Shown here in pieces: positions 1 through 64,000 of a stretch of DNA of 64,000 nucleotides. The DNA lies in contig CAWCFT010000004.1 of NCBI GenBank assembly GCA_963794945.1, positions 224,001-288,000 of the forward strand, written 5' to 3'. The position numbers were made by a program, and so were the translations under genes. The stretch comes from Endomicrobiales bacterium. GTDB taxonomy: Bacteria; Elusimicrobiota; Endomicrobiia; Endomicrobiales; CAWCFT01. A model generated the notes under the pieces. It was not told the DNA's origin, searched no databases, and saw only the letters and a list, made by a program, of their open reading frames with translations. Positions within the stretch are counted from its first letter, which is position 1. The number at the start of each line of letters is the position of its first letter.

Positions 1-932
1 AATGGCATACCTAAAGTGTATTTGGGAGATACGCTCAAATAATATATCCAGCCCGGCATCGGCTCGAAACAATCCATTGTATTGATTCTTCCATCTATTA
101 GAAGGTTCAAGTTAACTGAGGATCTCAACGCAGATACAATTGTTTCCGGATCTAAAACGCTATAAGGATTGCCCAGAATGAACCCGACAACTAACATAAA
201 TAAATATAGGACAGTTTGCCTATTAGCAAATTTATCCACTTTAAATGGGCTGATTAATAAACCCGGGCGCATTATATATGCTATCAATGGAATTACTGCT
301 AATGGGGCCGCGCTGTATTTAGTTGCTATAGTCAAGCCTGTTATGACGCCCGCAAGGATAAGGTACGCTGGGCTTGTTTTTGTCATGACCATAAATGATA
401 GAAGAATTATTAAAGATATCTGAAAATTCAGAATGAGTTCTGTGCCCATATAATGTGACCAGACTACATGACCAGGTGCTATGGCGACAAAAAACGCGGC
501 GAGCAGCCCAATTGATTCACTGTAAAATATTTTACCTATGAAAAATACAGTGATTATGGTTAACATTGAAAAAAAGACAGACATAGACCTTGCTGAAATA
601 AACAACTTGGCAAGCTCTCTCATGTTATCTTTATAATAATTAAAAGAAACTGAACTCTTTGTGAACCCAAGCATTGACGTCATTTTTACCCACGCAGCCG
701 TCATATACACCTGAAAAGTACCTCTTGAAGCAAGGTAATTCTTTATCCTAAAATCGTGTTTTTTAATGTCAAACTTTCTAATGGCATTAAAATTATCAGC
801 TTCATCAGGATGATATGAATTTGCGTGGAAATATTTTGTTGATGTAAGGCCCCATTCAAGCCCGGTTATCCTGAGAACAGCGCCTGTCAAAAGTATCGCA
901 ATGAGCAATAGGAATGTCGAAATTTTATTCAT
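1..932 (-). CDS. GT-C fold glycosyltransferase, family 39/83 (PMT/ArnT-like) membrane protein; C-terminus runs off the window edge
   Basis: Not in the ORF track. Manual translation from ATG at 932 (TAATG overlap with the upstream stop): MNKISTFLLLIAILLTGAVLRITGLEWGL...YHPDE...ARSMSVFFSMLTI...GLLAAFFVAIAP.HV..SHY...GL.IATKY, typical PMT_2/ArnT-family motifs. Confidence 0.8.
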   Translation of the reverse strand, partial: MNKISTFLLLIAILLTGAVLRITGLEWGLTSTKYFHANSYHPDEADNFNAIRKFDIKKHDFRIKNYLASRGTFQVYMTAAWVKMTSMLGFTKSSVSFNYYKDNMRELAKLFISARSMSVFFSMLTIITVFFIGKIFYSESIGLLAAFFVAIAPGHVVWSHYMGTELILNFQISLIILLSFMVMTKTSPAYLILAGVITGLTIATKYSAAPLAVIPLIAYIMRPGLLISPFKVDKFANRQTVLYLFMLVVGFILGNPYSVLDPETIVSALRSSVNLNLLIDGRINTMDCFEPMPGWIYYLSVSPKYTLGMP

Positions 933-1561
933 TATATTTTTCTACATTTTAAAACAGTATAAAGTGGGAATACAAAGCGGAAGATGTGTTGACACTCTAT
1001 ATAGAAGACTTTCTGGATACTGCTATAAATATCCGAATGTGATGACGGGTGCAATTCAGCCGGGTCATAACCGGCTAGACGAAAGAAAGTATCCATAGAC
1101 GCATTCTTATATGGATAACCTATATAGGCTGTCCCTTTTTCGTTTAATACTCTTCTAATTTCTGACACTGCCTTGTCAAGTTCTTTGATGTGTTCAAGTA
1201 CACTGACGCAGACCAGACAGTCGAACTTTCCATTCTCGTACGGCAGATCCAGGATCGAACCTTGCGCAAGACTGGCATTGACATTATTTTCTTTCAGTAT
1301 GCCACTTACGAGAGAAATGTTGTCTTTGATATCTATCCCAAAAAGCTCATCTGCCCTTCGCGAGAGCTCCGGCATAAATATCCCCGTCCCATAACCAAGC
1401 TCAAGGATTTTCTTGTACCTTTCGTTGCCCATTAGCGCCAGGATGGCCTTTAACCGTTCCAGATAGAATTCCTTTATTAAAGGATAATAATAGAAATTAA
1501 TCGGGATGTCCGAATCTTTAATCTGCGTCAAATATTTTTTAGCCAAAATATTTATTTTCAT
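932..1561 (-). CDS. Class I SAM-dependent methyltransferase
   Basis: ILELGYGTG motif I; LPYENGKFD..V..SVLEH; EIRRVL. Confidence 0.9.
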   Translation of the reverse strand: MKINILAKKYLTQIKDSDIPINFYYYPLIKEFYLERLKAILALMGNERYKKILELGYGTGIFMPELSRRADELFGIDIKDNISLVSGILKENNVNASLAQGSILDLPYENGKFDCLVCVSVLEHIKELDKAVSEIRRVLNEKGTAYIGYPYKNASMDTFFRLAGYDPAELHPSSHSDIYSSIQKVFYIECQHIFRFVFPLYTVLKCRKI

Positions 1562-1564
1562 TTA

Positions 1565-2989
1565 TTATATCCAGCTTAAAAATTCTTTTACCATCTTAAA
1601 AAGGTTGAACAGTTCTTTAAGGCTTTTTATCTTCCTCAAAATCTGCCAGACCATCTTCGGTCTCGTATAGAACATCCTATATGCCTTGCTTCTCCATTTC
1701 ATTACCTCTTCTGCGCTTAGTTGCGGTGTGTCCATTACAGAATAATTTTGCTCAAAAAAAGCCCAATCATCGTTGATTATCCAACAATTTTGTTTTGCTT
1801 CTTCGTACAGTTGCGATCCCGGGAAAGGAACCGAACAATAAAACTGAACAAAATTAAACGGCAAATCCAGCGTAAGTTGTATAGTCTCCTTAATAGTTTC
1901 AACCGTTTCCCCGGGATAGCCAAGCACACAATGCCCTGTTACTTCTAACCCGGCTTTCTTTGATTCTATTACAGCGGCCCTGATCTGTTCAAGTCTCACG
2001 CCTTTGCCCATTTTATCCAGCAATGACTGATTCCCTGACTCTATGCCGTAACCTATCATCCAGCACCCGGCTTCTTTTAAACCCCTAAGCATTTGTGCAT
2101 CTACGTTGTCCACACGGCTGTTGCATACCCACGAAACATTAAGGTTTCTGCGTTTAATCTCTTCTATCACACTAATCGCAAATGCCTTGTTTATCGTAAA
2201 AGATTCACTCCAGAAAAGAAATTCCGAAATACCGAATTTATTTTTTACCCATGAAAGTTCATCAACAATGTTCTTTGCCGAACGAGTTCTTAATTTTTTT
2301 CCGTAATATGCGTTGTCCGCGCAGAATCTGCACGAGTACGGACACCCCCTGCTGGTCGCGATAAGAAGAAAAGGTTTATCTGTAAAGGGAAGTATATAGC
2401 GGTCTCTCTTGATCAGATGCCACGCTGGAAAAGGCAGAGTGTCCAGGTTTTCAAGGCCCGGCCTTGCGCTTTCATTGACTAGCTGTCCGTCCCTGAGATA
2501 GGATAATCCGTTTACGCCCGAGATATTATTTTGCTTCTTGCCATCAGCAACTACAGCCGCAAGTTCTTTAACCGTAATTTCCGGTTCACCCCTGATAACA
2601 AAATCAAGTCCGGGTTCCATCCTAAGGCATTCTTCAGGCAGCGAAGAAGGATGAATACCTATTGCGGCAGTAATTGTCGATGGCCAGCCTTTCTTGATAT
2701 TACGGCAGGTGGAAAGATCGCTTTTTATGGCGGGGGTAACAGCGTTAATCACAGCGATATCAGGCTTAAAACCGGCCACTAATTCTTCAAGTCCGTCATG
2801 GCTAATATTCTCAACTATACAATCAGATATCTTGACTTCCCAGCCTTCTTTTTCGAGCAACGATGCAATCAGTGCCAGCGATATTGGAGCCCAAACAGCT
2901 GTCCATGCGCCCTGCCGCTGCATGCACCTGCCCTCTCTTACAATATTAACTCCATCGGCTGCAGGAGGATTGATCAAATATGCTTTCAT
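1565..2989 (-). CDS. Cobalamin-binding radical SAM enzyme (class B-like)
   Basis: N-terminal B12-binding region; SRGCPYSCRFC CxxxCxxC motif; GIESG; PFPGS. Start placed at MKAYLINPP (2989), just after the upstream stop. Confidence 0.9.
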   Translation of the reverse strand: MKAYLINPPAADGVNIVREGRCMQRQGAWTAVWAPISLALIASLLEKEGWEVKISDCIVENISHDGLEELVAGFKPDIAVINAVTPAIKSDLSTCRNIKKGWPSTITAAIGIHPSSLPEECLRMEPGLDFVIRGEPEITVKELAAVVADGKKQNNISGVNGLSYLRDGQLVNESARPGLENLDTLPFPAWHLIKRDRYILPFTDKPFLLIATSRGCPYSCRFCADNAYYGKKLRTRSAKNIVDELSWVKNKFGISEFLFWSESFTINKAFAISVIEEIKRRNLNVSWVCNSRVDNVDAQMLRGLKEAGCWMIGYGIESGNQSLLDKMGKGVRLEQIRAAVIESKKAGLEVTGHCVLGYPGETVETIKETIQLTLDLPFNFVQFYCSVPFPGSQLYEEAKQNCWIINDDWAFFEQNYSVMDTPQLSAEEVMKWRSKAYRMFYTRPKMVWQILRKIKSLKELFNLFKMVKEFLSWI

Positions 2990-2991
2990 AG

Positions 2992-3670
2992 TTACAGGAT
3001 ATCTCTCATGAATTCCCAAATAAATTTCCAGCCCTGGCTGGTAGGGAGTTTTGAAACACCACCCTTGCGTTCATATTCATGGCTTGCGACCTCTTTGATC
3101 CTATAGCCTTTCTTGGCAGCTTTCAACACCATTTCCTGTTCGATGGTAAAATCCTTCGCTTTTAAATCCAGTTTAAGGGCAACTTCACGCTTTATGGCGC
3201 GAAAACCGTTTTCAACATCAGTAAGGTTGGTTTTCCATCGATAATTAATACCAAGAGTGATTAGACTAGAGCCGACCATTCTGATAAAATTGTTCCAAGT
3301 ACCGTGAAGCTCGTCAGATCCGCCCAAGTAACGCGATGCAACTACCATATCAGCTTTATTATTTACTATGGGGTCAACTAACTTTGGTATATCAGAACAT
3401 TCATGTGAGCCATCAGCATCAATAAAGACGAGTATTGAGCTGGTACTTTCTTCAATGGCTTGACGAAGCGCAGCTCCTTTGCCGCTGCCTTTCTGAATCA
3501 CAAGCTTCCACCCATTGTCAGCAATTATCCGTCTCGTATTATCGGTAGAATTGCCGTCAATAATCATAAACTGTTTAGTAACCAGCTCAACCGCTTTGCA
3601 AACATAGACTATTGTCTCGCTCTTCATTGTATGTTGGAACGATCACTTCGTAGTCATTATGTACCAACAT
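2992..3670 (-). CDS. GT2 glycosyltransferase (DPM1-like polyprenol-phosphate sugar transferase), one frameshift near 3620
   Basis: ORF 2992..3627 has DGNSTDNT, GKGAA, FIDADGSH and DVENGFRA. The missing N-terminus MLVHNDYEVIVPTYNEE is in another frame from ATG 3670, with GGAG RBS upstream. Confidence 0.85.
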
Positions 3671-3762
3671 ATATTTCTCCAAGTATCGCGTGACTGCTAT
3701 CTCTAATACATATATATCAATGATATGGATATGCTTATACGCAATTAGAATCAATTAAAACT

Positions 3763-5859
3763 TTAGTTCTGAAGCTGGGAGAAGTCCAATATGCGCGAGA
3801 ACAGCCTTGTAGTGTACGACAAGAGGGCGAGGCGGTTGGCGCGCAGCGACGCATCTTCGTCCATAACCATTACTTTCTCGAAGAACGTGTCAACCGACGG
3901 CTTGAGACTGACTATTTTTGTCAGTGCTTTGAGGTAATCCCTCTTTTCAATAAGAGCAAGGACGTCGGATTCCATGTTTCTTACTTCGGCGTATAGGGCT
4001 TTTTCAGATTCTTCCTTAAAGAATTCTTCCCCGACTGATTCCGGCACCGCGACCTTGTTCTTCGCGGCCTGTTTGAGTATGTTCGACGCGCGCTTAAACG
4101 CCGCGGCGAGGCTTTCAAAATCTTTCATCGAGCGCATTTCCTTGAGGGCTTTCAGCCGTTCACCGGCATCGAGGACATCATTGAAACCGCTCGCGAGAAC
4201 TGAGCGGACCTCGTCGAATTTATATCCCTCTGTTTCCCAGAGGTTCTCAAGCCGGAGCTTTAGAAAATCCATTACGAGATCGGGTGTTTTGTCATTGGAT
4301 CTGACTTTATCCGGCAGAAGCGTGAACGCCTTATCAACCAGGGCCCGCAGAGTGACCGGCAGTTTTTTGTCAATTATAAGCCTCAATATTCCCGTACCCA
4401 TGCGCCGGAGGCCGTACGGGTCGGCCGAGCCTGAAGGAATGAGTCCTGCCGCAAAATCGCCCACAAGCGTGTCTGTCTTGTCGGCTATGGACAGGATTGT
4501 CCCAAGCTTTCCAGAAGGCAGTCCGCCTTCGGACGTAACGGGCATATAATGCTCTTCTATAGAGTCCGATATGCTTTTTGGTTCGCCGTCGTGAGAAGCA
4601 TATATCCTTCCCATGACTCCCTGTAGTTCCGGATACTCGTAAACCATGTCCGTGACAAGGTCTGCTTTCGAGAGCCTCGCAGCTCGCTCTATCTCCGTCA
4701 TGCCTGCAAAGAGCTCCGTTTTGCTCTCCAGCATGTTCGCGGCGTAAACAGCTATCTGCTCCATCCTTACGGCTTTTTCGAAAACAGTCCCGAGCGCTTC
4801 CTGGAACATGACTTTCTTGAGTTTCTCTGCTTTGGACTCGAGTGTGGTTTTTGTGTCTTTCGCAAAGAAAAATTCCGCGTCCATAAGGCGCGCGACAAGC
4901 ACCCGCTCGTAACCTTCCTTCACGACTTCCTGGTGCTCGGATATACCGTTGCGTATGCCTATGAAATTATTGGTCAACTTACCGTCCTGGTCTACGATAG
5001 CAAAGAATTTCTGTTTCTTCCGAAGACATGTCACGAGGACTTCCTTTGGAAGCTTGAGGAACTTCTCGTCAAAACGTCCAAGCACCGCTACCGGGTGCTC
5101 TACTAGGAAGTTGACTTCGTCTACCAGACCTTCGTCTTTGATAACCGTCCCCTTGGCCCGTTTTGCCGTCATTTCGATTATCCTGCACAGCACATCCCTA
5201 CGTTCGGCGGAATCGGCTATGACGCAGTTGTTCTTTAAAGCCGTAAGGTATTTTTCCGGCGCGAATATAACTATTTTTTTTGCGCTTGTGGCGTGCAGGC
5301 CTGTAGTGTAATTGGAAGACTTTACTCCCGCAACGTTAAACTTTACAACTTTCCACCCGTAAAGGGCTATTATAGTCCTCATGGGCCTGGCGAACCTGAA
5401 CTGCGACTCTTCCCAGGCCATGGTTTTAGGGAAATATAATTTTTTTATGATAGCAGGCAGTACCTGCGCGAGAATCTTCTCGGCCTTCTCGCCGGGTATT
5501 TTCTTTATAGCACAGAAATATTCACCCTTTTCCGTGGTCTTCACAGTGAGCTTTTCGACGGCAACACTGTGTTTGGAGGCAAAACCCGCTGCGGCCTGCG
5601 TAAAACTGCCGTCAGGCGACCTGCCGGCCTTGACTGAGGGGCCCAAAATCTCTTCCACTCTATCTGCGCTTTTATCATCAAGTTTCTCGGCGTAGATGGC
5701 GAGCCTTCTGGGCGTGGAATAGCATTTAACCGTCCCATATTTCAGGCCGCCCTGTTTCATTGCATCCTCAAAAAGCGCGTAAAGCTGTTTTACGGCCGGC
5801 TCAATGTAAGCGGCTGGAAGTTCTTCGGTACCGATCTCAAGCAGCATATTCTTTTGCAT
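3763..5859 (-). CDS. glyS: Glycine--tRNA ligase beta subunit
   Basis: LLEIGTEELP, TPRRLA, KADL.T.MV.EYPELQG, GSADPYGLRR, NRLALL. Confidence 0.97.
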   Translation of the reverse strand: MQKNMLLEIGTEELPAAYIEPAVKQLYALFEDAMKQGGLKYGTVKCYSTPRRLAIYAEKLDDKSADRVEEILGPSVKAGRSPDGSFTQAAAGFASKHSVAVEKLTVKTTEKGEYFCAIKKIPGEKAEKILAQVLPAIIKKLYFPKTMAWEESQFRFARPMRTIIALYGWKVVKFNVAGVKSSNYTTGLHATSAKKIVIFAPEKYLTALKNNCVIADSAERRDVLCRIIEMTAKRAKGTVIKDEGLVDEVNFLVEHPVAVLGRFDEKFLKLPKEVLVTCLRKKQKFFAIVDQDGKLTNNFIGIRNGISEHQEVVKEGYERVLVARLMDAEFFFAKDTKTTLESKAEKLKKVMFQEALGTVFEKAVRMEQIAVYAANMLESKTELFAGMTEIERAARLSKADLVTDMVYEYPELQGVMGRIYASHDGEPKSISDSIEEHYMPVTSEGGLPSGKLGTILSIADKTDTLVGDFAAGLIPSGSADPYGLRRMGTGILRLIIDKKLPVTLRALVDKAFTLLPDKVRSNDKTPDLVMDFLKLRLENLWETEGYKFDEVRSVLASGFNDVLDAGERLKALKEMRSMKDFESLAAAFKRASNILKQAAKNKVAVPESVGEEFFKEESEKALYAEVRNMESDVLALIEKRDYLKALTKIVSLKPSVDTFFEKVMVMDEDASLRANRLALLSYTTRLFSRILDFSQLQN

Positions 5860-5866
5860 GGCCACC

Positions 5867-6715
5867 TTATTTATTAGCAATAGTGTTCAGGTACTGTTCA
5901 GCGACCTTTCGGGCAAGCGCCCTAACGCGCCCTATGTAAGCCGTGCGTTCTGTGACCGACACGGCGCCCCTCGCGTCAAGCAAATTAAAAAGATGCGAGC
6001 ATTTCATAACACCATCGTAAGCCGGCAGCACAAGCCCGCTTTCCAGGAGTCTCTTAGCGTCTCGCTCCCAATCCGAAAAATGCCTCTTTAGCATCTCCGT
6101 GTCGGCTTCTTCGAAATTGTACTTTGACCACTGTTTTTCGTCTTCAAGGTGCACATCGCCATACTTGACGTTGTCGGTCCAGACCAGGTCATAAACGTTG
6201 TCTTTTTTCTGTGAATACATCGCGAGGCGTTCCAAACCGTAAGTTATCTCAACCGAGATGGGGTTTAGGTCTATGCCGCCGACCTGCTGAAAATATGTGA
6301 ATTGTGTGGCTTCCATGCCGTCGATCCACACTTCCCAGCCGAGCCCCCAGGCCCCGAGCGTTGGCGACTCCCAATCGTCTTCGACAAAACGGATATCGTG
6401 ACGCTTGGGATCAAGGCCTATAGCCTTCAGGCTCGAAAGATAAAGCTGTTGGATATCGGACGGTGCGGGCTTGATTATGACTTGGTACTGATAGTAATGT
6501 TGGAGCCGGTTGGGGTTCTCTCCATAGCGTCCGTCAGCGGGCCTTCTGGAAGGCTCCACGTAGGCGACGGACCATGGCTTCTGACCCAGGCACCTCAGAA
6601 ATGTCGCAGGGTTAAAAGTCCCCGCTCCTTTTTCCAGGTCATAAGGCTGCCATATAAGGCACCCTTTTTTTGACCAGAATCTTTCGAGCGTCAATATTAT
6701 TTCCTGAAAAGTCAT
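5867..6715 (-). CDS. glyQ: Glycine--tRNA ligase alpha subunit
   Basis: [48 protein letters not shown]. Confidence 0.98.
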
Positions 6716-7413
6716 GCTGTAACCTCAACCATTTCTCTTGTCCTTCTGTCGCAGGCGTCGATCTTCCTGAAAAACTCTCTCGACGAAAGCGGCCGGGAAA
6801 GGTAGAGCTGGAGATAAGCATCCAGGTACCGTATCACACTCTCCTCGGACCTGCGCGAAAGCTCATATTTATTGTCAATGTCGTCGCCGCTTAAAGTGGA
6901 CAGATGTTTGATAGTATTGAGCTCGTTTTCCGGCATGGATACGTTCTCGTTTACTATATATTCGTAGAAATTATACCCTGACAGTTTCAGGAACCTTAGA
7001 ACGAAAGCCGTGTATATCCGCCATGGATTTTTTGCTCTGCCCAATAGTTCCCAGGTACGCGATAACAGTTCGTACTTTTTTGTGTTCTCGTAGTTAAAAG
7101 GCGTAAGCTGGTCGCAGATCTCGGCACAGTAAGATGCTATGGAAAAATTGCGCCAGTCTTTTCGGAGCGCTGCGTAGTTCTCGGTGATCTTCGCACCTGT
7201 GACTTTTGGGCGTACGGATTGGTGTTTCGCATAAACCATGAACTCGCTCTCCGTTACGGGCTCCGCTGCGGCGGAAAATTTCGCCTTTATCTTTTTGGCG
7301 CCCGGGACGACAGCCGTTATCTTGCCCCACTCGTAAGTGTAAAGCGTGACAAGTTTGTCCGCCTCAGCGGATACTCTCGAGCGCAGCACTAATCCTTTTA
7401 GCTGATAGTACAT
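6712..7413 (-). CDS. recO: DNA repair protein RecO
   Basis: GLVLR....[22 protein letters not shown]-fold N-terminus; conserved position upstream of glyQ. Confidence 0.9.
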
Positions 7414-7436
7414 AGTTTAGATTACAAATTGAAATC

Positions 7437-7567
7437 ATTGAAAAATCCATCTAAATATTCCGTCTTTGCGAACCCGAAGGGTGAAGCAATCTCGTCTTCC
7501 GACGAAACAACAAGATTGCCGCGTCGCTTCGCTCCTCGCAAAGACACCTAAAATATGGTTTTTCAAT
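7437..7567. repeat. Nested palindromic REP/MITE-like element
   Basis: Inner arms GTCTTTGCGA (7462-7471) / TCGCAAAGAC (7536-7545) with GCAATCT/AGATTGC inside; outer arms ATTGAAAAATCCAT (7437-7450) / ATGGTTTTTCAAT (7555-7567). Confidence 0.75.
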
Positions 7568-7581
7568 AACCTCTAGATTAC

Positions 7582-8842
7582 TTATATCTTTTTTATTCTA
7601 AGCCGCAATATTTTCTTTTTATCGGCGTCGACTACTTCAACTTCCAGGCTGCCCCAGCGAAGGCTCTCGCCTGCTTTCGGTATTTTTCCGAACAAATCGA
7701 GAGCCCAGCCGTTCAGTGTGTCAAAATCGTTAACGGGTAGGCCTAGGGCCAGTTCATCGTTAACTTTTTTGAGCGGTTCTCCCGCTCTAACTATCCATCC
7801 GCCCTCGGGCAGCGAAGATAGAGTTCTCCTGGATATCGTATTCGTCCCATATCTCGCCGACTATTTCTTCGACAAGGTCTTCGATAGTTGCGAGGCCCAT
7901 CGTCGACCCGAATTCGTCGACAACTATGGCCATGTGCTGATGCCCGGTCTTGAATTCCCGCAGTACCTTGTCAACTCTGGCCGAGCCCGGCACGAAGTAC
8001 GCAGGCCGTATAAGGTCATCTATAACGAACAATGACCCGCCTCTCCACGCCAAAGCAAGGTCTTTACTATAAATAATTCCGACGATATTGTCAAGATTTC
8101 CACGGTATACCGGAACCCTTGAATATTCTTTTTCTATGATCTGCCCTATTATCTGTTCAGGCGCCTGCTCAAGGTTCACGGCTGATACCTTATCGCGGGG
8201 GATCATGACCTGGCTAACCCTCGTTTTCGCGAACTCTATGATATTCTTCATCATATTTCTCGCAGGTTTCGAAAGAGGTATCGTCTCATCACTGGTCAAC
8301 AGTATCTGCAGTTCTTCCGGCTGAAGAAAAGGTTTTTCTTTCCTTGAATGCTGGCCGAACAGGCCGATTAATTTTTCCGACGCTGAAATTACGAACCCGT
8401 TAAGCCCGGTTGACGATTTTGAGAACCATACAAGAAGAGGCAGCCCGAAAACCGTGACAGCCTCTGGTTTGTAACGTGAAAATATCTTGGGCATGATATC
8501 GCCCACCACAAGGGTGAGCAGTATTGAACACAGCGAGGCCAAACCGAAAACAACCATCTTTGACATCGTGGTGTAGCCGGAGATATCCACCGTAATGGAT
8601 GTGGCGATGACGCCGTTCGCCACTAGACACAGGTTCGTGCCGATAAGGATCGATGCGAGCACCTCATTGGGCTTGGTTTCCCAGAAACTCATTGTATCTG
8701 AAAAATCCGGGGTCTCTTTCTTGATCTTTGTTATACTTATGGTCGGCAGGCTGGTAAGAGCCGTTTCCGTGCCGGCGAAAAATGCGAGCATTGCCAGCGA
8801 TATAAGGAATGCGGCTATTTTTATAACAATAATTATTATCAC
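7582..8842 (-). CDS. CNNM/CorB-CorC (hemolysin family) protein: DUF21 + CBS pair + CorC_HlyC domain, frameshift near 7815
   Basis: FFAGTETALTSL, MIPR, YSRVPVY, MAIVVDEFG, TIEDLVEEIVGEIWDE. The C-terminal domain (GWIVRAG...DFDTLNGW..DLFGKIP..GE...) continues in another frame to TAA at 7582. Confidence 0.88.
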
Positions 8843-9873
8843 TGTTCCTGGCCCCTCTTTAAGTCATATTCGTCGAGTATCTCGCCCACGATGTCCTCGA
8901 GCACGTCCTCAAGCGTGACTAACCCCACGACGTTGCCCACACCGTCGGCTATGAAGGCCATATGGGTTTTACCCTTCTGGAATTCCTTAAGCAGGTCGTA
9001 AACCTTTTTATCCGGAGATACAAAATATGGAGGCCTTATTATTTCTCTTGAGAAACACTCCGAGTTTTTCTTCCAGCACCACAGCAAGTCTTTTGTGTGC
9101 ACGAACCCGGCGATCTTGTTCATGTTGGAATTGTATACCGGCACCCTGCTGCGCCCGGTTTCAACTACCAGGTCCAGGAATTTTTCTTCCGGTAAGTAGA
9201 GATTTACAGCTTCGATATTGTTTACGGGCGTCATTATCTGGCTGACGTTAAGTTCTCCGAGCTTTAACACGCGCTCCAGCATAAGGCTGGTCTCTTTGGC
9301 CAGCGCCCCCGTAGTGTTGGCCTCCATGATCAGCCCGTGTATCTCTTCGAGCGATATATAAGACAGCCTTCCCACGGGAACAAGGCTGAGCCTCGGAAAA
9401 AGGAACCTCAACGAATTCGTAAAAGGGGATATGATATAACCGGATACCTTCATGACTTTGGAGAGCGCCGGCAGGAGCGCCATCGTGACTTTTTCGGGGT
9501 TCCTCCGCGCGAATATCTTCGGCGTCATCCCGCCGATCACGAGCAGAAGAAATGAGACACCGATCCAGTCTATGAACTCTACCAGCCCGCGCGGCACAAC
9601 GCCGAATATAGGAGAGCAAACGTTCAGTATTATAACCGTCGCTAAGCTCGAGAGAATAAGGTCATTGGTTGTGTTGCCCACCAGGATCGTTGTAAGCAGG
9701 TAGTAGGGCGATTTAAGCCACTGGCCAAGCATTGAAGAAAGATGCCTGTTAAGAGCGATTAGCTTTTTGATTCTGTATTTAGAAAGGCTAGTCAGGGCCG
9801 TTTCAGCGGCTGACCAGAAAGCAGATAGGGCAAAAAGTACGACAAGGGCTACAAGGCCCGCGAACATTAGCAT
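8839..9873 (-). CDS. CNNM/hemolysin family protein (DUF21 + CBS pair, no CorC_HlyC domain)
   Basis: SAFWSAAETALTSL, TILVGN, RSRVPVY, TLEDVLEDIVGEILDE. Confidence 0.9.
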   Translation of the reverse strand: MLMFAGLVALVVLFALSAFWSAAETALTSLSKYRIKKLIALNRHLSSMLGQWLKSPYYLLTTILVGNTTNDLILSSLATVIILNVCSPIFGVVPRGLVEFIDWIGVSFLLLVIGGMTPKIFARRNPEKVTMALLPALSKVMKVSGYIISPFTNSLRFLFPRLSLVPVGRLSYISLEEIHGLIMEANTTGALAKETSLMLERVLKLGELNVSQIMTPVNNIEAVNLYLPEEKFLDLVVETGRSRVPVYNSNMNKIAGFVHTKDLLWCWKKNSECFSREIIRPPYFVSPDKKVYDLLKEFQKGKTHMAFIADGVGNVVGLVTLEDVLEDIVGEILDEYDLKRGQEQ

Positions 9874-9941
9874 TATTATTTTAACCGTCGATAACTTATT
9901 TTTGCAGCGCCAGCAAAGTTGTATGTCACTATATCAGCTAC

Positions 9942-10277
9942 TTAATATTTTTTAAACAGCCTATCCTGCACAGTGAACATTCTCCTGCGCTCTAGAGGCT
10001 TGTAGTCGGTATAATCCAAAAGGTGAAGAGCGCCGTGCAGAACAAGATAGCACAGCTCGGCTTCCCATGTATTGCCGACGCCTTTCGCCTGATTTTTTGA
10101 TCTGTTCCGCGATATATAGATATCGCCCCGAAGAGGTTTTTCCGAGAGGCGGAACGATATGACGTCCGTTATCCTGTTAACGCTGCGGTATCTCCGGTTA
10201 AGTTTCTTTATTTCTGCGTCGGCCACCATTACAACGTTTATCTCGCAACCGGCGGTTTTCTTCCCGAAATCCAGCAC
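9942..10277 (-). CDS. ybeY: rRNA maturation endoribonuclease YbeY (true start may be about 75 nt further upstream)
   Basis: LNRRYR....TDVISF, GDIYIS, HGALHLLDY (HxxxH); position after phoH-HD. Confidence 0.9.
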   Translation of the reverse strand: MLDFGKKTAGCEINVVMVADAEIKKLNRRYRSVNRITDVISFRLSEKPLRGDIYISRNRSKNQAKGVGNTWEAELCYLVLHGALHLLDYTDYKPLERRRMFTVQDRLFKKY

Positions 10278-10338
10278 GGCCCCGACGGCTTTTTTAAGCC
10301 GCGAAACGTAACTCTTCGGGAAACCGTAAAGATCAATC

Positions 10339-11822
10339 TTATTTCTTTTCAGCCTTTTCCCCTTCCGGCACCTGATATTCTATCCTGGCGTGATAAATAC
10401 CTCCCAGCGTCGCTGCCATGCTTTCGGCGATGCTGCCCAGGTCGTGCAGGGTTATGGGGCATTCCGAGAACTGGCCGTCGGTGAATTTATTGTTGATGAC
10501 TTTTTCCACGGTATCTTTTAACCTTCCTGGCGTGTGCTCTTCAACTGAACGGCTCGCGGCTTCCACAGCGTCCGCTATCATGAGTATCGCGGTTTCTTTA
10601 CTCTGCGGCTTAGGGCCAGGGTAGCGAAAATTATCGGAAGTTACCTCCTTGTCCTGTTCGAGAGCTCTGTGGTAGAAATAGTGTATTAAAGATGTGCCGT
10701 GATGCTGCTCTATACAGTCCAGTATCATTTTATCGATACCATACTGCCTCGCCAGGGCCATGCCTTCTTTAACATGCGAGATGACGACAAGGCTCGACAT
10801 GGCAGGCTTGAGCGGGTCGTGAGGGTTAGCGTTCGGCTGCTGGTTTTCGATAAAATATTCCGGGTTTGAGAGCTTGCCGACATCGTGGTAGTACGCCCCT
10901 ACGCGCGCGAGCAGAGAATTCGCGCCTATAGCCTCCGCCGCCTGTTCGGCGAGCGACGCCATAATGAGAGAATGGTGGTATGTCCCGGGAGACTCGAGCA
11001 TGAGTTTTTTCAAAAGCGGCTGATTGAAATCCGCGAGTTCCAACAGTTTTATGCTCGTGGTTTTTGAAAAAAAGCTCTCAAGGAACGGCAGGACACCAAG
11101 GACCAACAATGCCGAGCTTATCCCGCTCACGGCAGCCCACATAAGGTTCATACCCAGGGTCCTTACCGGCCATAAACGGAAAAAATGAATTATCAAAACC
11201 GCGATCACGTTTATTGCCGCTATCTTGACGCCCAGTCTCGTAATATCTGAACGTTTGCGAACACTGTCCAGTGAGGCAACTGCAACGACGGTGCCGGCCA
11301 GATGGACAAAGAAGTATTCAAGGCTGAAATCGTTCAATACGCCGATTATAAGGCTAAGTATTATCCCCGTAATAAATGCAAGATTTCTCGACAACAAAAG
11401 GCCTACAAGAATAGAGAAAGCTGCCAGCGGTGTCGCTATAGGCGAAACCCACACTTTAGCAAGCTGCATAAAAAGAACAGCGCTTACAAATACCAGCCCC
11501 AACAGCATGATCGCTTCGTCGTCCGCGAGGATTTCCCTGTGAAAGCGCCTGAGATAGTTAAAGAAGAAAACGAACATCATTGCAAGGAACATGGAAAGGC
11601 CGGTGATCTTAAGCCACGAAAGTCCGATCTCGAATAGCAGCACGATAAAAAACGTGAGAATACCCCCACCAGCCACTACAAAACCCGGGAGCCTTATCTC
11701 TTTGTGCAGGAACGCTCCGCCGCGGCCCCGCGTTACAGCCGTGATCTCCGCGTCATTTTCAAGCCTTTTAAGCGCCTTGAGAAGAACGTTTCTTACTGCC
11801 TTCTTTAAAAACTGGCCGCCAT
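10339..11822 (-). CDS. 7TM-HD (HDIG/PgpH-like) membrane phosphohydrolase, frameshift at a T run near 11810
   Basis: PGTYHHS, GAYYHDVGK, HHGT, FRYPGPKPQ, ADAVEAA. The frame is open upstream of 11676, and one extra T in the 11807-11811 run joins it to ATG 11822. Confidence 0.88.
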
Positions 11823-11824
11823 GA

Positions 11825-12760
11825 TTATTCCTTCTTCCACATATCGTAAGCGTTTATTATCTTTTTAACGAGGATATGGCGCACCACATCTTCCTCACTG
11901 AAACGGACGATCTTTATACCATCGACGTTAGAGAGTATCTTTTCCGCAACAACCAGCCCGGACTCCTGTTTCTTGTCCAGGTCTATCTGGGTAACATCGC
12001 CGGTAATGACCATCTGGCTCCCCGCGCCCATACGCGTGAGGAACATCTTCATTTGTTCCGGAGTAGTGTTCTGGGCCTCGTCAAGTATTATAAAGGCGTC
12101 ATCGATAGTCCTGCCCCTCATGTAGGCCAGCGGGATTATCTCGATAGTTTCTTCTTCCCGCAGGAACCGGAACCTTTCCATGCCCAGCATAAAATAGAAA
12201 GCGTCGTAGAGAGGCTTAAGGTATGGGTTTATTTTCTCGTAAAGGTCTCCTGGAAGAAATCCCAGTTTTTCACCAGCCTCTACCACCGGCCTGGTAAGCA
12301 CGATACGGTTTATCCTGCCGGAAGCAAGCGCCTCTAACGCGCACGCGACCGCGAGGAAGGTCTTACCTGTTCCCGCGGGCCCGATGGCGAACACGAGGTC
12401 ATACTTTCTGGTAAGGTCCACATATTTTTTCTGATGTTCAGAACGCGGCTTGATGCGTTTTCCCAGGTGTGTCACATAAACCGTTTCTATATCAGGTAAA
12501 GCGGGTTTCAGATTATCGGACAACTGTTTCGGCATCGTATCGTTTTTCATAGTTTTTAAATAATCAAGCTCGGCAACTGCGCTGTCTACTTTCCCTGCGG
12601 GGCCCCGCACAACAATGGAAAATTCACCGGAGCTCGCCCCCTGCCTAACAAAGATCTGCACCTTGTATGTTTCTTCGAGCTTCCTGAGTGTTTCGTCCCT
12701 CTGGCCGAGCAGGTTGACAACCTCATCTGAGTTTTTTAAAAATAGCTTTCTGGTGACCAT
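11825..12760 (-). CDS. phoH: PhoH-family ATPase (YbeZ-like)
   Basis: [47 protein letters not shown]. Confidence 0.95.
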
Positions 12761-12872
12761 GTTAAATTCAGTTCAAAGTTCAAAGGTTCAAATTTTAACA
12801 TCAAAACCAACACACAGTATAGCCGGCGTGATTTTACGTTAAACTCTTGATCCTTTGAACCATTAAATCGTT

Positions 12873-13310
12873 TTATTTCTCCGCTTCTTCACGGGGCGGT
12901 ATGATCAATATCTGTTTGGGAAATATCCTGTTCGGATTGTCTATCTGATACTTATTAGCAAGATATATTTTTTTCCACTGCCATGGATCGTTATAATATT
13001 TTCTTGCCAGGTTCCAGAGGCACTCGCGCGACTCCTGCCACAACCACACCCTGTGTATCATGTGCTGTTTAGATTTTTCTTCTTCGGGAACCGTTTTTAT
13101 TTCCGGCTTTTGTTCAGTCTCTATACCCGGCAGGCTGACTGGAGCAATGGCCGTGCTGGTGCTTACAGCCGGCATAATTTCAGGAGCGATCGGTTGATTT
13201 GATGGGACTGCGGAAGAAACGGCGTGAGCTGCGGTATTTTCTTTCTTTTGTGCCGCGAAAGCTGTCATGAAAAACAACAGGCATATCCCCGCAGCAAGAG
13301 GATAACGCAT
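12873..13310 (-). CDS. Secreted LysM peptidoglycan-binding protein
   Basis: Signal peptide, Pro/Ala-rich linker, C-terminal LWNLARKYY.DP..WKKIY.AN...I.NPNRIFP.Q.L.IP. Confidence 0.85.
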   Translation of the reverse strand: MRYPLAAGICLLFFMTAFAAQKKENTAAHAVSSAVPSNQPIAPEIMPAVSTSTAIAPVSLPGIETEQKPEIKTVPEEEKSKQHMIHRVWLWQESRECLWNLARKYYNDPWQWKKIYLANKYQIDNPNRIFPKQILIIPPREEAEK

Positions 13311-13454
13311 AATTATTCTACTCCTGTAAGCGTAAGGTTATTTAGGCTAAACACTATGATTATTAAACAAAATATACGGTCAAAAAGCAAGCATTTTCGC
13401 TGAAATTTTAGTTTTTTGGAACAGGTAATTCATGGCAGGCAAAAACATTGTCTT

Positions 13455-15249
13455 TTATTGATTTTTTTGCGGTTCGCTTGGCTGAACAGCCTTAAGCTTA
13501 ATACCCAGTTCCCTGAGTTGTTTTTCGTCAACCACTGCCGGCGCGCCAGAGAGAGGGCAGGCAGCCTTCTGTGTCTTTGGAAAAGCTATAACTTCGCGAA
13601 TGGATTCTTCACCCAGTAAAAGGGCGCACATCCTGTCAAAACCAAGCGCGAGTCCGCCGTGCGGCGGCGCGCCGAAACGGAGCGCGTCAAGTAGGAAACC
13701 GAACCTTTCTTTCGCCTCGGCTTGAGTGATATTAATAAGTTTGAATATCTTTTCCTGAACATCTTCCTTGTGGATACGTATCGACGCCGCCAAGCTCCGT
13801 GCCGTTTAGCACAACGTCATAAGCGCGGGCTTTTATCTTGCCGTACTGCGAAGTGTCTTCGCCGTCTAAGAGAGTGAGATCTTCAAGTTTTGGTGAAGTG
13901 AACGGATGGTGCATCGCGCTCCAGCGTTTTTCTTCTTTGTCCCATTCCAGCATCGGGAAATCAACTACCCAGAGGAAATTAAATTTATCTTTGTCTATAA
14001 GTTTAAGCTGTTTTCCGAGCCTCACCCTTAAGGCTCCGAGCGCCGCAGCCGAAACATTCGGCTCGTCTGCTACAAAGAGGATTATATCACCGGGCTTTGA
14101 GCCAAGCTTTTTTTGGATCGTTTCTATGTTCTCAGGGCTGAAGAATTTAACAATGTTGGATTCCGGGCCAGCCGCAGTAACCTTCATCCAGGCAAGGCCC
14201 CTTGCTCCATACTCTCCGGCGAACTTGGTAAGGTCGTCGATCTCCGAGCGTGAGAACTCCGAGCCGCCAGGCACAGTAAGCGCCCGCACAACACCGCCTT
14301 TTTTGATCGTCTCAGAGAACACCTTGAAACCGCAGCTTGCGAGCTCACCAGTAAGATCGGTTATCTCAAGGCCAAAACGGGTGTCGGGCTTGTCCGAACC
14401 GTATCTGAGCATCGACTCGGCGTACGAGAGTTTCGGGAATGGCAGGGTTATCTGGCGGCCCAGAGCCTCTTTGAATACAAGGGCTATGAGGTTCTCCACG
14501 ACTGAAATGACGTCACTCTCTTCAATGAATGACATCTCGAGGTCTATCTGCGTGAACTCCGGCTGACGGTCCGCCCTGAGGTCCTCGTCGCGAAAACACT
14601 TGACTATCTGGAAATATTTATCGAAACCCGCCACCATCAGTATCTGCTTGAAAAGCTGGGGCGACTGCGGGAGAGCGTAAAAATTCCCGTGGCTTAATCG
14701 CGAAGGCACAAGGAAGTCCCTCGCGCCTTCTGGGGTCGATTTGGTAAGGAACGGTGTTTCTATTTCGATAAAACCCTGGTTGTTAAAATAGTTGCGAACC
14801 ACCTGCATCATTTTGTGCCGGAGAATAAAGTTCTTTGCGACGTTCGGGCGCCTTAAATCAAGGTAGCGGTATTTGAGGCGCAGCTCTTCGGAGGTTTCGG
14901 TGTAATCGGATATCTCGAACGGAAGCCCCGGGCAGGCATTGATTACCTCGAGGCTTTCAACAACGAGCTCAACTTCTCCTGTGGCCATGTTCGGGTTTTC
15001 AGTTCCCGGCGGGCGAAGCCGAGTAACACCTGTTACTTTGAGGACGAATTCACTGCGGATCTTCTCGGATTGTTCGAATATATCCTTTCTTTCAGGCTGA
15101 AAAACTATCTGTACAAGGCCTTCACGGTCGCGAAGGTCAACAAAGATCACACCGCCGTGGTCCCTGCGGGAGTGCACCCAGCCGCAAAGGGTTAAGTTTT
15201 TACCTATATGTTCTTTTCTTATATTTCCGCAGTATTCTGTTCTTTGCAT
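13455..15249 (-). CDS. aspS: Aspartate--tRNA ligase, frameshift near 13788
   Basis: [58 protein letters not shown](G)SIRIH is split between the two ORFs; [12 protein letters not shown] follows. Confidence 0.96.
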
Positions 15250-15266
15250 TAGAAGTTCCTTTTAAT

Positions 15267-15429
15267 GATTACAGCGATTTAAAAACCGATTACGGCGATA
15301 AGTCAAAAGATTTTAATCTATATAATCGAAGTTTCTGCCGGAGGTGAATCCACCTTTGGCGGAAATAATCACCGTAATCATTGTTGAAATCTGTGTAATC
15401 AAGGCTGTTGATGACTTTTTCAACAGCCT
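15267..15429. repeat. Composite palindromic element in the aspS leader
   Basis: Imperfect arms GATTACAGCGATTT..GATTACGGCGAT (from 15267) / ATCACCGTAATC..AAATCTGTGTAATC (to 15400); inner hairpin 15332-15365; AGGCTGTTGA/TCAACAGCCT hairpin 15402-15429. Confidence 0.65.
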
Positions 15430-15444
15430 CATATTTGATACCGG

Positions 15445-15473
15445 ATTCTAGCAAAATCGGGTTAGGTAGTCAA
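15445..15473 (-). promoter_or_regulatory. Sigma70-type promoter of aspS
   Basis: TTGACT-17 bp-TAGAAT with extended TG. Confidence 0.6.
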
Positions 15474-15496
15474 CGAATTGACCCGTCAGGGATACA

Positions 15497-16906
15497 TTAG
15501 TCCACCTGCACGGCTTCCGGAGTCCAACAGCCGGGTTCGTCGTCGCACTTCTTGTAAGCGGCTTTTGATCCGCTTTTTTTCCATCTGCCGCTGGCGTAAT
15601 AGATATAGAACGCTATGGCGCCTGAAAACGCGCTTGCCAGTATGCCCAGCCATAAGCCTACTTCTCTTAATGAGGTGTAATGAGACAGGACGTAGCAGAG
15701 CGGTACGCGCAGGAATATCATACTGCAGGCTATCATGATGAATGAGCCGAAAGTGTCTCCCGCGCCTCGCAGAACACCCTGGTAAGCGAACAGGAATGCG
15801 AGCGCAACGTAACTTAGGCCCGCGACACGGAAATAGTTACGCGTAACAAACATGACGGCCGGCTCGCGTGTAAAAAGGCCTGTGATAGTATTCGGGAACA
15901 GCATCACCGCGGCGGAAAATATTAACGCAATACCTACAGAAAACACCACACCCCAGCGTGCAATCTCCGGTATGCGTTCAAGCCTGCCGGCGCCTATATT
16001 CTGCGCGGTCATCGCTGAGATAGCCGCCGTCACGGCAAAAGTGGCAAGAAATGCGAACTGGTCGACACGGCTTCCTATGCCAAAACCGGCGGTAACTGTT
16101 TGGCCGAAACCGTTAGCGAGGGAAAGTATGAATAGAAAACTTGAAGACACGATCAGCATCTGTAGGGAAAGCGGGAACCCGACCCCGATTATCCTGCGAA
16201 GCGTGTCAAAATGCGGTTTGAAGCGAAACGGAGCAACCTCGGAAAGATGGTGAGTGTCCCAAATTACAAAATAAACCGCCGCCCCAACTATATTTGATAT
16301 GATCGTAGATAGGGCCGTGCCAGCGATCCCAAGCGGCGGAAAAAAATGCGCTCCGGTAATAAGCACAGGCGCGAGTACTGCGTTAAGCACAAGCGTGACG
16401 GAAAGTATCTTAAACGGCGTCCTCGAATCGCCAGCGGCATTAAACATGGAAGCGAACCATTGGTTCAGCGAGAATAACGCCAGGCTGGCTATTATCAGCG
16501 ACAGGAAAGTGTGGGCTCCCTGAACAAGAGGCGCCGGAGTGTTAATAACTCGCAACAACAACCCGCAAAATGCCACCCCTGACACCGAAATGAACAGCGA
16601 AACAGCCGTGATCGATATGGCCGATGTTGAAACAATATCGGAAAGAAGTTCGTAGTTCTTTGAACCGAACGCCTGCCCGGCGAGGATCGCCGCGCCGACT
16701 ATTATGCCCGCCATCAGCGAAGAAAGAAAAAATATGACAGGCATACCGTTCGCAACTATCGCGACACCTGTCGAACCCAGGAGCCTTCCTGCCCACATTG
16801 CATCTATCAGCATGAGAAGCGCCTGGAGAGTGTTGCTAAGAAGCAGCGGCACCAGAAACGAGAACATGAGCCTTGACACGCTTCCTTTTGTAAAATCTTT
16901 CATCAT
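15497..16906 (-). CDS. MATE family efflux transporter
   Basis: About 12 hydrophobic segments, internal duplication, GDSRTP, GIAGTALST, AQNIGAG, RGAGDT. Confidence 0.93.
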   Translation of the reverse strand: MMKDFTKGSVSRLMFSFLVPLLLSNTLQALLMLIDAMWAGRLLGSTGVAIVANGMPVIFFLSSLMAGIIVGAAILAGQAFGSKNYELLSDIVSTSAISITAVSLFISVSGVAFCGLLLRVINTPAPLVQGAHTFLSLIIASLALFSLNQWFASMFNAAGDSRTPFKILSVTLVLNAVLAPVLITGAHFFPPLGIAGTALSTIISNIVGAAVYFVIWDTHHLSEVAPFRFKPHFDTLRRIIGVGFPLSLQMLIVSSSFLFILSLANGFGQTVTAGFGIGSRVDQFAFLATFAVTAAISAMTAQNIGAGRLERIPEIARWGVVFSVGIALIFSAAVMLFPNTITGLFTREPAVMFVTRNYFRVAGLSYVALAFLFAYQGVLRGAGDTFGSFIMIACSMIFLRVPLCYVLSHYTSLREVGLWLGILASAFSGAIAFYIYYASGRWKKSGSKAAYKKCDDEPGCWTPEAVQVD

Positions 16907-16918
16907 TTGAACTTTCCT

Positions 16919-17092
16919 GTGGCGACCCTGGCAGGAGCCGGAGACTCCTTAATACTGTCGCCCTCCCGGGACGAATGCGAACGCATTCCTCCCCCGTCTG
17001 AAGACGGGGGGATCAATGTCGCGGGATAAAATATAAATAACAAAGCCCTTGTTGAAGAAGCAGTCGGCTCCTCTCAAACAGGGCTCTACTTT
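16919..17092 (-). promoter_or_regulatory. Structured 5' leader of the MATE gene (several hairpins; candidate cis-regulatory RNA or palindromic element)
   Basis: Stems GGCGAC/GTCGCC (16921-16962), GAATGCG/CGCATTC (16973-16988), CCCCCGTC/GACGGGGG (16991-17010) and AGCCCT..AGGGCT (17044-17085). Confidence 0.45.
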
Positions 17093-17103
17093 GCTTATGG
17101 AGT

Positions 17104-17132
17104 ATTATATAAATTTATATCAATTCTTGCAA
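17104..17132 (-). promoter_or_regulatory. Sigma70-type promoter of the MATE gene
   Basis: TTGCAA-17 bp-TATAAT. Confidence 0.65.
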
Positions 17133-17143
17133 GGTCAAGCCGT

Positions 17144-19088
17144 TTAAATCTCTTTGTTGCCTTTCAGGAATGTCTTTTGGAACAGGGCCGATATATCGTC
17201 AGCTAGCACCTGGTTATTTGTGTCTCTTGCGATCTTGAAAAGGTTGGCCCAGGCGTTTAGGTTGCCGTGTTCCAGTTCCACCGCCTTCCTGAAGTACTCA
17301 GCAGCTTTGCCGTAATCCTTATTAGAGGCGTAATAAATGCCAAGGCTGTTAAACGTTGAAGCGTCCGGGCTTAATTGAAGGCTCTTATTGTAATAGTAGG
17401 CCGCGGCGTCTAGATTACCTTCCTGCATTAGGATATCGGCATAATTGTTAAAGGTTTCTTTGCGCGGGTTAACGACAAGCGCCCAGCGGTAATAGAATTT
17501 TGCCTTTTGACGGTCGCCGAACTTATCGCTGCAGAACGCCAAGCAAATGAAGCATATCCGCTCTCTTGTAGAGAGGATTGATGCGGCTTACTATCTCGAA
17601 ATTTTTGACGGCCTCCCTGTAATCATTCTTGACCATATATTCGATGCCCAGGTTGTAGCAAACACGGATATTCGTAGGAGCCTCTTTTACTCCATCAGTG
17701 TAAAGGCTGTATCCATTTTCGAACACGAGATTCCTTCTAAGCGACAAAGTGCCGTAACAAACTGTTATCAGCGATGCGATAAGGGTACCGGTAGTTACAC
17801 CGGCGAATATTTTGTTCTTAAATCGATCGAAAACCAAAGCGGACAGTGCAACCGCGAACCCAACCATTGGAAGGTACATATACCTGTCATTTACCGTGTT
17901 TACCAACGGGAATATATTTGAAACTGGGATATAACACGCCAGCCACAAACCAATCCCAAATCTTAAAAGCTTGTTCTTGATGAGCAAAAACGCAATAAGC
18001 ACAGCCGCAAAAATAACGACTGCCAGAAGAATATCAGGCCTTAATATAGTGTGTGTTACGTTCAGTTCATAATCAATGGAAAGCCTCGCCGGGACCAGTA
18101 AAGTCTCGCAATAATGCAGGAACGAAAGCATGATGGTTCCAAGATATGCCCCTACAGACGAGACTGGCGACAGGTTATTTTTTATATTTGGAAAAATGCA
18201 GAAATGGAGGAAGTAGTAGAACCTCCTGCCCCAAAAGAAAAATATAAAAAGTGCCGAAGTTAAAGCGCCCGTCGCGATTACAGCCATAGTCCTTTTACGG
18301 AATTTAAGCCCCGAATAAATTACCGTGTAAAAAAAGAAAACGATGACGAGGGATATCGCCGTTTCTTTAGAAAACAGGCTCAATACAAATAAAACGAAAC
18401 CGGCGCAATAATAGAAAATATTTGCTGGAAATTTTTCGCGTACGGCCTTTATAAGCGCTATCAAAGACAACATATACAGCAAAGTCACAAGAAGGTCCGC
18501 ACGGAACGAAGCTATATTTACGGCCTCGGCCTGAATAGGATGGAACGCAAAAACAAGCGCCGCGAATATCGCGGGCGCGAAGCGCCCGTTGAGGGCATCG
18601 CTTCCCACTGCTGAGCCTTCTGGGTAACCCAATAACAGCATCACAAGGAAAAATACTGCCACTGAACTCATCGCGTGAAGGAATATGTTAGTCAGATGAT
18701 ACCCGAAAGGGGACTCTTTCCATAGCTTATAATCGATGATCAGGGAGAGGACTGTCAGCGGCCTTGCGCCGCATTTAAGCGGATAGGGGTTTACCAGGTA
18801 TTTGGGGTTAAGCAGTATCTTTGCGTTCTGTCCTTGTGATATAAAATCATTATAGACGATCAGCTTATAATCATCAAGTACATAGTCGTTCCTTAGAGAC
18901 CTCATGTGCCCGACAGCCGCCGCGGAAAATATCAGGAACGCGCAAATAAGCTGTTTCTTCACAATGCTGGAGTTCTTCAGCCATTCGAAAAAGCCCGCGA
19001 AAGGCACCGTGCGAACTCCGGCGGACACCCCCGCCTGTGCGGAACCTGTGTTAGTGACCGCGTTTGCAATAGGATCAGAGGAATGCAT
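17144..19088 (-). CDS. TMTC-like GT-C membrane glycosyltransferase with C-terminal TPRs, frameshift near 17535
   Basis: YVLDD..LI..N, RPLT.LS..IDY, PFGYHLTNIFLH, FAFHPIQAEAV, SFRADLL, SKETA, DRYMYLP, then TPR helices continuing in 17144..17542. Confidence 0.82.
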
Positions 19089-19112
19089 TATGGCTCCACA
19101 AAACGGAATATT

Positions 19113-20443
19113 CTATTGAGCCGGCGGTAATTCCCGCGTAGCCTGCTGGTTAAGCAGTGCTCCGAAACCGGAATTTTGATCGGACAAGCTGAGCTCTATC
19201 TTTACTTGTTCCAGGATAACCTGCGCGTCCATGTTTTCCCTGTCCATTTCCAGCGCGGAGAACAAGTCTTCCTGGGCTTTTCTATATCTTTCATTCCTTA
19301 CGTCCTTTATAGCCATCTTCACATAGTCTTCTGACCTTTGCTTATTTCCAGGGTCGGATGTGTGTGCTATAGCGTACCCCAAAAAATTCGCCATTTCCGC
19401 ATAACCAGGCTGCAGAGCCCTGAACACTTCCGCGGAACTCTCAAAATCTTCGTTTAAAAAATAATTGATCGCCTTCTTAAATTTCTTGCCGTCTTTCTTA
19501 CCCATTGACTTAATGATATCTTGATTCATATTCTGTATGTTCACGAACAAATTTTTAGCTTTTCCCAGGTTAGGGTTAAGCTTGAGAGCTTTATACATCA
19601 ACAGCAAGGCGTCAAGGGTATCTCCATCTTTGAAATAATTTGCCCCCTTAAAATAGCATTGCTCCGAGAAATCTCTCTTCGCCTCAACCATTTTTTCTTT
19701 TATCAGAGTGATCTTGTTCCTGAAATTCTGCGCTTCGCTGTTCATCGGCTCAAGCCCGAGCGCCAGGTTTATTTTTTTCTCTGCGCCCTTAATATCTCCT
19801 TCCACATAACTTGCTTTTGAATCTTCAATATAACGATCGGCTTTACTTTTTACTCTTTTGGGCGGTTTTTTCAGCGTTTCATTCATTTCATTTAAAGATT
19901 GTTTCTGAAATTGCGGCGCCGTGGGCTGCCCCCCGCAGAAGCCAGTGGCACTATAACTGGTTCTTCGGAAGCGGGCACGGCTGCCTCAGTTTTCACTGCA
20001 TCCTGTTTCGGTTTTGTCGAAACCATCAAAGGAGTTCCAGCGCCGGGAACGGGGGCCATAGCTTTAGCCGGCGTTGCTGTGGAGACTTCAGTTGCTTTCT
20101 TTTTCGTAGAGAACAATCCCCATAAAAATGGTTTCTTTTCTTTTGGCTTTATATCTTTGTTTTGATCCGCGGCATCTTTAGGCGGGTTTGGATGTTTTTT
20201 TCTGAAAAGTTTGTTATCGTGAGACGATTCGGTACTTTCAGTTTTTATGGCTCCCTGCTGAGTTTGTGCAGGCACAGTGGAGACATCTGGAACTACCGTT
20301 GTAAGGGAAGAGCTTGCATTTTTGGCGCCGGTGTTAGAAGAACCTGCAGTATCATCGGCTATCGCACCGGCAGTCAATAAAAAACAAACTGCCGCAAATC
20401 CGAACAACACGCTTAAAATTCTTTTTTTCATTAAACACCTCAT
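19113..20443 (-). CDS. Secreted TPR protein with low-complexity N-terminal linker (ORFs 19892..20443 and 19113..19886 joined)
   Basis: Signal peptide at the start. One extra G in the G6 run at 19929-19934 gives ...AGGQPTAPQFQKQSLNEMNETLKK, reading into the TPR ORF (KALKLNP, ALGLEPMN). Confidence 0.7.
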
Positions 20444-20493
20444 TGCTGAATTATTAATACCAAAAAATACAAGATATTTCGATTGTATACTGC

Positions 20494-21060
20494 CTAATCT
20501 ATATCCCAGAAATACTTCTTGAATAGTTTAAATAGTGTTATGATCGGCTTTAAAAAACCCAGCCGGGAAAGAAAGCTTGGGTTAGCTGTTTCCTGCGAGG
20601 CCACTACTACTACCATGTCGTCGCTATCGCTCGCCTGAACAATTTTCAAGATATCCGGAAGTTTTTCCTTGCCTTTTTTAAGGTCTTCACGTTCCAACAT
20701 TATGTTCCCGATATTTTTACGAAGTTCGTCAATATTTACGGGCTTGACAATAAAATCGTGGGCGCCAATGCGCATGGATTCCACGGCAATCTCGAGTGAA
20801 CTTAACTCTGTTATAATAACTGGCACCGATTCTTTTGATAGACTTACGGCCTGTTTTATAAATTCAATACCGTTCATATCTGGCAGTTTATAATCCGCGA
20901 GAAAAATATCAAAAAACTGTCGTTTTATCATATCAAGAGCTACTGCTCCGCTTACCGAAATGGAAATGGCATAACCATCCTCTTCTAGGGCGCTTTTGAG
21001 CTCCTGTCTCTCTGGTCCGTCTTCCTGAACAATAATGATCTTTGTCTTAGAATATTCCAT
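20494..21060 (-). CDS. Response regulator receiver protein without a DNA-binding domain
   Basis: DIFLADYKLPDMNG, PVIIIT, GAHDFIVKP. Confidence 0.88.
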   Translation of the reverse strand: MEYSKTKIIIVQEDGPERQELKSALEEDGYAISISVSGAVALDMIKRQFFDIFLADYKLPDMNGIEFIKQAVSLSKESVPVIITELSSLEIAVESMRIGAHDFIVKPVNIDELRKNIGNIMLEREDLKKGKEKLPDILKIVQASDSDDMVVVVASQETANPSFLSRLGFLKPIITLFKLFKKYFWDID

Positions 21061-22367
21061 TATTTCAATATTTTGGCCGTTATGATAACTGTGAGCTCGG
21101 TTCTGATCTTCTCTTTATCGGATCTTTTGAAAAGGTTCCCAAGAATTGGAATATCTCCAAGCAGCGGCACCTTGTATTCCGTGTTTGTATCTTCCTCTTT
21201 CACAAGCCCGCCGATTACCGCTGTTTCCCCGTTCTCCATCATGAACGTTGTGTCCGTCTTGCTTGTATATACAGTTGGAGTGCCGTCGCTGGCGATGCTC
21301 ACTATTGAACTCTGTTCGGGCGAAATGTCAAGGATTATTGTGCCGTCCCTGTTTATTTGAGGCCTTACTTTTAGTTTTATTCCCACTTCCTTGAAGGCTA
21401 CGACCGAGCTTACTATTCCCGTACCAATACCGGTGGTGCTCTGAGACGCGTAAGGCACTTCCTCTATTATATTTATGGTCGCTTCTTTGTTATTGATAAC
21501 GACGAGTCTCGGGTTAGTAAGTATCTTGGCGTTTGTATCTGTCTGGAGCGCTTCGATATACGCCTGAACGTTCATGTCACCGCTAAGTAACGCAACCCTT
21601 AAACCGCTTCCCGGCGTGCCGGCGTTGAGAAATCCTGGGGAAAATGACTGTGTGTAACCCACCTGTGGCTGAGCGCTCGTGACCGTTGTAGCTGCACTCC
21701 CCTGCAGACTGCTCGTAAGGCTCAATGGACTTGTGTAGGTCTGATTAGTCCTGTACAAAGTTGTGTCAACACCGATTTGAGTATGGTTGTCTATCTTTAC
21801 GTCTATTATTTTGGCCTCCAACAATACCTGGAGCGGCGGGACATCCAGCGCCTTGATCAACTGGTCTATTTCATCGATATTGTTAGCCGTGTCATTCACT
21901 ATAATTGCATTGCTCTTTTCGGCTGAAGATATCGTACCGTTCTTGGAAAGCTTGGTTTTCAGCACCGGTTCAAGTTCTTTTGCTGTTGGGAAATTGAGGA
22001 AAAATACCTTCGAAACCGTCGTGACCACTGTATCGGTCTTGCTTTTTATCACATATATATTCGTTTCACCCTGCCGCACATAATAGAGATTGTAAGTGTC
22101 CAACAGCGCGTTTATGGCTTCCTCCGGCGTTACTTCTTTTAACGACAGAACTATCCTTCTTTTCGCAAGATCACTGTCGGTTATAAATTTATAACCTGTC
22201 TTCAAGCTCAAGACACTGATGACTGTGCTTAAAGGCGTATCAGGGAAATCTAGTGAAATAAGCCTTTTCTGGCTTTCGTCTAATACCGTCGCGTTCGCGT
22301 ACACAATATTGGCCAAGAACAGCGCACAAAACAACAAACCCAATGACCTTTTCACGTAAACCTCCAT
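21060..22367 (-). CDS. pilQ: Secretin (PilQ/GspD family)
   Basis: Signal peptide, ISLDF N0 domain, IKALDVPP.QVLLEAKI, AKILTNP, FKEVGIKLKVRPQI, KVPLLGDIPILGNLFK, ELTVIIT. Confidence 0.9.
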   Translation of the reverse strand: MEVYVKRSLGLLFCALFLANIVYANATVLDESQKRLISLDFPDTPLSTVISVLSLKTGYKFITDSDLAKRRIVLSLKEVTPEEAINALLDTYNLYYVRQGETNIYVIKSKTDTVVTTVSKVFFLNFPTAKELEPVLKTKLSKNGTISSAEKSNAIIVNDTANNIDEIDQLIKALDVPPLQVLLEAKIIDVKIDNHTQIGVDTTLYRTNQTYTSPLSLTSSLQGSAATTVTSAQPQVGYTQSFSPGFLNAGTPGSGLRVALLSGDMNVQAYIEALQTDTNAKILTNPRLVVINNKEATINIIEEVPYASQSTTGIGTGIVSSVVAFKEVGIKLKVRPQINRDGTIILDISPEQSSIVSIASDGTPTVYTSKTDTTFMMENGETAVIGGLVKEEDTNTEYKVPLLGDIPILGNLFKRSDKEKIRTELTVIITAKILK

Positions 22368-22374
22368 TTTACCA

Positions 22375-23322
22375 CTATTTTTTAAGTTCATAAGTCCGCC
22401 CCTTCCAGGTTACCGAAACACTATCCTTATTTATTTTTTCTATGGTGACATCGTTGCACTCTTCTTTTTCTTTGAAAGCCTTGCCTTCAATAACAACGAC
22501 CGGGGTCGAAGGATCCCAGAAAATACTGTCTATCATAATAGGAGGCATATTCGGCGCCGGTTTTGGCTTGGTAGGCTTATTTACCTCCGGTTTTCTCACT
22601 TCCACAGCTTTCTCCGGTATAAATATCGTTTGCAAATACGCCATAGGATCCCTGTCCGATGTTATCTGCGCCGAACTCGCGTCATTCTGTTTTGTTTCTA
22701 TTTCCCTTCTCACCTCGGAAGCGTCGTTGTAAAGGTCAAAAATATCCTTCCCAGCGAGCGGCGGCATTTGTACCGATCCTGAAGTATCCGGCGATATCGC
22801 GGATATCCTGACAGTAGCCTTGCTCTCCCCCCGGTCTTCGCCGCTCGTGATCTGAAGGGTCTCCACCTTAAAGTCTTTTTCAAGCAGCGTAAAGAATGTG
22901 CATATATCCCTGTAATCAGACGTAAAACTTATATCCAAGTATTTTCTCCCTCCTGCGTCTATGGGCGCGATCTTATCGAGCTTGACCTTTGACTCAACAA
23001 ACATCGCGCTTATCTGGTCAAGATATGTGTTCTGGGATTTCTGCCCGCCGGCCATCAAATTCGCATATTCGGGCAGAAGACCGTCGATATTGTCTCCCGC
23101 CTGCAGCAAAGTGTTCTTAAATACCCCAAAATTCTCGTACTTGGCATGCTTCTCGCCCGCGGTAATGATACCTGTTGATATAACATTCAATTTTTTTGTG
23201 TAATTAGCCACGGTGAAGTAGTAATAGATCGTAAGGCCCAGGGCTATAGCAACGGCGTATCCGGCAAGCTTTAGCCATATGCCTGCCGACGCGTCTATTT
23301 TAAGTGATCTTAAATTATTCAT
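22375..23322 (-). CDS. PilO-like protein with a PilP/GspB-like C-terminal domain
   Basis: N-terminal TM, coiled coil, ISFTSDY..I.TFF..LE PilO-like core; C-terminal IDSIFWD...PVVVIEG...VTIEKI...SV.V..KG; lies between pilN and the secretin. Confidence 0.6.
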   Translation of the reverse strand: MNNLRSLKIDASAGIWLKLAGYAVAIALGLTIYYYFTVANYTKKLNVISTGIITAGEKHAKYENFGVFKNTLLQAGDNIDGLLPEYANLMAGGQKSQNTYLDQISAMFVESKVKLDKIAPIDAGGRKYLDISFTSDYRDICTFFTLLEKDFKVETLQITSGEDRGESKATVRISAISPDTSGSVQMPPLAGKDIFDLYNDASEVRREIETKQNDASSAQITSDRDPMAYLQTIFIPEKAVEVRKPEVNKPTKPKPAPNMPPIMIDSIFWDPSTPVVVIEGKAFKEKEECNDVTIEKINKDSVSVTWKGRTYELKK

Positions 23323-23909
23323 TTTTTCACTTCACTTAATGGAAGTACTATCTTGAATATCTCGACATCATTTTTATTTAAATGCTTCCTTTCATGCGAC
23401 TCCAGCTTCACGCCTTTTCCTATATACTTGTCATTTTCAAGGCTGGCTATAAAATTATCGACGTCCTTGAACCCCTTCTGTTCATTCGGGATGGTTATTA
23501 TCTCAATGAAAAAATTCTTTTTGTTCTGGTCCATTTCGACCACTACCCTGTCCAAACACATGCCTGGCGGCAGCAGGTTTGAAAATTCCTTTAGTCTCGC
23601 GCTCCAGGTGCTGCGCGCGTTCACCAGCGCATAAACTGACCTAAGCTTTCCGCAGTACTCCACCCATACTTTCTCCATGTCTTCCATACCGTACATTCTT
23701 CTTTTTTCTTGTATTGATGCCTCAATGGAAGAAAGATCTTTCCGGGCAACCGACAGTTTCTTTGTCAAGTTATAAAAATTATAACTGATGCCCATAAAAA
23801 CCAGTATCGCGGCAAAGTACAGGATCCTTGAATACCTCGAATATAGCCTTCGGGTTTCAATGAATTTTATTTTGCTCTTAATGAGGTTAAGTTCTAGGAT
23901 TTTTGCCAT
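23319..23909 (-). CDS. pilN: PilN-like pilus assembly protein
   Basis: ELNLI N-terminal motif, one TM, coiled coil, WS..L..FS.LLP; follows pilM. Confidence 0.75.
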   Translation of the reverse strand: MAKILELNLIKSKIKFIETRRLYSRYSRILYFAAILVFMGISYNFYNLTKKLSVARKDLSSIEASIQEKRRMYGMEDMEKVWVEYCGKLRSVYALVNARSTWSARLKEFSNLLPPGMCLDRVVVEMDQNKKNFFIEIITIPNEQKGFKDVDNFIASLENDKYIGKGVKLESHERKHLNKNDVEIFKIVLPLSEVKK

Positions 23910-24898
23910 TCTCTTACCGCAAGGCCAAGCGCGACGCTCAGCGAACTTCCGAATTCTTTCTTAGCGCCTTCACCGGATTCAACATGGTCCAGCGGGTTCC
24001 ATTTAGCTGACACTATCCCCAGCGCTTCTGACATAAAATTATCTATGCCTTCGACATCCGATGTGCCGCCCGTGATCAATATCTTATCAACATTGATTAT
24101 TCTTTTTCTTCCTATACAGTATTCCATCGATCTGTAAACCGCTTCAAGCAGGTCCGGCATGCTTTTTCTCAGCACGTTCTTGATATTGAGGCCAAGTTCT
24201 TTCCAAAGGTCAGGGCGTTTTTTTATTTCCTCAGCGGAGTCTGCCGGGATACCGTAAATATCCGCGATCTCCGCCGTTATATTGGCGCCGCCAAAATTTA
24301 CGTTCCTTATGAAACGCAGCGATCCGGAGTCAATTACGGATATGTTCGTGAAAGTGTGCCCGATGTTCAAAAGCACTGCAGTCTGGCTGGATGCGCTCTT
24401 GTCAAGAGCTATGTAGCAGTTCGCCGCGGCAAAATTGTCGATATCAATTAGCTCGATATTCAACCCCGAATGCTCTATGACCGAGACCTGCCTGTCTACC
24501 AACACAGAAGGCACGGCGATGAATAATATATCTTTCTTGCCCTTTTCTATTGTTGCGAGCTCCTGGTAATCGGAATACATGGTGGCTATATCAGCGGACA
24601 CCGACTGCCTGGCTTCAATAAGCACAGCGCCTTCCATCTCTTCGTCGCCTAGCGGCGCGATCTCGAAATTCCTCGCTATTATCTGGCTGCCCCCTATTGA
24701 AGAAGCGGCTCTCTTATCAAGCGGAAAGCTCTCTTTTGCCATAGCCCTCAGCTTCGATGAAATCAGGGCTTCATGTCTTTCGCCGGCCCCCTGTACGGGG
24801 TTTAGCCTCATGACGGCAGAGCGGATATTGTAATTCCCTCCGTTCTTTTCGAGGCTGGCAAGTTTAATGTATTTCGTTCCTATATCTATGCCAATCAC
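23894..24898 (-). CDS. pilM: Type IV pilus assembly protein PilM
   Basis: IGIDIGT.YIKL, LLNIG, FGG..IT, ILITGG.S, WNPL, ALGLAVR. Confidence 0.92.
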   Translation of the reverse strand: MIGIDIGTKYIKLASLEKNGGNYNIRSAVMRLNPVQGAGERHEALISSKLRAMAKESFPLDKRAASSIGGSQIIARNFEIAPLGDEEMEGAVLIEARQSVSADIATMYSDYQELATIEKGKKDILFIAVPSVLVDRQVSVIEHSGLNIELIDIDNFAAANCYIALDKSASSQTAVLLNIGHTFTNISVIDSGSLRFIRNVNFGGANITAEIADIYGIPADSAEEIKKRPDLWKELGLNIKNVLRKSMPDLLEAVYRSMEYCIGRKRIINVDKILITGGTSDVEGIDNFMSEALGIVSAKWNPLDHVESGEGAKKEFGSSLSVALGLAVREWQKS

Positions 24899-25479
24899 TG
24901 TATTATCCTCTTTACCGGCCTTTCATAATATGAATTCTGTATAACCCTGTACGTAAAACTTGAACCGATTGTTGACCAAACGCTGGCCGCAGCCGAGCTT
25001 ACACAAACTATCTCTGTGATATTCTTTGTCGTAACGAATGTTGAACCAGGGTTTACTCCCACGGTCATAATACCGGAAGAACTTATGCAGTAGTAACCGT
25101 AGGAGCTAAAACCAAAGTCCCGCGGTTTTACAGTACTGACATTTGGGTTTTGGGATGGCACTATTTGAACAGCTATCTGAGCTGTCATGCCGCCGGCACC
25201 AGGATAAGTTATGGTTTGAGGAGCAAATGGGCTCCAAGCCCCCCTGCCATTCCCATGCACATCCCATTCAGGAAATTCTTGTGCGTTCACAAGCCACCCT
25301 TTCATCATATCTATACCACCATCCGCTTGATAGTACGCCCTTGAATTTATCAGCTCTGTCCTTGAAGCCAGCGCTTCCATTCCGAATATGTATATTACCG
25401 CAAGGCCAACGGTTGTAAGAATCATCAAGAATATTAGTACCAGTAACAGTACCGCTCCGCCCGGGCCTTTTTTTTTCAT
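24895..25479 (-). CDS. PilX/GspK-like minor pilin
   Basis: G|AVLLLVL prepilin-like N-terminus without Glu5; RAYYQADGGI. Confidence 0.7.
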   Translation of the reverse strand: MKKKGPGGAVLLLVLIFLMILTTVGLAVIYIFGMEALASRTELINSRAYYQADGGIDMMKGWLVNAQEFPEWDVHGNGRGAWSPFAPQTITYPGAGGMTAQIAVQIVPSQNPNVSTVKPRDFGFSSYGYYCISSSGIMTVGVNPGSTFVTTKNITEIVCVSSAAASVWSTIGSSFTYRVIQNSYYERPVKRIIQ

Positions 25480-26100
25480 TATTTGAGGTTCCTGGTCTTG
25501 ATATTGAATGTTGTTGTCGATATCATCACCTGTGACGTGTCGCCGTTCAGCAGTTGTTTTGACTGTACTATGTCGATCTGGACGTTCGTTGTCGGGTTCG
25601 AATCTATCGCCGTTATATACATGCTTTGCACGTTCTGCAGTAATATTAGTGTAGTTGGAGGATTATGTGTATATGTAGTGTTCCCCGAGCTCGGGTCAGT
25701 GTACGCGTACCAATAATCATAAAGCACCTCGCTATCGTTGTTGTCCATGCGGTACCGGTTAAGCTTATAAACGTCGCCGTTATTCCTGTCTATCTCGTTG
25801 AACATCATGCTTTGCTTGTCAGAACGATATTTCAAACGGCTCTGGAGACATAGTGAATGGTTCACCCGAGCCAGTGAACGTTGCCGGCATCGTTATCGCG
25901 CTCCGGATATGATATTCCATATTCTTCTTTGCCGCCCTCGAGCCCTGCAGGACCTGCGCCATATGGGACGCCTTCACCCACGATTGGTTCGCGTATATTA
26001 TTATCATCGCTATAGTGATGAACAAGATGGAGCTTATTATCATAGTGATGATAAGCTCGACAAGGCTTAATCCTGCTTGGTCCCATTTATTTTTACCCAT
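25479..26100 (-). CDS. PilW/PulJ-like minor pilin, frameshift near 25850
   Basis: G|LSLVELII prepilin motif in 25819..26100; continues in 25479..25865 to ...IKTRN. Confidence 0.75.
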
Positions 26101-26113
26101 TTTATTACCACGC

Positions 26114-26536
26114 TTAGGATTGCCACGGCGGACCTGGAAATTTATATGAAACTATTGTCACGAGACTGACGCTCTTCTGCGCCCCGCCCGCGCTTGGCGA
26201 GTTCCATGTCACTAAGGTTACTACCTGTTCACACCCGCTAAGCGCACCCGGTAAAACCGTCACAGTGTGGGAAAGATTAAACGCAACATTGCTGTTTGAG
26301 TACTGATACTGGGGAGGCGCGGTGTAATTCACGGCCCCGTCCGGTCCATATCCGCCTTGAATTTTCACCTGTTCCATATCGTCTTCGGCCAACTGAAGGG
26401 CGAAATTAGTCTCATCAGCCCCAGATAGCGGTTTTTTCCCCATGCTGAAAAAAGTAAGCCCGCCGACCATTGCCACTGCGAAAATGATCGAGGCCACCAT
26501 CACTTCAACTAGCGTTGTGCCCTTATTGTTATTCAT
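26114..26536 (-). CDS. PilV-like minor pilin
   Basis: G|TTLVEVMVA prepilin motif; A.QLAE..ME; V.LVTW. Confidence 0.8.
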   Translation of the reverse strand: MNNNKGTTLVEVMVASIIFAVAMVGGLTFFSMGKKPLSGADETNFALQLAEDDMEQVKIQGGYGPDGAVNYTAPPQYQYSNSNVAFNLSHTVTVLPGALSGCEQVVTLVTWNSPSAGGAQKSVSLVTIVSYKFPGPPWQS

Positions 26537-26617
26537 ATTAAATCTCAGCACCGCATCCCGCCGGAAGCGAGATGCGGCATAAGATACTGCAAGGGTTTAC
26601 CATGACAAGCTGGTTTG

Positions 26618-27019
26618 TTATAAACCTGCCGGGTTTGTCGTAACGGTGTCTGGTGCTCCATCTGTATGAGCCAGTGTGACCAATATTACAGGTGTAGCCG
26701 CAGCGTTGCCATTGACCATTACTGTGTAGGTGTTCGCGGCCAGGTTACTAATTGTTATAGTCGGGAAATACCTGCTTTCATTAACAGAAGTAAGCACGTC
26801 AGCGGCGGTCCATCCAACATAGGTGCCGTTCGCCGCAGAATACATCTTTGCGGAGACAAACAAAGTATGGCAAAGCTCTTTGCCTTCCGAAGCTTTCGCC
26901 CTATTTGTGTAACTCGTGTAAAGTGGCAAGGATATCGCGGCAAGAATACCGATAATAACCACAACGACCATCAGCTCGACAAGCGTAAAACCTTTTACGG
27001 ACTTAAGCATCTTTTCCAT
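26618..27019 (-). CDS. Type IVa pilin (copy 2)
   Basis: [33 protein letters not shown] before ATG 27019. Confidence 0.92.
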
Positions 27020-27120
27020 TTTGCCTCCTCTTCCCTTATATTTTTGATCGCATTCCAAAATTTTGCTTTATTACGTTAAAAACCACCCCCCCCAAAAAAA
27101 ATTGATTCCTTTTTTACTAC

Positions 27121-27522
27121 TCACAGATTTACCGGAGTAGTAACACCGTTTACCGTCATAGTTTCAGTGGGAGACGCGTTAGCGGGCTGAGTATAAGTTA
27201 TCGTTATTGTTGTGCCATTGAAAACGGCCGTGGTAGAAACCGAGAAAGTTGTCGCAGTAAGGGTCGGCGTTGTAAAACTTGTGAAATGGGCGTTCTGCGC
27301 TGCGTTAACTACAGTGGGGTCAAAACCAATATATGTGCCGTTATCCGCGTAAAACATCTTTAGCGCGGTTGCAACCGAGCTTACAAGGGCTTTGCCTTCG
27401 GCCGCGTCCGCCTGTTGAACGTAACCATTATAGATCGGTATAGATATCGCGGCAAGTATCCCTATGATAACAACGGTGACCATCAGCTCAACAAGAGTAA
27501 AACCTTTTGAAGATTTAAACAT
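27121..27522 (-). CDS. Type IVa pilin (copy 1)
   Basis: [26 protein letters not shown]. Confidence 0.92.
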   Translation of the reverse strand: MFKSSKGFTLVELMVTVVIIGILAAISIPIYNGYVQQADAAEGKALVSSVATALKMFYADNGTYIGFDPTVVNAAQNAHFTSFTTPTLTATTFSVSTTAVFNGTTITITYTQPANASPTETMTVNGVTTPVNL

Positions 27523-27589
27523 TTTCGCTCCCTGCTTTATATTTTTTACCGCTGCTTTGCCTTATTCTAAACAATTTGTCTCGCAAACA

Positions 27590-28813
27590 TTATTTTGACA
27601 TCGCCATGCCCATTTTAAATATCGGCAGGTATAAGGCTACAACCACGACGCCAACGATCCCGCCCAGGCCCACTATCAGCACGGGTTCTATTATTGAACT
27701 CATCGAGTTGACCGCTGCCTCTACTTCATCATTATAATAATCAGAGAGCTTTTCGAACATTTCGTCCAGCTGTCCTGTTTTTTCACCGACAGCCGTCATG
27801 CGCGACACCATCCTGGGGAAAACTTTGATCCTTTCCATTTCATCCGAAATTGTTGACCCCTCGACTACCTTGTTCTTTACCAAAGTTATCTTGCTTTCTA
27901 TATAAACATTATCGGCCACTTTCGCCGCGATCTCCAGGGAACTGACGACGTCATTACCGCTCCTTATAAGCGTGGCGAGCGTCTGGAAGAACCTCGCGTA
28001 CACAACCCTCATCATTATTTTTCCGAATATCGGGACCTTCAAGAGCATAGTATCGAAGATCATCCTTCCGGACTCTGTCTTATAGGCCATCGTTGCCGCA
28101 ACTGCCAATAATCCGCTCCCCGCAACCACTATCGGCAGGTTCTTTAGCGCGATCGTGCTTATCGCCATGACTATCTGCGTAGGCAACGGCAGTTCCGCGC
28201 CGAACGAAGCGAACATCACCTTGAACCTGGGTATCAGAAAAAGCACTATGCCGGCAAGCGCGAGAGTGAAAAATCCCGCGACAAACAGCGGATAAGAGCT
28301 TGCGGACTGTACTTTTCTCTTAAGCTTTACGCTTGCCTCCAGGTACTTGGCGAGGTCCTGAAGTATCCTGCCAAGTTTCCCTGACCGTTCTCCTGCTGCT
28401 ATAAGCGCCACAAAAACCCTGCCGAACGTGCTCTGATATTTTTTCATGGAGTCCGAAAGCGTGCTCCCGCCTCGTATATCCGTCGCGATATTCTTTAGTA
28501 TCTTGGAGAGCCTCATATTGATGGACATTTCCCCCACATCTTCCACGGCATCGACAATAGTGACCCCGGCGTTTATAAGCGTTGAGAACTGCCTGCAGAA
28601 TATAGCCACGTCCTGGCTTTTAATGCCTCCGCTTTTCGCGCCCTGGGGCTTCTTCTCTGCCGCGGCGAATTTTTCTCCTGACTCAACTACGGAAAAGACC
28701 ACAAGGCCTTCGCCGCTAAGCATGGTTATGACCTCTTTGTCGGACGCCGCCGTCCTGGTGCCCTCGATGAGCTCGTTTTTCGCGTTCCTTGCTTTGAAAT
28801 AATATTTAGGCAT
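27590..28813 (-). CDS. pilC: Type IV pilus platform protein PilC (GspF family)
   Basis: FCRQFSTLINAG, AGERSGKL, ASSYP, LPLPT, GEKTGQLD, IEP, LYLPIF. Confidence 0.94.
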   Translation of the reverse strand: MPKYYFKARNAKNELIEGTRTAASDKEVITMLSGEGLVVFSVVESGEKFAAAEKKPQGAKSGGIKSQDVAIFCRQFSTLINAGVTIVDAVEDVGEMSINMRLSKILKNIATDIRGGSTLSDSMKKYQSTFGRVFVALIAAGERSGKLGRILQDLAKYLEASVKLKRKVQSASSYPLFVAGFFTLALAGIVLFLIPRFKVMFASFGAELPLPTQIVMAISTIALKNLPIVVAGSGLLAVAATMAYKTESGRMIFDTMLLKVPIFGKIMMRVVYARFFQTLATLIRSGNDVVSSLEIAAKVADNVYIESKITLVKNKVVEGSTISDEMERIKVFPRMVSRMTAVGEKTGQLDEMFEKLSDYYNDEVEAAVNSMSSIIEPVLIVGLGGIVGVVVVALYLPIFKMGMAMSK

Positions 28814-29888
28814 GGTTTATACCCAGGAGCTTATACAGCTCCTTATCCCTTTTCGTTTTTAACAGCGCGAACTCCTGGTTAACAATTCCTTTTTTCACAA
28901 GCTCAGCCAGCGACTGGCTCATGGTCTGCATACCGTAGTTCGTTCCGATCTGCACATGGGAATATATCTGCTCGACCTTGTTCTCTCTGATAAGGTTTTG
29001 AATAGCCGGTGTTACTACCATGACCTCTGAAGCGAGAATACGGCCGGTCCCATCCAGCCTCGGCATAAGCATCTGGTTGACGACGCCCACAAGTGTTGTG
29101 GAAAGCTGAGCGAGTATCTGCGACAGTTGGTTACCCCCAAAAACGTCTATTATCCTTCTGAGAGATTCGCTCGTGTCGCCCGTATGCAGCGTGGCAAAAA
29201 CAAGATGCCCTGTTTCCGCTATCGTCAGTGCGGACATAATGGTCTCCGTGTCCCTCATCTCGCCGATGATAACTATATCCGGGTCTTCGCGGAGCACGAA
29301 TTTAAGGGCGTCTATGAAGTTGGGAGTGTCATTTCTGACCTCGCGCTGGTGTATGAGGCTCTGGACATTTTTGTGGACGTACTCTATGGGGTCTTCTATG
29401 GAAAGCACGTGGCATCTGCGGTTATTGTTGATATAGTCTACCATTGAGGCAAGGGTTGTGGTTTTTCCGCTGCCGACCGGGCCGCAGATAAGTACGAGCC
29501 CGTGAGGCAGGTTACAGAAACGTTTTATCGGTTCGGGCGGCAGGCCCAGGTTTTCAAGCTCAATTATCTTCATCGGCAGGAGCCTGATCGCGGCAGCTAA
29601 AGTCCCCCTCTGCTGGTAGAGGTTCACCCTGAAACGGCCCAGGCCGGTCTCGCCGAAAGAAAAATCGAGGGTCTTGTCTGCCTCGTAAGTCTTCTTTTCA
29701 TCCGGCGTCAGCAAGCTGTATATGAGGTTATGGCATTCTTCCTGTGAGAAAGGGTTGTAATCCGTTTGTATTATATGCCCGTTGACCCTTATAAACGGAG
29801 GGACACCAACACCTATGTGGAGGTCGGATGCGCCTTGATCAATTACATAACGGAGCATATCAACGAATTTATCGCGCCAGAAATCCAT
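28806..29888 (-). CDS. pilT: Pilus retraction ATPase PilT
   Basis: ASDLHI, GPVGSGKTTT, EDPIEY, LREDPD, GEMRD, AETGHLV..TLH, AIQNLIRE, GMQTM. Confidence 0.94.
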   Translation of the reverse strand: MDFWRDKFVDMLRYVIDQGASDLHIGVGVPPFIRVNGHIIQTDYNPFSQEECHNLIYSLLTPDEKKTYEADKTLDFSFGETGLGRFRVNLYQQRGTLAAAIRLLPMKIIELENLGLPPEPIKRFCNLPHGLVLICGPVGSGKTTTLASMVDYINNNRRCHVLSIEDPIEYVHKNVQSLIHQREVRNDTPNFIDALKFVLREDPDIVIIGEMRDTETIMSALTIAETGHLVFATLHTGDTSESLRRIIDVFGGNQLSQILAQLSTTLVGVVNQMLMPRLDGTGRILASEVMVVTPAIQNLIRENKVEQIYSHVQIGTNYGMQTMSQSLAELVKKGIVNQEFALLKTKRDKELYKLLGINHA

Positions 29889-29970
29889 AAACTCATTCCT
29901 TAAAAAATCTATTCGCCCAAAATTTTAGAACTTCGTTCGATCCGCATAACAGTTCAACTATTCGGCCTGT

Positions 29971-31661
29971 TTAGACCGCTGCCGATGTGACGGACAGAAC
30001 TTCTTCTATCGTGGTTATGCCCGCAATGAGTTTATCTATCGCGACTTCGCGCAGAGTCCTCATGCCTTCTTTCGCTGCCTGCTGCTTTATTATTAAATCG
30101 CCTTCGCCTGAGAGTATCATCTTTTTTATATTGCTGGAAAGCTTCAGCACTTCATTAACGGTCGTTCTTCCCCTGTAACCGGTGCCGTAACAGGCGTCGC
30201 AGCCGGCCCCGTGGCAGAACTTTATCCACCGCTTTCGAGGTTGAGCCTGTCAAGCAGGGCCTGCGGTATCTCAACTTCCCGTTTGCAGTTGGGGCATATT
30301 TTGCGCATAAGCCTCTGCGCTATGACAAGGTCAACTGCATCCGCTATAAGTATGGGCTCGATGCCCATGTATGACAGGCGGCTGAGCGAGCTTACCGCGT
30401 CGTTGGTGTGCAGTGTTGACAGGACAAGGTGGCCCGTGAGCGCGGCCTGGATTGCGATTTCGGCGGTTTCCTTGTCGCGGATTTCGCCGACCATAATTAT
30501 GTCCGGGTCCTGCCTCAGCACCGAGCGCAGGACACCCGCGAACGTAAGGCCTATGGTTGGCTTAACCTGTACCTGGTTTACCCCTTTTAGTTCATACTCA
30601 ACGGGGTCTTCAGCGGTAACTATGTTCTTGTCCGGAGTATTTATAAAATTGAGCCCCGTGTAAAGCGTAGTAGTTTTTCCGCTGCCGGTGGGGCCGGTAA
30701 CAAGTATCATACCGTAGGGTTTCTGAAGGGCTTCCTTGAACTTTTCGGAATCTCCCGGAGAGTACCCGAGGTCGTTTATGGTCAGCGATATGTTGGTCCT
30801 GTCGAGCACCCTCATGACGACCTTCTCGCCGTAAAGCGTTGGTAGCGTCGAGACACGGACGTCGATCTTTTTATCACTAATTTTTATTTTGCATTTTCCG
30901 TCCTGGGGAAGCCGGCGTTCTGAGATATCGAGGTTAGCCATGATCTTGATCCTCGACACTATGGCTGAATAAAATTTTCTGGGAGGCGATGTTGATTCTT
31001 TAAGCCTGCCGTCAAGCCTCATTCTAAGAGAGACCCCATTTTCTTCGGGTTCTATGTGTATATCGCTTGCTCCCTTTGTCACGGCTTCATACAGCAGTGC
31101 GTTTACATATTTTATAACCGGGGCCACGTCCGCGGCCTCCACATCGTTCCCCGATATCTCTTCCGATTCCTTTATCTCACTGACAGCGTCGCCGGCGGCC
31201 TCGTTAGCATTTATGAACCCGCCTGCGTACAGTTTCTCGATGGACTCCCTGATCTCTTTTTCAGAAGAAAGCACCACCGAAACTTTCAGCCTGGTCTCCG
31301 CTTCCACGTCATCTATAGCCGCCATGTTCGAAGGGTCGGCCATCGCTACCTTTAGCGTGTTATCGTTCTTTGAAATTGGCACCAGCAGGAATCTTCTTGC
31401 TGTTTTCTCGGGGATTATCTTCAGAAGGTTTTCGTCGATCTTCAACTCATTAAGCTTCATGAGCGGTATCCTGAACGATTCGGCGAGGGATTTAAGGAGG
31501 TTTTCTTCGGTTACAAAACCATGCTTTAAAAGCAGGGTCCCTATATTTTCTTTAGTTGACTGCTGCTCTAAAAGCACTTGCTTTAACTGTTCCTTGGTAA
31601 TATGGTTATTCGCGAGAAGTATTTCGCCAAGATATTTTTTTCTAAGAGGCGCTATAGCCAT
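29971..31661 (-). CDS. pilB: Pilus extension ATPase PilB (GspE family), frameshift near 30228
   Basis: MshEN-like N-terminus, ASDIHIEP, GPTGSGKTTT, LRQDPD, AQRL..KICPNC. The C-terminus (GAGCDAC..TGYRGR...TTIEEV) continues in another frame to TAA at 29971. Confidence 0.94.
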
Positions 31662-31874
31662 GAACATGCTCCGTATTCAGGCGTTGAAAACACTACAATA
31701 CCGCGGCAGTGCCCGGCATATTCGCAAACAATAAAATTAAATCGTTTCAGAGTGTTATTAATGGGTAAAAACGAAGGAAAAAAGGCGTATTTTTTTGTAT
31801 TTGTCATTTGGAGTTGAAAAACAGGCTAGTTTTGATTTAATTAGCCTGGCTGCATAATTGTTTTCTTGTTTATA

Positions 31875-31904
31875 ATTATATAACATAAAATCTAAAATTG
31901 TCAA
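31875..31904 (-). promoter_or_regulatory. Sigma70-type promoter of the pil operon
   Basis: TTGACA-18 bp-TATAAT on the minus strand. Confidence 0.6.
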
Positions 31905-31942
31905 TGATTTTTCATGGATTTTAATTAGAATTCACATTGTTC

Positions 31943-31971
31943 TTGACAACTGACCAGAAATTATACATAAT
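31943..31971 (+). promoter_or_regulatory. Sigma70-type promoter of motAB, back-to-back with the pil promoter
   Basis: TTGACA-17 bp-CATAAT. Confidence 0.6.
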
Positions 31972-32072
31972 TATTAAGTAACTTTTAATAAATAAGTCAG
32001 TATAAATTGATGCTAAATTAAAGACAGCCCAGTTAAGCGGGGCCTACCACAAATACCGGGAGGAAAAATCGG

Positions 32073-32864
32073 ATGGATATTGCAACAATTTTGGGCATAC
32101 TTGTCGGACTAGGACTAGTAATAATATCTATTCTCTTAGCCGAAGGTGTGAAAGGTTTCGTCCCTTTCCTGAACTATGAAGCGTTTTTTGTGGTTATGGG
32201 AGGCACATTCAGCGCCCTGCTTGTGAACTATCCGATCGGAGAAATACTAAAACTCGCCAAAGTCACAAAAAAAGTCCTCACCTCAACTGAGCAGGAAGAC
32301 ACCACTCAAATTGTAACTACTTTTGTTGAACTCGCCAAAAAAGCGAGGGCCGAAGGCTTCCTCGCGCTGGAAAACAATGTCAAAAGCATGAACAATGATT
32401 TCCTCAAGCGCGGCGTCCAGATGGTTATCGACGGTCTGGACAAGGATTTCATCGCCAACATGATGGAAACCGAGCTGGGGCTTATCCGCGAAAGGCACAA
32501 TGTGGGCCAGGAAATATTCACAGCTCTCGGAACTTATTCCCCTGCCTTTGGTATCATTGGCACGGTGCTGGGAATGATACTCATGCTCAACTCGATCAGC
32601 GACGTAGAACAGGTGCCGCGCCGCATGGCGCTCGCCCTGGCGGCTGCATTCTTCGGCCTTGGCGCAGGCTACCTGCTGTTCCTCCCGATGTCCGGGAAGC
32701 TGCACCGCAAATCGGAAGAAGAACTTCTTGTCAAAGAAATAATAATCCGCGGCGTACTGCTTCTTCAGTCCGGAGCCGTGCCTTCAAGAATGGAAGATAA
32801 CCTAAAAGCGTACCTTGAGCCTTCCCAGAGAGCGCTGGTCAAGTCTGCGTCAAAAGGTGCTTAA
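32073..32864 (+). CDS. motA: MotA/PomA-family stator subunit
   Basis: MDIATILG, V.GGT, AR.EG.LALE, FLKRG..M.IDG, PAFGIIGTVLGMI, LF.PM..KL, EII..G.L..Q.G..P; GGAGG RBS. Confidence 0.9.
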   Translation: MDIATILGILVGLGLVIISILLAEGVKGFVPFLNYEAFFVVMGGTFSALLVNYPIGEILKLAKVTKKVLTSTEQEDTTQIVTTFVELAKKARAEGFLALENNVKSMNNDFLKRGVQMVIDGLDKDFIANMMETELGLIRERHNVGQEIFTALGTYSPAFGIIGTVLGMILMLNSISDVEQVPRRMALALAAAFFGLGAGYLLFLPMSGKLHRKSEEELLVKEIIIRGVLLLQSGAVPSRMEDNLKAYLEPSQRALVKSASKGA

Positions 32865-32910
32865 CATAACGTCATTGCCGTGATTTGTGATATGTAATTC
32901 TTATCTAAAT

Positions 32911-33568
32911 ATGCCTTTAAAACAAAGAAACATGATTCCCTATAGCGACCCGAGAGTCTCCAAGATCGGGCATCCTGCGCCTCCCTGGCTGATCAACTAC
33001 GCAGATCTGATGACTGAGCTGGTCTGTTTTTTCATTATTCTATACGCCCTTAGCGCCGCTCTCAACAAGAACATGGTCAACGCCAAGGAAGAACTTGAAA
33101 AAATGATGAAGGACCAAAAAATGCAGGGTGAGGTCAAGATGACCAAGGAAGGCCTATACCTGACCCTCGAAGAGCAGAACGGGCACGGCCTATTTTGAAA
33201 GCGGAAAGGCTGACATAACCGAACAGGGCAAAAGTGTCCTTGCCAAGATCGCGCCTATACTTGAGAAAGTGCCCAATGACGTGGTAATAGAGGGTCACAC
33301 AAACAATATACCCATACACAATTCGCAGTTCGACACTAACTGGGAGCTTTCAACCGCTAGAGCAACGAACGTGGTGAAATATTTCGTCAACGTGGAGAAG
33401 CTCCCCCCATCAAGGCTCGCCGCTATAGGCTATGGCGAGTTCAAATCCATCGCCCCTAACGATTCCGTCGCAAACAGGAACAAGAACCGCCGAGTCGTTT
33501 TTTTCATCAAGAACGACAAACCTAAACCTGGCGGGACAACACCCTCTGAAACCGAAGCCGCCCCCTGA
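32911..33568 (+). CDS. motB: MotB/PomB-family stator subunit with OmpA-like domain, frameshift near 33183
   Basis: PPWLINYADLMT..FFIILY TM with the conserved Asp. Removing one G joins it to YFESGKA...IEGHTNN.PI....NWELSTARA...GYGE..NRRV. Confidence 0.88.
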
Positions 33569-33698
33569 TCTGGAACCACTATACAACACTTCAAAAATCT
33601 CGATTATAACATCTAATTGTTTTTGAGAGATATTTCATAGGCGTACCGAATCATAATTTAAACTCCTCTCTTATATTTTCTTGCCGTCCATGGCAACA

Positions 33699-33740
33699 AA
33701 TAAAATAAACTCCCCAATATTTTAGGGAGTTTATTTTATT
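33699..33740. terminator. Bidirectional intrinsic terminator between motB and the giant gene
   Basis: Perfect 16-bp stem AATAAAATAAACTCCC / GGGAGTTTATTTTATT between convergent genes. Confidence 0.8.
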
Positions 33741-33777
33741 GCTCACTTTCATTGGCACTTAGCCGCAGCTTAATTTT

Positions 33778-36700
33778 CTAGTGTATTATACCTATCTTCC
33801 TTATAGCGGTCACAACACCCTGGTCGGATTTAACTTTTATCTGCGCTATGTATCCGCCTTTCGCGACCTTCATGCCGGACCCGTTAGAACCGTCCCACTG
33901 AACACGGTTCGCTCCCTTGCTTCCGCCTTGAGAGCCCGCGGCAAAAGTCCACGAATTGACCAGATAACCGAGCAGGTCGTAGAGCGTGATAGTCACTTCC
34001 GCGTCCTGGTTAAGAATATATACGATATTTGTCTTTGCCAGTTCTCCGCCTTTTCTTGTGTCAACAGGGTTCGGGAAGTTAGACACCGACGAAATAACCG
34101 ATGTCGGCAGGCCGGTAGTCGCGGGCGCTGACTCTGCGGACCAGGGGCCCCATGTGCCCGCGTTGTTCTGTGCCCTTATACGGTAATAGTAGAAGTGCCC
34201 TTGCGGCCTTGGGTTATCCGCGACAGAATTCCCGTTCACATCATGAGCAACACCATCGCCAACGTTAATGCTGAAGTATGAACCGCCTACAAAGTCAACA
34301 TCTTTCCAAACGGGGTTGGTATCGCAGCGCTCCTGGATCTCGTACAGCGACACGCCTGACTTCCAGTTTGGCGTTGGGGTCCAAACTACCTGATATATTC
34401 CTTTTGTCGCAGGCTGGGCCCCAAGTTGAGCTGTAGCGGGTATAACGCTTGTCGGCGCAGCGGGAGCGGAAAGGTCAAGCCTTAAAACACCCCAGGTTAC
34501 GGGCGTTTCACCCGCAAGGTCAGTTTCTGCTTTCACCTGGAAGAAATATGCGCCGTTCGTTACCTGTACCCCCTTGTAGTGGTTCTGTATTGGAGTGCCG
34601 AAACAACCGCGGGTTATATTATTTAATACGTTCGTCGCTTTGCCTGTAAAAGAGATTATCTCCTTGTCTATATAGATATACCCAACGCCTCCGCTTATAT
34701 TGAACCCGGCTGTGGCATCCTGTCCATAATTTGGATGGCCCGTAGGATACTCGACAGATACGCTTCCTGCCGTCTGGGTTGCAAGGAAGTCATCTGCGAG
34801 AAATACCACAACGGGTTCTGTAAGCGCGAGCCCATTTACCTGAATGGCCGGGCTGGCCGTTGAAGCCCATCCTCCAGAACCAAGTCCGCTTGACGCGTCT
34901 TGTGTTGTAGGACGCGTGCCAATTGCGGCCTTATAAGCGGATACATTTGCGTTTTGAACTTTTAACACGTTCCAATTCGCGTTAACTGTTGTATTAGAGT
35001 TCCACCACACCGCATCATTTATGCCCGGCAGATCGGTGCGCAGATTAACAGCAAGAATGTTGAGGTCAGAAATGCTCGTGTTAACTGAATTGTACGGGAA
35101 CGCGTTAGTCCCGGCTGACACCGCGGTGATAGGTGTAATGTTCATAGCCGGGTATGATACCAGCTGCAAGCCGGCCGTATGGCCAAAAGTAGGTTTTCCG
35201 CCGAGATCGCTCGTGCCTATGTCAACGCTCACGTAGAATATCTGACCGCTTGTGCCCACCTGCGCGCCGCACTGGAGCGTGACAATGCCTCCCGCAAAAT
35301 AACTTGTAGTGTTCGGATCAAGAAGCGGGGTGTTTATCTGCAGCCATCTCTTGTTGGGAATACTGCACAGGCATACATCCGCAGTTGAGCTGAATACTCC
35401 GGAGCCATTGTCTTGCCAAAGCTTAATGCGCTCGAAATCTCCATCACCCAAACCGAGATAATATCCCACCGTGCTGGGGTTAGAAGCTATCGAGCCCGTC
35501 TGCTGAATAGTAATTGAAGATATTGTCACGCTGTGCGCGCTGGGCACAAAACGCAGCTGAAGCACGCCTACATCTTTTGTGCCCGGCAGGTTCACAAGAG
35601 GGGCGATGCTTGTGCCCTGCACAGTAACGTTTATGGGGAGTATCTGCGCCAGAGAACTGACAAAATTACCTTGCGAATTGAATGGCGCAGTTGTAGGGAA
35701 AGGCGCAACGTTATTAGGCGCCGCAACGGTAAACCATGAGGGGGCGGCTATCTCAACGCCTAAGCTGTCGCCCGCGTACGCCGTGGGTGAAATATCATAG
35801 ACAACAAAATAGGTTTGCCATGACGGTTTCAGGCTTTGAGGCACAGTAAGATTGATGTCCAATGTCGGGCCCGCGCTATCCGCAGGGAAGTAGTCCGTAC
35901 CTGAAGAAATAAGCGTGTCTCCTGCAGATAAAGTGCCGCTGTTGTCTGTATCAGCATAGATTTTCACGTCCTGAACATCGGAATTAGTTCCTCCTGCAGG
36001 CTGGTTTGACGCTCCGGAACCTATCCTTTGTATCCTTAGTTTTGACCATACTGCCTGAGAAACATTACTCTGCATACGGAATTTCAGCACGACAACGTTG
36101 GTATCTCCCTGTGTAACGTTAACACCGGAAAGGACATCCTGGCTGGTCGATATATTCTGCCATGGCCATGGCTGAAATGTGACATTATTTGCATATTGGA
36201 CTATAGGAATATTAGGCGTTTGGTACGGAGATGCCTTTTGGAACGACACGAGGCCAGGAGTGTCAACCGTGATGTAGCCAGTGTTCGCTATCTGCAACCC
36301 TACTGTATCTCCTACAGTTGCCAGTGAGTTCAATGTGTAGGTAACGAAATAATTCACTGTACCCGTAGAAGGTATTATCTGCGGGTTTTTAAGCGTTATG
36401 TAGCAGGTCTTATTGGAGAAGTTCTCTGTGCCGTTAGATATAAGGCCGGGATAATTGCCGCTGGCATCCTGCGTTGAATCCACAGAAGTGAAATTACCGT
36501 CTCCATCCAGGTCTTTCCATATCTTCACCAGAGAAATATCGTTATCGACACAGTTACCCGTAAGGTTAAGCTTAATACCCTGCCAGATATTTGTATTCTG
36601 GTTCGCGGTCATTGTCAGCTCCATTATCGCGGTATCCTGGGCATTCTGGATTATGCTGGCAGGTTCAACAATGTTATAACTGACGCTCATTGTATTAACA

Positions 36701-39700
36701 GTCAAGCTTAAGTATGAATATCCGGACTGGAACGGGAACGGAGCGGGAAGAACTGTATGCACTACGTTTCCTCCGGCGGATTAACTTCAACATTATCGCT
36801 CGTATTGCACCCTATGCTTATTACCGAGCCTTTGCTTGAAGTTTGGTTGACATCCATAGTAACCCAGTAAACAGTCGGCGTGGCCGATATCAGCACATAC
36901 GTGTTACCTGAACCGTCAACTCCATCACCGGCAAGGCGTACGCGAGATTGGCCTGCATACGTGTTGCCGAATACGCAGGAACCGGTTGAAATTAGTGTCT
37001 CAGCCCCAATAAGCCCGGTTATGGGGTCGCGGTTGAGCACACCGCTGCCGTTATCCCTCCAGACCTTTATTGCCGTAATATCAGTGTCTTTCCCTGAAAG
37101 GCCTGCCGGCACCAAACGGCTGAAATCTACGGCATACCATGGCACCTGATACCCGTTACACGACAAAGTAAGTTTGAGCATAGGAGCATTCAGTGTACCC
37201 TGTTGGTAGGAGGGCGCAACCTGAGTCCCTGCGCTGTGCGGTACAACCAAAGTGTTCCATGCTCCGCGCGTAAGGCCGGTAAATGAATTATTCCCTGTAT
37301 TGACTGAAGTATAGAGTATTATTTCTGAGTCAATAACCAGCCCGCCGCTGGTAGGGAAATTAGCTACCGGTGAACTAATAAATATGCTGGTGTCCGCCGT
37401 GCCGAGGCTCTGAGCAAGAGGCGCGACGTTCAAGGCTTGAGGCACGACAGTTACCTGCCTAGGCGAAGCGGTGATAGTGCGCAAGGTTGAAACCGTAGGG
37501 TTGTTAACCGTTCCCAGGGTATTTGGAGTTGCGACCGTCATGCAATTTGATGCAAGGCTTGCGCCCAGAGTATTTTGTGGCAGCGCCGTGCTGTTTATAT
37601 CATAAGTAATAAAGAAACGCATTGTCCCTCTTGCCGCAGTTATGAGGTCGCTGAACACGTTCGGCGTCACGGTGCTCACAGCAGCTGTGTATGGCGACGT
37701 TGAAAGCACTATGGCATTCGTAGAGACAGTGATAAGCGCCTGGCCGGCGTTGCCCACGTTGCCGAAATAGCCCTGGCCAATTACATAATCGTTTGTAGTG
37801 CCGAGATCGAGTATAGAATTATTATTGCCGTCAAACCATAGCTTGACCGCCGTCACGTCGGAATCCTGCGCCGTGCCCGTGCGGTTGACCGTCAGCGTTT
37901 GGAAATACGCGTCGGACTTAGCCGTCTGGGCTGTAAACGTGAACACGCACTGATTGGTCGCACCCTGCATCAAGCCGGGGCCAAGCGTTGACTGTTGCGG
38001 ATTAACCGTCACGGTATCCGGATATTTCGTAACGCGGTCTATCGTAGAATAGAACGACACTGTCTGCACCTGTTTCGGCGCGTTCACCTGGAAATAAGAC
38101 GTATTGTTAATGTTGAGGCCTATCTGGGTTTCACCGAGGTTCGCTAAATAATCTATGTCGTATGTTATGAAATACGTTTTATCTTCGGCCATATCGCCCA
38201 TCGGCGATGTCATTATCTCCTGGCCGTTCTGGGTGCCTATGATCGGGATAACAACAGTTGAAGAAACAAACACCCATGTTCTGCAACGGCGACGATACAA
38301 GCTTATCCACTCCCGGTTCCATAAGGCCGTCACCGGTCGCCGTAACTGCGTCTCCCACAGAGTGGATTATCGGCGCCGTGTTTATGTATCCTCTTGAGAA
38401 AACATCCACTGATGTCGAAGAAAGTATCGTGTCATAACGCATGATCTCGTTGCCTATATAAAGAACACCGTGTGGCCCGAAGAAATTCGTCGTAGTCAGA
38501 TAAACAGTTCCGGTAGTTGCCGTCGTCATAGATTGGGCTAGTTGAGCCACACCGCAGTCCTGATAAACCTTTACAGCGTCCACATCGCTGTCGGAGTTCA
38601 GGCCGACGGTATTCCTGCGGTCAACCCTCAAACCGGACCATATAACGCTCTTAGCGCTGGTCTTTAGTTTCATGCGTATAAGCGGCACATTCGCCTGGCC
38701 CTGGGTAACCGCTCCGATACCAAGTGTAGCGGCATTGTCAACATTGTCAATAATAAGGCTGTCCGCGGTAGCAACCAGCTGGCATATGCTGGATGTCGCC
38801 GGGAAAAGGGCATATTGCGAGGGCACGGTGTTAGCCGCCATTACGCCTTCGTTGAAATGGAAGTTTTCCTTAGCTTCTATTTCCACCCCCAGTGTTTTGG
38901 TAATATCCGCCCCGTCAGCCGTTCTGGTAAACAATATAGAAATACTGTGTGGCCTGTGCTATCAAAGCAGGAGTATTAAGCGTTATATGCGCGATTCCCG
39001 TGTTGAATACCGACGGAGGGCTTATCGGCAAACTGCCGCCGCCGAACTTAAAGATACCCGTGCCGTCATCACTGTACAACATACATGAAACAACGTCATT
39101 ATCACCGGCAGTGCCTGTCATGATTACATCGACTCCGGTCCATATAGCGTTGTACTCGGGTGTCCAGAGGCCGATCTTCATCATTCCGGTCGCCGGATTA
39201 CCCTGTTGTATCGTCGGATACTGTGCAAGAGGTAGAGGACCGGAAACACCGTCGGGGTCATACCATGACGCGATATCTTTGACAGCAAGATAAACCGACG
39301 GCGGCTCTGTTTGGACCGTTGACGAAAAACTTGAGAACGGGAAATTGTTCACGGCAAGCTTCGCCACGCCCACGGGCGTTACAGCTCCTATCGGAAGGGT
39401 CAACTGCAAGGTCGCATTCTTTGTTGCAGTTGACGTCAGGCGCACGCAAATGAAATATGTTTGCAGGCTCTGTGTTATCTGCTGTATGTGCGCCGCATCC
39501 AACGGGATTATAAGAGTACAAGTATTCTGTGTATTGTCAACGAAAGTTCCACTCGACAAGAACTCATCTGTGGCGCTGCCATAATTACCCAGAACTGTAT
39601 CTCCTTCGAACATCCCGTCACCATTGGCATCCCTGTACAGGTCAACTTCCGCTATGCTGTCGTACCCTAATGAAGTGCCTGCGATATAAGTTTTATTCAC

Positions 39701-42700
39701 TGTCAGCGCTATCCATGTTGCGGAAGACAACACAAGCGCATTGACCGGGTTGATCTGCAGCTGCATCCTTATCATAGGCACGGGCCCGGGCCTGCTCGGC
39801 GTGGTACCATCCCCCTGATAGAGGCTTGTCGCGATACCTATATTCTGCTTTGCGGGGTTATTCGATTCAGGCGCGAAATCTTGAGGGGTCATAACGATAC
39901 CTACCGTTACCACGTCGCCGCTGTTTGATAGATCACGCTGGTCGCTGGTGTACCCGTATATATTTGAGTTCACGTAATCTGTCGCTCCAAGCCTGATCGT
40001 TTCCTGTTTCGTGTCCATTACCTGCAACGTTATCAGTTCCCCGGGCACCGGCTGGTTAGTATTAGGGGTTTGAGAGAACGTGAATGTGTTTGTACTGACT
40101 CCGGCTATCAACATATTTGCGGTTGTTGTTGACCCGCTGTTCCAGAACAATACTTTCCCGTTATAATAATTACCGTTTATGGGGTCACCGCACGCCGCGT
40201 TGCCGTACAGATCGCGGGCCTGCACTGTAACCGGGCCGTACGACAAAACAGGCAGCGGACTTGAAATAGAATACGGATGTTCAAAAGAGAAACGCTGGGC
40301 TGTATTTGGCGTGATAGTAGTTATCTGCACGCCTGTTTGGAGCCCGTTTATCCAGGCAGTGACAGGCACCGTACCGACAATATTCGACTTAAAGTAGAAT
40401 GATGCTTCAGCCTGGCCCGGAGTAAGCGTTGCGATATTGAGCGGTGTTTGGTTAGGGTCAACCGGATAATAAGTATTATTATCGGACGACGCCTGGGCGC
40501 CTGATTGTAAAGGCGGCGAAGCCGCAAGCACGTTAATATTCAGCGCACCGGCAGTCACCGTTGAGCGGTTGCTCCAGAAATCCTGCAGCTGAACAGTGAA
40601 CCGCGTGTCAGTGGAAACCCCGGAAGTGTAATCAGGGTAATACTCTATCGTGGTCCCGGCGATAAGCCTGCGGCCCGGGTTAATGAACGCGAGTTTATAA
40701 GGAACGTTCGCCTGCACATTGTAGCCCAGCTGGGCCATTTGCCAGTTACGAGATGAGAACACATGCACGTCCGCGGACAGCACATAACCGCCGGTTATTG
40801 TGTCTACGAAACTGAACGCACTTGAGGTAGTGCCTGTCGTTATCAATATGGTGCCGGTCGTGTTCTGCCAGCCATAGGCATCGGTGTAATATTGTCTTGC
40901 TCCCTGTGAATTTGATGATAGGCCTAAACGCACGCCGCTATAACCTGTATCTGGGGTGACTATAGGGGACGGGTTTGAATACGCATCCTGTGTTTGGAGC
41001 GTAAACGGCACTTCACCCGTGGTTGTGCCAGCCGTAAGGGTTTGAACAAACGTAGGTGTCGAGAACGCGATCTTGTATATAGGAGCCGCTATGATATCTT
41101 CCACCTGAGACCCACTGTAATGGTTCATATCGGTCGTTACAGCTGACAAGGTTGGGCCGGAGCCTGGCGGCACATAAGTGTTGCTAGCGCGTGTATCCTT
41201 GTAATAGAAGTTAACAAAATATGTATTAGTGGCAATCTCCACCTGCGTGACTTCACTCCAGGACGTGCCTCCAGCCGTTCCGCTTGAAAGAGAGAATCCC
41301 CAATAATCCGTAGTTGGCGACTGCAGGCGGACAGTTGAAAGGCTGGCGAACAGCGACGTAGTTGTGGAAATCGTTGGGTTTCCAAACTGGTCCTGAGGCT
41401 GCAGCTCCAGGGCCCTTGTCACCCCAAAGTTGTCGTAAACAGTATTCGCCACCTGTGTGCTCTGCGTGTTGCTGAAATCAAGATGAGTGGTTACGTTCGG
41501 GTCGACTATAAGCGAACCCAAGGCTTCAATGAGGTCACCCTGGGCATGAAGTATCCACGCGCCCGGCCTGTCATTTTCGCCTATAGGGTACGAAGACATA
41601 TCATCATAATAATAGAAACTTTCAAATGCATCCCCGGGCTGAATAACGAGCTGGTTACCCGAAAGAGGATTATCGTATGAGTTATAGAACGCCTTGTTGG
41701 GGCTGAGAGATTCCGAGAACAAAGTTACCTGGTCCTGGCCCTGTTCCGTGGGGTTGCCAAACCCGTCATATCGGTAAACCTGTATGGACGGGGTTTGTTT
41801 GCCGGCCGTAAGGTTAGTTGGCATATTTTGGAAACCGAAACAGTAGGGGTCTCCGCCGGTAGTGATAAAGCGGCCCGAAATATTTATGTAATTTGGCTCT
41901 ATATAGGAAGACACATTGCCGGGCGCGGTGAACGTTCCGATCCATATTCTTGAATAATCCCCGGCATGCGTGGAAACGTAAACGTAGAAACTGGGATACA
42001 CACCGACCGACCCGTTCGCGTCAGTTGTAGTAGAGACCCAGATTTTCCCTGAGGTGTCCTGTACAGAAGCCAGGTTTCCGGATGAATCCGCTACGTTGAA
42101 GTACACCGTCACGCCGCTTGACAGAATACCGTTATTGAAGGGGTCGACCATCTGCCCGGCCAGGCTGACATTTCCCGGGTTTGAAGGCGAACCAGCCGGC
42201 ACCAGCATTCCGCCAGTAGGCGTTGACGGGTTCGCCGGGTCAGTTGAAACGGATATTTTATAGAAGCTCCCGGGGTTAATTGTTATGAACGACAGGCTTG
42301 CATATCCGGCGCGGTCGGAAGCAATACTGGTATATAATCCGCCGTAAGATGCATCAAAGCACTTGAACCATTGCATCGGGTAAGTAACGTCATCCGCTTT
42401 CCTCATAACTATGCCTTTTACGAAATTGTGTTGTCCAAAATCGTTCTCGACAAAATAATAGTTGAGCGGCACGGTAGGCGTTCGGGGTGCAGGGAAATTA
42501 TTTGCCAAAAATTGGATATAGTGGCTGCCGGCAACATAGCTGTCCCAGCTGGGCCCTGTGGAAACAAAGTTGCGGTACTGGTCGTACGCTTTCACCAGCA
42601 CGTCAAAACCAGTTCCTGCCACAACTGGATTCGTAGCGTAATTCAGTGTGAAATAATAAACGGCTGCGGGCCAGATGCGGACGTTAGAGGACGTATTGGA

Positions 42701-45700
42701 CGAATACACAAGAGCTGTGTCAAACGCTGTCACAGTCCATGTTGATGACGCAACCTGCGGATTAACTATCTGTATGGCGGTTCCCTGGTTGTTAAGTGTC
42801 TTCGCCAAAATACCGTTGGTAGCAGCGCTGTCCCATGAATTAACGCCAAAGGACGGCATGTCTATGTTCGTTATCCTGTTATAATAAATATCGGTAAGGT
42901 TGACCGTTATCTGCATCCCGCTGGGGTCGCCCGCCACTTTCACCAGGGGCGTACCGCTCTTTCCTCCGGTGCCATTGTAAGGAGGCAGGCCCGGCACCGC
43001 CGTTTCACCCGGCACAAGCACCTGTAACTGCGAGGGCGTAGAAGGAGCTAGCGTGAACTGGGCGGATGTATCCCCTAAATAAGTGTGTCCCGGGTTTGTT
43101 GCAGTGACTATATGTGAGGTTGCCGCCGTTATCAGCGTGAGAGTGAAGGTATTTCTGCCGCTAACCAGGCTTGACATTGCAGGCATAGTGCCGTACTGGT
43201 CATCTGAAGTAATGTTAACGTTGGGCTGGACCGCCACTGAATTTACGTTATAGAACTGGTCAACAAGGTTCACTGTGGCGATGAACTTCGTGCCGGCAAT
43301 CTCTTGCGATATAGCGCCTGTCTTACCAGTAGGCGACCCGGCTACGGCTGTAGTGCCCGGAAGCAGCAGCTGCAGCCTTACCGCGAAGCCGCGTTAACCG
43401 TGAATGTCGAAGAATTATTAGCCCAGTAGAGAGGTGCGATATTATCAACATCTTGTATCTTTATATATTGTGTAGTGGCAAGCATCAACGAGTTAGCCCC
43501 AAAAGTGAATATCCTTGTTCCCGAACCTGTATCAACAGGCGCTGACGCGGGAGCTACACCGTAAGTGTCAAGCGGGGCATTGACTTGCATGACTACCGAC
43601 GTGTTCGGCGCCCTGTTCCAGTACGCGTCGCAGATAGCGCCTGTCACGCTAAAAGCAGTGCCCGCGGTCTGGGCGACAGGTGTTCCCGTTTTGCCGCTAG
43701 CTGTACCTCCACGGAAATCTTCACCCTGAAGAATAACGAGCAGTTTTTGCGCTGTTCCTGGCAGAACCGTCACGCCTCCTGAAACACCGGATAGAAGCAG
43801 ATTGCTAGTATCAGCGGCGTTTACCGTGTAGGTAACTGTACCTGTAGAAGCAGTTACCATTGTTACCGGCACAGTAGTAGACGTCACCATGAGCCCGGTC
43901 CATTCGGGGTTCGGTATAGCGTTAGGGTTTGTTGTCCAGAACGTTGATTATTGGTGATGTAGATGTAAGATTCCAATAGTCGTCGCAAACGTTGATAGTT
44001 GAAGTAAAGGATGTACCGGCGTAAACGCTACCGGGGCTGCCGGTCTTCCCAAAACCAGGGAGCGCGGTTTCGCCCGGCACAAGCACTTGCAGTTTTTTCG
44101 CAACGCCGGGGATCACGTTTATTACTGATGAGTTATAAGGCCCGCCTAAATTCTCCGGAAGGTTCAGCCCCGCATCAGCCCCGGAAACCGTCGTGGGCTG
44201 CGCTGTATGGAGCTGACATGTTGCGGTGGCAACACCGCCTGTCATAAGTATATTCCCGGGGTCCAAATCGTAAGGGTCGGAGGTGACAAAGCTTATTGTG
44301 TCGTTGACGCTCGGTGTCAGGTTGAAAACCCTGTCAACCGCGTACGCGGTAACAACAAAACTCTGGCCAACCTGCTGCGTAACCGGCGTGCCGCCCCTGC
44401 CGACAGGAACGATATTTCTGCCGTTGACCTGTGTTTCACCCGGGACAATAACTATCAACTGAGTCGGAGCGTTCGGGTTGACGCACACAGGCGATGAAAC
44501 ACCGGTTACATAACCGCCGCCGGATGCGGTTATGGTTTGTGTTGCGGCAGTAACGAGGTCAGCCGCGTATGCGCCCGAGAAAACTACTGTTCCGCTGACG
44601 AGCGTCCTTGCGGTAGGCGTTGACCAGTAAAGGTCTGTCGAACCAAGTGTCACCGACGGCATTGCTGTGGTGACAATTACCCTGTTCCAGTAATTATCAG
44701 TGAGGTTCACAGTGACATTGAACGCATCGTCTGCTATCTGCTGGAGCACTGACCCTGTCTTCCCGTTGGCATAACCCGGCACGGCTGTTTCACCCGGAAG
44801 AATTACCTGAAGTTTCGTAGGAATATTGTAGTTTACATAAACCGGAGATGACACGCATGTAGTAAGAATGCCGGCCGTGTCAACCGCGGAAATGGTCCAA
44901 GTTGAATTTGTGATCATGTCAACTACAAATGCACACACACCTCCAACGAGAGGTGCTGTCGCGGGCTCAACGTCATATGGGTCCTGGGTATAGATATGCA
45001 CCTGCGATACGTTAGCAGATACGGTGTTCCAATAAGGGTCTACGGCCCGGGCTGTCACGTTGAACGGAACTCCGGCGGTTTGCACTGACGCTGTGGAATT
45101 CTTTCCTCCTCCGCCGCTGGAAGTATAAGGCGGCCTGCCGGGGTCATAATTCTCTCCTGGCAGCAGCACCTGCAATTTTACCGCGTCAGAAGAAACTACC
45201 GTGAACTGCGTGCTTGTGTACTGTGTCATCGGGTGGCCCAGGTACGGGTTAGTGACCGGGTTTTGCAGCCCTGTCGCCGTTATTGTTTGCGTAGTCGCGG
45301 TAAATAGTGTGTTCGTGAAAATACTAGTACCAGTGGCATCCAGGGTTGCGGTCTGGCTTCCGCCCGTGGCGACATCATCGTAATTATCTGAAGTGACCAG
45401 CTGTACGAGTGAAGTTTCTCCGGGCACCCTGTTCCATAACGCGTCACAGCCATAAACCGTTGTCTGGAATGGTAATCCCGCGATACGGTTCGTTGGAGAA
45501 CCACTCTTGCCCGTGGCGCTTCCGGGGTTATATGTTTCACCCGGGACAAGCGTGATGAGTTTGATAGCGCTCCCGGCATTCACCCAAACGTAAGAAGAAT
45601 AGGCGATCGGCAAACCGGTAGACTGGCCGGTCAATTGCCTGTAGCCGTTAGCCGTGTTGAAATACCACGGTATGGTGATCGATGTTCCGGAAACACCATA

Positions 45701-48700
45701 GGATGTGTTGTTATTAACATCATTCGGATCGGATATATCCGTCATCGTGACTATCAGCGTTGAACTTGTAAGGTTCCACCAGCTGTCCACGAGGTTTACA
45801 GTGACATTAAAGCTCACGCCCGCGGTTTGCGCCGTGACGGTGCCGGTCTTGCCGAACGGCTGGACGTTGAATTTACCGGGAACACCTGTCTCACCGGGCA
45901 GCAGTATCTGCATGCGCGCGAGGTTGCCGGACTTGACGTTTATATTGCCCGTGTAATCATAGTTGTAGCTGGTTGCCGTAGCGGATGCCGAGCACACTCC
46001 CAAAGTCACAAGGTCCAGGGCAAAAGTTGTCGTGCCGTTAATGAGAGACGCCGGCGCCGGCTGCGATGCATATGGGTCAATGGTAGTGACAGTAACGTTC
46101 GGCGTAGCAGTCGTAGGGTTATAATAGAAATCGCACGCGTCAACAGTCACATTGAACGGCACGCCTGCTGTTTGGCCGGAAGGTGTTGCCACGGTCCTTC
46201 CGCGGCTCGTATGGTTGCCGGGCTGTGCAACCTCTCCAGGGGCAAGTATCAGGAGCTGATTGGGCGCACCAGGCTGAACATAAACTATAGATGACGTGCT
46301 TGGCGCGACCCCTGAATACGAGGCTATTATTGTCTGTGAAGAATATGTCACGAGCTGCATATAGAATGTTGTCTCGCCGCCGGCAAGAGGCTTGTTAGTG
46401 ACTGCCGGGCCGTAGAGATCGGTATCTGATATGCTCACAAGGCCCGACATATCGTTCCTGAGGTTGTAATACTGGTCAGTGCCCATAACCGTGATATAGA
46501 ACGGTGTGCCGGCAACCTGGTTTTGAGGAGTACCTGATTTGCCTCCGGTCCCGTCATAGGGAGGTTTACCTGGGACAAAACTCTGTCCGGGCACTATCAA
46601 GTGCACCTGGTAAGGCGCCGCGGCCGTGACTGTGAACGTTGAAGAAACGTTCGACGCGTACAAAGGCGACGCATCAGCGTCAATCGCGGTGAGCAGGTGG
46701 CTGGTGTTGGCTGTAAACTGGGTCATCTGGAAAACACCGGTACCTGCCGTGAGAGACGCAGTTGCCGGTTCTATATCGTAGGTATCGTTCGAGCGCAAGC
46801 TGACCAGCGGGTTCGCGTTCGGGTTAACGTTCCAGAACGGGTCTGTGCAGTTGACCGTCACGGGGAACTGCACGCCGGCTGTCTGCGTATTAGGAATTCC
46901 AGTCCTTCCGTAGATAGTGTTAGATACGGGTGTTTGGTTCGGAAGCAGCACCAGAGCCGCGTGGCGTTCGCGGGGTTAACGTGAATATTGTCGGAATTCG
47001 TTTGCCCGTAATACGGCAGAGTCGCGTCGTCGTGTTTCGCGGTAAGCGTTATGTTGCTGTTGCCTGTCATAAGCGTTATGTTATAAACGGTTGAACCGTT
47101 TATAAGCGTCTGATTGAGCGGATCCCAGCCGATCCCCGTTTGTGAGCCTGATTTATCGTTTGGATCGGTCGATGTCAGTTTGACCAGCACGCTGACAGCT
47201 GGCATGATATTGTTAAAACTATCGACACAGTCAACTGTTACGTTGAAAGGAACGCCGGCAGTCTGTGTAGATGTAACAAGAGTATTTTTACCGCTCGGCG
47301 AGCCGGGAACGTGCAATTCTCCGGGCACGATCACAAGCAGACCTGATCCAGTAATCTGCGGCCTTACAGTGGCGGTGTCAGAACAGGCAATAAATGTAGG
47401 CGACACGTTATCCTGAGCAGCTGTGATAGTATTGAAATTTGCACCTGTATCCTGATAAAGCGTGGCGCTGTGAGGAGTAATAATGAATGTCGTTGAACCG
47501 CTTATGAGGTTTGCGGACACAGGAACAGGCTCATAAATGTCCGTAGAAGTGACCTTTGTCAGGAGGTGTTTTTGTTGGGCTTATATTCCAGTATTTGTCG
47601 CAGGCATTAACAGTCACAACAGAACCCGCTCCGGCAACCATGGTTGATGGGCGAACCTGTCCTGCCGCCAACACCGGGGGTCGCGTAAGGAGGCCTGCCG
47701 GGCTGTGCTGTTTCACCTGGCATAAGAAGTTGCAGGTAGAAAGCATTAGCGTTGTCCGGGCCCACGCTTACGTTTTCAGTGCCGGCAGCAAGATAGTTGT
47801 TGCCGGGAGTAGTGTCCGTTGCAGTTATAGTGGTAGTCCTGCTTGAAGAGTTAAGCGGGCCCGCGTTGCCTGTTATAAGGGTTGAAATGAATACAGCGTA
47901 TCCGCCAACAAGCGCCTGCGGCGCGGCTCGTTATCGTAAGGATCATTAGAAGTAATGGTTACTGGTTTGCGTTGAGTTTGCCTGGTTCCATTTAGAGTCT
48001 GTCGCGTAGACCGAACACATTGAATCCTGTTCCCGCGATCTGCGCGTTAGGCGTGCCTGTTTTCCCCGTGGGCGAGCCCGGCACAAGGCTTTCGCCCGGC
48101 AGGAGAACCAGCAGGTTGCTGGCCGCGGCTGGAACAACTTTGACGTAAGTTGACACATATCGCGGCGAAGTTATCTCCGGTCGCGGTTGAAGCGGTGATC
48201 TGCCAACCCGTAGTAGTTGCGGTGTAAAGGCTTGTGAATATTTGCGCCACTCCTCCGCTTGTTGCTGCATTTGCGGGCGGGGCGTAGAACGGATCTGTGG
48301 CAGAAAGTTTAACTGTGGTGTTTACTGCATTTGTGCAGTTGAAATACTGGTCGACTACCCTTACCGTTACCTGATTAAGGGTGTTAGCGGTCCACGTGCC
48401 GGGCGTACCGGACTTGCCTGTCGAAGAGCCGTCAACAGCGGTCTCTCCCGGAACAAGGAGTTGAAGTTTTGTCGCCGCCCCGTAATTCGATGTAATTGGA
48501 AGGCTCGTATAAGATGAAAGTGTTCTCACCGCTCAGCGGTTGATGCAGTAACCTTATACGACTCGCCAACTCCGCGATGGAATGTCACATTGAAGGTCTG
48601 CACGCCGTTAGTTGTAGACGCGTTCGGAGGATTCGGTGCGTATGGGTCTTGAGTTGTGATGGATATAAGAGCTGTGGAAGAAGCGACCACGTTCCACTTG

Positions 48701-51700
48701 TTATCCGTTATCATGACCGTAACCGTAAAAGGCGTGCCCGCGGTCTGGTTTATCACCGAACCTGTTTTTCCTGAAGCTGAACCCGGCAGGTATGTTTCAT
48801 TCGGAACAAGGCACAGCAGTTGTGAAGCTGGCGAAGAATTGATCTTTATCTGGCGGAGTTGTATAGCTTACATATGAGCCGCCCGCAGCTTTAAGCGTCC
48901 AGCCCGTTGGTTAGAGGTCACAAGCGTTACGCTATCGTCTTTTTGCCGTTAATAAGCGGCTGGTTTGGTATGGGCGGTGTGGCGTTCGGGTCGTTAGTCG
49001 TAAGGTAACCGGCGTGTTATCGTTCACAACGTTCCACCAGTTGTCTACGCCGCGCACTTCAGCGTTAAAGTTTATGCCGGCGGTCTCAACTGTAGGCGTG
49101 GACACATCCAGTTTACCTGCAAGCCCAAAAGTCTTTCCCGGAGCCGCAGTTTCGCCCGGCACAATCACCTCAAGCCTTACTGGGCTGTTGGGAGCAACTG
49201 TTATGTTAGGGCTGGTGTTATATTGCGTATTGTTGCTGACGTTTGTGGCGGTTATCGTCCAGGAAGACGGGTTGAGCGAATCGCTGCCGCTTGTCACAAG
49301 AGCCAGCCTGAAAGTAGTGGTGCCCAATGTAAGGGCAGCAGAAGACGGCAGTACGAAATACGGGTCCGTTCCTGTAATTGCCGCCGAAGTACCGTTTTGA
49401 GGCACTACGTTCCAGTAATTATCTACAAGGTTGACTGTCACGGTAAACGGCACGCCGGCGATGCATTGTGAAGGCGTATTAAGCTTTCCATATGGCATCG
49501 GGTTCTGCCCATTATTCCATTTGCCCGGAGCGGGAGTTTCACCCGGCACTATTATCTGCATGTTGGCCGCGCTGTTTGGAATTACTGTAAGGCCCGGGCT
49601 TGAGACATTGGCAGTAAGGTAAGGGGCCTGAGTGACCACGGCCGTGAGCGTCTCGCCCGAACCGGCAGTGACAAGCATGACCGTAAACGTAGTTGTGCCA
49701 GACTGAAGAGCGGTCGTTGAAGGTTGTATGGCCCAGTTATCCGAAGCGCCTACCGCTACAAGCGAACTGTTGCTTGCAACCGGGTTCCAGTTGGAGTCCA
49801 CGGAATTAACTGTTACAGTAAACGGAACACCTGCTGTCTGGGTCTACAGCGTGCCCGTCTTTCCTGAAGGCGAACCCGGCAACGCCGTCTGGTTCGGAAG
49901 AAGGATCTGCAGTTTCACAGCGTTGTTCGACACGACACTGAATGGATCTGAAATGTTAGGGGACATTATGGGCGGAGTCTGATCCGTGGCGGTTACAGTG
50001 TTTCCGCTGACCAGCCGTGACAAAAGTAACCATGAAATTCGTAACACCGGACACCAGCGCCCTCGATGACACTTGCACGCGCGCATATATATCTGAAGTC
50101 GTAACGCTAACGTTGAAACATTCGCGGGCTGGAAATTGAAATAATTGTCGCAGGATTGCACAGTAACCTGGAAAGCGGTGCCTGCGGTCTGGTAGAAGGA
50201 GTTCCCGACCTTCCTGTCGATGTTCCCCAGTTATCGTCTGGTTGGGAAGCAGCACCAAAAGCTTGGCCGCTGTGTTCGGGCTTACAATAATGTTTGGTGT
50301 AGTGTAGTCCTGATAACCGAGCCATGACGGCGCTGAAGCGCTAATAGTCCATCCGGTATCGTTCCTTGTGATGAAGGTGTGCTGGAACGACGTTGTTCCG
50401 CCTGTAAGCATCTTAAGCGATGACGGCGCCGCGTCGTTCGGATCGTTCGTTGTAACATCCGCGGTGCAGCCCTCGGCTAGCACCCTGTTCCAATAATAGT
50501 CGCAGCCGTTCACCGTAACATTGAAAGCCAGTGCCCGCGGTTTGTGAAACAGGCGAGTTATCCATTCCCCCCAAATTGTTTATATAAGGGGGCTTGCCGG
50601 GCCTTGCTATTTCGGATGAAACAAGCACCTGCATGCGGCTTGTCGCTGCAGGCATTACGCTTATGTTCGCGGAAGTATATGCCGACATAGCCGTAGAGGC
50701 GGTAGCGGTAATTGTCCAATAAGTGTTCCAGTTCGCGGAATCGTTTGCCGAAACAAAAGTTATATAGAAAACAGTCGTTCCGTTAACAAGCGGCTGCTGC
50801 CCGAGCGCAGTCGCGTAAGGGTCTGTAGTTGTGCAGCCAATGGTGGGAACATACGTTGAAGTCATGTTCCAGTAATTATCTACTCCTATAACCGAAACTC
50901 CGAAAGCTGTTCCCGCGGTCTCGCTCAATGCTGAACCGGTTTTCCCAAAAGGAGCGGCATTCTTTCCGTTAACCTGGGTTTCCCCAGGCACCACCACTAG
51001 AAGCTTTGTAGCGGAATTTGCCGTTACGGTAACTCCAACAGATACGATGAAAGGTGCGAACCGCCGTTATCGGTCGCGGTTATAGTCTGTGTTGAAGCCG
51101 TCACAAGAGTCATGGCGATAGAGCATAAACCGCTGGTAAGAGTTTTCGCGGTCGGTGTCGAGTAATAAAGATCGGTCGAAGTCAACTGCACAAGGGCGGC
51201 AGGCGTTTATATCCGTGTTCCAGTCAACGTCGCAGCCTCTTACCGTAACATTGAACGGCACGCCGGCAGTGACGGTGTTAGGTGTTCCTGTCTTGCCTGT
51301 TGCAGAACCCTGTGAATAATTTTCGCCCGGTAGTATGGCCAGCAGCCTGGTCGCGGGCGCGGCATTGACAGTCGAGAGTACTTCGCTGTAGCCGGTGTAA
51401 GTAGGCCCTGAAATGGCGTTAACAGTTATAGTCTGCGAGCCGGCTGTCACTATAGTCCAGCTGTAAACACCTATTCCGTTTGCTAGCGCTGCCAGGCTGG
51501 GTGAAGGATTATACGGATCCGTGTCCGTTATCTGCACACCGGGATTGCCTTCCAAAGGCGATATACCGTACAGGGTATCGTTTATAACGTTCCAGTACTG
51601 GTCGCAGCCGAGGACCGTTATGTTGAAAGGCGTGCCCGCGGTCTGCGCGATCTGTGAACCGCTCTTACCGGTGGCGGTACCGGGTGCGCTGGTTTCGTTA

Positions 51701-54700
51701 GGCAGGAGCATAATCAGCTTCTGGTTGCCCGAAGGGCTGACTGGTACGTTTGCGCTCGTTGTATCAGGATATACATGTCCCAGATCATCAGCGGTCAGGG
51801 CCCAACCGATCGTCGTTGCTGTTATGAGCTTCCAGTTCAGTGTGGTCTGGCCCGTGCTGCCGATCGAGAATACGTTATTATGTCCCGGGCTGTCGTAGCC
51901 CTGAGGCCAGGTATCGTTAGCGTCGGTCGCGGTGATCTTTAGGCCGGGTACCGAGCCTCCCGATATCTGGTTAAAGTAGTTATCTACAAGGTTCACAGTA
52001 ACTATAAAATCATTGCCCGCGGTCTCGAAAACAGGGAAGCGCCGCTCTTTCCGGTGGACGAGCCGGGCACCGCGGTTTCATTAGGAACAAGCACCTGGAA
52101 TTTTGAAGCCGTGCCAGTCTGTACGGTTATGGGAGCATTCGAGTTCGTATTGAATATATAGTCGGCAAGCGACGAGTCGGTATTGTGATTGGTCATAATA
52201 AATGTGCCCTGGGCGCGCATAAGCGTCACGGTGAACGTGGAGACATTCACAAGCGTAGCGGTTGACGGGCTGAACGTGGCATAGGGATCGTTGCTGTCCT
52301 GCGTCCCAAGCCAGCAGTAAACATTTGTTGAAGAAATGTTCCAATAAGCGTCGCATGAGTAGACAGTCACAACGAACGGAACACCCGCGGTCTGGTTTGT
52401 TACCGTGCCTGATTTTCCATAGGGCGCTACATTGTATTTAGCGGGAACGTAAGTTTCACCCGGGTTCAATACCAGCAGCTTGCTCGGGTTCCTCGGGCTG
52501 ACAGGGAAGGTTACGGTTTGAGTAGACGTGTAGTTGGACCCGTCAACATCATTGACGGTTATATACTGGGTAGTCGCGTTATAAAGAGTTACGTTAAGCG
52601 TGTTCTGCCCCGCGATCAATTGCTCCTGAACAGGTGTTGATACTTGCTGGTTATTGACTCTGCCGTACTGGTCCGTAAGAGTGAGCTGTACTGTTGGCGC
52701 TGACAACAGTACTTTGTTCCAATATGCATCGGTAAGGCACACTGTGACAGTGAACGGCGAACCGGCCTGCTGCGGCGACGGTGTAACGAGTTTGCCGTTT
52801 ACCGAGCCTCCCTCGATAGTTTCGCCCGGCAGCACCAACTGAAGCTGTGTGGGTGTATTCTGCACTACGTTGATCCCCGCAACGGTTTGGCTTGACCATA
52901 CAACCGGCCCTTCGTTATCTATGGCTGTCAAATTCCAAGAACCAAGCGTTGTAAGCTTTACCGTATTGGCAAAGTTCTTGGTACCGTTGATAAGGCCTAC
53001 AGGGCCAGGTATAAAGCCCCAGCTGGCCGCGTAGGGATCAGTTGTCAGCAATGCAATTTGGCGCGAGCCGATAGTGTTTGTATTCCAGTAATTGTCGCAG
53101 GCATCGATCTCCACACTGGCAAACGCCACGCCGGCTGTCTGCTGGTTGGGCGTGCCAGAGTCTTTACCGGTAAATGTTCCAGGCGCGGCATGTTCGCCGT
53201 CAACAAGAAGGCGCAGTTGGGTGATAGTCGATGGATTTAATGTTATCCCTGGGGACGTGTCTCCCAGGTAGCCCGTGCCGCCGTCATCAATGACATTGAC
53301 CGTTCTGTTCCCGGCGGTTACCATGGTAACTGGGAAAGTCTTTGTTCCGCCTACAAGCTGCGCCTCCGGCGGCAAATAACTGAAATAGTTATTACCGGAT
53401 GTTTCATTCGGGTCCGAAGTCGTTATCTTAGCGACCGGCATAGTAACCGTCGATACTACGTTATAGAACCTGTCTACAAGGTTAACGGTCACATAATACG
53501 ATGTGCCGACCGTCATCTGGCTGGGCGTATTCAGCTTGCCCCAGGTTTGTGATGTGCCGAATAGATTTGTCTCGGGCTGGTTCGCTTTTCCGGGGCATGC
53601 AGTTTCTCCGGGAACAAGGAGCTGAAGTTTTGCCGCAGTCGTGGGCCCAACATAAATACCATCCGAGGTCGCACTCGACAGCGCTGTCCCCTGATAAACT
53701 GACGCAGACACATAAGAAGTCGCTGAAGTCACAAGAGTTATATTGAAAGTAGTTGTACCGTTTGTAAGCACCTGGGTCGACGGCACAATACTAAAATTAT
53801 CGCTTGTCACAGCCGCGATATTCCCCGCATATGTATCCACTTTATTCCAATAATAGTCGCAAGCGCTGACTGTCACGGTGAAAGGCACGCCCGCAACCTG
53901 CTGTGCAGTTACTGTAGTGTTCTTCCCGCCAACCTGGCTTGTGTAAGGCGGCTTGCCGTAAACTCCGGCCTCACCCGGCACAAGCATCAACAGGCGGTTT
54001 GCCGCAGCGCTCTGAACTGGAACATTTGCCAGTGTTGACTGGGTCAACGGACCGGCCATGTCCTGAGCCGTTAATGACCAATTCCCTCTTGTCACGAGCG
54101 TTACGGCGTATACTGTTGTACCCTGCGGAAGGCCGGACGAGTCAGTAAGGTTCTTGCTTATCTGCGCGGGTGTGGCGTATTGGTCAGTTGTAGTAAGTTT
54201 AACCGTAGTTGAGGTGGAAGGCACAACGTTCCAGTAATTATCGCAAGCGTCTACGGTAGCGTTGAACGATATTCCAGCCGTTCGAGTTTGCGGGCCGCCT
54301 GTTATGCCGCCAACCACGCCCGGCGCCCTCGAAACCCCGGGTGAGAGAACCCTTAATTCTGTGGGCGCGGTGGTATTGACGCTTACGACCTTCTGTCCGC
54401 TTACGCTGTTGTTATTTATATCGGTGACAAAGATCGTCCTTGACCCGTCCTTGACAAGTTTCAAGGTTCGAGAAGAATAATTAATATTAAATATCTTGAC
54501 TCCCTGGTCAAGGGTCGTGAACTGGTAATCATTAGGCAACCAGCCCTGTGTATCGCCGGCCGTGTACACATACTCAGGCCCGCCGGGCGATGTTATAGGC
54601 CCGTCAACACTGAACCTTATGTCTCCCTGGTAATTACGCGCCGGATCTCCGTTCTGGTCAACAGCCTCAACCTGTACGCTTACCGGATCGCCGGCATTAG

Positions 54701-57700
54701 GGTTCTGCGTATTTACAAGTGACACGAGGAAGCTCTGTGCCGGTAAGCTCACTGAAAAACTTGTCCATGGCTCAAGGGTGTCATCCTGAACGTTGCCGGC
54801 TTTATCGGTCGCACGCGCTTTAACGATATACCATCTTCCCGAATACCACTTATTTGTCATGTCCTGCGAGTCCCAGTTGGTGCCTCCTGTTGCGGTCAGC
54901 CAGTACGGAGATATGTCAGCGCTGGGCAGGACCGTCCATGTTGAACCGTTCCAGACGTAATCGTACAGCGGGACAGGTGAACCGGTCTCATATGATGTGG
55001 ATTCCAGTATTATTACGTACTGGACACCGCTAGCCTGTAAACCGGAATTGTTTACCGCGCAACCATTGTCAGCTGCCGTTCCGCCTATATACTGAATATT
55101 CTGAATATACTGGTTTGCCATCGGCGTGACAACCTGGCCGCTCACAGGCATTATCGCTTCAGTAACGCAAGCCGTAGGCTTTGTGATATCGTAAATGAAT
55201 GTTGAAGAAGATATTATCGCTTGCGGGTTATTAATGTTATCAAAACCCTGGGCCATGACTTGGTAATAATGTCCGTCGTTCAGGTTTGAATTTAGCAGGG
55301 GCTGGAAATACTGCCAGTTGACAGTTACTCCACCCGGCGCCACGGAGCTTATGGTTATCCAATATTGATTAATATTTGTTTGCCAACCAACTGACCCCAG
55401 GCCGTTATCTGTCCAGTACTTGCTGGTCCCGCCGCTCAAGTCCTGTAGCGATATATTCACGCTATTGACGCCAGAGGTTGCATCCCACGATGTTCCTGAG
55501 ATCGTTGAAAGGCTAGTGTAAGCGCCGTTGTTTTGCGGGTTCAGTATCTGAGAGACAGGACCGATATTATCAAAAGTGAAGGTCGCCCCTCTCACTGAAT
55601 ACCAGTTTTCTATATTTCCCGCTGCATCCCAGGCCCTTGAAGTGATGAAATATGATGTGCCGCTCTGAAGTGAATTACTTCCGAGCCCGTTGTAAGTCCA
55701 GTTTGAAAGCCCCGTCGGGGTAAGCGGCGATATGGTGCCCTGGTCGAAAGCTGTCGAACTCCACCATTTGCCTGTTTGGAGGTTCATTATCGCTATCTGC
55801 ATAATAGTCAAACCGCTTGGCCCGGACTGGCCAACAGTTATCGGCAGGTCTAACGACGTACCGGATATGTTCGTCAGTGAAGAGATATACTGGCCGTTTT
55901 GCGGCAGGAAAACATAGCTTTGCGGCGGCGTTGTATCGTAACGGAAAATGGACGTTGAATTTACCGTTGAATAATTGCCCGCGGCATCCTGAACGCGGGA
56001 ATCGACTTCGTATTTATAGCCTGAAGTCCAAACAGTGAACGTCGCCTGCCAGACTGACCAAGTAGAAGATGCGTTCATGGCAGGATAACTGAACCATGCC
56101 GTATTCGCGGTTAATGGGCTGGGGCTGAAATCATCCCAGTTATTTATGCTGCTCTTCCAGTACCGTGAAGCTACGCCGTCCCATACCCTTATTTGAACTT
56201 GTGATAGCGGGTAAGATTCGTTCGCCGTGCCCGAAATAATAGGAAGGCTTACGGCATTGTAGAATTGATTCGGCGGATCTATCAATGATGGAGCCGGCAG
56301 CACGTTGGCTATCGTAGGAACTATCTGGTCGCAGCGCCATATTGACCCGGCGGCGAAGTTCTGTATAAAGCGGCTCTTCAGGGTTGCCGGCCGCATCATA
56401 TGACTTGCACTGTATCTGATACTGCTCGGTGCTGTACCAGGCAGGCAGGCCGGTCGTTTTGGTCCAGAGCTTTAACCCACCGCCCAGGTCTGAAATATTG
56501 TCCACGGGGAGTTCGCTTTGCACTGAAGGGATGCTATCCCACCCGGTCGTGACCCCGTTGTAATACTTGCCTGCCCTTCCGGTACTTCCGTTATCTTGCA
56601 CGCACTTTATGAGCACCTTGACATTTGCTATACCGCTCCTGTTGGCTCCGCCGGTCGGCATATCGTTGGCCGTACCTGAGATAATAGTTATATTCTGATA
56701 GAAACCGCTGTTTACAGGGTACTCAACATAGGACACAGGAGGCGTTATATCGTACAGGAAACTCGCGTTCTGTGTTCTGAGGAGGCCCAGACATCTCAAC
56801 GTTGCCGGCAGTATCTTTGGCCTGCGACCAGAGATAGTATTGATGGGCATCTGCCCAGTTGGGTGTTGAAACGAATGTCCAGTACGCGGTTGCCGAGCGT
56901 GCTCTTGGGCCATGAGACAGGCACAGTATTCTGCCATGAGGTACCGTTCCAGTAAGTGGTACCCTGGGTCACATCCTGTATCAGCACGCCTACGTTCGAT
57001 ATTCCAAAATTATCTACAGCAGTACCCGAAATTGTGGAAAGAGCATTCATTGCCGCGGATATGCCTACTATATTCGATGTCGGGTTTGTGATAGTGTAAA
57101 CAAAGCTTGTTGAGCTGTAGTTTGTTTGATAGTTGCCGATCAATGACGCGTTGTTATAAGCGTTATCATACGCGCACGAGAATATCGTATATGTAGTCTG
57201 GGTCGCAAGCGCGTTCACAAGGCCCGCGTTAGTATAATTCCAGTATGTATTCGCCGGTGTAAGCTGGTAGCTTACAGTTATAAAATTAGGGGTTGATTGG
57301 CTCTGTGTAAATCCGGCGCCGTTCCACCATAGACCTGAAGTGTTGTTCTGTATCGCTATTTGGGTCATTTGTATGCCGGAAGCATTGCCGGAAACCAGAG
57401 GGTCAACTGATGTTCCGGAAATGACGGGGACGGTATTGGTTATCAATCCGTTAGGCGGATAAGCCACCGTGCTTGTCGGGCTAGATTTATCGCAAACAAA
57501 AGTTACCGAGTTCACGCCTACCGTGTACGTATTTTCAACCATGGCCGGATATGATTTATCAGTGGCCTGAGAAAGCATCAGGTATCTATGGCCGTCTGTA
57601 AAGTTAGTGTTGACAAAAGAATACGCCCACGAGGTTGAACCCGTCGCGACCTGCCACATCGACGCTGGAGGAGCGGTGAACGCGCCGGCGCCGTTCCACC

Positions 57701-60700
57701 AGTTATTCGGCCCCGCAACTGAAAGGTCTTCTATGGCCAGCGCTTCCTGAGCGACTCCTGCTCCGGAAGGTTCCGGCGGATTGTCTTCGGCTGTGCCAGT
57801 GATATTGGTAAGGTTGGAATAATACAGGGAGTTAGACGGAACACTTACACGAGAATCCGGGTTTGTGTTGTCATAAATGAACCACGTGTCAAACGCCGGG
57901 ACATCGCTCGCGGCCTCTGAGGAACCCGCAACGTTCCACGCAAGAGATGTAGCGTCGTACCTGTTGCCAGATGTGAACGTCAGCGATGCGACAGCGGTTG
58001 TGTAGGACCATGTTGACTGGTAGAGCGCATCCACCACTACCCATGACGACACATTTGTGTTCTGCCACCCTTGTGAGCCATACCAGCTGCGCAATACTGT
58101 ACCCGAGCCGACATTCTTTTCCTGCAAACGCAAATTAACGTTCTGTACCCCTGAATACGTATCGTATTGGTTGCCTGAAATTCTGGCTATGCTTGAAAGG
58201 TAACTGCCTTGAGCTGGATATGTCACGGTCGAAGTTGGTGTTATATTATCGTAGCTGAACGTTGCTTCGGTATAGGCGGAAGAAGTGAGCGCCACGTTAT
58301 AAGCGAACGCGCGCACGAGATACTGGGTATTGTTTACCCACGTAGGCGAATTCGGGCTGTTGGACTGGCTGTGTGTCCAGAGCGTTGTTCCCTGAGCCGT
58401 GAAGAACTGCGGCGAATTCGAAGTGAACCCTGAATTGCCATCCCACCACAAACCGCCGGGCGGGTTTTGCTCGTATGCGACCTTGACAGAAGCTATACCA
58501 TAAGGATCCGACGCCGTTCCAGATATCGTGGGCAGAGAATTTTCCCAGGCTCTATTCGGAAGCGTAATACCGGCCATAGGAGCGGTATTTTCATAAGTGA
58601 AATACAGCCTGTTGGCGGGTATTATGGTAGCCGGATTCTCCTGGTTGCCCGCACGGTCTGTGGCTATGGCCTGAACCATATACTGATAACCGTTCTGAAG
58701 CGGCGGGCACTGCCACGACCACGTGTATGTCGGCCCTGAGCCACTCACTGTCGCAGTGGAATAGACTGGGCTCGCCCCCTTGTAGTTGAATGTCGAAGAT
58801 GCCGGGTTCCACCAGCACTCTCCATGGTTGGTTTCCAAAATAGCGACAAAAACATTCTGATTGGCCACACCCGCCGGCCAGTCATATGCGGTGCCCGTTA
58901 TAACAGGGATAAAGTTTATAAGGTTCGATCCGCCGTAGTTAGGGTACGTAACCGCGACCGTAGGCGCTTCAACATCAAACATTACGGACGTTGAAGACAA
59001 TATAACCTGAACGTTAGGATTGTTTGCAATTGTAGCGTCAACAGCATTATCTTTTGCGCGGGCGTAAATTGTATACTGCTTTGGCTCGGCCCACGGAACC
59101 GAAGTAGCGTCATAACTCCATGTGGGAGGATTTCCGGCAGCCGTTGTTGCCTGTATCCAATATTGTGTACCCTGGCTCACCCATCCGCCTGCTCCGTTAT
59201 ACCATGTAGTACCCTGGCCTATATCTTGTATCGCTATCTGAACAGACCCTATCCCTGAAAGAGTGTCATTAGCCGTGCCTGATATTAGAGGGACAATGCT
59301 TGCAAATTGAACATTAGGGAGTGTCACTGTTGCAGTCGGGAAATCTATATCGTAAACAAAAGTAACAGTGTTCTTGCCTACACTGTACACCGTCTCAACA
59401 TTCTGCGGAAATGCATTGTCCGTAGACTTGCTCACTATCGTGTATGAATGGCCGTCCTGCATCTTCGATGCATAACCTGAATACTGCCAGTTTGTCGGCG
59501 TTCCCTGCGTAACCAGCCATTTGTTGTTTTCTCCTATCGACGCGCTAAAATCCCACGCCGAACCGGTCCACCCGTAATACTCCCCAAGGGTGTTGTCATA
59601 TATGTAAATACCGGTAATGTTCACTCCTGACGTATCGTCAAAAGCTGTTCCTGAAATATTGGGAAGGTTCCTGTAGTAAACCGAATTAAGCGGCAAAGTT
59701 ATAGTGCTTGTGGGAGCAACGTTATCATATACAAACGTTGTAATAGTGCCTGTTGACGCGTTGCCGGCGCCATCTATTTCCCACGGGGCTATCTGATAAG
59801 TTGCTCCGTTTATAAACGCGTTTGTGATGGTATCAGGGCCTTTTGGATATGTCCAAGTTGTTGTGCCGTTAACAGGCCTGAAATACACTTGGCCGGGCGA
59901 GCCCCATGCAGAACCGGTCCAATAGGAGTTCTGTGACAAAACCCAAATAAGCGATACCATTGTTTGCGTAATACCGCTGGTACCGTCAAATGCCGTACCT
60001 GAAATTGTTCTGCAGCGACGAGTAGTAAGTTATACCAGGCGCCGGAAGAGTCACGACACCTGTGGGATTGCTGATATCGTATGTGAAAGCAGAGCTGGAA
60101 ACCGGCGTTTGGAAGTTAAGTGCGTTGTCCTCGGCCATCGCGCACACCTTGAAAGTTTGGCCGTCAAAATTGTTCCACGGAGGCAGGTTCCAGGTTTGCT
60201 GCCAATTAGCCAGTGTACCCGCGTTAGTCAGCGTGTAAGACGCGGCTGAAAGCGAGAATGACTGAGCGCCCCAGCTCCACCAATTCCCTCCGCCCGCCGG
60301 GTTTTGCTGTATGGCTACTCCGACATTAAGCAAACCGCTCCTGTTGACATTTGCCCCGTCGCTCGCAGTTCCTGAAAGCACGCTTAAGCTGCCTGATTTA
60401 TAGTATGTTCGGCTGGGAAGCTGTATCAATGATGTTGGAGCCGTTCGGTCCCACGTAAACGTTGATATTACCAGCATACTGAAATTGCCGGCGTTATCCA
60501 ATGCAGCCGCTGTAACGGTATACTGTGTGTTGTCTGCCCAAGTCGGCGTATTGTCACCGGTGTTACCGGGGTACAACCATGTGTAGGGATCAGCTGAACC
60601 CTGTAACTGCGTAGCTCTCCAAGTAGTGGTTGACACTCCAAACGATGTGCCGTTCCACCAATTACCGCCAACCTGCTGTATATTTACTACAACATTCTTG

Positions 60701-63700
60701 ACACCGGATTTTGCCCAGGGTAATGACGGGTAATCCTGCACCTGGCCGGATAGCGTAGGCAGAGTATTGTTCGGGCCGTAGTAACCCTGGTTCTGCGGCT
60801 GGACTACAGACACCGTAGGCGGTATAGTATCGAAGAGGATCGTATAGCCGCCCTGCGGGTAAGAATTGTACTGATCGTTCGGCGTTGGATACGCGTTATC
60901 GTACGCCCGCGAACGTATCTTATACCTTCTGCCTGTTTGCCAGGCCGGTACGCTGCTGTATGTCCACGAGCTCTGGTAAACATTGGTCGGATTGAAATAC
61001 TCAGCGGAATTCTGCCATGATGAGCCGTTCCAGTAGGTCGTAGGATATGTCAGGTCCTGGATAGAAACCATCACCTGTCCTACTCCGCTGGCAAGCCTTC
61101 CGGCCGCGGGCGCAATGTCCATCTGTGTGCCGGATATCGTTGCCAGTGAAATGTCATTGGACCCATCGAGCGGGCAAGTCACTACGCTCGTGGGGTTAGA
61201 CACGTCATATATGAACAAGTTCTGGTTCTGGCCTGCGGTATAAATCGATTCCACGTTAGCAGGCTGCGCATTATCCGTAGCTTGCGACTGCACCGTGTAT
61301 GATGTACCATCTACCAAGTAACTAGACCCAATTGAATACTGCCAGTTTGTTGCCGTTCCAAAAGTTGGCAGGGGAGTTTGGGACGCATTCCCAAAACTGC
61401 CTAAACCGTCCCAGTATGCGTTTTTACTCCAGCTGTAAATACTAACCTGAGTTTTGTTAACGCCGCTCGCTGATCCGCCGGTACCAAGGGGATCTATGGA
61501 AGTTCCTGATATGGTCGGAAGCGAACTATAATATCTCCCATTTACTGGCAGCGGAGATATGTAAGATGCCGGAGCTGTGTTATCAAATACAAACCCCATT
61601 ACGTTCCCGGTGGAATCGTTGCCGGCAAAATCCAGCGTCCATGGGGTTATATAATATGTAGTACCACTAACCCAGCTGGGAACATTCGTATAATTCCAGT
61701 TAGCTGTACCGGAAACAACCAGCCAATCAATAGCGCCTGTAATATCCCAACCTGACGAGCCGTTCCAGTAGCTAGTTCCCGACTTGATATTTATGCGCGC
61801 GGTTTGTACACCGGACGTCGCATCGAAAGTTGTTCCGGCAATTGCCGCCATCGTTGAATAATATCCGAATGAAGCAGGCGTGGTAACGGTAGCAGTTGGT
61901 TTCGTGATATCGTAAGAGAACACGAAAGATGAAACAACTACCTGCTGGTTGCCGGCACGGTCCGTGGCTGACGAGTAAATGACGTAGGTATTATCGGTCT
62001 GCCAAGAAGGCAGGTTCCAAGATTGTGTCCAGCCGCTCTGCGAAGAATTTCCGCCATTTACTACGGTCCACGAAGCGTTTGATAGCGAGAATGACTGCGC
62101 GCCCCAGCTCCACCAACTCCCGCCCTGAAGCTGTAAGGACAAGAATGTTTGATTGGGCTTTGAATTTATTGGGTTAGGGTCAGTTGTCGTTCCTGAAATG
62201 GTCGCAATGTTAACGTTGGTGTATCTGGTTGAAGGATATGAAATAACAGATACTGGTGGCGTTGAGTCATACGTAATAGTATATGCCAGAGGAGATGAAT
62301 TGTTACCGGCGTTATCCATAGCCTGGGCCGTAATGGAGTACTGCGTTTGGTCCTGCCACACAGGAATAGCTTGTCCGCCAAGCGAGCCCGGGTATTGCCA
62401 GAAGCCGGCTGAATACTGGGTTGGCACCCATGTAGACTGTACCACCCAACTTGAACCGCTCCAATACTTCGACCCGTTGTATATCTGCAACTGTATGTTA
62501 TTAATGTCGGCACATATAAGCGGCAAAGCCGGCAGGTCTACCGCCGTGCCTGTGATCGCGACCAGCGCTGAAGAGGCAGGGCCGTAGAAACCGTTGTTTT
62601 GCGGCGCGCCTATCTGTACCAGCGGCGGATTTGTGTCATACGTTATTACGTAACCGCCCTGCGGGTACTGCGTGTCCTGGTCATTGCCGCCAGGGACAGC
62701 CTGGTCAATAGCTTTTGAACGGATCAGGTATTGTTTGCCTGTTTGCCACGGGAGCAGGGATGGGTTAGAGAACGTGAAGGTCCACGTGCTTGAGTTGTAC
62801 ACCGTGCTGTTCCAGAATGTCGAGTTGGTCCAAGATCTTGATGTATCGTTCCAGTAGGTCGTGCCGCTCGCTATATCGTTTATCGATATTTTCACTGACC
62901 CTACGCCCGACATAACCGCGTTCGCGAACGGAGCGACATCGTTGGCCGTGCCGGAGATAGTCAGAAGCGCGCTGTAATTTCCGGCATTGACCGGATAGTT
63001 TACCGTTGATGTGGGTGCAGTTACGTCATAAGCGAACGCAATAGAGGTTACACCGACACTGAATGTTTGCCCTGTATTAATGGCATTATCTATACCGCGG
63101 CTTAAGACCATGAAATTGTATCCGCTCTCGGTTTGAGTAAATAGAGTTGGTGGATTGCCATAGGTCCAAGTTGAAATAATCGCACCAGCGTAAGTTACAG
63201 GATTCCCGCCCGTGTAATCAAACCAGTCCGTTCCGGTGCCTGACGCCCAGGAACCGCCTTTCCAGTAATTGCCGGTATTTAGGTTCTGTATCTGCACCTG
63301 AACGTCCTTTACACCCGTGAAATCATCGGTTGCAGTACCTGTTATCTGCGGTAAAGACCTATAAATCACACCTCCTTGCGGAACGTTAAGCCTTGTTGCG
63401 GAGGCTGCGTATCGATCTGGAAAGTTGTTGTTGAAAAATTGGTTTCGACGTTCTGGGCTGTGCTTACCGCTGAAGAGTTCATGGAGTAGGTTTGCCCTGA
63501 AACCCAGTTGGACGCACTGCCGAAATTGTAATACCACCACGTGCCGCCAGCTGTCAGGTTCTGCGTGGTTATCCAGGTAGAAACGTTCAGTTGCCAGCCG
63601 GTTCCGTTCCAATAGAAAGTTGAGCCTGCGTTTTGGTAAGCGATGCGTATGTTGGTATATTGAACGCTGTTAGCAATATCATCGTTTGCCGTTCCGGAGA

Positions 63701-64000
63701 TCGCAATAAGGGCGTTGGTTGAACCGTTATACTGCCCGTTAGCAGCCGGCATAACAACCCCTGACCACGGAGGTATAATGTCGACCGTGCAGCTTCTTGT
63801 TGAATACGGTGTCTCGTAGTTTGGCGTAGGTATTACGTTGTCGTTTGCCACTACCCTAATGCGGTATGTTTGCCCCGACACCCAGCTCGGCGCCTGAATA
63901 TACCAGCTGACAACCGGGCTTGCGGGATAATCTGCTCCATAAACAACCGCGGTACCCATAGTAGCAGATTCGGTTTGTGTAGGCGTGCCGTATGCGTTGT
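33778..64000 (-). CDS. Giant repetitive surface/secreted protein (>10,000 aa, start outside the window), fragmented by about 20 or more frameshifts
   Basis: Consecutive minus-strand ORFs abut or overlap. Where junctions were read (about 36770, 38275, 38925, 43378, 60005), repeat units continue across them in a shifted frame. Composition is uniformly T/S/V/G/N-rich with beta-strand patterning, and there is one terminal domain at 33778. Confidence 0.85.
33781..34095 (-). other. C-terminal T9SS-CTD-like / FlgD-Ig-like domain of the giant protein
   Basis: SNFPNP...IVY.L..DA.VTI.LYDLLG.LV...WDG.N..G..VA.GGY....V.......RKIGIIH-stop. Confidence 0.8.
34115..34480 (-). other. Fibronectin type III-like domain of the giant protein
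   Basis: P.AP....VVW.P....SGV..YEIQ...YYYRIRAQNNAG.WGPWS. Confidence 0.75.
35050..39880 (-). repeat. Giant-protein repeat family C: about 8 units of roughly 160-190 aa with a D-x-[DN]-G-[DN]-G-type loop
   Basis: Recurring QG..n..vl...l....W..l.v.r.G...D.Dv..VK.w.D.ng.G.....D..is.G.f...yfv.ydi...A..G.tlG (manual count). Confidence 0.75.
42665..54370 (-). repeat. Giant-protein repeat family B: about 32 units of roughly 110-125 aa
   Basis: Recurring kLqvLvPGEtavPG..tGKtG.p..qtAG.pF.vtV..vD.ywN.....ttDpy.....L..Gt..F.vtlvTa (manual count of PGE/PNE/PNQ motifs). Confidence 0.85.
54750..64000 (-). repeat. Giant-protein repeat family A: at least 24 Trp-rich bacterial Ig-like units of roughly 125 aa
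   Basis: Recurring yD.t.P.s.v..P....y..l..ISGTa.D..sgv..v.i.iq....yWnG..W....W.y....g..Y.i.s.a.DnAgN (manual count of ISGT-like motifs). Confidence 0.85.

What the first reader, a model, noticed from the sequence alone, without database searches (positions are those of the whole stretch)
17144..64000. Candidate undescribed envelope machine: retractile type IV pilus + orphan MotAB stator + giant CTD-bearing surface protein + TMTC-like glycosyltransferase in one locus
Seen: a pilBTC-pilin-minor pilin-pilMNO-secretin operon with trailing receiver, TPR and GT-C genes. Its promoter is back-to-back with that of a motAB pair (-35 boxes at 31899-31904 and 31943-31948). motAB ends at a shared terminator with a >30 kb gene whose C-terminus is T9SS-CTD-like. 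No flagellar gene is in the window. Known: MotAB, ExbBD, TolQR and the T9SS/gliding motor GldLM/PorLM are all 5:2 ion-driven motors. Giant genes near T4P/T2SS genes have been reported in some uncultivated, putatively predatory or episymbiotic lineages. Inference: these parts may form one attachment, surface-motility or predation apparatus, with the stator energising export or movement of the giant adhesin instead of a flagellum.
Basis: partly seen in the sequence, partly recalled or inferred. Interest (0 to 1): 0.9.

Follow-up and report, generated by a model that had tools for sequence, protein, structure and literature searches.

The report
Flagellar-type motor beside giant surface protein
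In an uncultured, flagellum-less Elusimicrobiota bacterium, a flagellar-type MotA/MotB stator sits beside a gene for a surface protein of about 20,000 residues; in relatives both belong to one conserved gene set with a fused FliF-FliG rotor and a PorV-like outer-membrane barrel, while the neighbouring pilus operon is an ordinary bystander.

Summary
The observation mostly holds. The window has a complete retractile type IV pilus operon, a divergent motAB pair, a bidirectional terminator and a giant gene. That gene is about 61 kb, split by frameshifts that affect the whole assembly. The glycosyltransferase call could not be verified.

FliF, FlhA, rod, FliM/N and flagellin were not found in this 86%-complete genome. 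It does carry three membrane-anchored FliF-FliG fusion genes.

In 151 Elusimicrobiota genomes, FliG_C and this MotA type co-occur in 56, with 3 discordant; only 4 have FlhA. In relatives the gene order is giant CTD protein, c-di-GMP riboswitch, PorV-like barrel-TPR, FliF/FliG-TPR, coiled-coil proteins, FlbD, MotA, MotB. Here that set is split: the giant gene and motAB are in the window, the rest lies on another contig.

A complex prediction docks the giant's C-terminal domain in the PorV-like barrel (0.93, best control 0.01). A like complex is solved, so this may be memory.

Pilus genes lie near this MotA in only 1 of 46 relatives' loci, so they are probably not part of it.

This scan has noted the same machine in at least 8 other genomes. 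In print I found only one passing remark on orphan motAB/fliG.

The parts
17144..19088 (-). Hydrophobic (probably polytopic membrane) protein with C-terminal TPRs, read in two overlapping frames (17523-19088 and 17144-17542). Probably not part of the motor module.
   Evidence: Only TPR families matched. Only TPR chains matched in the PDB. There was no meaningful similarity to a PMT_2-TPR paralogue elsewhere in the genome. Membrane topology is my reading of the sequence.
19113..21060 (-). TPR protein (19113-19886), a protein of unknown family with a hydrophobic N-terminus (19892-20443), and a stand-alone receiver domain (20494-21060), all at the tail of the pilus operon.
   Evidence: Pfam: Response_reg 72.8 bits; weak TPR_2.
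21060..31667 (-). Type IV pilus operon: secretin 21060-22391; unknown 22375-23322; PilN-like 23319-23909; PilM 23894-24898; minor pilins 24895-26551; pilins 26618-27058 and 27121-27522; PilC 27590-28813; PilT 28806-29888; PilB 30222-31667, whose C-terminal end is in another frame at 30076-30219.
   Evidence: Pfam: T2SSE 428 and 147 bits, T2SSF 203, Secretin 164, PilM_2 154, N_methyl. Weak PilN. PilB frame change.
31875..31971 (.). Back-to-back sigma-70-like promoters: minus strand 31904-31875 for pilB, plus strand 31943-31971 for motA.
   Evidence: 12 of 12 and 11 of 12 hexamer matches. Ten sites were found in the region against 3.9 expected from shuffles.
32073..32864 (+). MotA, a flagellar-type stator A subunit (what I call class 1).
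   Evidence: MotA_ExbB 91 bits. Best NCBIfam hits are MotA, MotP and PomA, all below their equivalog cut-offs. Best PDB hits are flagellar MotA at 1.3e-47 and PomA at 1.5e-41. An Arg and a Glu eight residues later sit in the cytoplasmic loop. It belongs to a clade of 45.
32887..33568 (+). MotB with plug, transmembrane Asp and OmpA-like domain. It is split by a frame change near 33170-33198.
   Evidence: MotB_plug 44.7 bits and OmpA 54.2 bits. Residues 27-121 and 113-226 of the L005 orthologue align in two frames.
33699..33740 (.). Inverted repeat with 19-nt arms and a 4-nt loop, flanked by A and T runs. Likely a bidirectional terminator shared by motB and the giant gene.
33781..64000 (-). The 3' half of one giant gene. 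The whole gene is G000:C4:257781-319239, about 61 kb and about 20,000 aa. It has an N-terminal hydrophobic anchor, mostly unannotated Ig-like-looking sequence, and a T9SS-like C-terminal domain in the last ~120 aa (33781-34140).
   Evidence: Frame chain. It is colinear with an unbroken 17,343-aa frame of a same-order genome: 27 HSPs covering 15,813 of 17,343 aa. Orthologous frames reach 19,358 aa. For the CTD. Predicted docking to the PorV-like barrel.

Best explanation
The window holds three neighbours, and only two of them belong together.

(1) The pilus operon is an ordinary retractile type IV pilus system.

(2) MotA/MotB is a working-looking flagellar-type stator. Its partner is not a flagellum but a membrane protein that fuses the ring-building RBM3/collar part of FliF to the middle and C-terminal (torque-receiving) domains of FliG, followed by TPRs. 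This genome has three such genes, all outside the window.

(3) The giant gene encodes a surface protein of about 20,000 aa. Its C-terminal domain is of the type IX secretion kind and most likely sits in a PorV-like 14-strand outer-membrane barrel with a periplasmic TPR arm.

In relatives all of these parts are adjacent: giant gene | c-di-GMP riboswitch, (small CTD-only protein), PorV-like barrel-TPR, FliF/FliG-TPR, long coiled-coil protein(s), FlbD, MotA, MotB. In this genome the set is split. The giant gene and motAB are in the window. The riboswitches, CTD-only gene, barrel, rotor and coiled coils are at G000:C3:44.5-56 kb. FlbD is stranded next to ppdK at C4:412.8 kb.

Inferred mechanism, not shown: ion flow through MotA5B2 turns or loads a ring of the FliF/FliG fusion in the inner membrane. 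The ring's periplasmic collar and the barrel's TPR arm carry that work to the outer-membrane barrel that holds the giant protein. The protein is then moved, tensioned or exported, much as GldLM motors drive the SprB adhesin in gliding Bacteroidota. c-di-GMP would set the level of expression.
For: **No flagellum found.** PF01514 (FliF), PF00771 (FlhA), PF00460 (rod), PF01052 (FliM/N) and PF00669 (flagellin) each gave 0 hits in G000, while each rang in 4 of 14 control genomes.

**Rotor.** FliG_C matches at three G000 loci. Each gene encodes an N-terminal hydrophobic stretch and an extracytoplasmic-looking part, a membrane helix, a Gly-rich linker, then FliG-like sequence. An orthologue carries YscJ_FliF_C 26.9 bits, FliG_M, FliG_C and TPR. 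It matches T. maritima FliG-MC at 8.5e-42. Its model matches FliG-MC at 1.6e-11 and the FliF RBM3/collar at 4e-5 to 1e-4.

**Stator.** It is of flagellar type, with plug, OmpA-like domain and the Arg/Glu pair.

**Co-occurrence in one sample of 151 genomes.** FliG_C was found in 57, this MotA type in 58, both in 56, FliG_C alone in 1 and MotA alone in 2. FlhA was found in 4.

**Linkage.**
- 94 of 137 FliG_C hits have a MotA hit within 12 kb, 78 of them downstream on the same strand.
- 15 of 46 class-1 MotA loci carry the FliG-like gene, 13 the barrel, 10 a giant-C-terminus homologue and 34 FlbD.
- 39 of 137 FliG_C hits have a giant-C-terminus hit 1.4-8 kb upstream on the same strand.
- 18 of 28 such hits on frames of 5,000 aa or more are followed by FliG_C.
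- In two same-order genomes the orthologue of this window's giant is followed by the barrel, the rotor and coiled coils.

**Barrel.** The model has pLDDT 81.9, with 14 strands plus TPRs. The best PDB folds are chain F of the T9SS translocon complexes 8gl6 (3.5e-13) and 6h3i (2.7e-11), ahead of FadL/TodX.

**Docking.** Barrel plus the window giant's last 120 aa gave ipSAE 0.93 in all three runs, best control 0.01, with at least 97% contact agreement and partner pLDDT of at least 87. This mark was reached by 116 of 157 solved complexes and 2 of 215 mismatched pairs.

**Riboswitch.** Tandem c-di-GMP-I aptamers precede the C3 module. The same aptamer lies between the giant gene and the barrel gene in 7 of 8 relatives' loci.
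Against: - Everything here is computed. No expression or imaging data exist, and no RNA run holds this stretch.
- In this genome the parts are dispersed. The window's giant gene has no barrel or rotor gene next to it, and its MotB is frameshifted.
- Only 15 of 46 class-1 MotA loci are linked to the rotor gene, whereas 20 of 46 hold a ppdK gene within the ~10 kb flanks, which looks like housekeeping context.
- 10 of 28 giant-type C-termini are not followed by FliG_C.
- The docking pass may reflect memory of the solved PorV-CTD complex 8gl6.
- In the FliG-like torque helix, the Arg position of T. maritima FliG is Gly, and the EHPQ motif reads ETPE.
- The CTD and PorV family models score below their cut-offs.
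- How torque would cross the periplasm is unknown.
- The genome is 85.9% complete with 5.9% contamination.
Confidence: 0.6

Rival explanations
1. One reading: the type IV pilus, MotAB, the giant CTD protein and the membrane-TPR 'glycosyltransferase' form one attachment, motility or predation apparatus encoded by this locus.
For: The genes are adjacent, with back-to-back promoters and a shared terminator. The closest relative (L005, MotA 82% identical) keeps the pilB | motAB | giant order. Giant genes next to T2SS-like loci are reported for Omnitrophota (West-Roberts preprint, passages read).
Against: Pilus ATPase, platform, secretin or PilM homologues lie within about 10 kb of the orthologous MotA in only 1 of 46 loci, and pilins in 0 of 46. 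The genome has a second pilus locus. No GT-C family hit was found for 17144-19088. In L005 an extra lipoprotein-like gene separates motB from the giant gene.
Confidence: 0.08
2. The rotor-stator module is real, but the giant protein is only a passenger. The PorV-like barrel passively anchors CTD proteins, and the motor powers some other envelope task, such as outer-membrane or cell-wall upkeep in the manner of Tol-Pal, or general secretion.
For: CTD-like tails occur on many proteins of 1,200-2,500 aa and in genomes without the motor: 17 of 44 genomes in family f2. A distant SprA-like protein is present in 141 of 151 genomes, including the motor-less families. Class-1 motAB often sits by ppdK, away from any giant gene.
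Against: The fixed spacing of giant C-terminus, barrel and rotor, mostly 2.7-4.2 kb. The barrel gene lies inside the riboswitch-led operon with the rotor. In this lineage motAB moved precisely to the giant gene's 3' end.
Confidence: 0.22
3. The motAB and fliG-like genes are decaying leftovers of a lost flagellum and have no present function.
For: MotB here is frameshifted. Four genomes of the phylum still have FlhA, so flagella existed in the group.
Against: The frameshifts also hit AspRS and PilB, so they look like assembly errors. Orthologues are intact in 45 other genomes at 47-82% identity. The Arg/Glu pair and the plug are kept. Co-occurrence is 56 genomes with both against 3 discordant. 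The paralogues are multiplied, not lost.
Confidence: 0.03
4. A normal flagellum is encoded in the unassembled ~14% of the genome, and this MotAB drives it.
For: Completeness is only 85.9%.
Against: Five flagellar families gave no hit here. 53 of the 57 FliG_C-positive genomes lack FlhA, most of them listed at 90-100% complete. The window's MotA clade holds none of the MotAs taken from the four FlhA-bearing genomes.
Confidence: 0.02

Closest known systems
Bacterial flagellar motor core (FliF MS-ring, FliG, MotA5B2/PomA5B2 stator, FlbD/SwrD)
   Same: MotA, MotB, FlbD, the FliG middle and C-terminal domains and the FliF RBM3/collar are all recognisable by sequence and fold. The MotA Arg/Glu pair and an acidic pair on the FliG torque helix are kept.
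   Different: No export gate, rod, hook, filament or FliM/FliN. FliF and FliG are one polypeptide without the FliG N-domain. The EHPQ motif reads ETPE (its role in FliM binding is recalled). TPRs and long coiled-coil proteins are added. The set is linked to an outer-membrane barrel and giant proteins.
Type IX secretion / Bacteroidota gliding machinery (GldLM/PorLM motor, SprA translocon, PorV shuttle, SprB adhesin with CTD)
   Same: A huge adhesin-like protein with a CTD of the same fold class. A PorV-like 14-strand barrel is the best structural match, with predicted CTD docking. An ion-driven 5:2-type motor is encoded alongside. A distant SprA-like protein is present.
   Different: The motor is MotAB plus a FliF/FliG rotor, not GldLM; GldM was not found and GldL, GldK and GldN were not tested. 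The barrel carries a TPR arm. The family models for the CTD, PorV and TIGR04189 (SprA) score below their cut-offs, while Pfam SprA_N passes its own. The phylum lies outside Bacteroidota.
Very large and giant genes of PVC-group bacteria (West-Roberts et al. 2023, bioRxiv 10.1101/2023.11.21.568195; passages read)
   Same: Proteins of 10,000 aa or more are reported in Elusimicrobiota. Assembly errors fragment such genes. Conserved secretion-type loci lie beside them.
   Different: That preprint describes T2SS-like loci in Omnitrophota. The words MotA, FliG and flagell* do not occur in its main text.
Remark in Uzun et al. 2022 (bioRxiv 10.1101/2022.07.08.499144; passages read)
   Same: [quoted passage not shown]
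   Different: The passages I read make no mention of the FliF-FliG fusion, the PorV-like barrel, the giant-gene linkage or the riboswitch. That preprint suggests twitching or Gld-type gliding.

Membership tests
Flagellar stator MotA/MotB (PomAB-like, 'FIT' type of PMC12505986) | MotA channel domain plus a cytoplasmic torque interface with the conserved Arg and Glu (R90/E98 in E. coli numbering, as given in PMC12505986 and in the PMC7564593 abstract) | tested here: met
   PF01618 91 bits. Full-length alignment to solved flagellar MotA at 1.3e-47. The Arg and a Glu eight residues later are visible in the aligned loop.
Flagellar stator MotA/MotB (PomAB-like, 'FIT' type of PMC12505986) | MotB plug, transmembrane Asp and OmpA-like peptidoglycan-binding domain | tested here: met
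   MotB_plug 44.7 bits and OmpA 54.2 bits. The Asp lies in the transmembrane segment. The gene is read in two frames.
Flagellar stator MotA/MotB (PomAB-like, 'FIT' type of PMC12505986) | Reaches the curated equivalog score of a named flagellar stator | tested here: not met
   Best hit NF005997 scored 231.5 bits against a cut-off of 340. MotP scored 225.7 against 394, and PomA 192.9 against 341.
Flagellar stator MotA/MotB (PomAB-like, 'FIT' type of PMC12505986) | Works in a flagellum, meaning the genome encodes FliF, FlhA, rod, FliM/N and flagellin | tested here: not met
   0 hits for each of five families in G000, with the controls ringing. The genome is 85.9% complete.
FliG (flagellar rotor/switch protein) | FliG middle and C-terminal domains | tested here: met
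   FliG_C 81-97 bits and FliG_M 41-48 bits. 1lkv matched at 8.5e-42. The fold matched at 1.6e-11.
FliG (flagellar rotor/switch protein) | FliG N-terminal domain that binds the FliF C-terminus, and a free-standing protein of about 335 aa | tested here: not met
   TIGR00207 is matched only from about position 100 to 329 of 338, and scores 86-99 bits against a cut-off of 226.7. The open frames are mostly about 465-740 aa, a few up to 859 aa, with the FliF part and a membrane helix in front.
FliG (flagellar rotor/switch protein) | EHPQR motif for FliM binding (the role is recalled) | tested here: not met
   The aligned motif reads ETPE against EHPQ in T. maritima FliG. No FliM/N was found in the genome.
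Type IX secretion system | Cargo C-terminal sorting domain (type A CTD) | tested here: inconclusive
   The window giant scored 19.8 bits on TIGR04183 (cut-off 23) and 25.5 on FlgD_ig (cut-off 27). The small CTD-only paralogue scored 42.7 on FlgD_ig and 20.8 on Por_Secre_tail (cut-off 27). A conserved PNP...DLLG...GGY...KIG..H pattern is seen across 19 sequences.
Type IX secretion system | PorV outer-membrane shuttle | tested here: inconclusive
   The fold is closest to chain F of 8gl6 and 6h3i; that this chain is PorV is recalled. Pfam PorV scored only 15.9 bits against a cut-off of 27.
Type IX secretion system | GldM/PorM motor component | tested here: not met
   PF12081 gave 0 hits in G000, and its control rang only weakly. 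GldL, GldK and GldN were not tested.
Type IX secretion system | SprA/Sov translocon | tested here: inconclusive
   A 1,767-aa frame at G000:C5:39157-44457 matched SprA_N at 38.7 bits (cut-off 27). It matched TIGR04189 at 58.6 and 57.4 bits (cut-off 200), but hmmscan of the whole protein listed nothing. Homologues occur in 141 of 151 genomes, with or without the motor.
Type IX secretion system | PorU sortase (peptidase C25) | tested here: inconclusive
   0 hits, but the control genomes did not ring either.
Type IVa pilus | Extension ATPase, retraction ATPase, platform protein, prepilins, PilM and secretin in one locus | tested here: met
   PilN is only weak, at E 0.066. PilO and PilP were not recognised.
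GT-C glycosyltransferase with TPRs (TMTC/PMT-like) | GT-C family match in the membrane domain | tested here: not met
   No GT-C, PMT or ArnT hit at E up to 1. No solved relative beyond TPRs. No likeness to the genome's PMT_2-TPR protein. The fold was not predicted.
Very large / giant genes of the PVC group | A single gene of 10,000 codons or more | tested here: met
   The frame chain spans about 61 kb and is colinear with an unbroken 17,343-aa frame. Orthologous frames reach 19,358 aa.

The most novel reading that the evidence does not exclude
Free-living Elusimicrobiota have rebuilt the torque-generating core of the flagellar motor into a new trans-envelope machine. That core is a FliF-FliG fusion ring, FlbD and MotA5B2. 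It is coupled through a PorV-like barrel with a TPR arm to surface proteins of 10,000-20,000 residues. Under c-di-GMP control, it drives the movement, tensioning or export of these giant adhesins. This would be a flagellum-derived counterpart of Bacteroidota gliding and type IX secretion, and a third way to use a rotary ion motor at the cell surface.
Probability: 0.4. Interest if true: 0.92.

Novelty: categorically new. Interest (0 to 1): 0.8.

Why it matters
If the parts work together, this would be the first case of flagellar rotor and stator proteins used without a flagellum. It bears on three open questions.

- **What flagellar-type stators can drive.** A recent survey treats stators with a plug and a torque interface as flagellar (PMC12505986, passages read).
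- **How giant bacterial proteins are handled.** It is not known how proteins of 10,000-20,000 residues are held and used at the cell surface.
- **How non-flagellated Elusimicrobiota might move or attach.** One preprint calls the role of their MotAB unclear.

It also gives a testable pairing: the giant protein's C-terminal domain with a specific outer-membrane barrel.

For this scan, the window adds a split version of a module already noted in other genomes. Here motAB has been moved next to the giant gene. That move is itself a hint of a functional link.

Tried and rejected
- **Expression.** The look-up of sequencing runs on 30000-36000 listed no RNA holder. It listed only two DNA runs from one study, each with a 0.07 share of words.
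- **Outgroups for the MotA tree.** The search for homologous proteins with MotA returned 1,077 hits. The 120 listed were all 70% identical or more, and the named ones are Elusimicrobia/Endomicrobiales. The tree therefore has no outside flagellar references. It is rooted only loosely by a very long ExbB/TolQ branch from G000.
- **Domains of the giant protein.** Pfam on 20 window pieces gave only FlgD_ig and one weak Glyco_hydro2_C5 hit. Pfam on the intact 17,343-aa orthologue gave a few weak Big_* hits. The protein atlas gave scores of 0.82 or less to Ig-like clusters, which are leads only.
- **Glycosyltransferase.** No support.
- **Homopolymers at frame breaks.** Only 2 of 12 junctions examined had a run of 5 or more. 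The errors are therefore not simple long-homopolymer slips, and their cause stays open.
- **Terminator scan.** It found 1 site against 2.8 expected and missed the real inverted repeat.
- **SprA-like protein as a motor-specific partner.** Rejected, because it is near-universal in the phylum.
- **Riboswitch in the window.** None found.
- **Literature.** Four searches found no paper describing the module. Supplements were not read.

Full report
**What is in the window**

The minus strand from 17144 to 31667 carries a complete type IV pilus operon. It encodes PilB (T2SSE 428 bits), PilT, PilC, two pilins, N-methylated minor pilins, PilM and a secretin. A receiver domain, TPR proteins and a hydrophobic membrane-type protein with TPRs follow.

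Diverging from pilB, MotA (32073-32864) and MotB (32887-33568) lie on the plus strand. Near-consensus promoters stand back to back, with TTGACA at 31904 on the minus strand and at 31943 on the plus strand. A 19-nt inverted repeat at 33699-33740, flanked by A and T runs, lies between motB and the end of a very long minus-strand gene.

The 'TMTC-like glycosyltransferase' could not be verified. Only TPRs match any family or any solved structure.

**The assembly and the giant gene**

Under the bacterial code the long gene is a chain of about 20 overlapping frames inside the window. The chain continues beyond the window to G000:C4:319239. There an N-terminal hydrophobic segment starts it, giving about 61 kb in all.

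MotB, PilB and the housekeeping AspRS are frameshifted as well. The closest relative reads 2,585 aa of the same gene without a break.

A same-order genome has the orthologue as one open frame of 17,343 aa. The window's pieces align to it in order, as 27 HSPs covering 15,813 of 17,343 residues. The frame changes at points where the query positions simply carry on.

Across the phylum, frames that end in this C-terminus reach 19,358 aa. I therefore read it as one gene, most likely broken by assembly errors.

Its content is almost unannotated. There are a few weak bacterial Ig-like hits and a FlgD_ig / T9SS-CTD-like tail just under the family cut-offs.

**Whose genome, and is there a flagellum?**

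Relatives of MotA come from Endomicrobiales and Elusimicrobia MAGs. The genome has 2.9 Mb in 19 contigs and is 85.9% complete with 5.9% contamination.

Searches of the whole genome found no FliF, FlhA, rod protein, FliM/N or flagellin. Each of these searches rang in 4 of 14 control genomes.

FliG_C, however, matched at three places outside the window.

**The missing partner**

Each of those three genes encodes the same layout:
- an N-terminal hydrophobic stretch and an extracytoplasmic-looking part (my reading of the printed sequences);
- a membrane helix;
- a glycine-rich linker;
- FliG middle and C-terminal domains.

Intact orthologues add a FliF C-terminal (YscJ_FliF_C) match and C-terminal TPRs. 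They match T. maritima FliG-MC at 8.5e-42. A model of one orthologue matches solved FliG-MC at 1.6e-11 and the FliF RBM3/collar ring at 4e-5 to 1e-4.

The protein is therefore a natural FliF-FliG fusion. It lacks the FliG N-domain. Where T. maritima FliG has EHPQ it reads ETPE, and the torque helix keeps an acidic pair but has Gly at the Arg position.

The window's MotA keeps the Arg/Glu pair that faces FliG in flagellar motors. Its best matches are solved flagellar MotA and PomA.

**Phylum-wide counts**

All counts below come from one sample of 151 Elusimicrobiota genomes.
- FliG_C was found in 57 genomes and 45 of 63 genera.
- FlhA was found in 4 genomes.
- This MotA type was found in 58 genomes.
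- By genome handle, 56 have both, 1 has FliG_C only, 2 have MotA only and 92 have neither. The two largest families, 44 and 45 genomes, hold only that single FliG_C-only genome and no MotA.
- 94 of 137 FliG_C hits have a MotA hit within 12 kb, and 78 of these lie downstream on the same strand. Three rows were left out of this count.

The MotA hits fall into two groups, a split I made by identity. Window-type orthologues are 47-75% identical (46 hits). More distant paralogues are 39% identical or less (86 hits). Of the paralogues, 79 of 86 lie within 12 kb of a FliG_C hit. Of the window type, 15 of 46 do.

In a tree of 67 MotA rows, the window type is one clade of 45 (support 94/83). The MotAs of three FlhA-bearing genomes form a separate clade (100/100), and the fourth sits alone near the base.

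**The module**

I compared the window with the DNA around 46 window-type MotA genes. These comprise the closest relative L005 plus 45 genomes, with up to 10 kb on each side. The numbers of loci carrying each kind of gene were:

| Gene near MotA | Loci of 46 |
|---|---|
| FlbD | 34 |
| ppdK | 20 |
| FliF/FliG-like | 15 |
| 540-640-aa barrel protein | 13 |
| Coiled-coil proteins | 13 |
| Homologue of the giant's C-terminus | 10 |
| Pilus genes | 1 |

The recurrent order on one strand is: large CTD protein, barrel protein, FliF/FliG-TPR, coiled-coil protein(s), FlbD, MotA, MotB.

Two further counts tie the giant proteins to the rotor gene. These are lower bounds, because one search scored at most 12 candidates per genome and left 28 matches unlisted.
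- 39 of 137 FliG_C hits have a giant-C-terminus hit 1.4-8 kb upstream on the same strand, mostly at 2.7-4.2 kb.
- 18 of 28 such C-termini on frames of 5,000 aa or more are followed by FliG_C within 8 kb.

The barrel protein of this genome (G000:C3:45473-47101) models as 14 strands plus TPRs, with pLDDT 81.9. Its best solved folds are chain F of the type IX translocon complexes 8gl6 and 6h3i. By recall that chain is PorV. FadL/TodX barrels rank lower.

A complex prediction of the barrel with the last 120 residues of the window's giant protein scored 0.93 in all three runs. The best of three controls scored 0.01. Contact agreement was at least 97% and partner pLDDT at least 87. This mark was reached by 116 of 157 solved complexes and 2 of 215 mismatched pairs. 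Because a PorV-CTD complex has been solved, the pass shows likeness and not proof of binding.

Tandem c-di-GMP-I riboswitches precede the module on contig C3. The same aptamer lies between the giant gene and the barrel gene in 7 of 8 relatives' loci.

**How this genome differs**

In two same-order genomes the orthologue of this window's giant is followed by the barrel, the FliF/FliG-TPR gene and coiled-coil genes. In one of the two a small CTD-only gene was also recognised. In many relatives flbD-motA-motB sits next to ppdK.

In G000 the parts are dispersed:
- Contig C3 has the riboswitches, the CTD-only gene, the barrel, the rotor and the coiled coils, but no giant gene.
- FlbD sits alone before ppdK at C4:412.8 kb.
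- motAB lies tail to tail with the giant gene, in the window.

An independent MAG, L005, shares this order, with one extra lipoprotein-like gene between motB and the giant gene. The rearrangement is therefore real for the lineage. It placed the stator next to the giant gene.

The genome also has two more sets of large CTD protein, barrel and rotor (C16 and C4:8-26 kb). A second MotA with two MotB genes lies near another CTD protein and barrel on C12.

**Mechanism and rivals**

Shown by computation:
- the identities of the parts;
- their co-occurrence;
- their linkage;
- the predicted CTD-barrel fit.

Inferred:
- the fusion forms an inner-membrane ring that MotA5B2 turns;
- the ring's periplasmic collar and the barrel's TPR arm couple this to the outer-membrane-held giant protein;
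- the output is movement, tension or export of that protein, under c-di-GMP control.

The nearest working analogy is Bacteroidota gliding and type IX secretion. GldM, however, was not found. The distant SprA-like protein is near-universal in the phylum and so is not motor-specific.

A vestigial flagellum and a hidden flagellum are both unlikely, for the reasons given under the rival explanations.

**Novelty**

Two papers come closest. One preprint remarks that most free-living Elusimicrobiota have motAB, flbD and fliG without flagellar structural genes, and calls the role of MotAB unclear (passages read). The giant-gene preprint does not contain the words MotA, FliG or flagell* (passages read). 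A 2025 survey treats plug-and-torque-interface stators as flagellar (passages read).

Four literature searches found no description of the module.

Within this scan the module has already been noted in at least 8 other genomes. Those notes agree with what I derived independently here. One of them gave me the riboswitch lead.

**Limits**
- There are no expression data.
- The MotA tree has no outside references.
- The identity of chain F of 8gl6 and 6h3i, and the roles of EHPQR and of R90/E98, are partly recalled.
- Window positions 1-15000 were not annotated in detail.
- No supplementary files were read.

Noticed in passing
window 13455-15249 (-): The aspartyl-tRNA synthetase gene is read in two frames (13732-15249 and 13455-13793). 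A broken housekeeping gene is the best sign that the frame breaks here are assembly errors.
   Followed up: partly
G000:C3:44564-44911 (L075:4565-4653 and 4816-4912, +): Tandem c-di-GMP-I riboswitch aptamers (83.9 and 72.1 bits) lie ahead of the CTD-only gene, the barrel and the rotor operon. The same aptamer sits at the same place in 7 of 8 relatives' loci.
   Followed up: yes
G000:C3:45020-45457 (+); L069:2720-3136; other genomes: Small stand-alone proteins of about 133-190 aa consist of little more than the CTD-like domain behind a hydrophobic N-terminus (FlgD_ig 42.7 bits). In the two loci where I mapped both genes (L069 and G000 C3), the small gene directly precedes the PorV-like barrel gene. 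It could be a plug or place-holder for the barrel.
   Followed up: partly
G000:C5:39157-44457 (-): A 1,767-aa protein has partial SprA likeness (SprA_N 38.7 bits; TIGR04189 58.6 and 57.4 bits, under the cut-off). Homologues occur in 141 of 151 Elusimicrobiota genomes, including families without the motor. Contig C5 has a lower G+C (0.431) than the rest.
   Followed up: partly
G000:C4:412799-412972 (-): FlbD (77.2 bits) sits alone directly upstream of ppdK. In relatives flbD-motA-motB-ppdK are contiguous, so motAB was cut out of this site.
   Followed up: yes
G000:C12:70984-73156 and 75881-83705 (L078): A second MotA with two MotB-like genes lies near a GAF histidine kinase, a 1,203-aa Kelch/FN3 protein with a CTD-like tail, and another PorV-like barrel. 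No FliG-like gene is nearby.
   Followed up: partly
L009 / L066 (contig of 49,778 bases): The public record title calls this contig 'Ignavibacteria bacterium', yet the genome table places a contig of the same length in the same class as G000 (Elusimicrobiota). The label probably conflicts with the placement.
   Followed up: no
G123:C153:560-880 (L011): The only FliG_C hit in the large family f2 is a full-size, 348-aa FliG-type frame (145 bits) on a 2.4-kb contig. It could be contamination or a real flagellar remnant.
   Followed up: no
L025:11359-17133 (+): In one flagellated relative a 1,925-aa bacterial alpha-2-macroglobulin gene directly follows motB.
   Followed up: no
G000:C5:44641-45819 (L074:14642-15820, -): A DDE transposase gene (DUF4372 and DDE_Tnp_1) lies next to the SprA-like gene. 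Mobile elements may explain why this genome's motor modules are scattered.
   Followed up: no

Follow-up and report, generated by a model that had tools for sequence, protein, structure and literature searches.

SprB of Flavobacterium johnsoniae is a T9SS-secreted giant repeat adhesin of the Bacteroidota, and giant adhesins of the RTX/T1SS kind (LapA and SiiE types) carry C-terminal RTX nonapeptide repeats. To our knowledge, the phylum of the genome analysed here lies outside the group with an established T9SS. Proteins of ≥10,000 aa have been described as frequent in this phylum, the Elusimicrobiota, and the same preprint proposes cell-surface adhesion roles for giant genes of PVC-group bacteria and reports that the reading frames of giant genes are disrupted by single-base indels in long-read assemblies (West-Roberts et al. 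2023, bioRxiv 10.1101/2023.11.21.568195). In a survey of huge proteins, the Elusimicrobiota rank with the bacterial phyla showing the strongest enrichment in proteins of >5,000 aa, which are noted to be poorly characterised (PMC11573180). The locus described below overturns nothing in these accounts, where both giant genes of the phylum and their fragmentation by indels are already published. The preprint focuses on Omnitrophota proteins, the largest of 85,804 aa, with many enzymatic and other domains, whereas the protein considered here consists almost purely of putative Ig-like repeats and a T9SS-like tail.

The window, a stretch of 64,000 nt from a contig of an uncultivated Endomicrobiales bacterium, was analysed together with the adjoining part of the contig. 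On the minus strand from position 33778 onward, the ORF chain, a frame tracker and tblastn chains all identified the frames as pieces of one gene (Table 1). This gene starts at an ATG 31 kb past the window edge (window-equivalent 95227; G000:C4:319227) and spans 61,450 nt, or ~20,480 codons. It lies on a single strand between one start and one stop and exceeds 10,000 codons. The sequence-only reading had proposed that about 20 ORF fragments beginning at 33778 form one gene of >30 kb and >10,000 aa that continues beyond the window; the gene proved to be about twice that minimum size. Its start codon and signal, sought beyond the window, were located at the ATG given above, a single start followed by a hydrophobic signal anchor and an ANA/G site. 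Between positions 33,700 and 96,500 there are 51 non-nested minus-strand stop-to-stop frames of ≥60 aa, 25 of which overlap the window; one of these (59813-60115) is a spurious overlapping frame. Adjacent frames either meet at an in-frame stop or share 4-377 nt read in different frames. The deposited sequence is not open throughout: the frame tracker recorded ~51 frame switches and two in-frame stops, leaving ~50 pieces, the longest of which is 1,764 aa.

Repeat profiles A, B and C were built in this analysis, and their matches were counted both as hits and as unit equivalents. Over the whole gene the A profile gave 105 hits, corresponding to 87.5 unit equivalents, and earlier estimates of ≥24 A units in the window, about 32 B units and about 8 C units fit the counts in Table 1. 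From N to C terminus, the predicted protein would comprise a signal anchor, a lineage-specific head of ~1,400 aa, ~88 A units, ~30 B units, a unique region of ~1,100 aa, 6-8 C modules and one C-terminal domain.

Table 1. Features of the giant gene within the window (positions of the window; all on the minus strand).
Feature	Position	Strand	Evidence and remarks
C-terminal 30.2 kb of the giant gene	33778..64000	minus	ORF chain, frame tracker, collinear tblastn chains to intact orthologues, start region
Terminal stop TAG	33778..33780	minus	Frame tracker; query residue 1000 is the last one aligned in 7/7 full orthologue matches
C-terminal beta-sandwich domain, FlgD_ig / T9SS-CTD-like, the sole one in the gene	33826..34038	minus	PF13860 31.5 bits, cut-off 27
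FN3/Ig-like segment (candidate)	34096..34548	minus	Residues 745-895 of last fragment; Atlas language-model feature scores 0.87-0.89 to fn3 and Ig_J clusters
C zone, large modules	35476..39493	minus	8 profile hits (6.2 equivalents)
Junction of the last two fragments, 16-nt frame overlap	36765..36780	minus	Orthologues read through
Non-repeat middle region, ~1,100 aa	39494..42823	minus	Best Pfam match no better than E=0.07; no sequence relative among solved structures
B zone	42824..54506	minus	39 profile hits (29.8 equivalents), 108-residue unit
Lesion cluster, 18 frame switches and 1 in-frame stop, ~4.6 kb	47534..52077	minus	Background expectation 1.3
Clean in-frame TAG inside a B unit	49844..49846	minus	Orthologues have I-N there
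A zone, in-window part	54678..64000	minus	28 hits (23.4 equivalents), 113-residue divergent bacterial Ig-like unit; zone extends to window-equivalent 90,741
Junction inside an A unit	59989..60029	minus	Profile 3-66 in one frame, 64-110 in another

Searches of the fragments against Pfam and NCBIfam returned almost nothing apart from the C-terminal domain, and the A and B units are without a Pfam model. The A unit is widespread, with 8,952 database representatives. The A fragment from the window matched only Big_13 (E=0.12) in Pfam, and three of four A-unit database relatives scanned matched Big_7, Big_13 or Big_3 (PF17957, PF19077, PF13750), some above cut-off. The B unit (consensus LVPGET..PG..GK.GTP..QTAG.PF.VTV...D.YWN) is confined in this genome to the giant gene, which holds 38 of its 38 hits. 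Two domain names given in the sequence-only reading were not confirmed by family searches. For the "invasin-like Ig units", no Pfam match to Big_1/Invasin (PF02369, PF09134) was found at E≤1 in 38918-42823 or at E≤10 in fragments consisting only of B units; within the protein P0016, the B profile matches residues 446-534, outside the Big_1 domain at 819-871. For "FN3", no fn3 match (PF00041) was found ahead of the C-terminal domain in Pfam at E≤1, and the segment is a candidate by its language-model scores only. A motif search located an acidic K[ILV][WY]xD...G loop in five C modules. The C zone also shows a weak match to BNR_assoc_N (E=0.035). AlphaFold2 models were made of a single A unit and a single B unit from alignments of 19 paralogous units apiece; both were poor (pLDDT 47.3 and 65.3), and the unit boundaries used for folding probably cut through the true domain. 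Foldseek found no match to the B model in the PDB at E≤0.001, and profile and sequence searches of the PDB yielded no relative.

Intact orthologues were identified in two other Endomicrobiales genomes as uninterrupted ORFs, G005:C6:90173-142201 (17,339 aa) and G012:C31:30985-84894 (17,969 aa), and a further orthologous giant gene lies on a public contig of "Endomicrobiales bacterium isolate SPRUCE 9". Both intact proteins have an N-terminal hydrophobic anchor and the same order of A, B and C zones and C-terminal domain. They differ from the present gene in having no lesions, against ~53 here, and in being ~2,500-3,100 codons shorter; the N-terminal 1,400 aa of the present protein has no detectable similarity to either. 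Downstream of both orthologues lies a PorV-family gene, whereas here motA/motB follow on the opposite strand. Alignment to giant proteins of relatives, suggested at the outset as a check, was carried out by tblastn: the chains of both orthologues are collinear with the window from 87,230 to 33,805 and pass through the junctions by changing frame, with ≤9 residues lost or repeated at 17 of 29 transitions for G005 and 20 of 26 for G012. Identity to the orthologues along the chain is 28-57%, with 55-57% in the last 1,000 aa. This last stretch, downstream of all lesions, is open and 51-58% identical to seven orthologues.

The repeat profiles behave in the same manner at the junctions. Units are cut into complementary profile halves, for example B residues 6-69 followed by 66-108 at ~52,040, in line with the original observation that the breaks fall inside repeat units that resume in another frame. 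In every split unit both profile halves are retained, one on either side, and the breaks thus show no sign of having removed a large part of a unit. The sequences first cited for individual breaks were all recovered: EVNPPEET ends at 36765 and SAGGNVVHTVLPAP starts at 36780 at the break near 36770; LQNNFRYGI (60015-59989) and TISGTAFDG (60008-59982) lie at the break near 60005; and LQLLLPGTTAVAG, at 43375-43337, marks the open frame upstream of 43273. The collinearity with two intact ORFs, the repeat units split over junctions, and the single anchored start and single stop support the assignment of the fragments as pieces of one giant gene.

To account for the breaks, frame changes were counted in ordinary genes of the same assembly. 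Among 161 genes (189 kb aligned), 41 frame changes affected 35, aspS and motB included, and the reverse test on the relative G005 gave 2 frame changes in 179.5 kb. The gene rpoB, considered as a quality probe, was not found in this genome, which has no bearing either way. The ratio of skip-one-base sites (an extra base or two missing, which are not distinguishable) to other sites was 29:12 in the background and 32:19 in the giant gene (Fisher p=0.51). On a tree of the last 1,000 aa, the branch of this gene is 0.40, compared with a median branch of 0.4 and 0.55 for its sister, and the C-terminus is thus evolving no faster than in intact orthologues. Because ordinary genes are ridden with errors, the direction of the shifts is alike, only 2 nonsense codons accompany ~51 frame switches, and the C-terminus is not accelerated, the breaks are more likely to be, for the most part or entirely, errors in the consensus of a long-read-type metagenome assembly than features of the living gene.

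Lesion density in the giant gene is nevertheless about threefold above the genome-wide GC-adjusted expectation (51 against 16.0; 29 against 16.0 when the same tblastn method is applied, Poisson p=0.002). The neighbouring 30-kb giant gene has 4 lesions where 5.9 are expected. Repeat collapse or ambiguous polishing was ruled out as the cause of this excess by the lack of repeat similarity at the DNA level: Tandem Repeats Finder detected nothing, and the only self-match was 132 bp at 75%. Base composition by itself was also ruled out, the GC-adjusted expectation being only 16, as were long homopolymers, of which there were none at the GC-rich sites examined. An alternative genetic code was rejected because in-frame stops number only two and differ in codon: a TGA at a conserved W and the TAG listed in Table 1. 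A near-identical relative of the locus was looked for in three collections. Searching longer proteins with a 189-aa fragment bounded by two junctions gave no near-identical protein among 51 hits (best 34-54% identity, partial coverage), metagenome contigs gave no near-identical relative (one locus, 41%), and genome contigs gave three loci, the closest of which lies at a contig end and is 77% identical, with coverage limited to the last 190 aa.

The competitor that survives best accepts one gene by descent and regards it as a pseudogene of recent origin: a considerable fraction of its lesions, above all the two nonsense codons and the cluster at 47.5-52.1 kb, would be real and lie atop background errors. 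We consider this unlikely. The excess of lesions and their extreme clustering would suit such decay, as would the two clean nonsense codons, since none was judged by inspection to be present in the top alignments of 170 kb of background; however, natural decay would not be expected to yield ~51 frame switches for only 2 nonsense codons, and the lean of the shifts agrees with the background errors. Bacterial pseudogenes tend to deletion, with which the 32:19 lean has no obvious fit. Moreover, the breaks were not seen to remove any large portion of a repeat unit, identity to the orthologues inside the lesion cluster (40-64%) is on a par with that of unbroken stretches (43-57%), and the C-terminal 1,000 codons remain open at an ordinary rate of change. 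Giant genes are strain-specific and dispensable according to Reva & Tummler as summarised in PMC11573180, a view that would favour inactivation.

Two further explanations are far less probable. Programmed frame changes, through recoding or phase variation, that yield variable or truncated products have nothing specific in their favour beyond the in-frame TGA at a conserved tryptophan, and are hardly credible given that the sites examined have no shared slippery motif or long homopolymer, that ordinary housekeeping genes are broken likewise, and that the orthologues are without any frame change. That the fragments are ~20-50 separate, independently translated small repeat-protein genes would be the likely output of gene callers, several fragments starting with GTG, ATG or TTG, but this is highly improbable when fragment ends fall inside repeat units, fragments overlap in different frames, the hydrophobic anchor is found on the first fragment only and the C-terminal domain on the last only, and the same sequence is one ORF in two relatives. 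Overall, one 61,450-nt gene for an exported surface fibre, with breaks that are mostly or wholly consensus errors, is the reading that we consider probable.

Evidence on the route to the surface comes from the C-terminal domain. As initially claimed, only one terminal sorting domain is present, exactly one FlgD_ig-type domain being found inside the gene. Its PF13860 score varies with the query, from 31.5 and 27.2 bits (cut-off 27) to 25.5 over the whole 1,000-aa fragment, and ~20 other ORFs of the genome end in the same type of domain. Matches to Por_Secre_tail stayed below cut-offs (TIGR04183, 17 against 23 bits; PF18962, 12.4 against 27 bits), and by C-terminal family score the protein does not qualify as T9SS type A cargo. 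The genome encodes an SprA_N-like ORF (1,767 aa, 38.7 bits, above cut-off) and at least 11 PorV_fam genes over cut-off; the PorV_fam genes downstream of the intact orthologues score 142 and 140 bits (cut-off 90). PorU was matched via its C-terminal tail only, and searches of this 85.9%-complete genome for GldK and GldM found neither; the GldM control itself matched in none of the control genomes.

The protein thus resembles the SprB type in its long chain of putative beta-sandwich repeats, its C-terminal sorting domain and the presence of SprA-like and PorV-family genes in the genome, and differs from it in a C-terminal domain under the Por_Secre_tail cut-offs, in GldK and GldM not being found, and in a PorU match through the tail only. 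Unlike the RTX/T1SS giant adhesins, it has no match to HemolysinCabind or another RTX family among the Pfam matches of its last 1,000 aa. The C-terminal domain and the PorV-family neighbours hint at the delivery route: the protein is most likely exported by Sec and passed to the outer membrane via its C-terminal domain. PorV-family barrels are abundant in the genome, and each intact orthologue has one encoded immediately downstream. Judging from its architecture, the protein would then form a very long, extended fibre or adhesin on the cell surface. A more detailed proposal, tentative and rather doubtful as a whole, is that a ~2.2 MDa protein of ~125 domains would be exported and anchored by a reduced T9SS-like route (an SprA-like translocon and many PorV-family barrels, each beside FlgD-Ig-tailed cargo, with no GldKLMN motor) outside the Bacteroidota-related phyla in which T9SS is established, and that the cluster at 47.5-52.1 kb would be a real, strain-variable stretch of the fibre.

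About one-fifth of the sampled ordinary genes are broken, and statements on gene content, completeness or pseudogenes made from this assembly therefore need frameshift-aware handling. For the locus itself, ~50 "hypothetical proteins" merge into a single gene that accounts for ~2% of the 2.9-Mb genome. At ~20,500 codons, this gene would be an addition to a conserved family of giant, putative surface proteins of the Endomicrobiales.

From window position 33781 upward, the minus strand of the Endomicrobiales genome bin (G000; 2.9 Mb in 19 contigs, 85.9% complete, 5.9% contamination) carries stop-to-stop frames that overlap one another in shifted frames far beyond the window end. Counting only non-nested frames of 60 aa or more, this strand has 51 between window positions 33,700 and 96,500, and 25 of these overlap the window (G000:C4:224001-288000). 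The 25 include one spurious overlapping frame (59813-60115); the uppermost two of the 51 are upstream of the point where the giant gene starts, located in a distinct HEAT-repeat gene and past it. When the last 1,000 aa were used to query 40 related genomes from the same order, six gave full-length matches (51-59% identity), and in one further genome the match was divided between two frames. The matches in two relatives, G005 and G012, were found to lie within open frames of 17,343 aa and 17,970 aa, respectively. Both loci consist of one ORF apiece, headed by a hydrophobic anchor at the N-terminus; cut to the first methionine, they encode orthologues of 17,339 aa (G005) and 17,969 aa (G012) with zero stops.

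Either orthologue, aligned to the 61-kb stretch by tblastn, gave one collinear chain: G005 residues 418-17,331 correspond to window positions 87,230-33,805 in 30 segments, and G012 residues 1,390-17,961 to 84,866-33,805 in 27 segments. Frameshift-aware alignment to giant proteins of relatives had been proposed as a check, and these chains do pass through the junctions, switching frame as the orthologue residues continue. Nine or fewer residues were lost or repeated at 17 of 29 transitions for G005 and 20 of 26 for G012, and the larger gaps fall at sites of differing repeat number. Moreover, the junctions repeatedly cut repeat units into complementary profile halves, each half in another frame, as in an A unit at ~60,005 (profile positions 3-66, then 64-110) and in B units at ~52,040 (6-69, then 66-108) and ~51,050 (1-33, then 34-108). 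These observations confirm that the fragments belong to one giant gene of more than 10,000 aa. Given the collinear intact orthologues, the split repeat units and the presence of only one FlgD_ig-type domain, located at the extreme end of the gene as the sequence-only reading had claimed for its single sorting domain, the fragments cannot tenably be read as separate small genes.

The gene was also correctly predicted to run past the window, where a start codon and signal peptide were to be sought. The chain was traced to an ATG at window-equivalent position 95227 (the window numbering extended past its end), whose product opens with MEPSRWSY and continues into a hydrophobic segment and then an ANA/G site. 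With its TAG stop at 33778-33780, the gene is 61,450 nt long (~20,480 codons). Every one of the five peptide strings cited in the sequence-only reading was located where that reading had placed it. Between the N-terminal ~1,400 aa (window-equivalent 91,034-95,227; 9034-13227 of stretch L002) and the corresponding ends of the two intact orthologues, no similarity could be detected, and an FDIAYE..SG-like motif recurs in three fragments of this region. Searches of protein, genome-contig and metagenome-contig collections turned up no near-identical relative with which to check the junctions. At the C-terminal end, the best match to the final 190 aa (77% identity) is encoded at positions 1-570 of a 3.3-kb contig (L041) filed as 'Candidatus Omnitrophota bacterium'; either this bin is mislabelled, perhaps, or the family may cross phyla.

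Pfam and NCBIfam scans of the giant-gene fragments detected almost nothing but the C-terminal domain, and unit profiles were built from the fragments themselves for three families, A, B and C. Within G000, 98 of 101 A hits and 38 of 38 B hits fall inside the giant gene. The A consensus is W.Y...Y.I.S.A.D.AGN...F.YD.T.PTS...ISGTA.D..SGV...WNG. A database search with the A profile matched 8,952 representatives at E ≤ 0.001 (904 at E ≤ 1e-30), including one protein of 7,169 aa with 55 A stretches. Because three of the four A-unit relatives scanned matched Big_7, Big_13 or Big_3, we classify A, by sequence, as probably a divergent bacterial Ig-like unit. B matches repeats of ~1,000-aa proteins that also bear Big_1 and FlgD_ig; the earlier label 'invasin-like' is unconfirmed, since B aligns to a different part of those proteins from their Big_1 domain. 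C modules are larger, five of them with an acidic K[ILV][WY]xD...G loop. Structure prediction of lone A and B units was poor (pLDDT 47 and 65).

Repeat units and clean nonsense codons of the giant gene, and examples of barrel genes beside FlgD_ig-tailed ORFs in G000
Feature	Position	Strand	Details
A units	window 90,741 to 54,678	-	113 profile positions; 105 hits; 87.5 unit equivalents
B units	window 54,506 to 42,824	-	108 profile positions; 39 hits; 29.8 unit equivalents
C units	window 39,493 to 35,476	-	128 profile positions; 8 hits; 6.2 unit equivalents
In-frame TGA	L001 6415-6417 (window-equivalent 69,415-69,417)	-	both orthologues have W
In-frame TAG	window 49844-49846	-	second clean nonsense codon
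Barrel gene	C6:16313-17542
Barrel gene	C13:22241-24784
Barrel gene	C3:45167-46456
Barrel gene	C15:41482-42777
Barrel gene	C15:173051-174324
Barrel gene	C12:80973-82577

Lesions were counted with a three-frame Viterbi tracker trained on long fragments. Across the whole gene it reported about 51 frame switches and two in-frame stops at switch penalties of 8-12, and 48 switches at a penalty of 20. Ordinary G000 genes are also affected. Using 231 ORFs from 400 kb of G005 as guides, 161 of which had an orthologue-grade match in G000, we detected 41 frame changes, distributed over 35 genes, in 189,135 nt of alignment; the reversed test, G000 ORFs against G005 DNA, gave two frame changes in 179,517 nt. 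Within the window, aspS (13458-15249, minus strand) is broken by a frameshift, the reading frame changing at tRNA-synt_2 profile position 235 (1-235, then 235-308), and a break in this essential aspartyl-tRNA synthetase gene points to assembly error. Likewise, motB (32887-33565, plus strand) is split, with its MotB_plug and OmpA parts in different frames and motA/exbB directly upstream at 32073-32861. A glutamate synthase fragment (L002 16788-18359, minus strand) begins at profile position 197 of 369, and this gene is probably cut by a frameshift as well.

Lesion contexts are GC-rich in both the background and the giant gene (mean GC 0.56 and 0.60, versus 0.465 for the genome), long homopolymers were absent from the break sites examined in both, and the shift direction is similar (29:12 versus 32:19, Fisher p = 0.51). 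Every split unit has one half of its profile match on either side of the break, and the repeat profile scan showed no break at which much of a unit had gone missing. There are only two clean nonsense codons; the TGA lies in the context TTSWFRID*TPP, where the orthologues read ...IDWS/IDWT, and is one base from TGG. The last 1,000 codons, downstream of all lesions, are open and unaccelerated (branch 0.40; the median is 0.4 and the sister branch 0.55). Because the halves are kept, nonsense codons are so few and the C-terminal end is intact, consensus errors or extremely recent events fit the lesion pattern better than decay. West-Roberts et al. 2023 (bioRxiv 10.1101/2023.11.21.568195) describe the same artefact in giant genes of long-read assemblies.

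The giant gene nevertheless carries more lesions than a GC-binned rate from the background genes predicts. For the whole gene 16.0 were expected, against ~51 observed by the tracker and 29 by the background's own tblastn method (Poisson p = 0.002); for the in-window part 8.0 were expected, against 25-29 switches and one stop by the tracker. The excess is concentrated at 47.5-52.1 kb (1.3 expected, 19 observed). Repeat confusion does not account for it: Tandem Repeats Finder found nothing, and within the gene DNA-level self-comparison gave a single match (132 bp at 75%). Identity to the orthologues in the 47.5-52.1 kb cluster (40-64%) is on par with unbroken stretches. We favour a locally poor consensus, due either to low depth or to a mixture of strains that differ in unit number, as the probable source of the excess. 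Some of the lesions may be real.

A second giant gene chain lies next door (~30 kb in five pieces, minus strand, L003 8228 to L004 19064, window-equivalent 109,228-139,064). It bears no relation to units A, B and C, has four breaks (5.9 expected), and contains GDE_C and Glyco_hydro_77 domains in its last piece. Just downstream of the first giant gene is a type IV pilus/T2SS-like cluster (window 21063-31667, minus strand) with a secretin, PilM, three N_methyl pilins, T2SSF and two T2SSE ATPases.

The Sec-type N-terminal anchor would carry the chain over the inner membrane, and the C-terminal beta-sandwich (31.5 bits to FlgD_ig, under the Por_Secre_tail cut-offs) may act as a sorting domain. This domain type is common to ~20 other G000 ORFs, and genome-wide many ORFs with the same FlgD_ig-type end adjoin PorV/PorQ-family barrel genes, an adjacency that looks like a cargo-plus-barrel pairing. 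PorV-family barrels may receive the C-terminal domain; G000 has at least 11 PorV_fam matches above cut-off, and a PorV_fam gene sits directly downstream of the intact orthologue in both G005 and G012. A candidate translocon is a 1,767-aa open frame with an SprA_N-like (PF14349) match of 38.7 bits (G000:C5:40867-41493, minus strand); of 41 genomes in the order, 22 have similar ORFs of ~1,770-1,890 aa. PorU was matched through its tail only, and GldK and GldM were not found in the 85.9% complete bin. To our knowledge, the Elusimicrobiota are not a phylum known for T9SS, and we term the system 'T9SS-like', as opposed to a demonstrated T9SS.

West-Roberts et al. 2023 (bioRxiv 10.1101/2023.11.21.568195) report that proteins of 10,000 aa or more are frequent in Elusimicrobiota, and PMC11573180 places the phylum among those richest in huge proteins. 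Giant genes are therefore already known in Elusimicrobiota, and the one-gene reading is correct and of use for annotation. With ~125 predicted beta-sandwich units, the product would make an extended fibre of great length, for which a role in adhesion or spacing is plausible.
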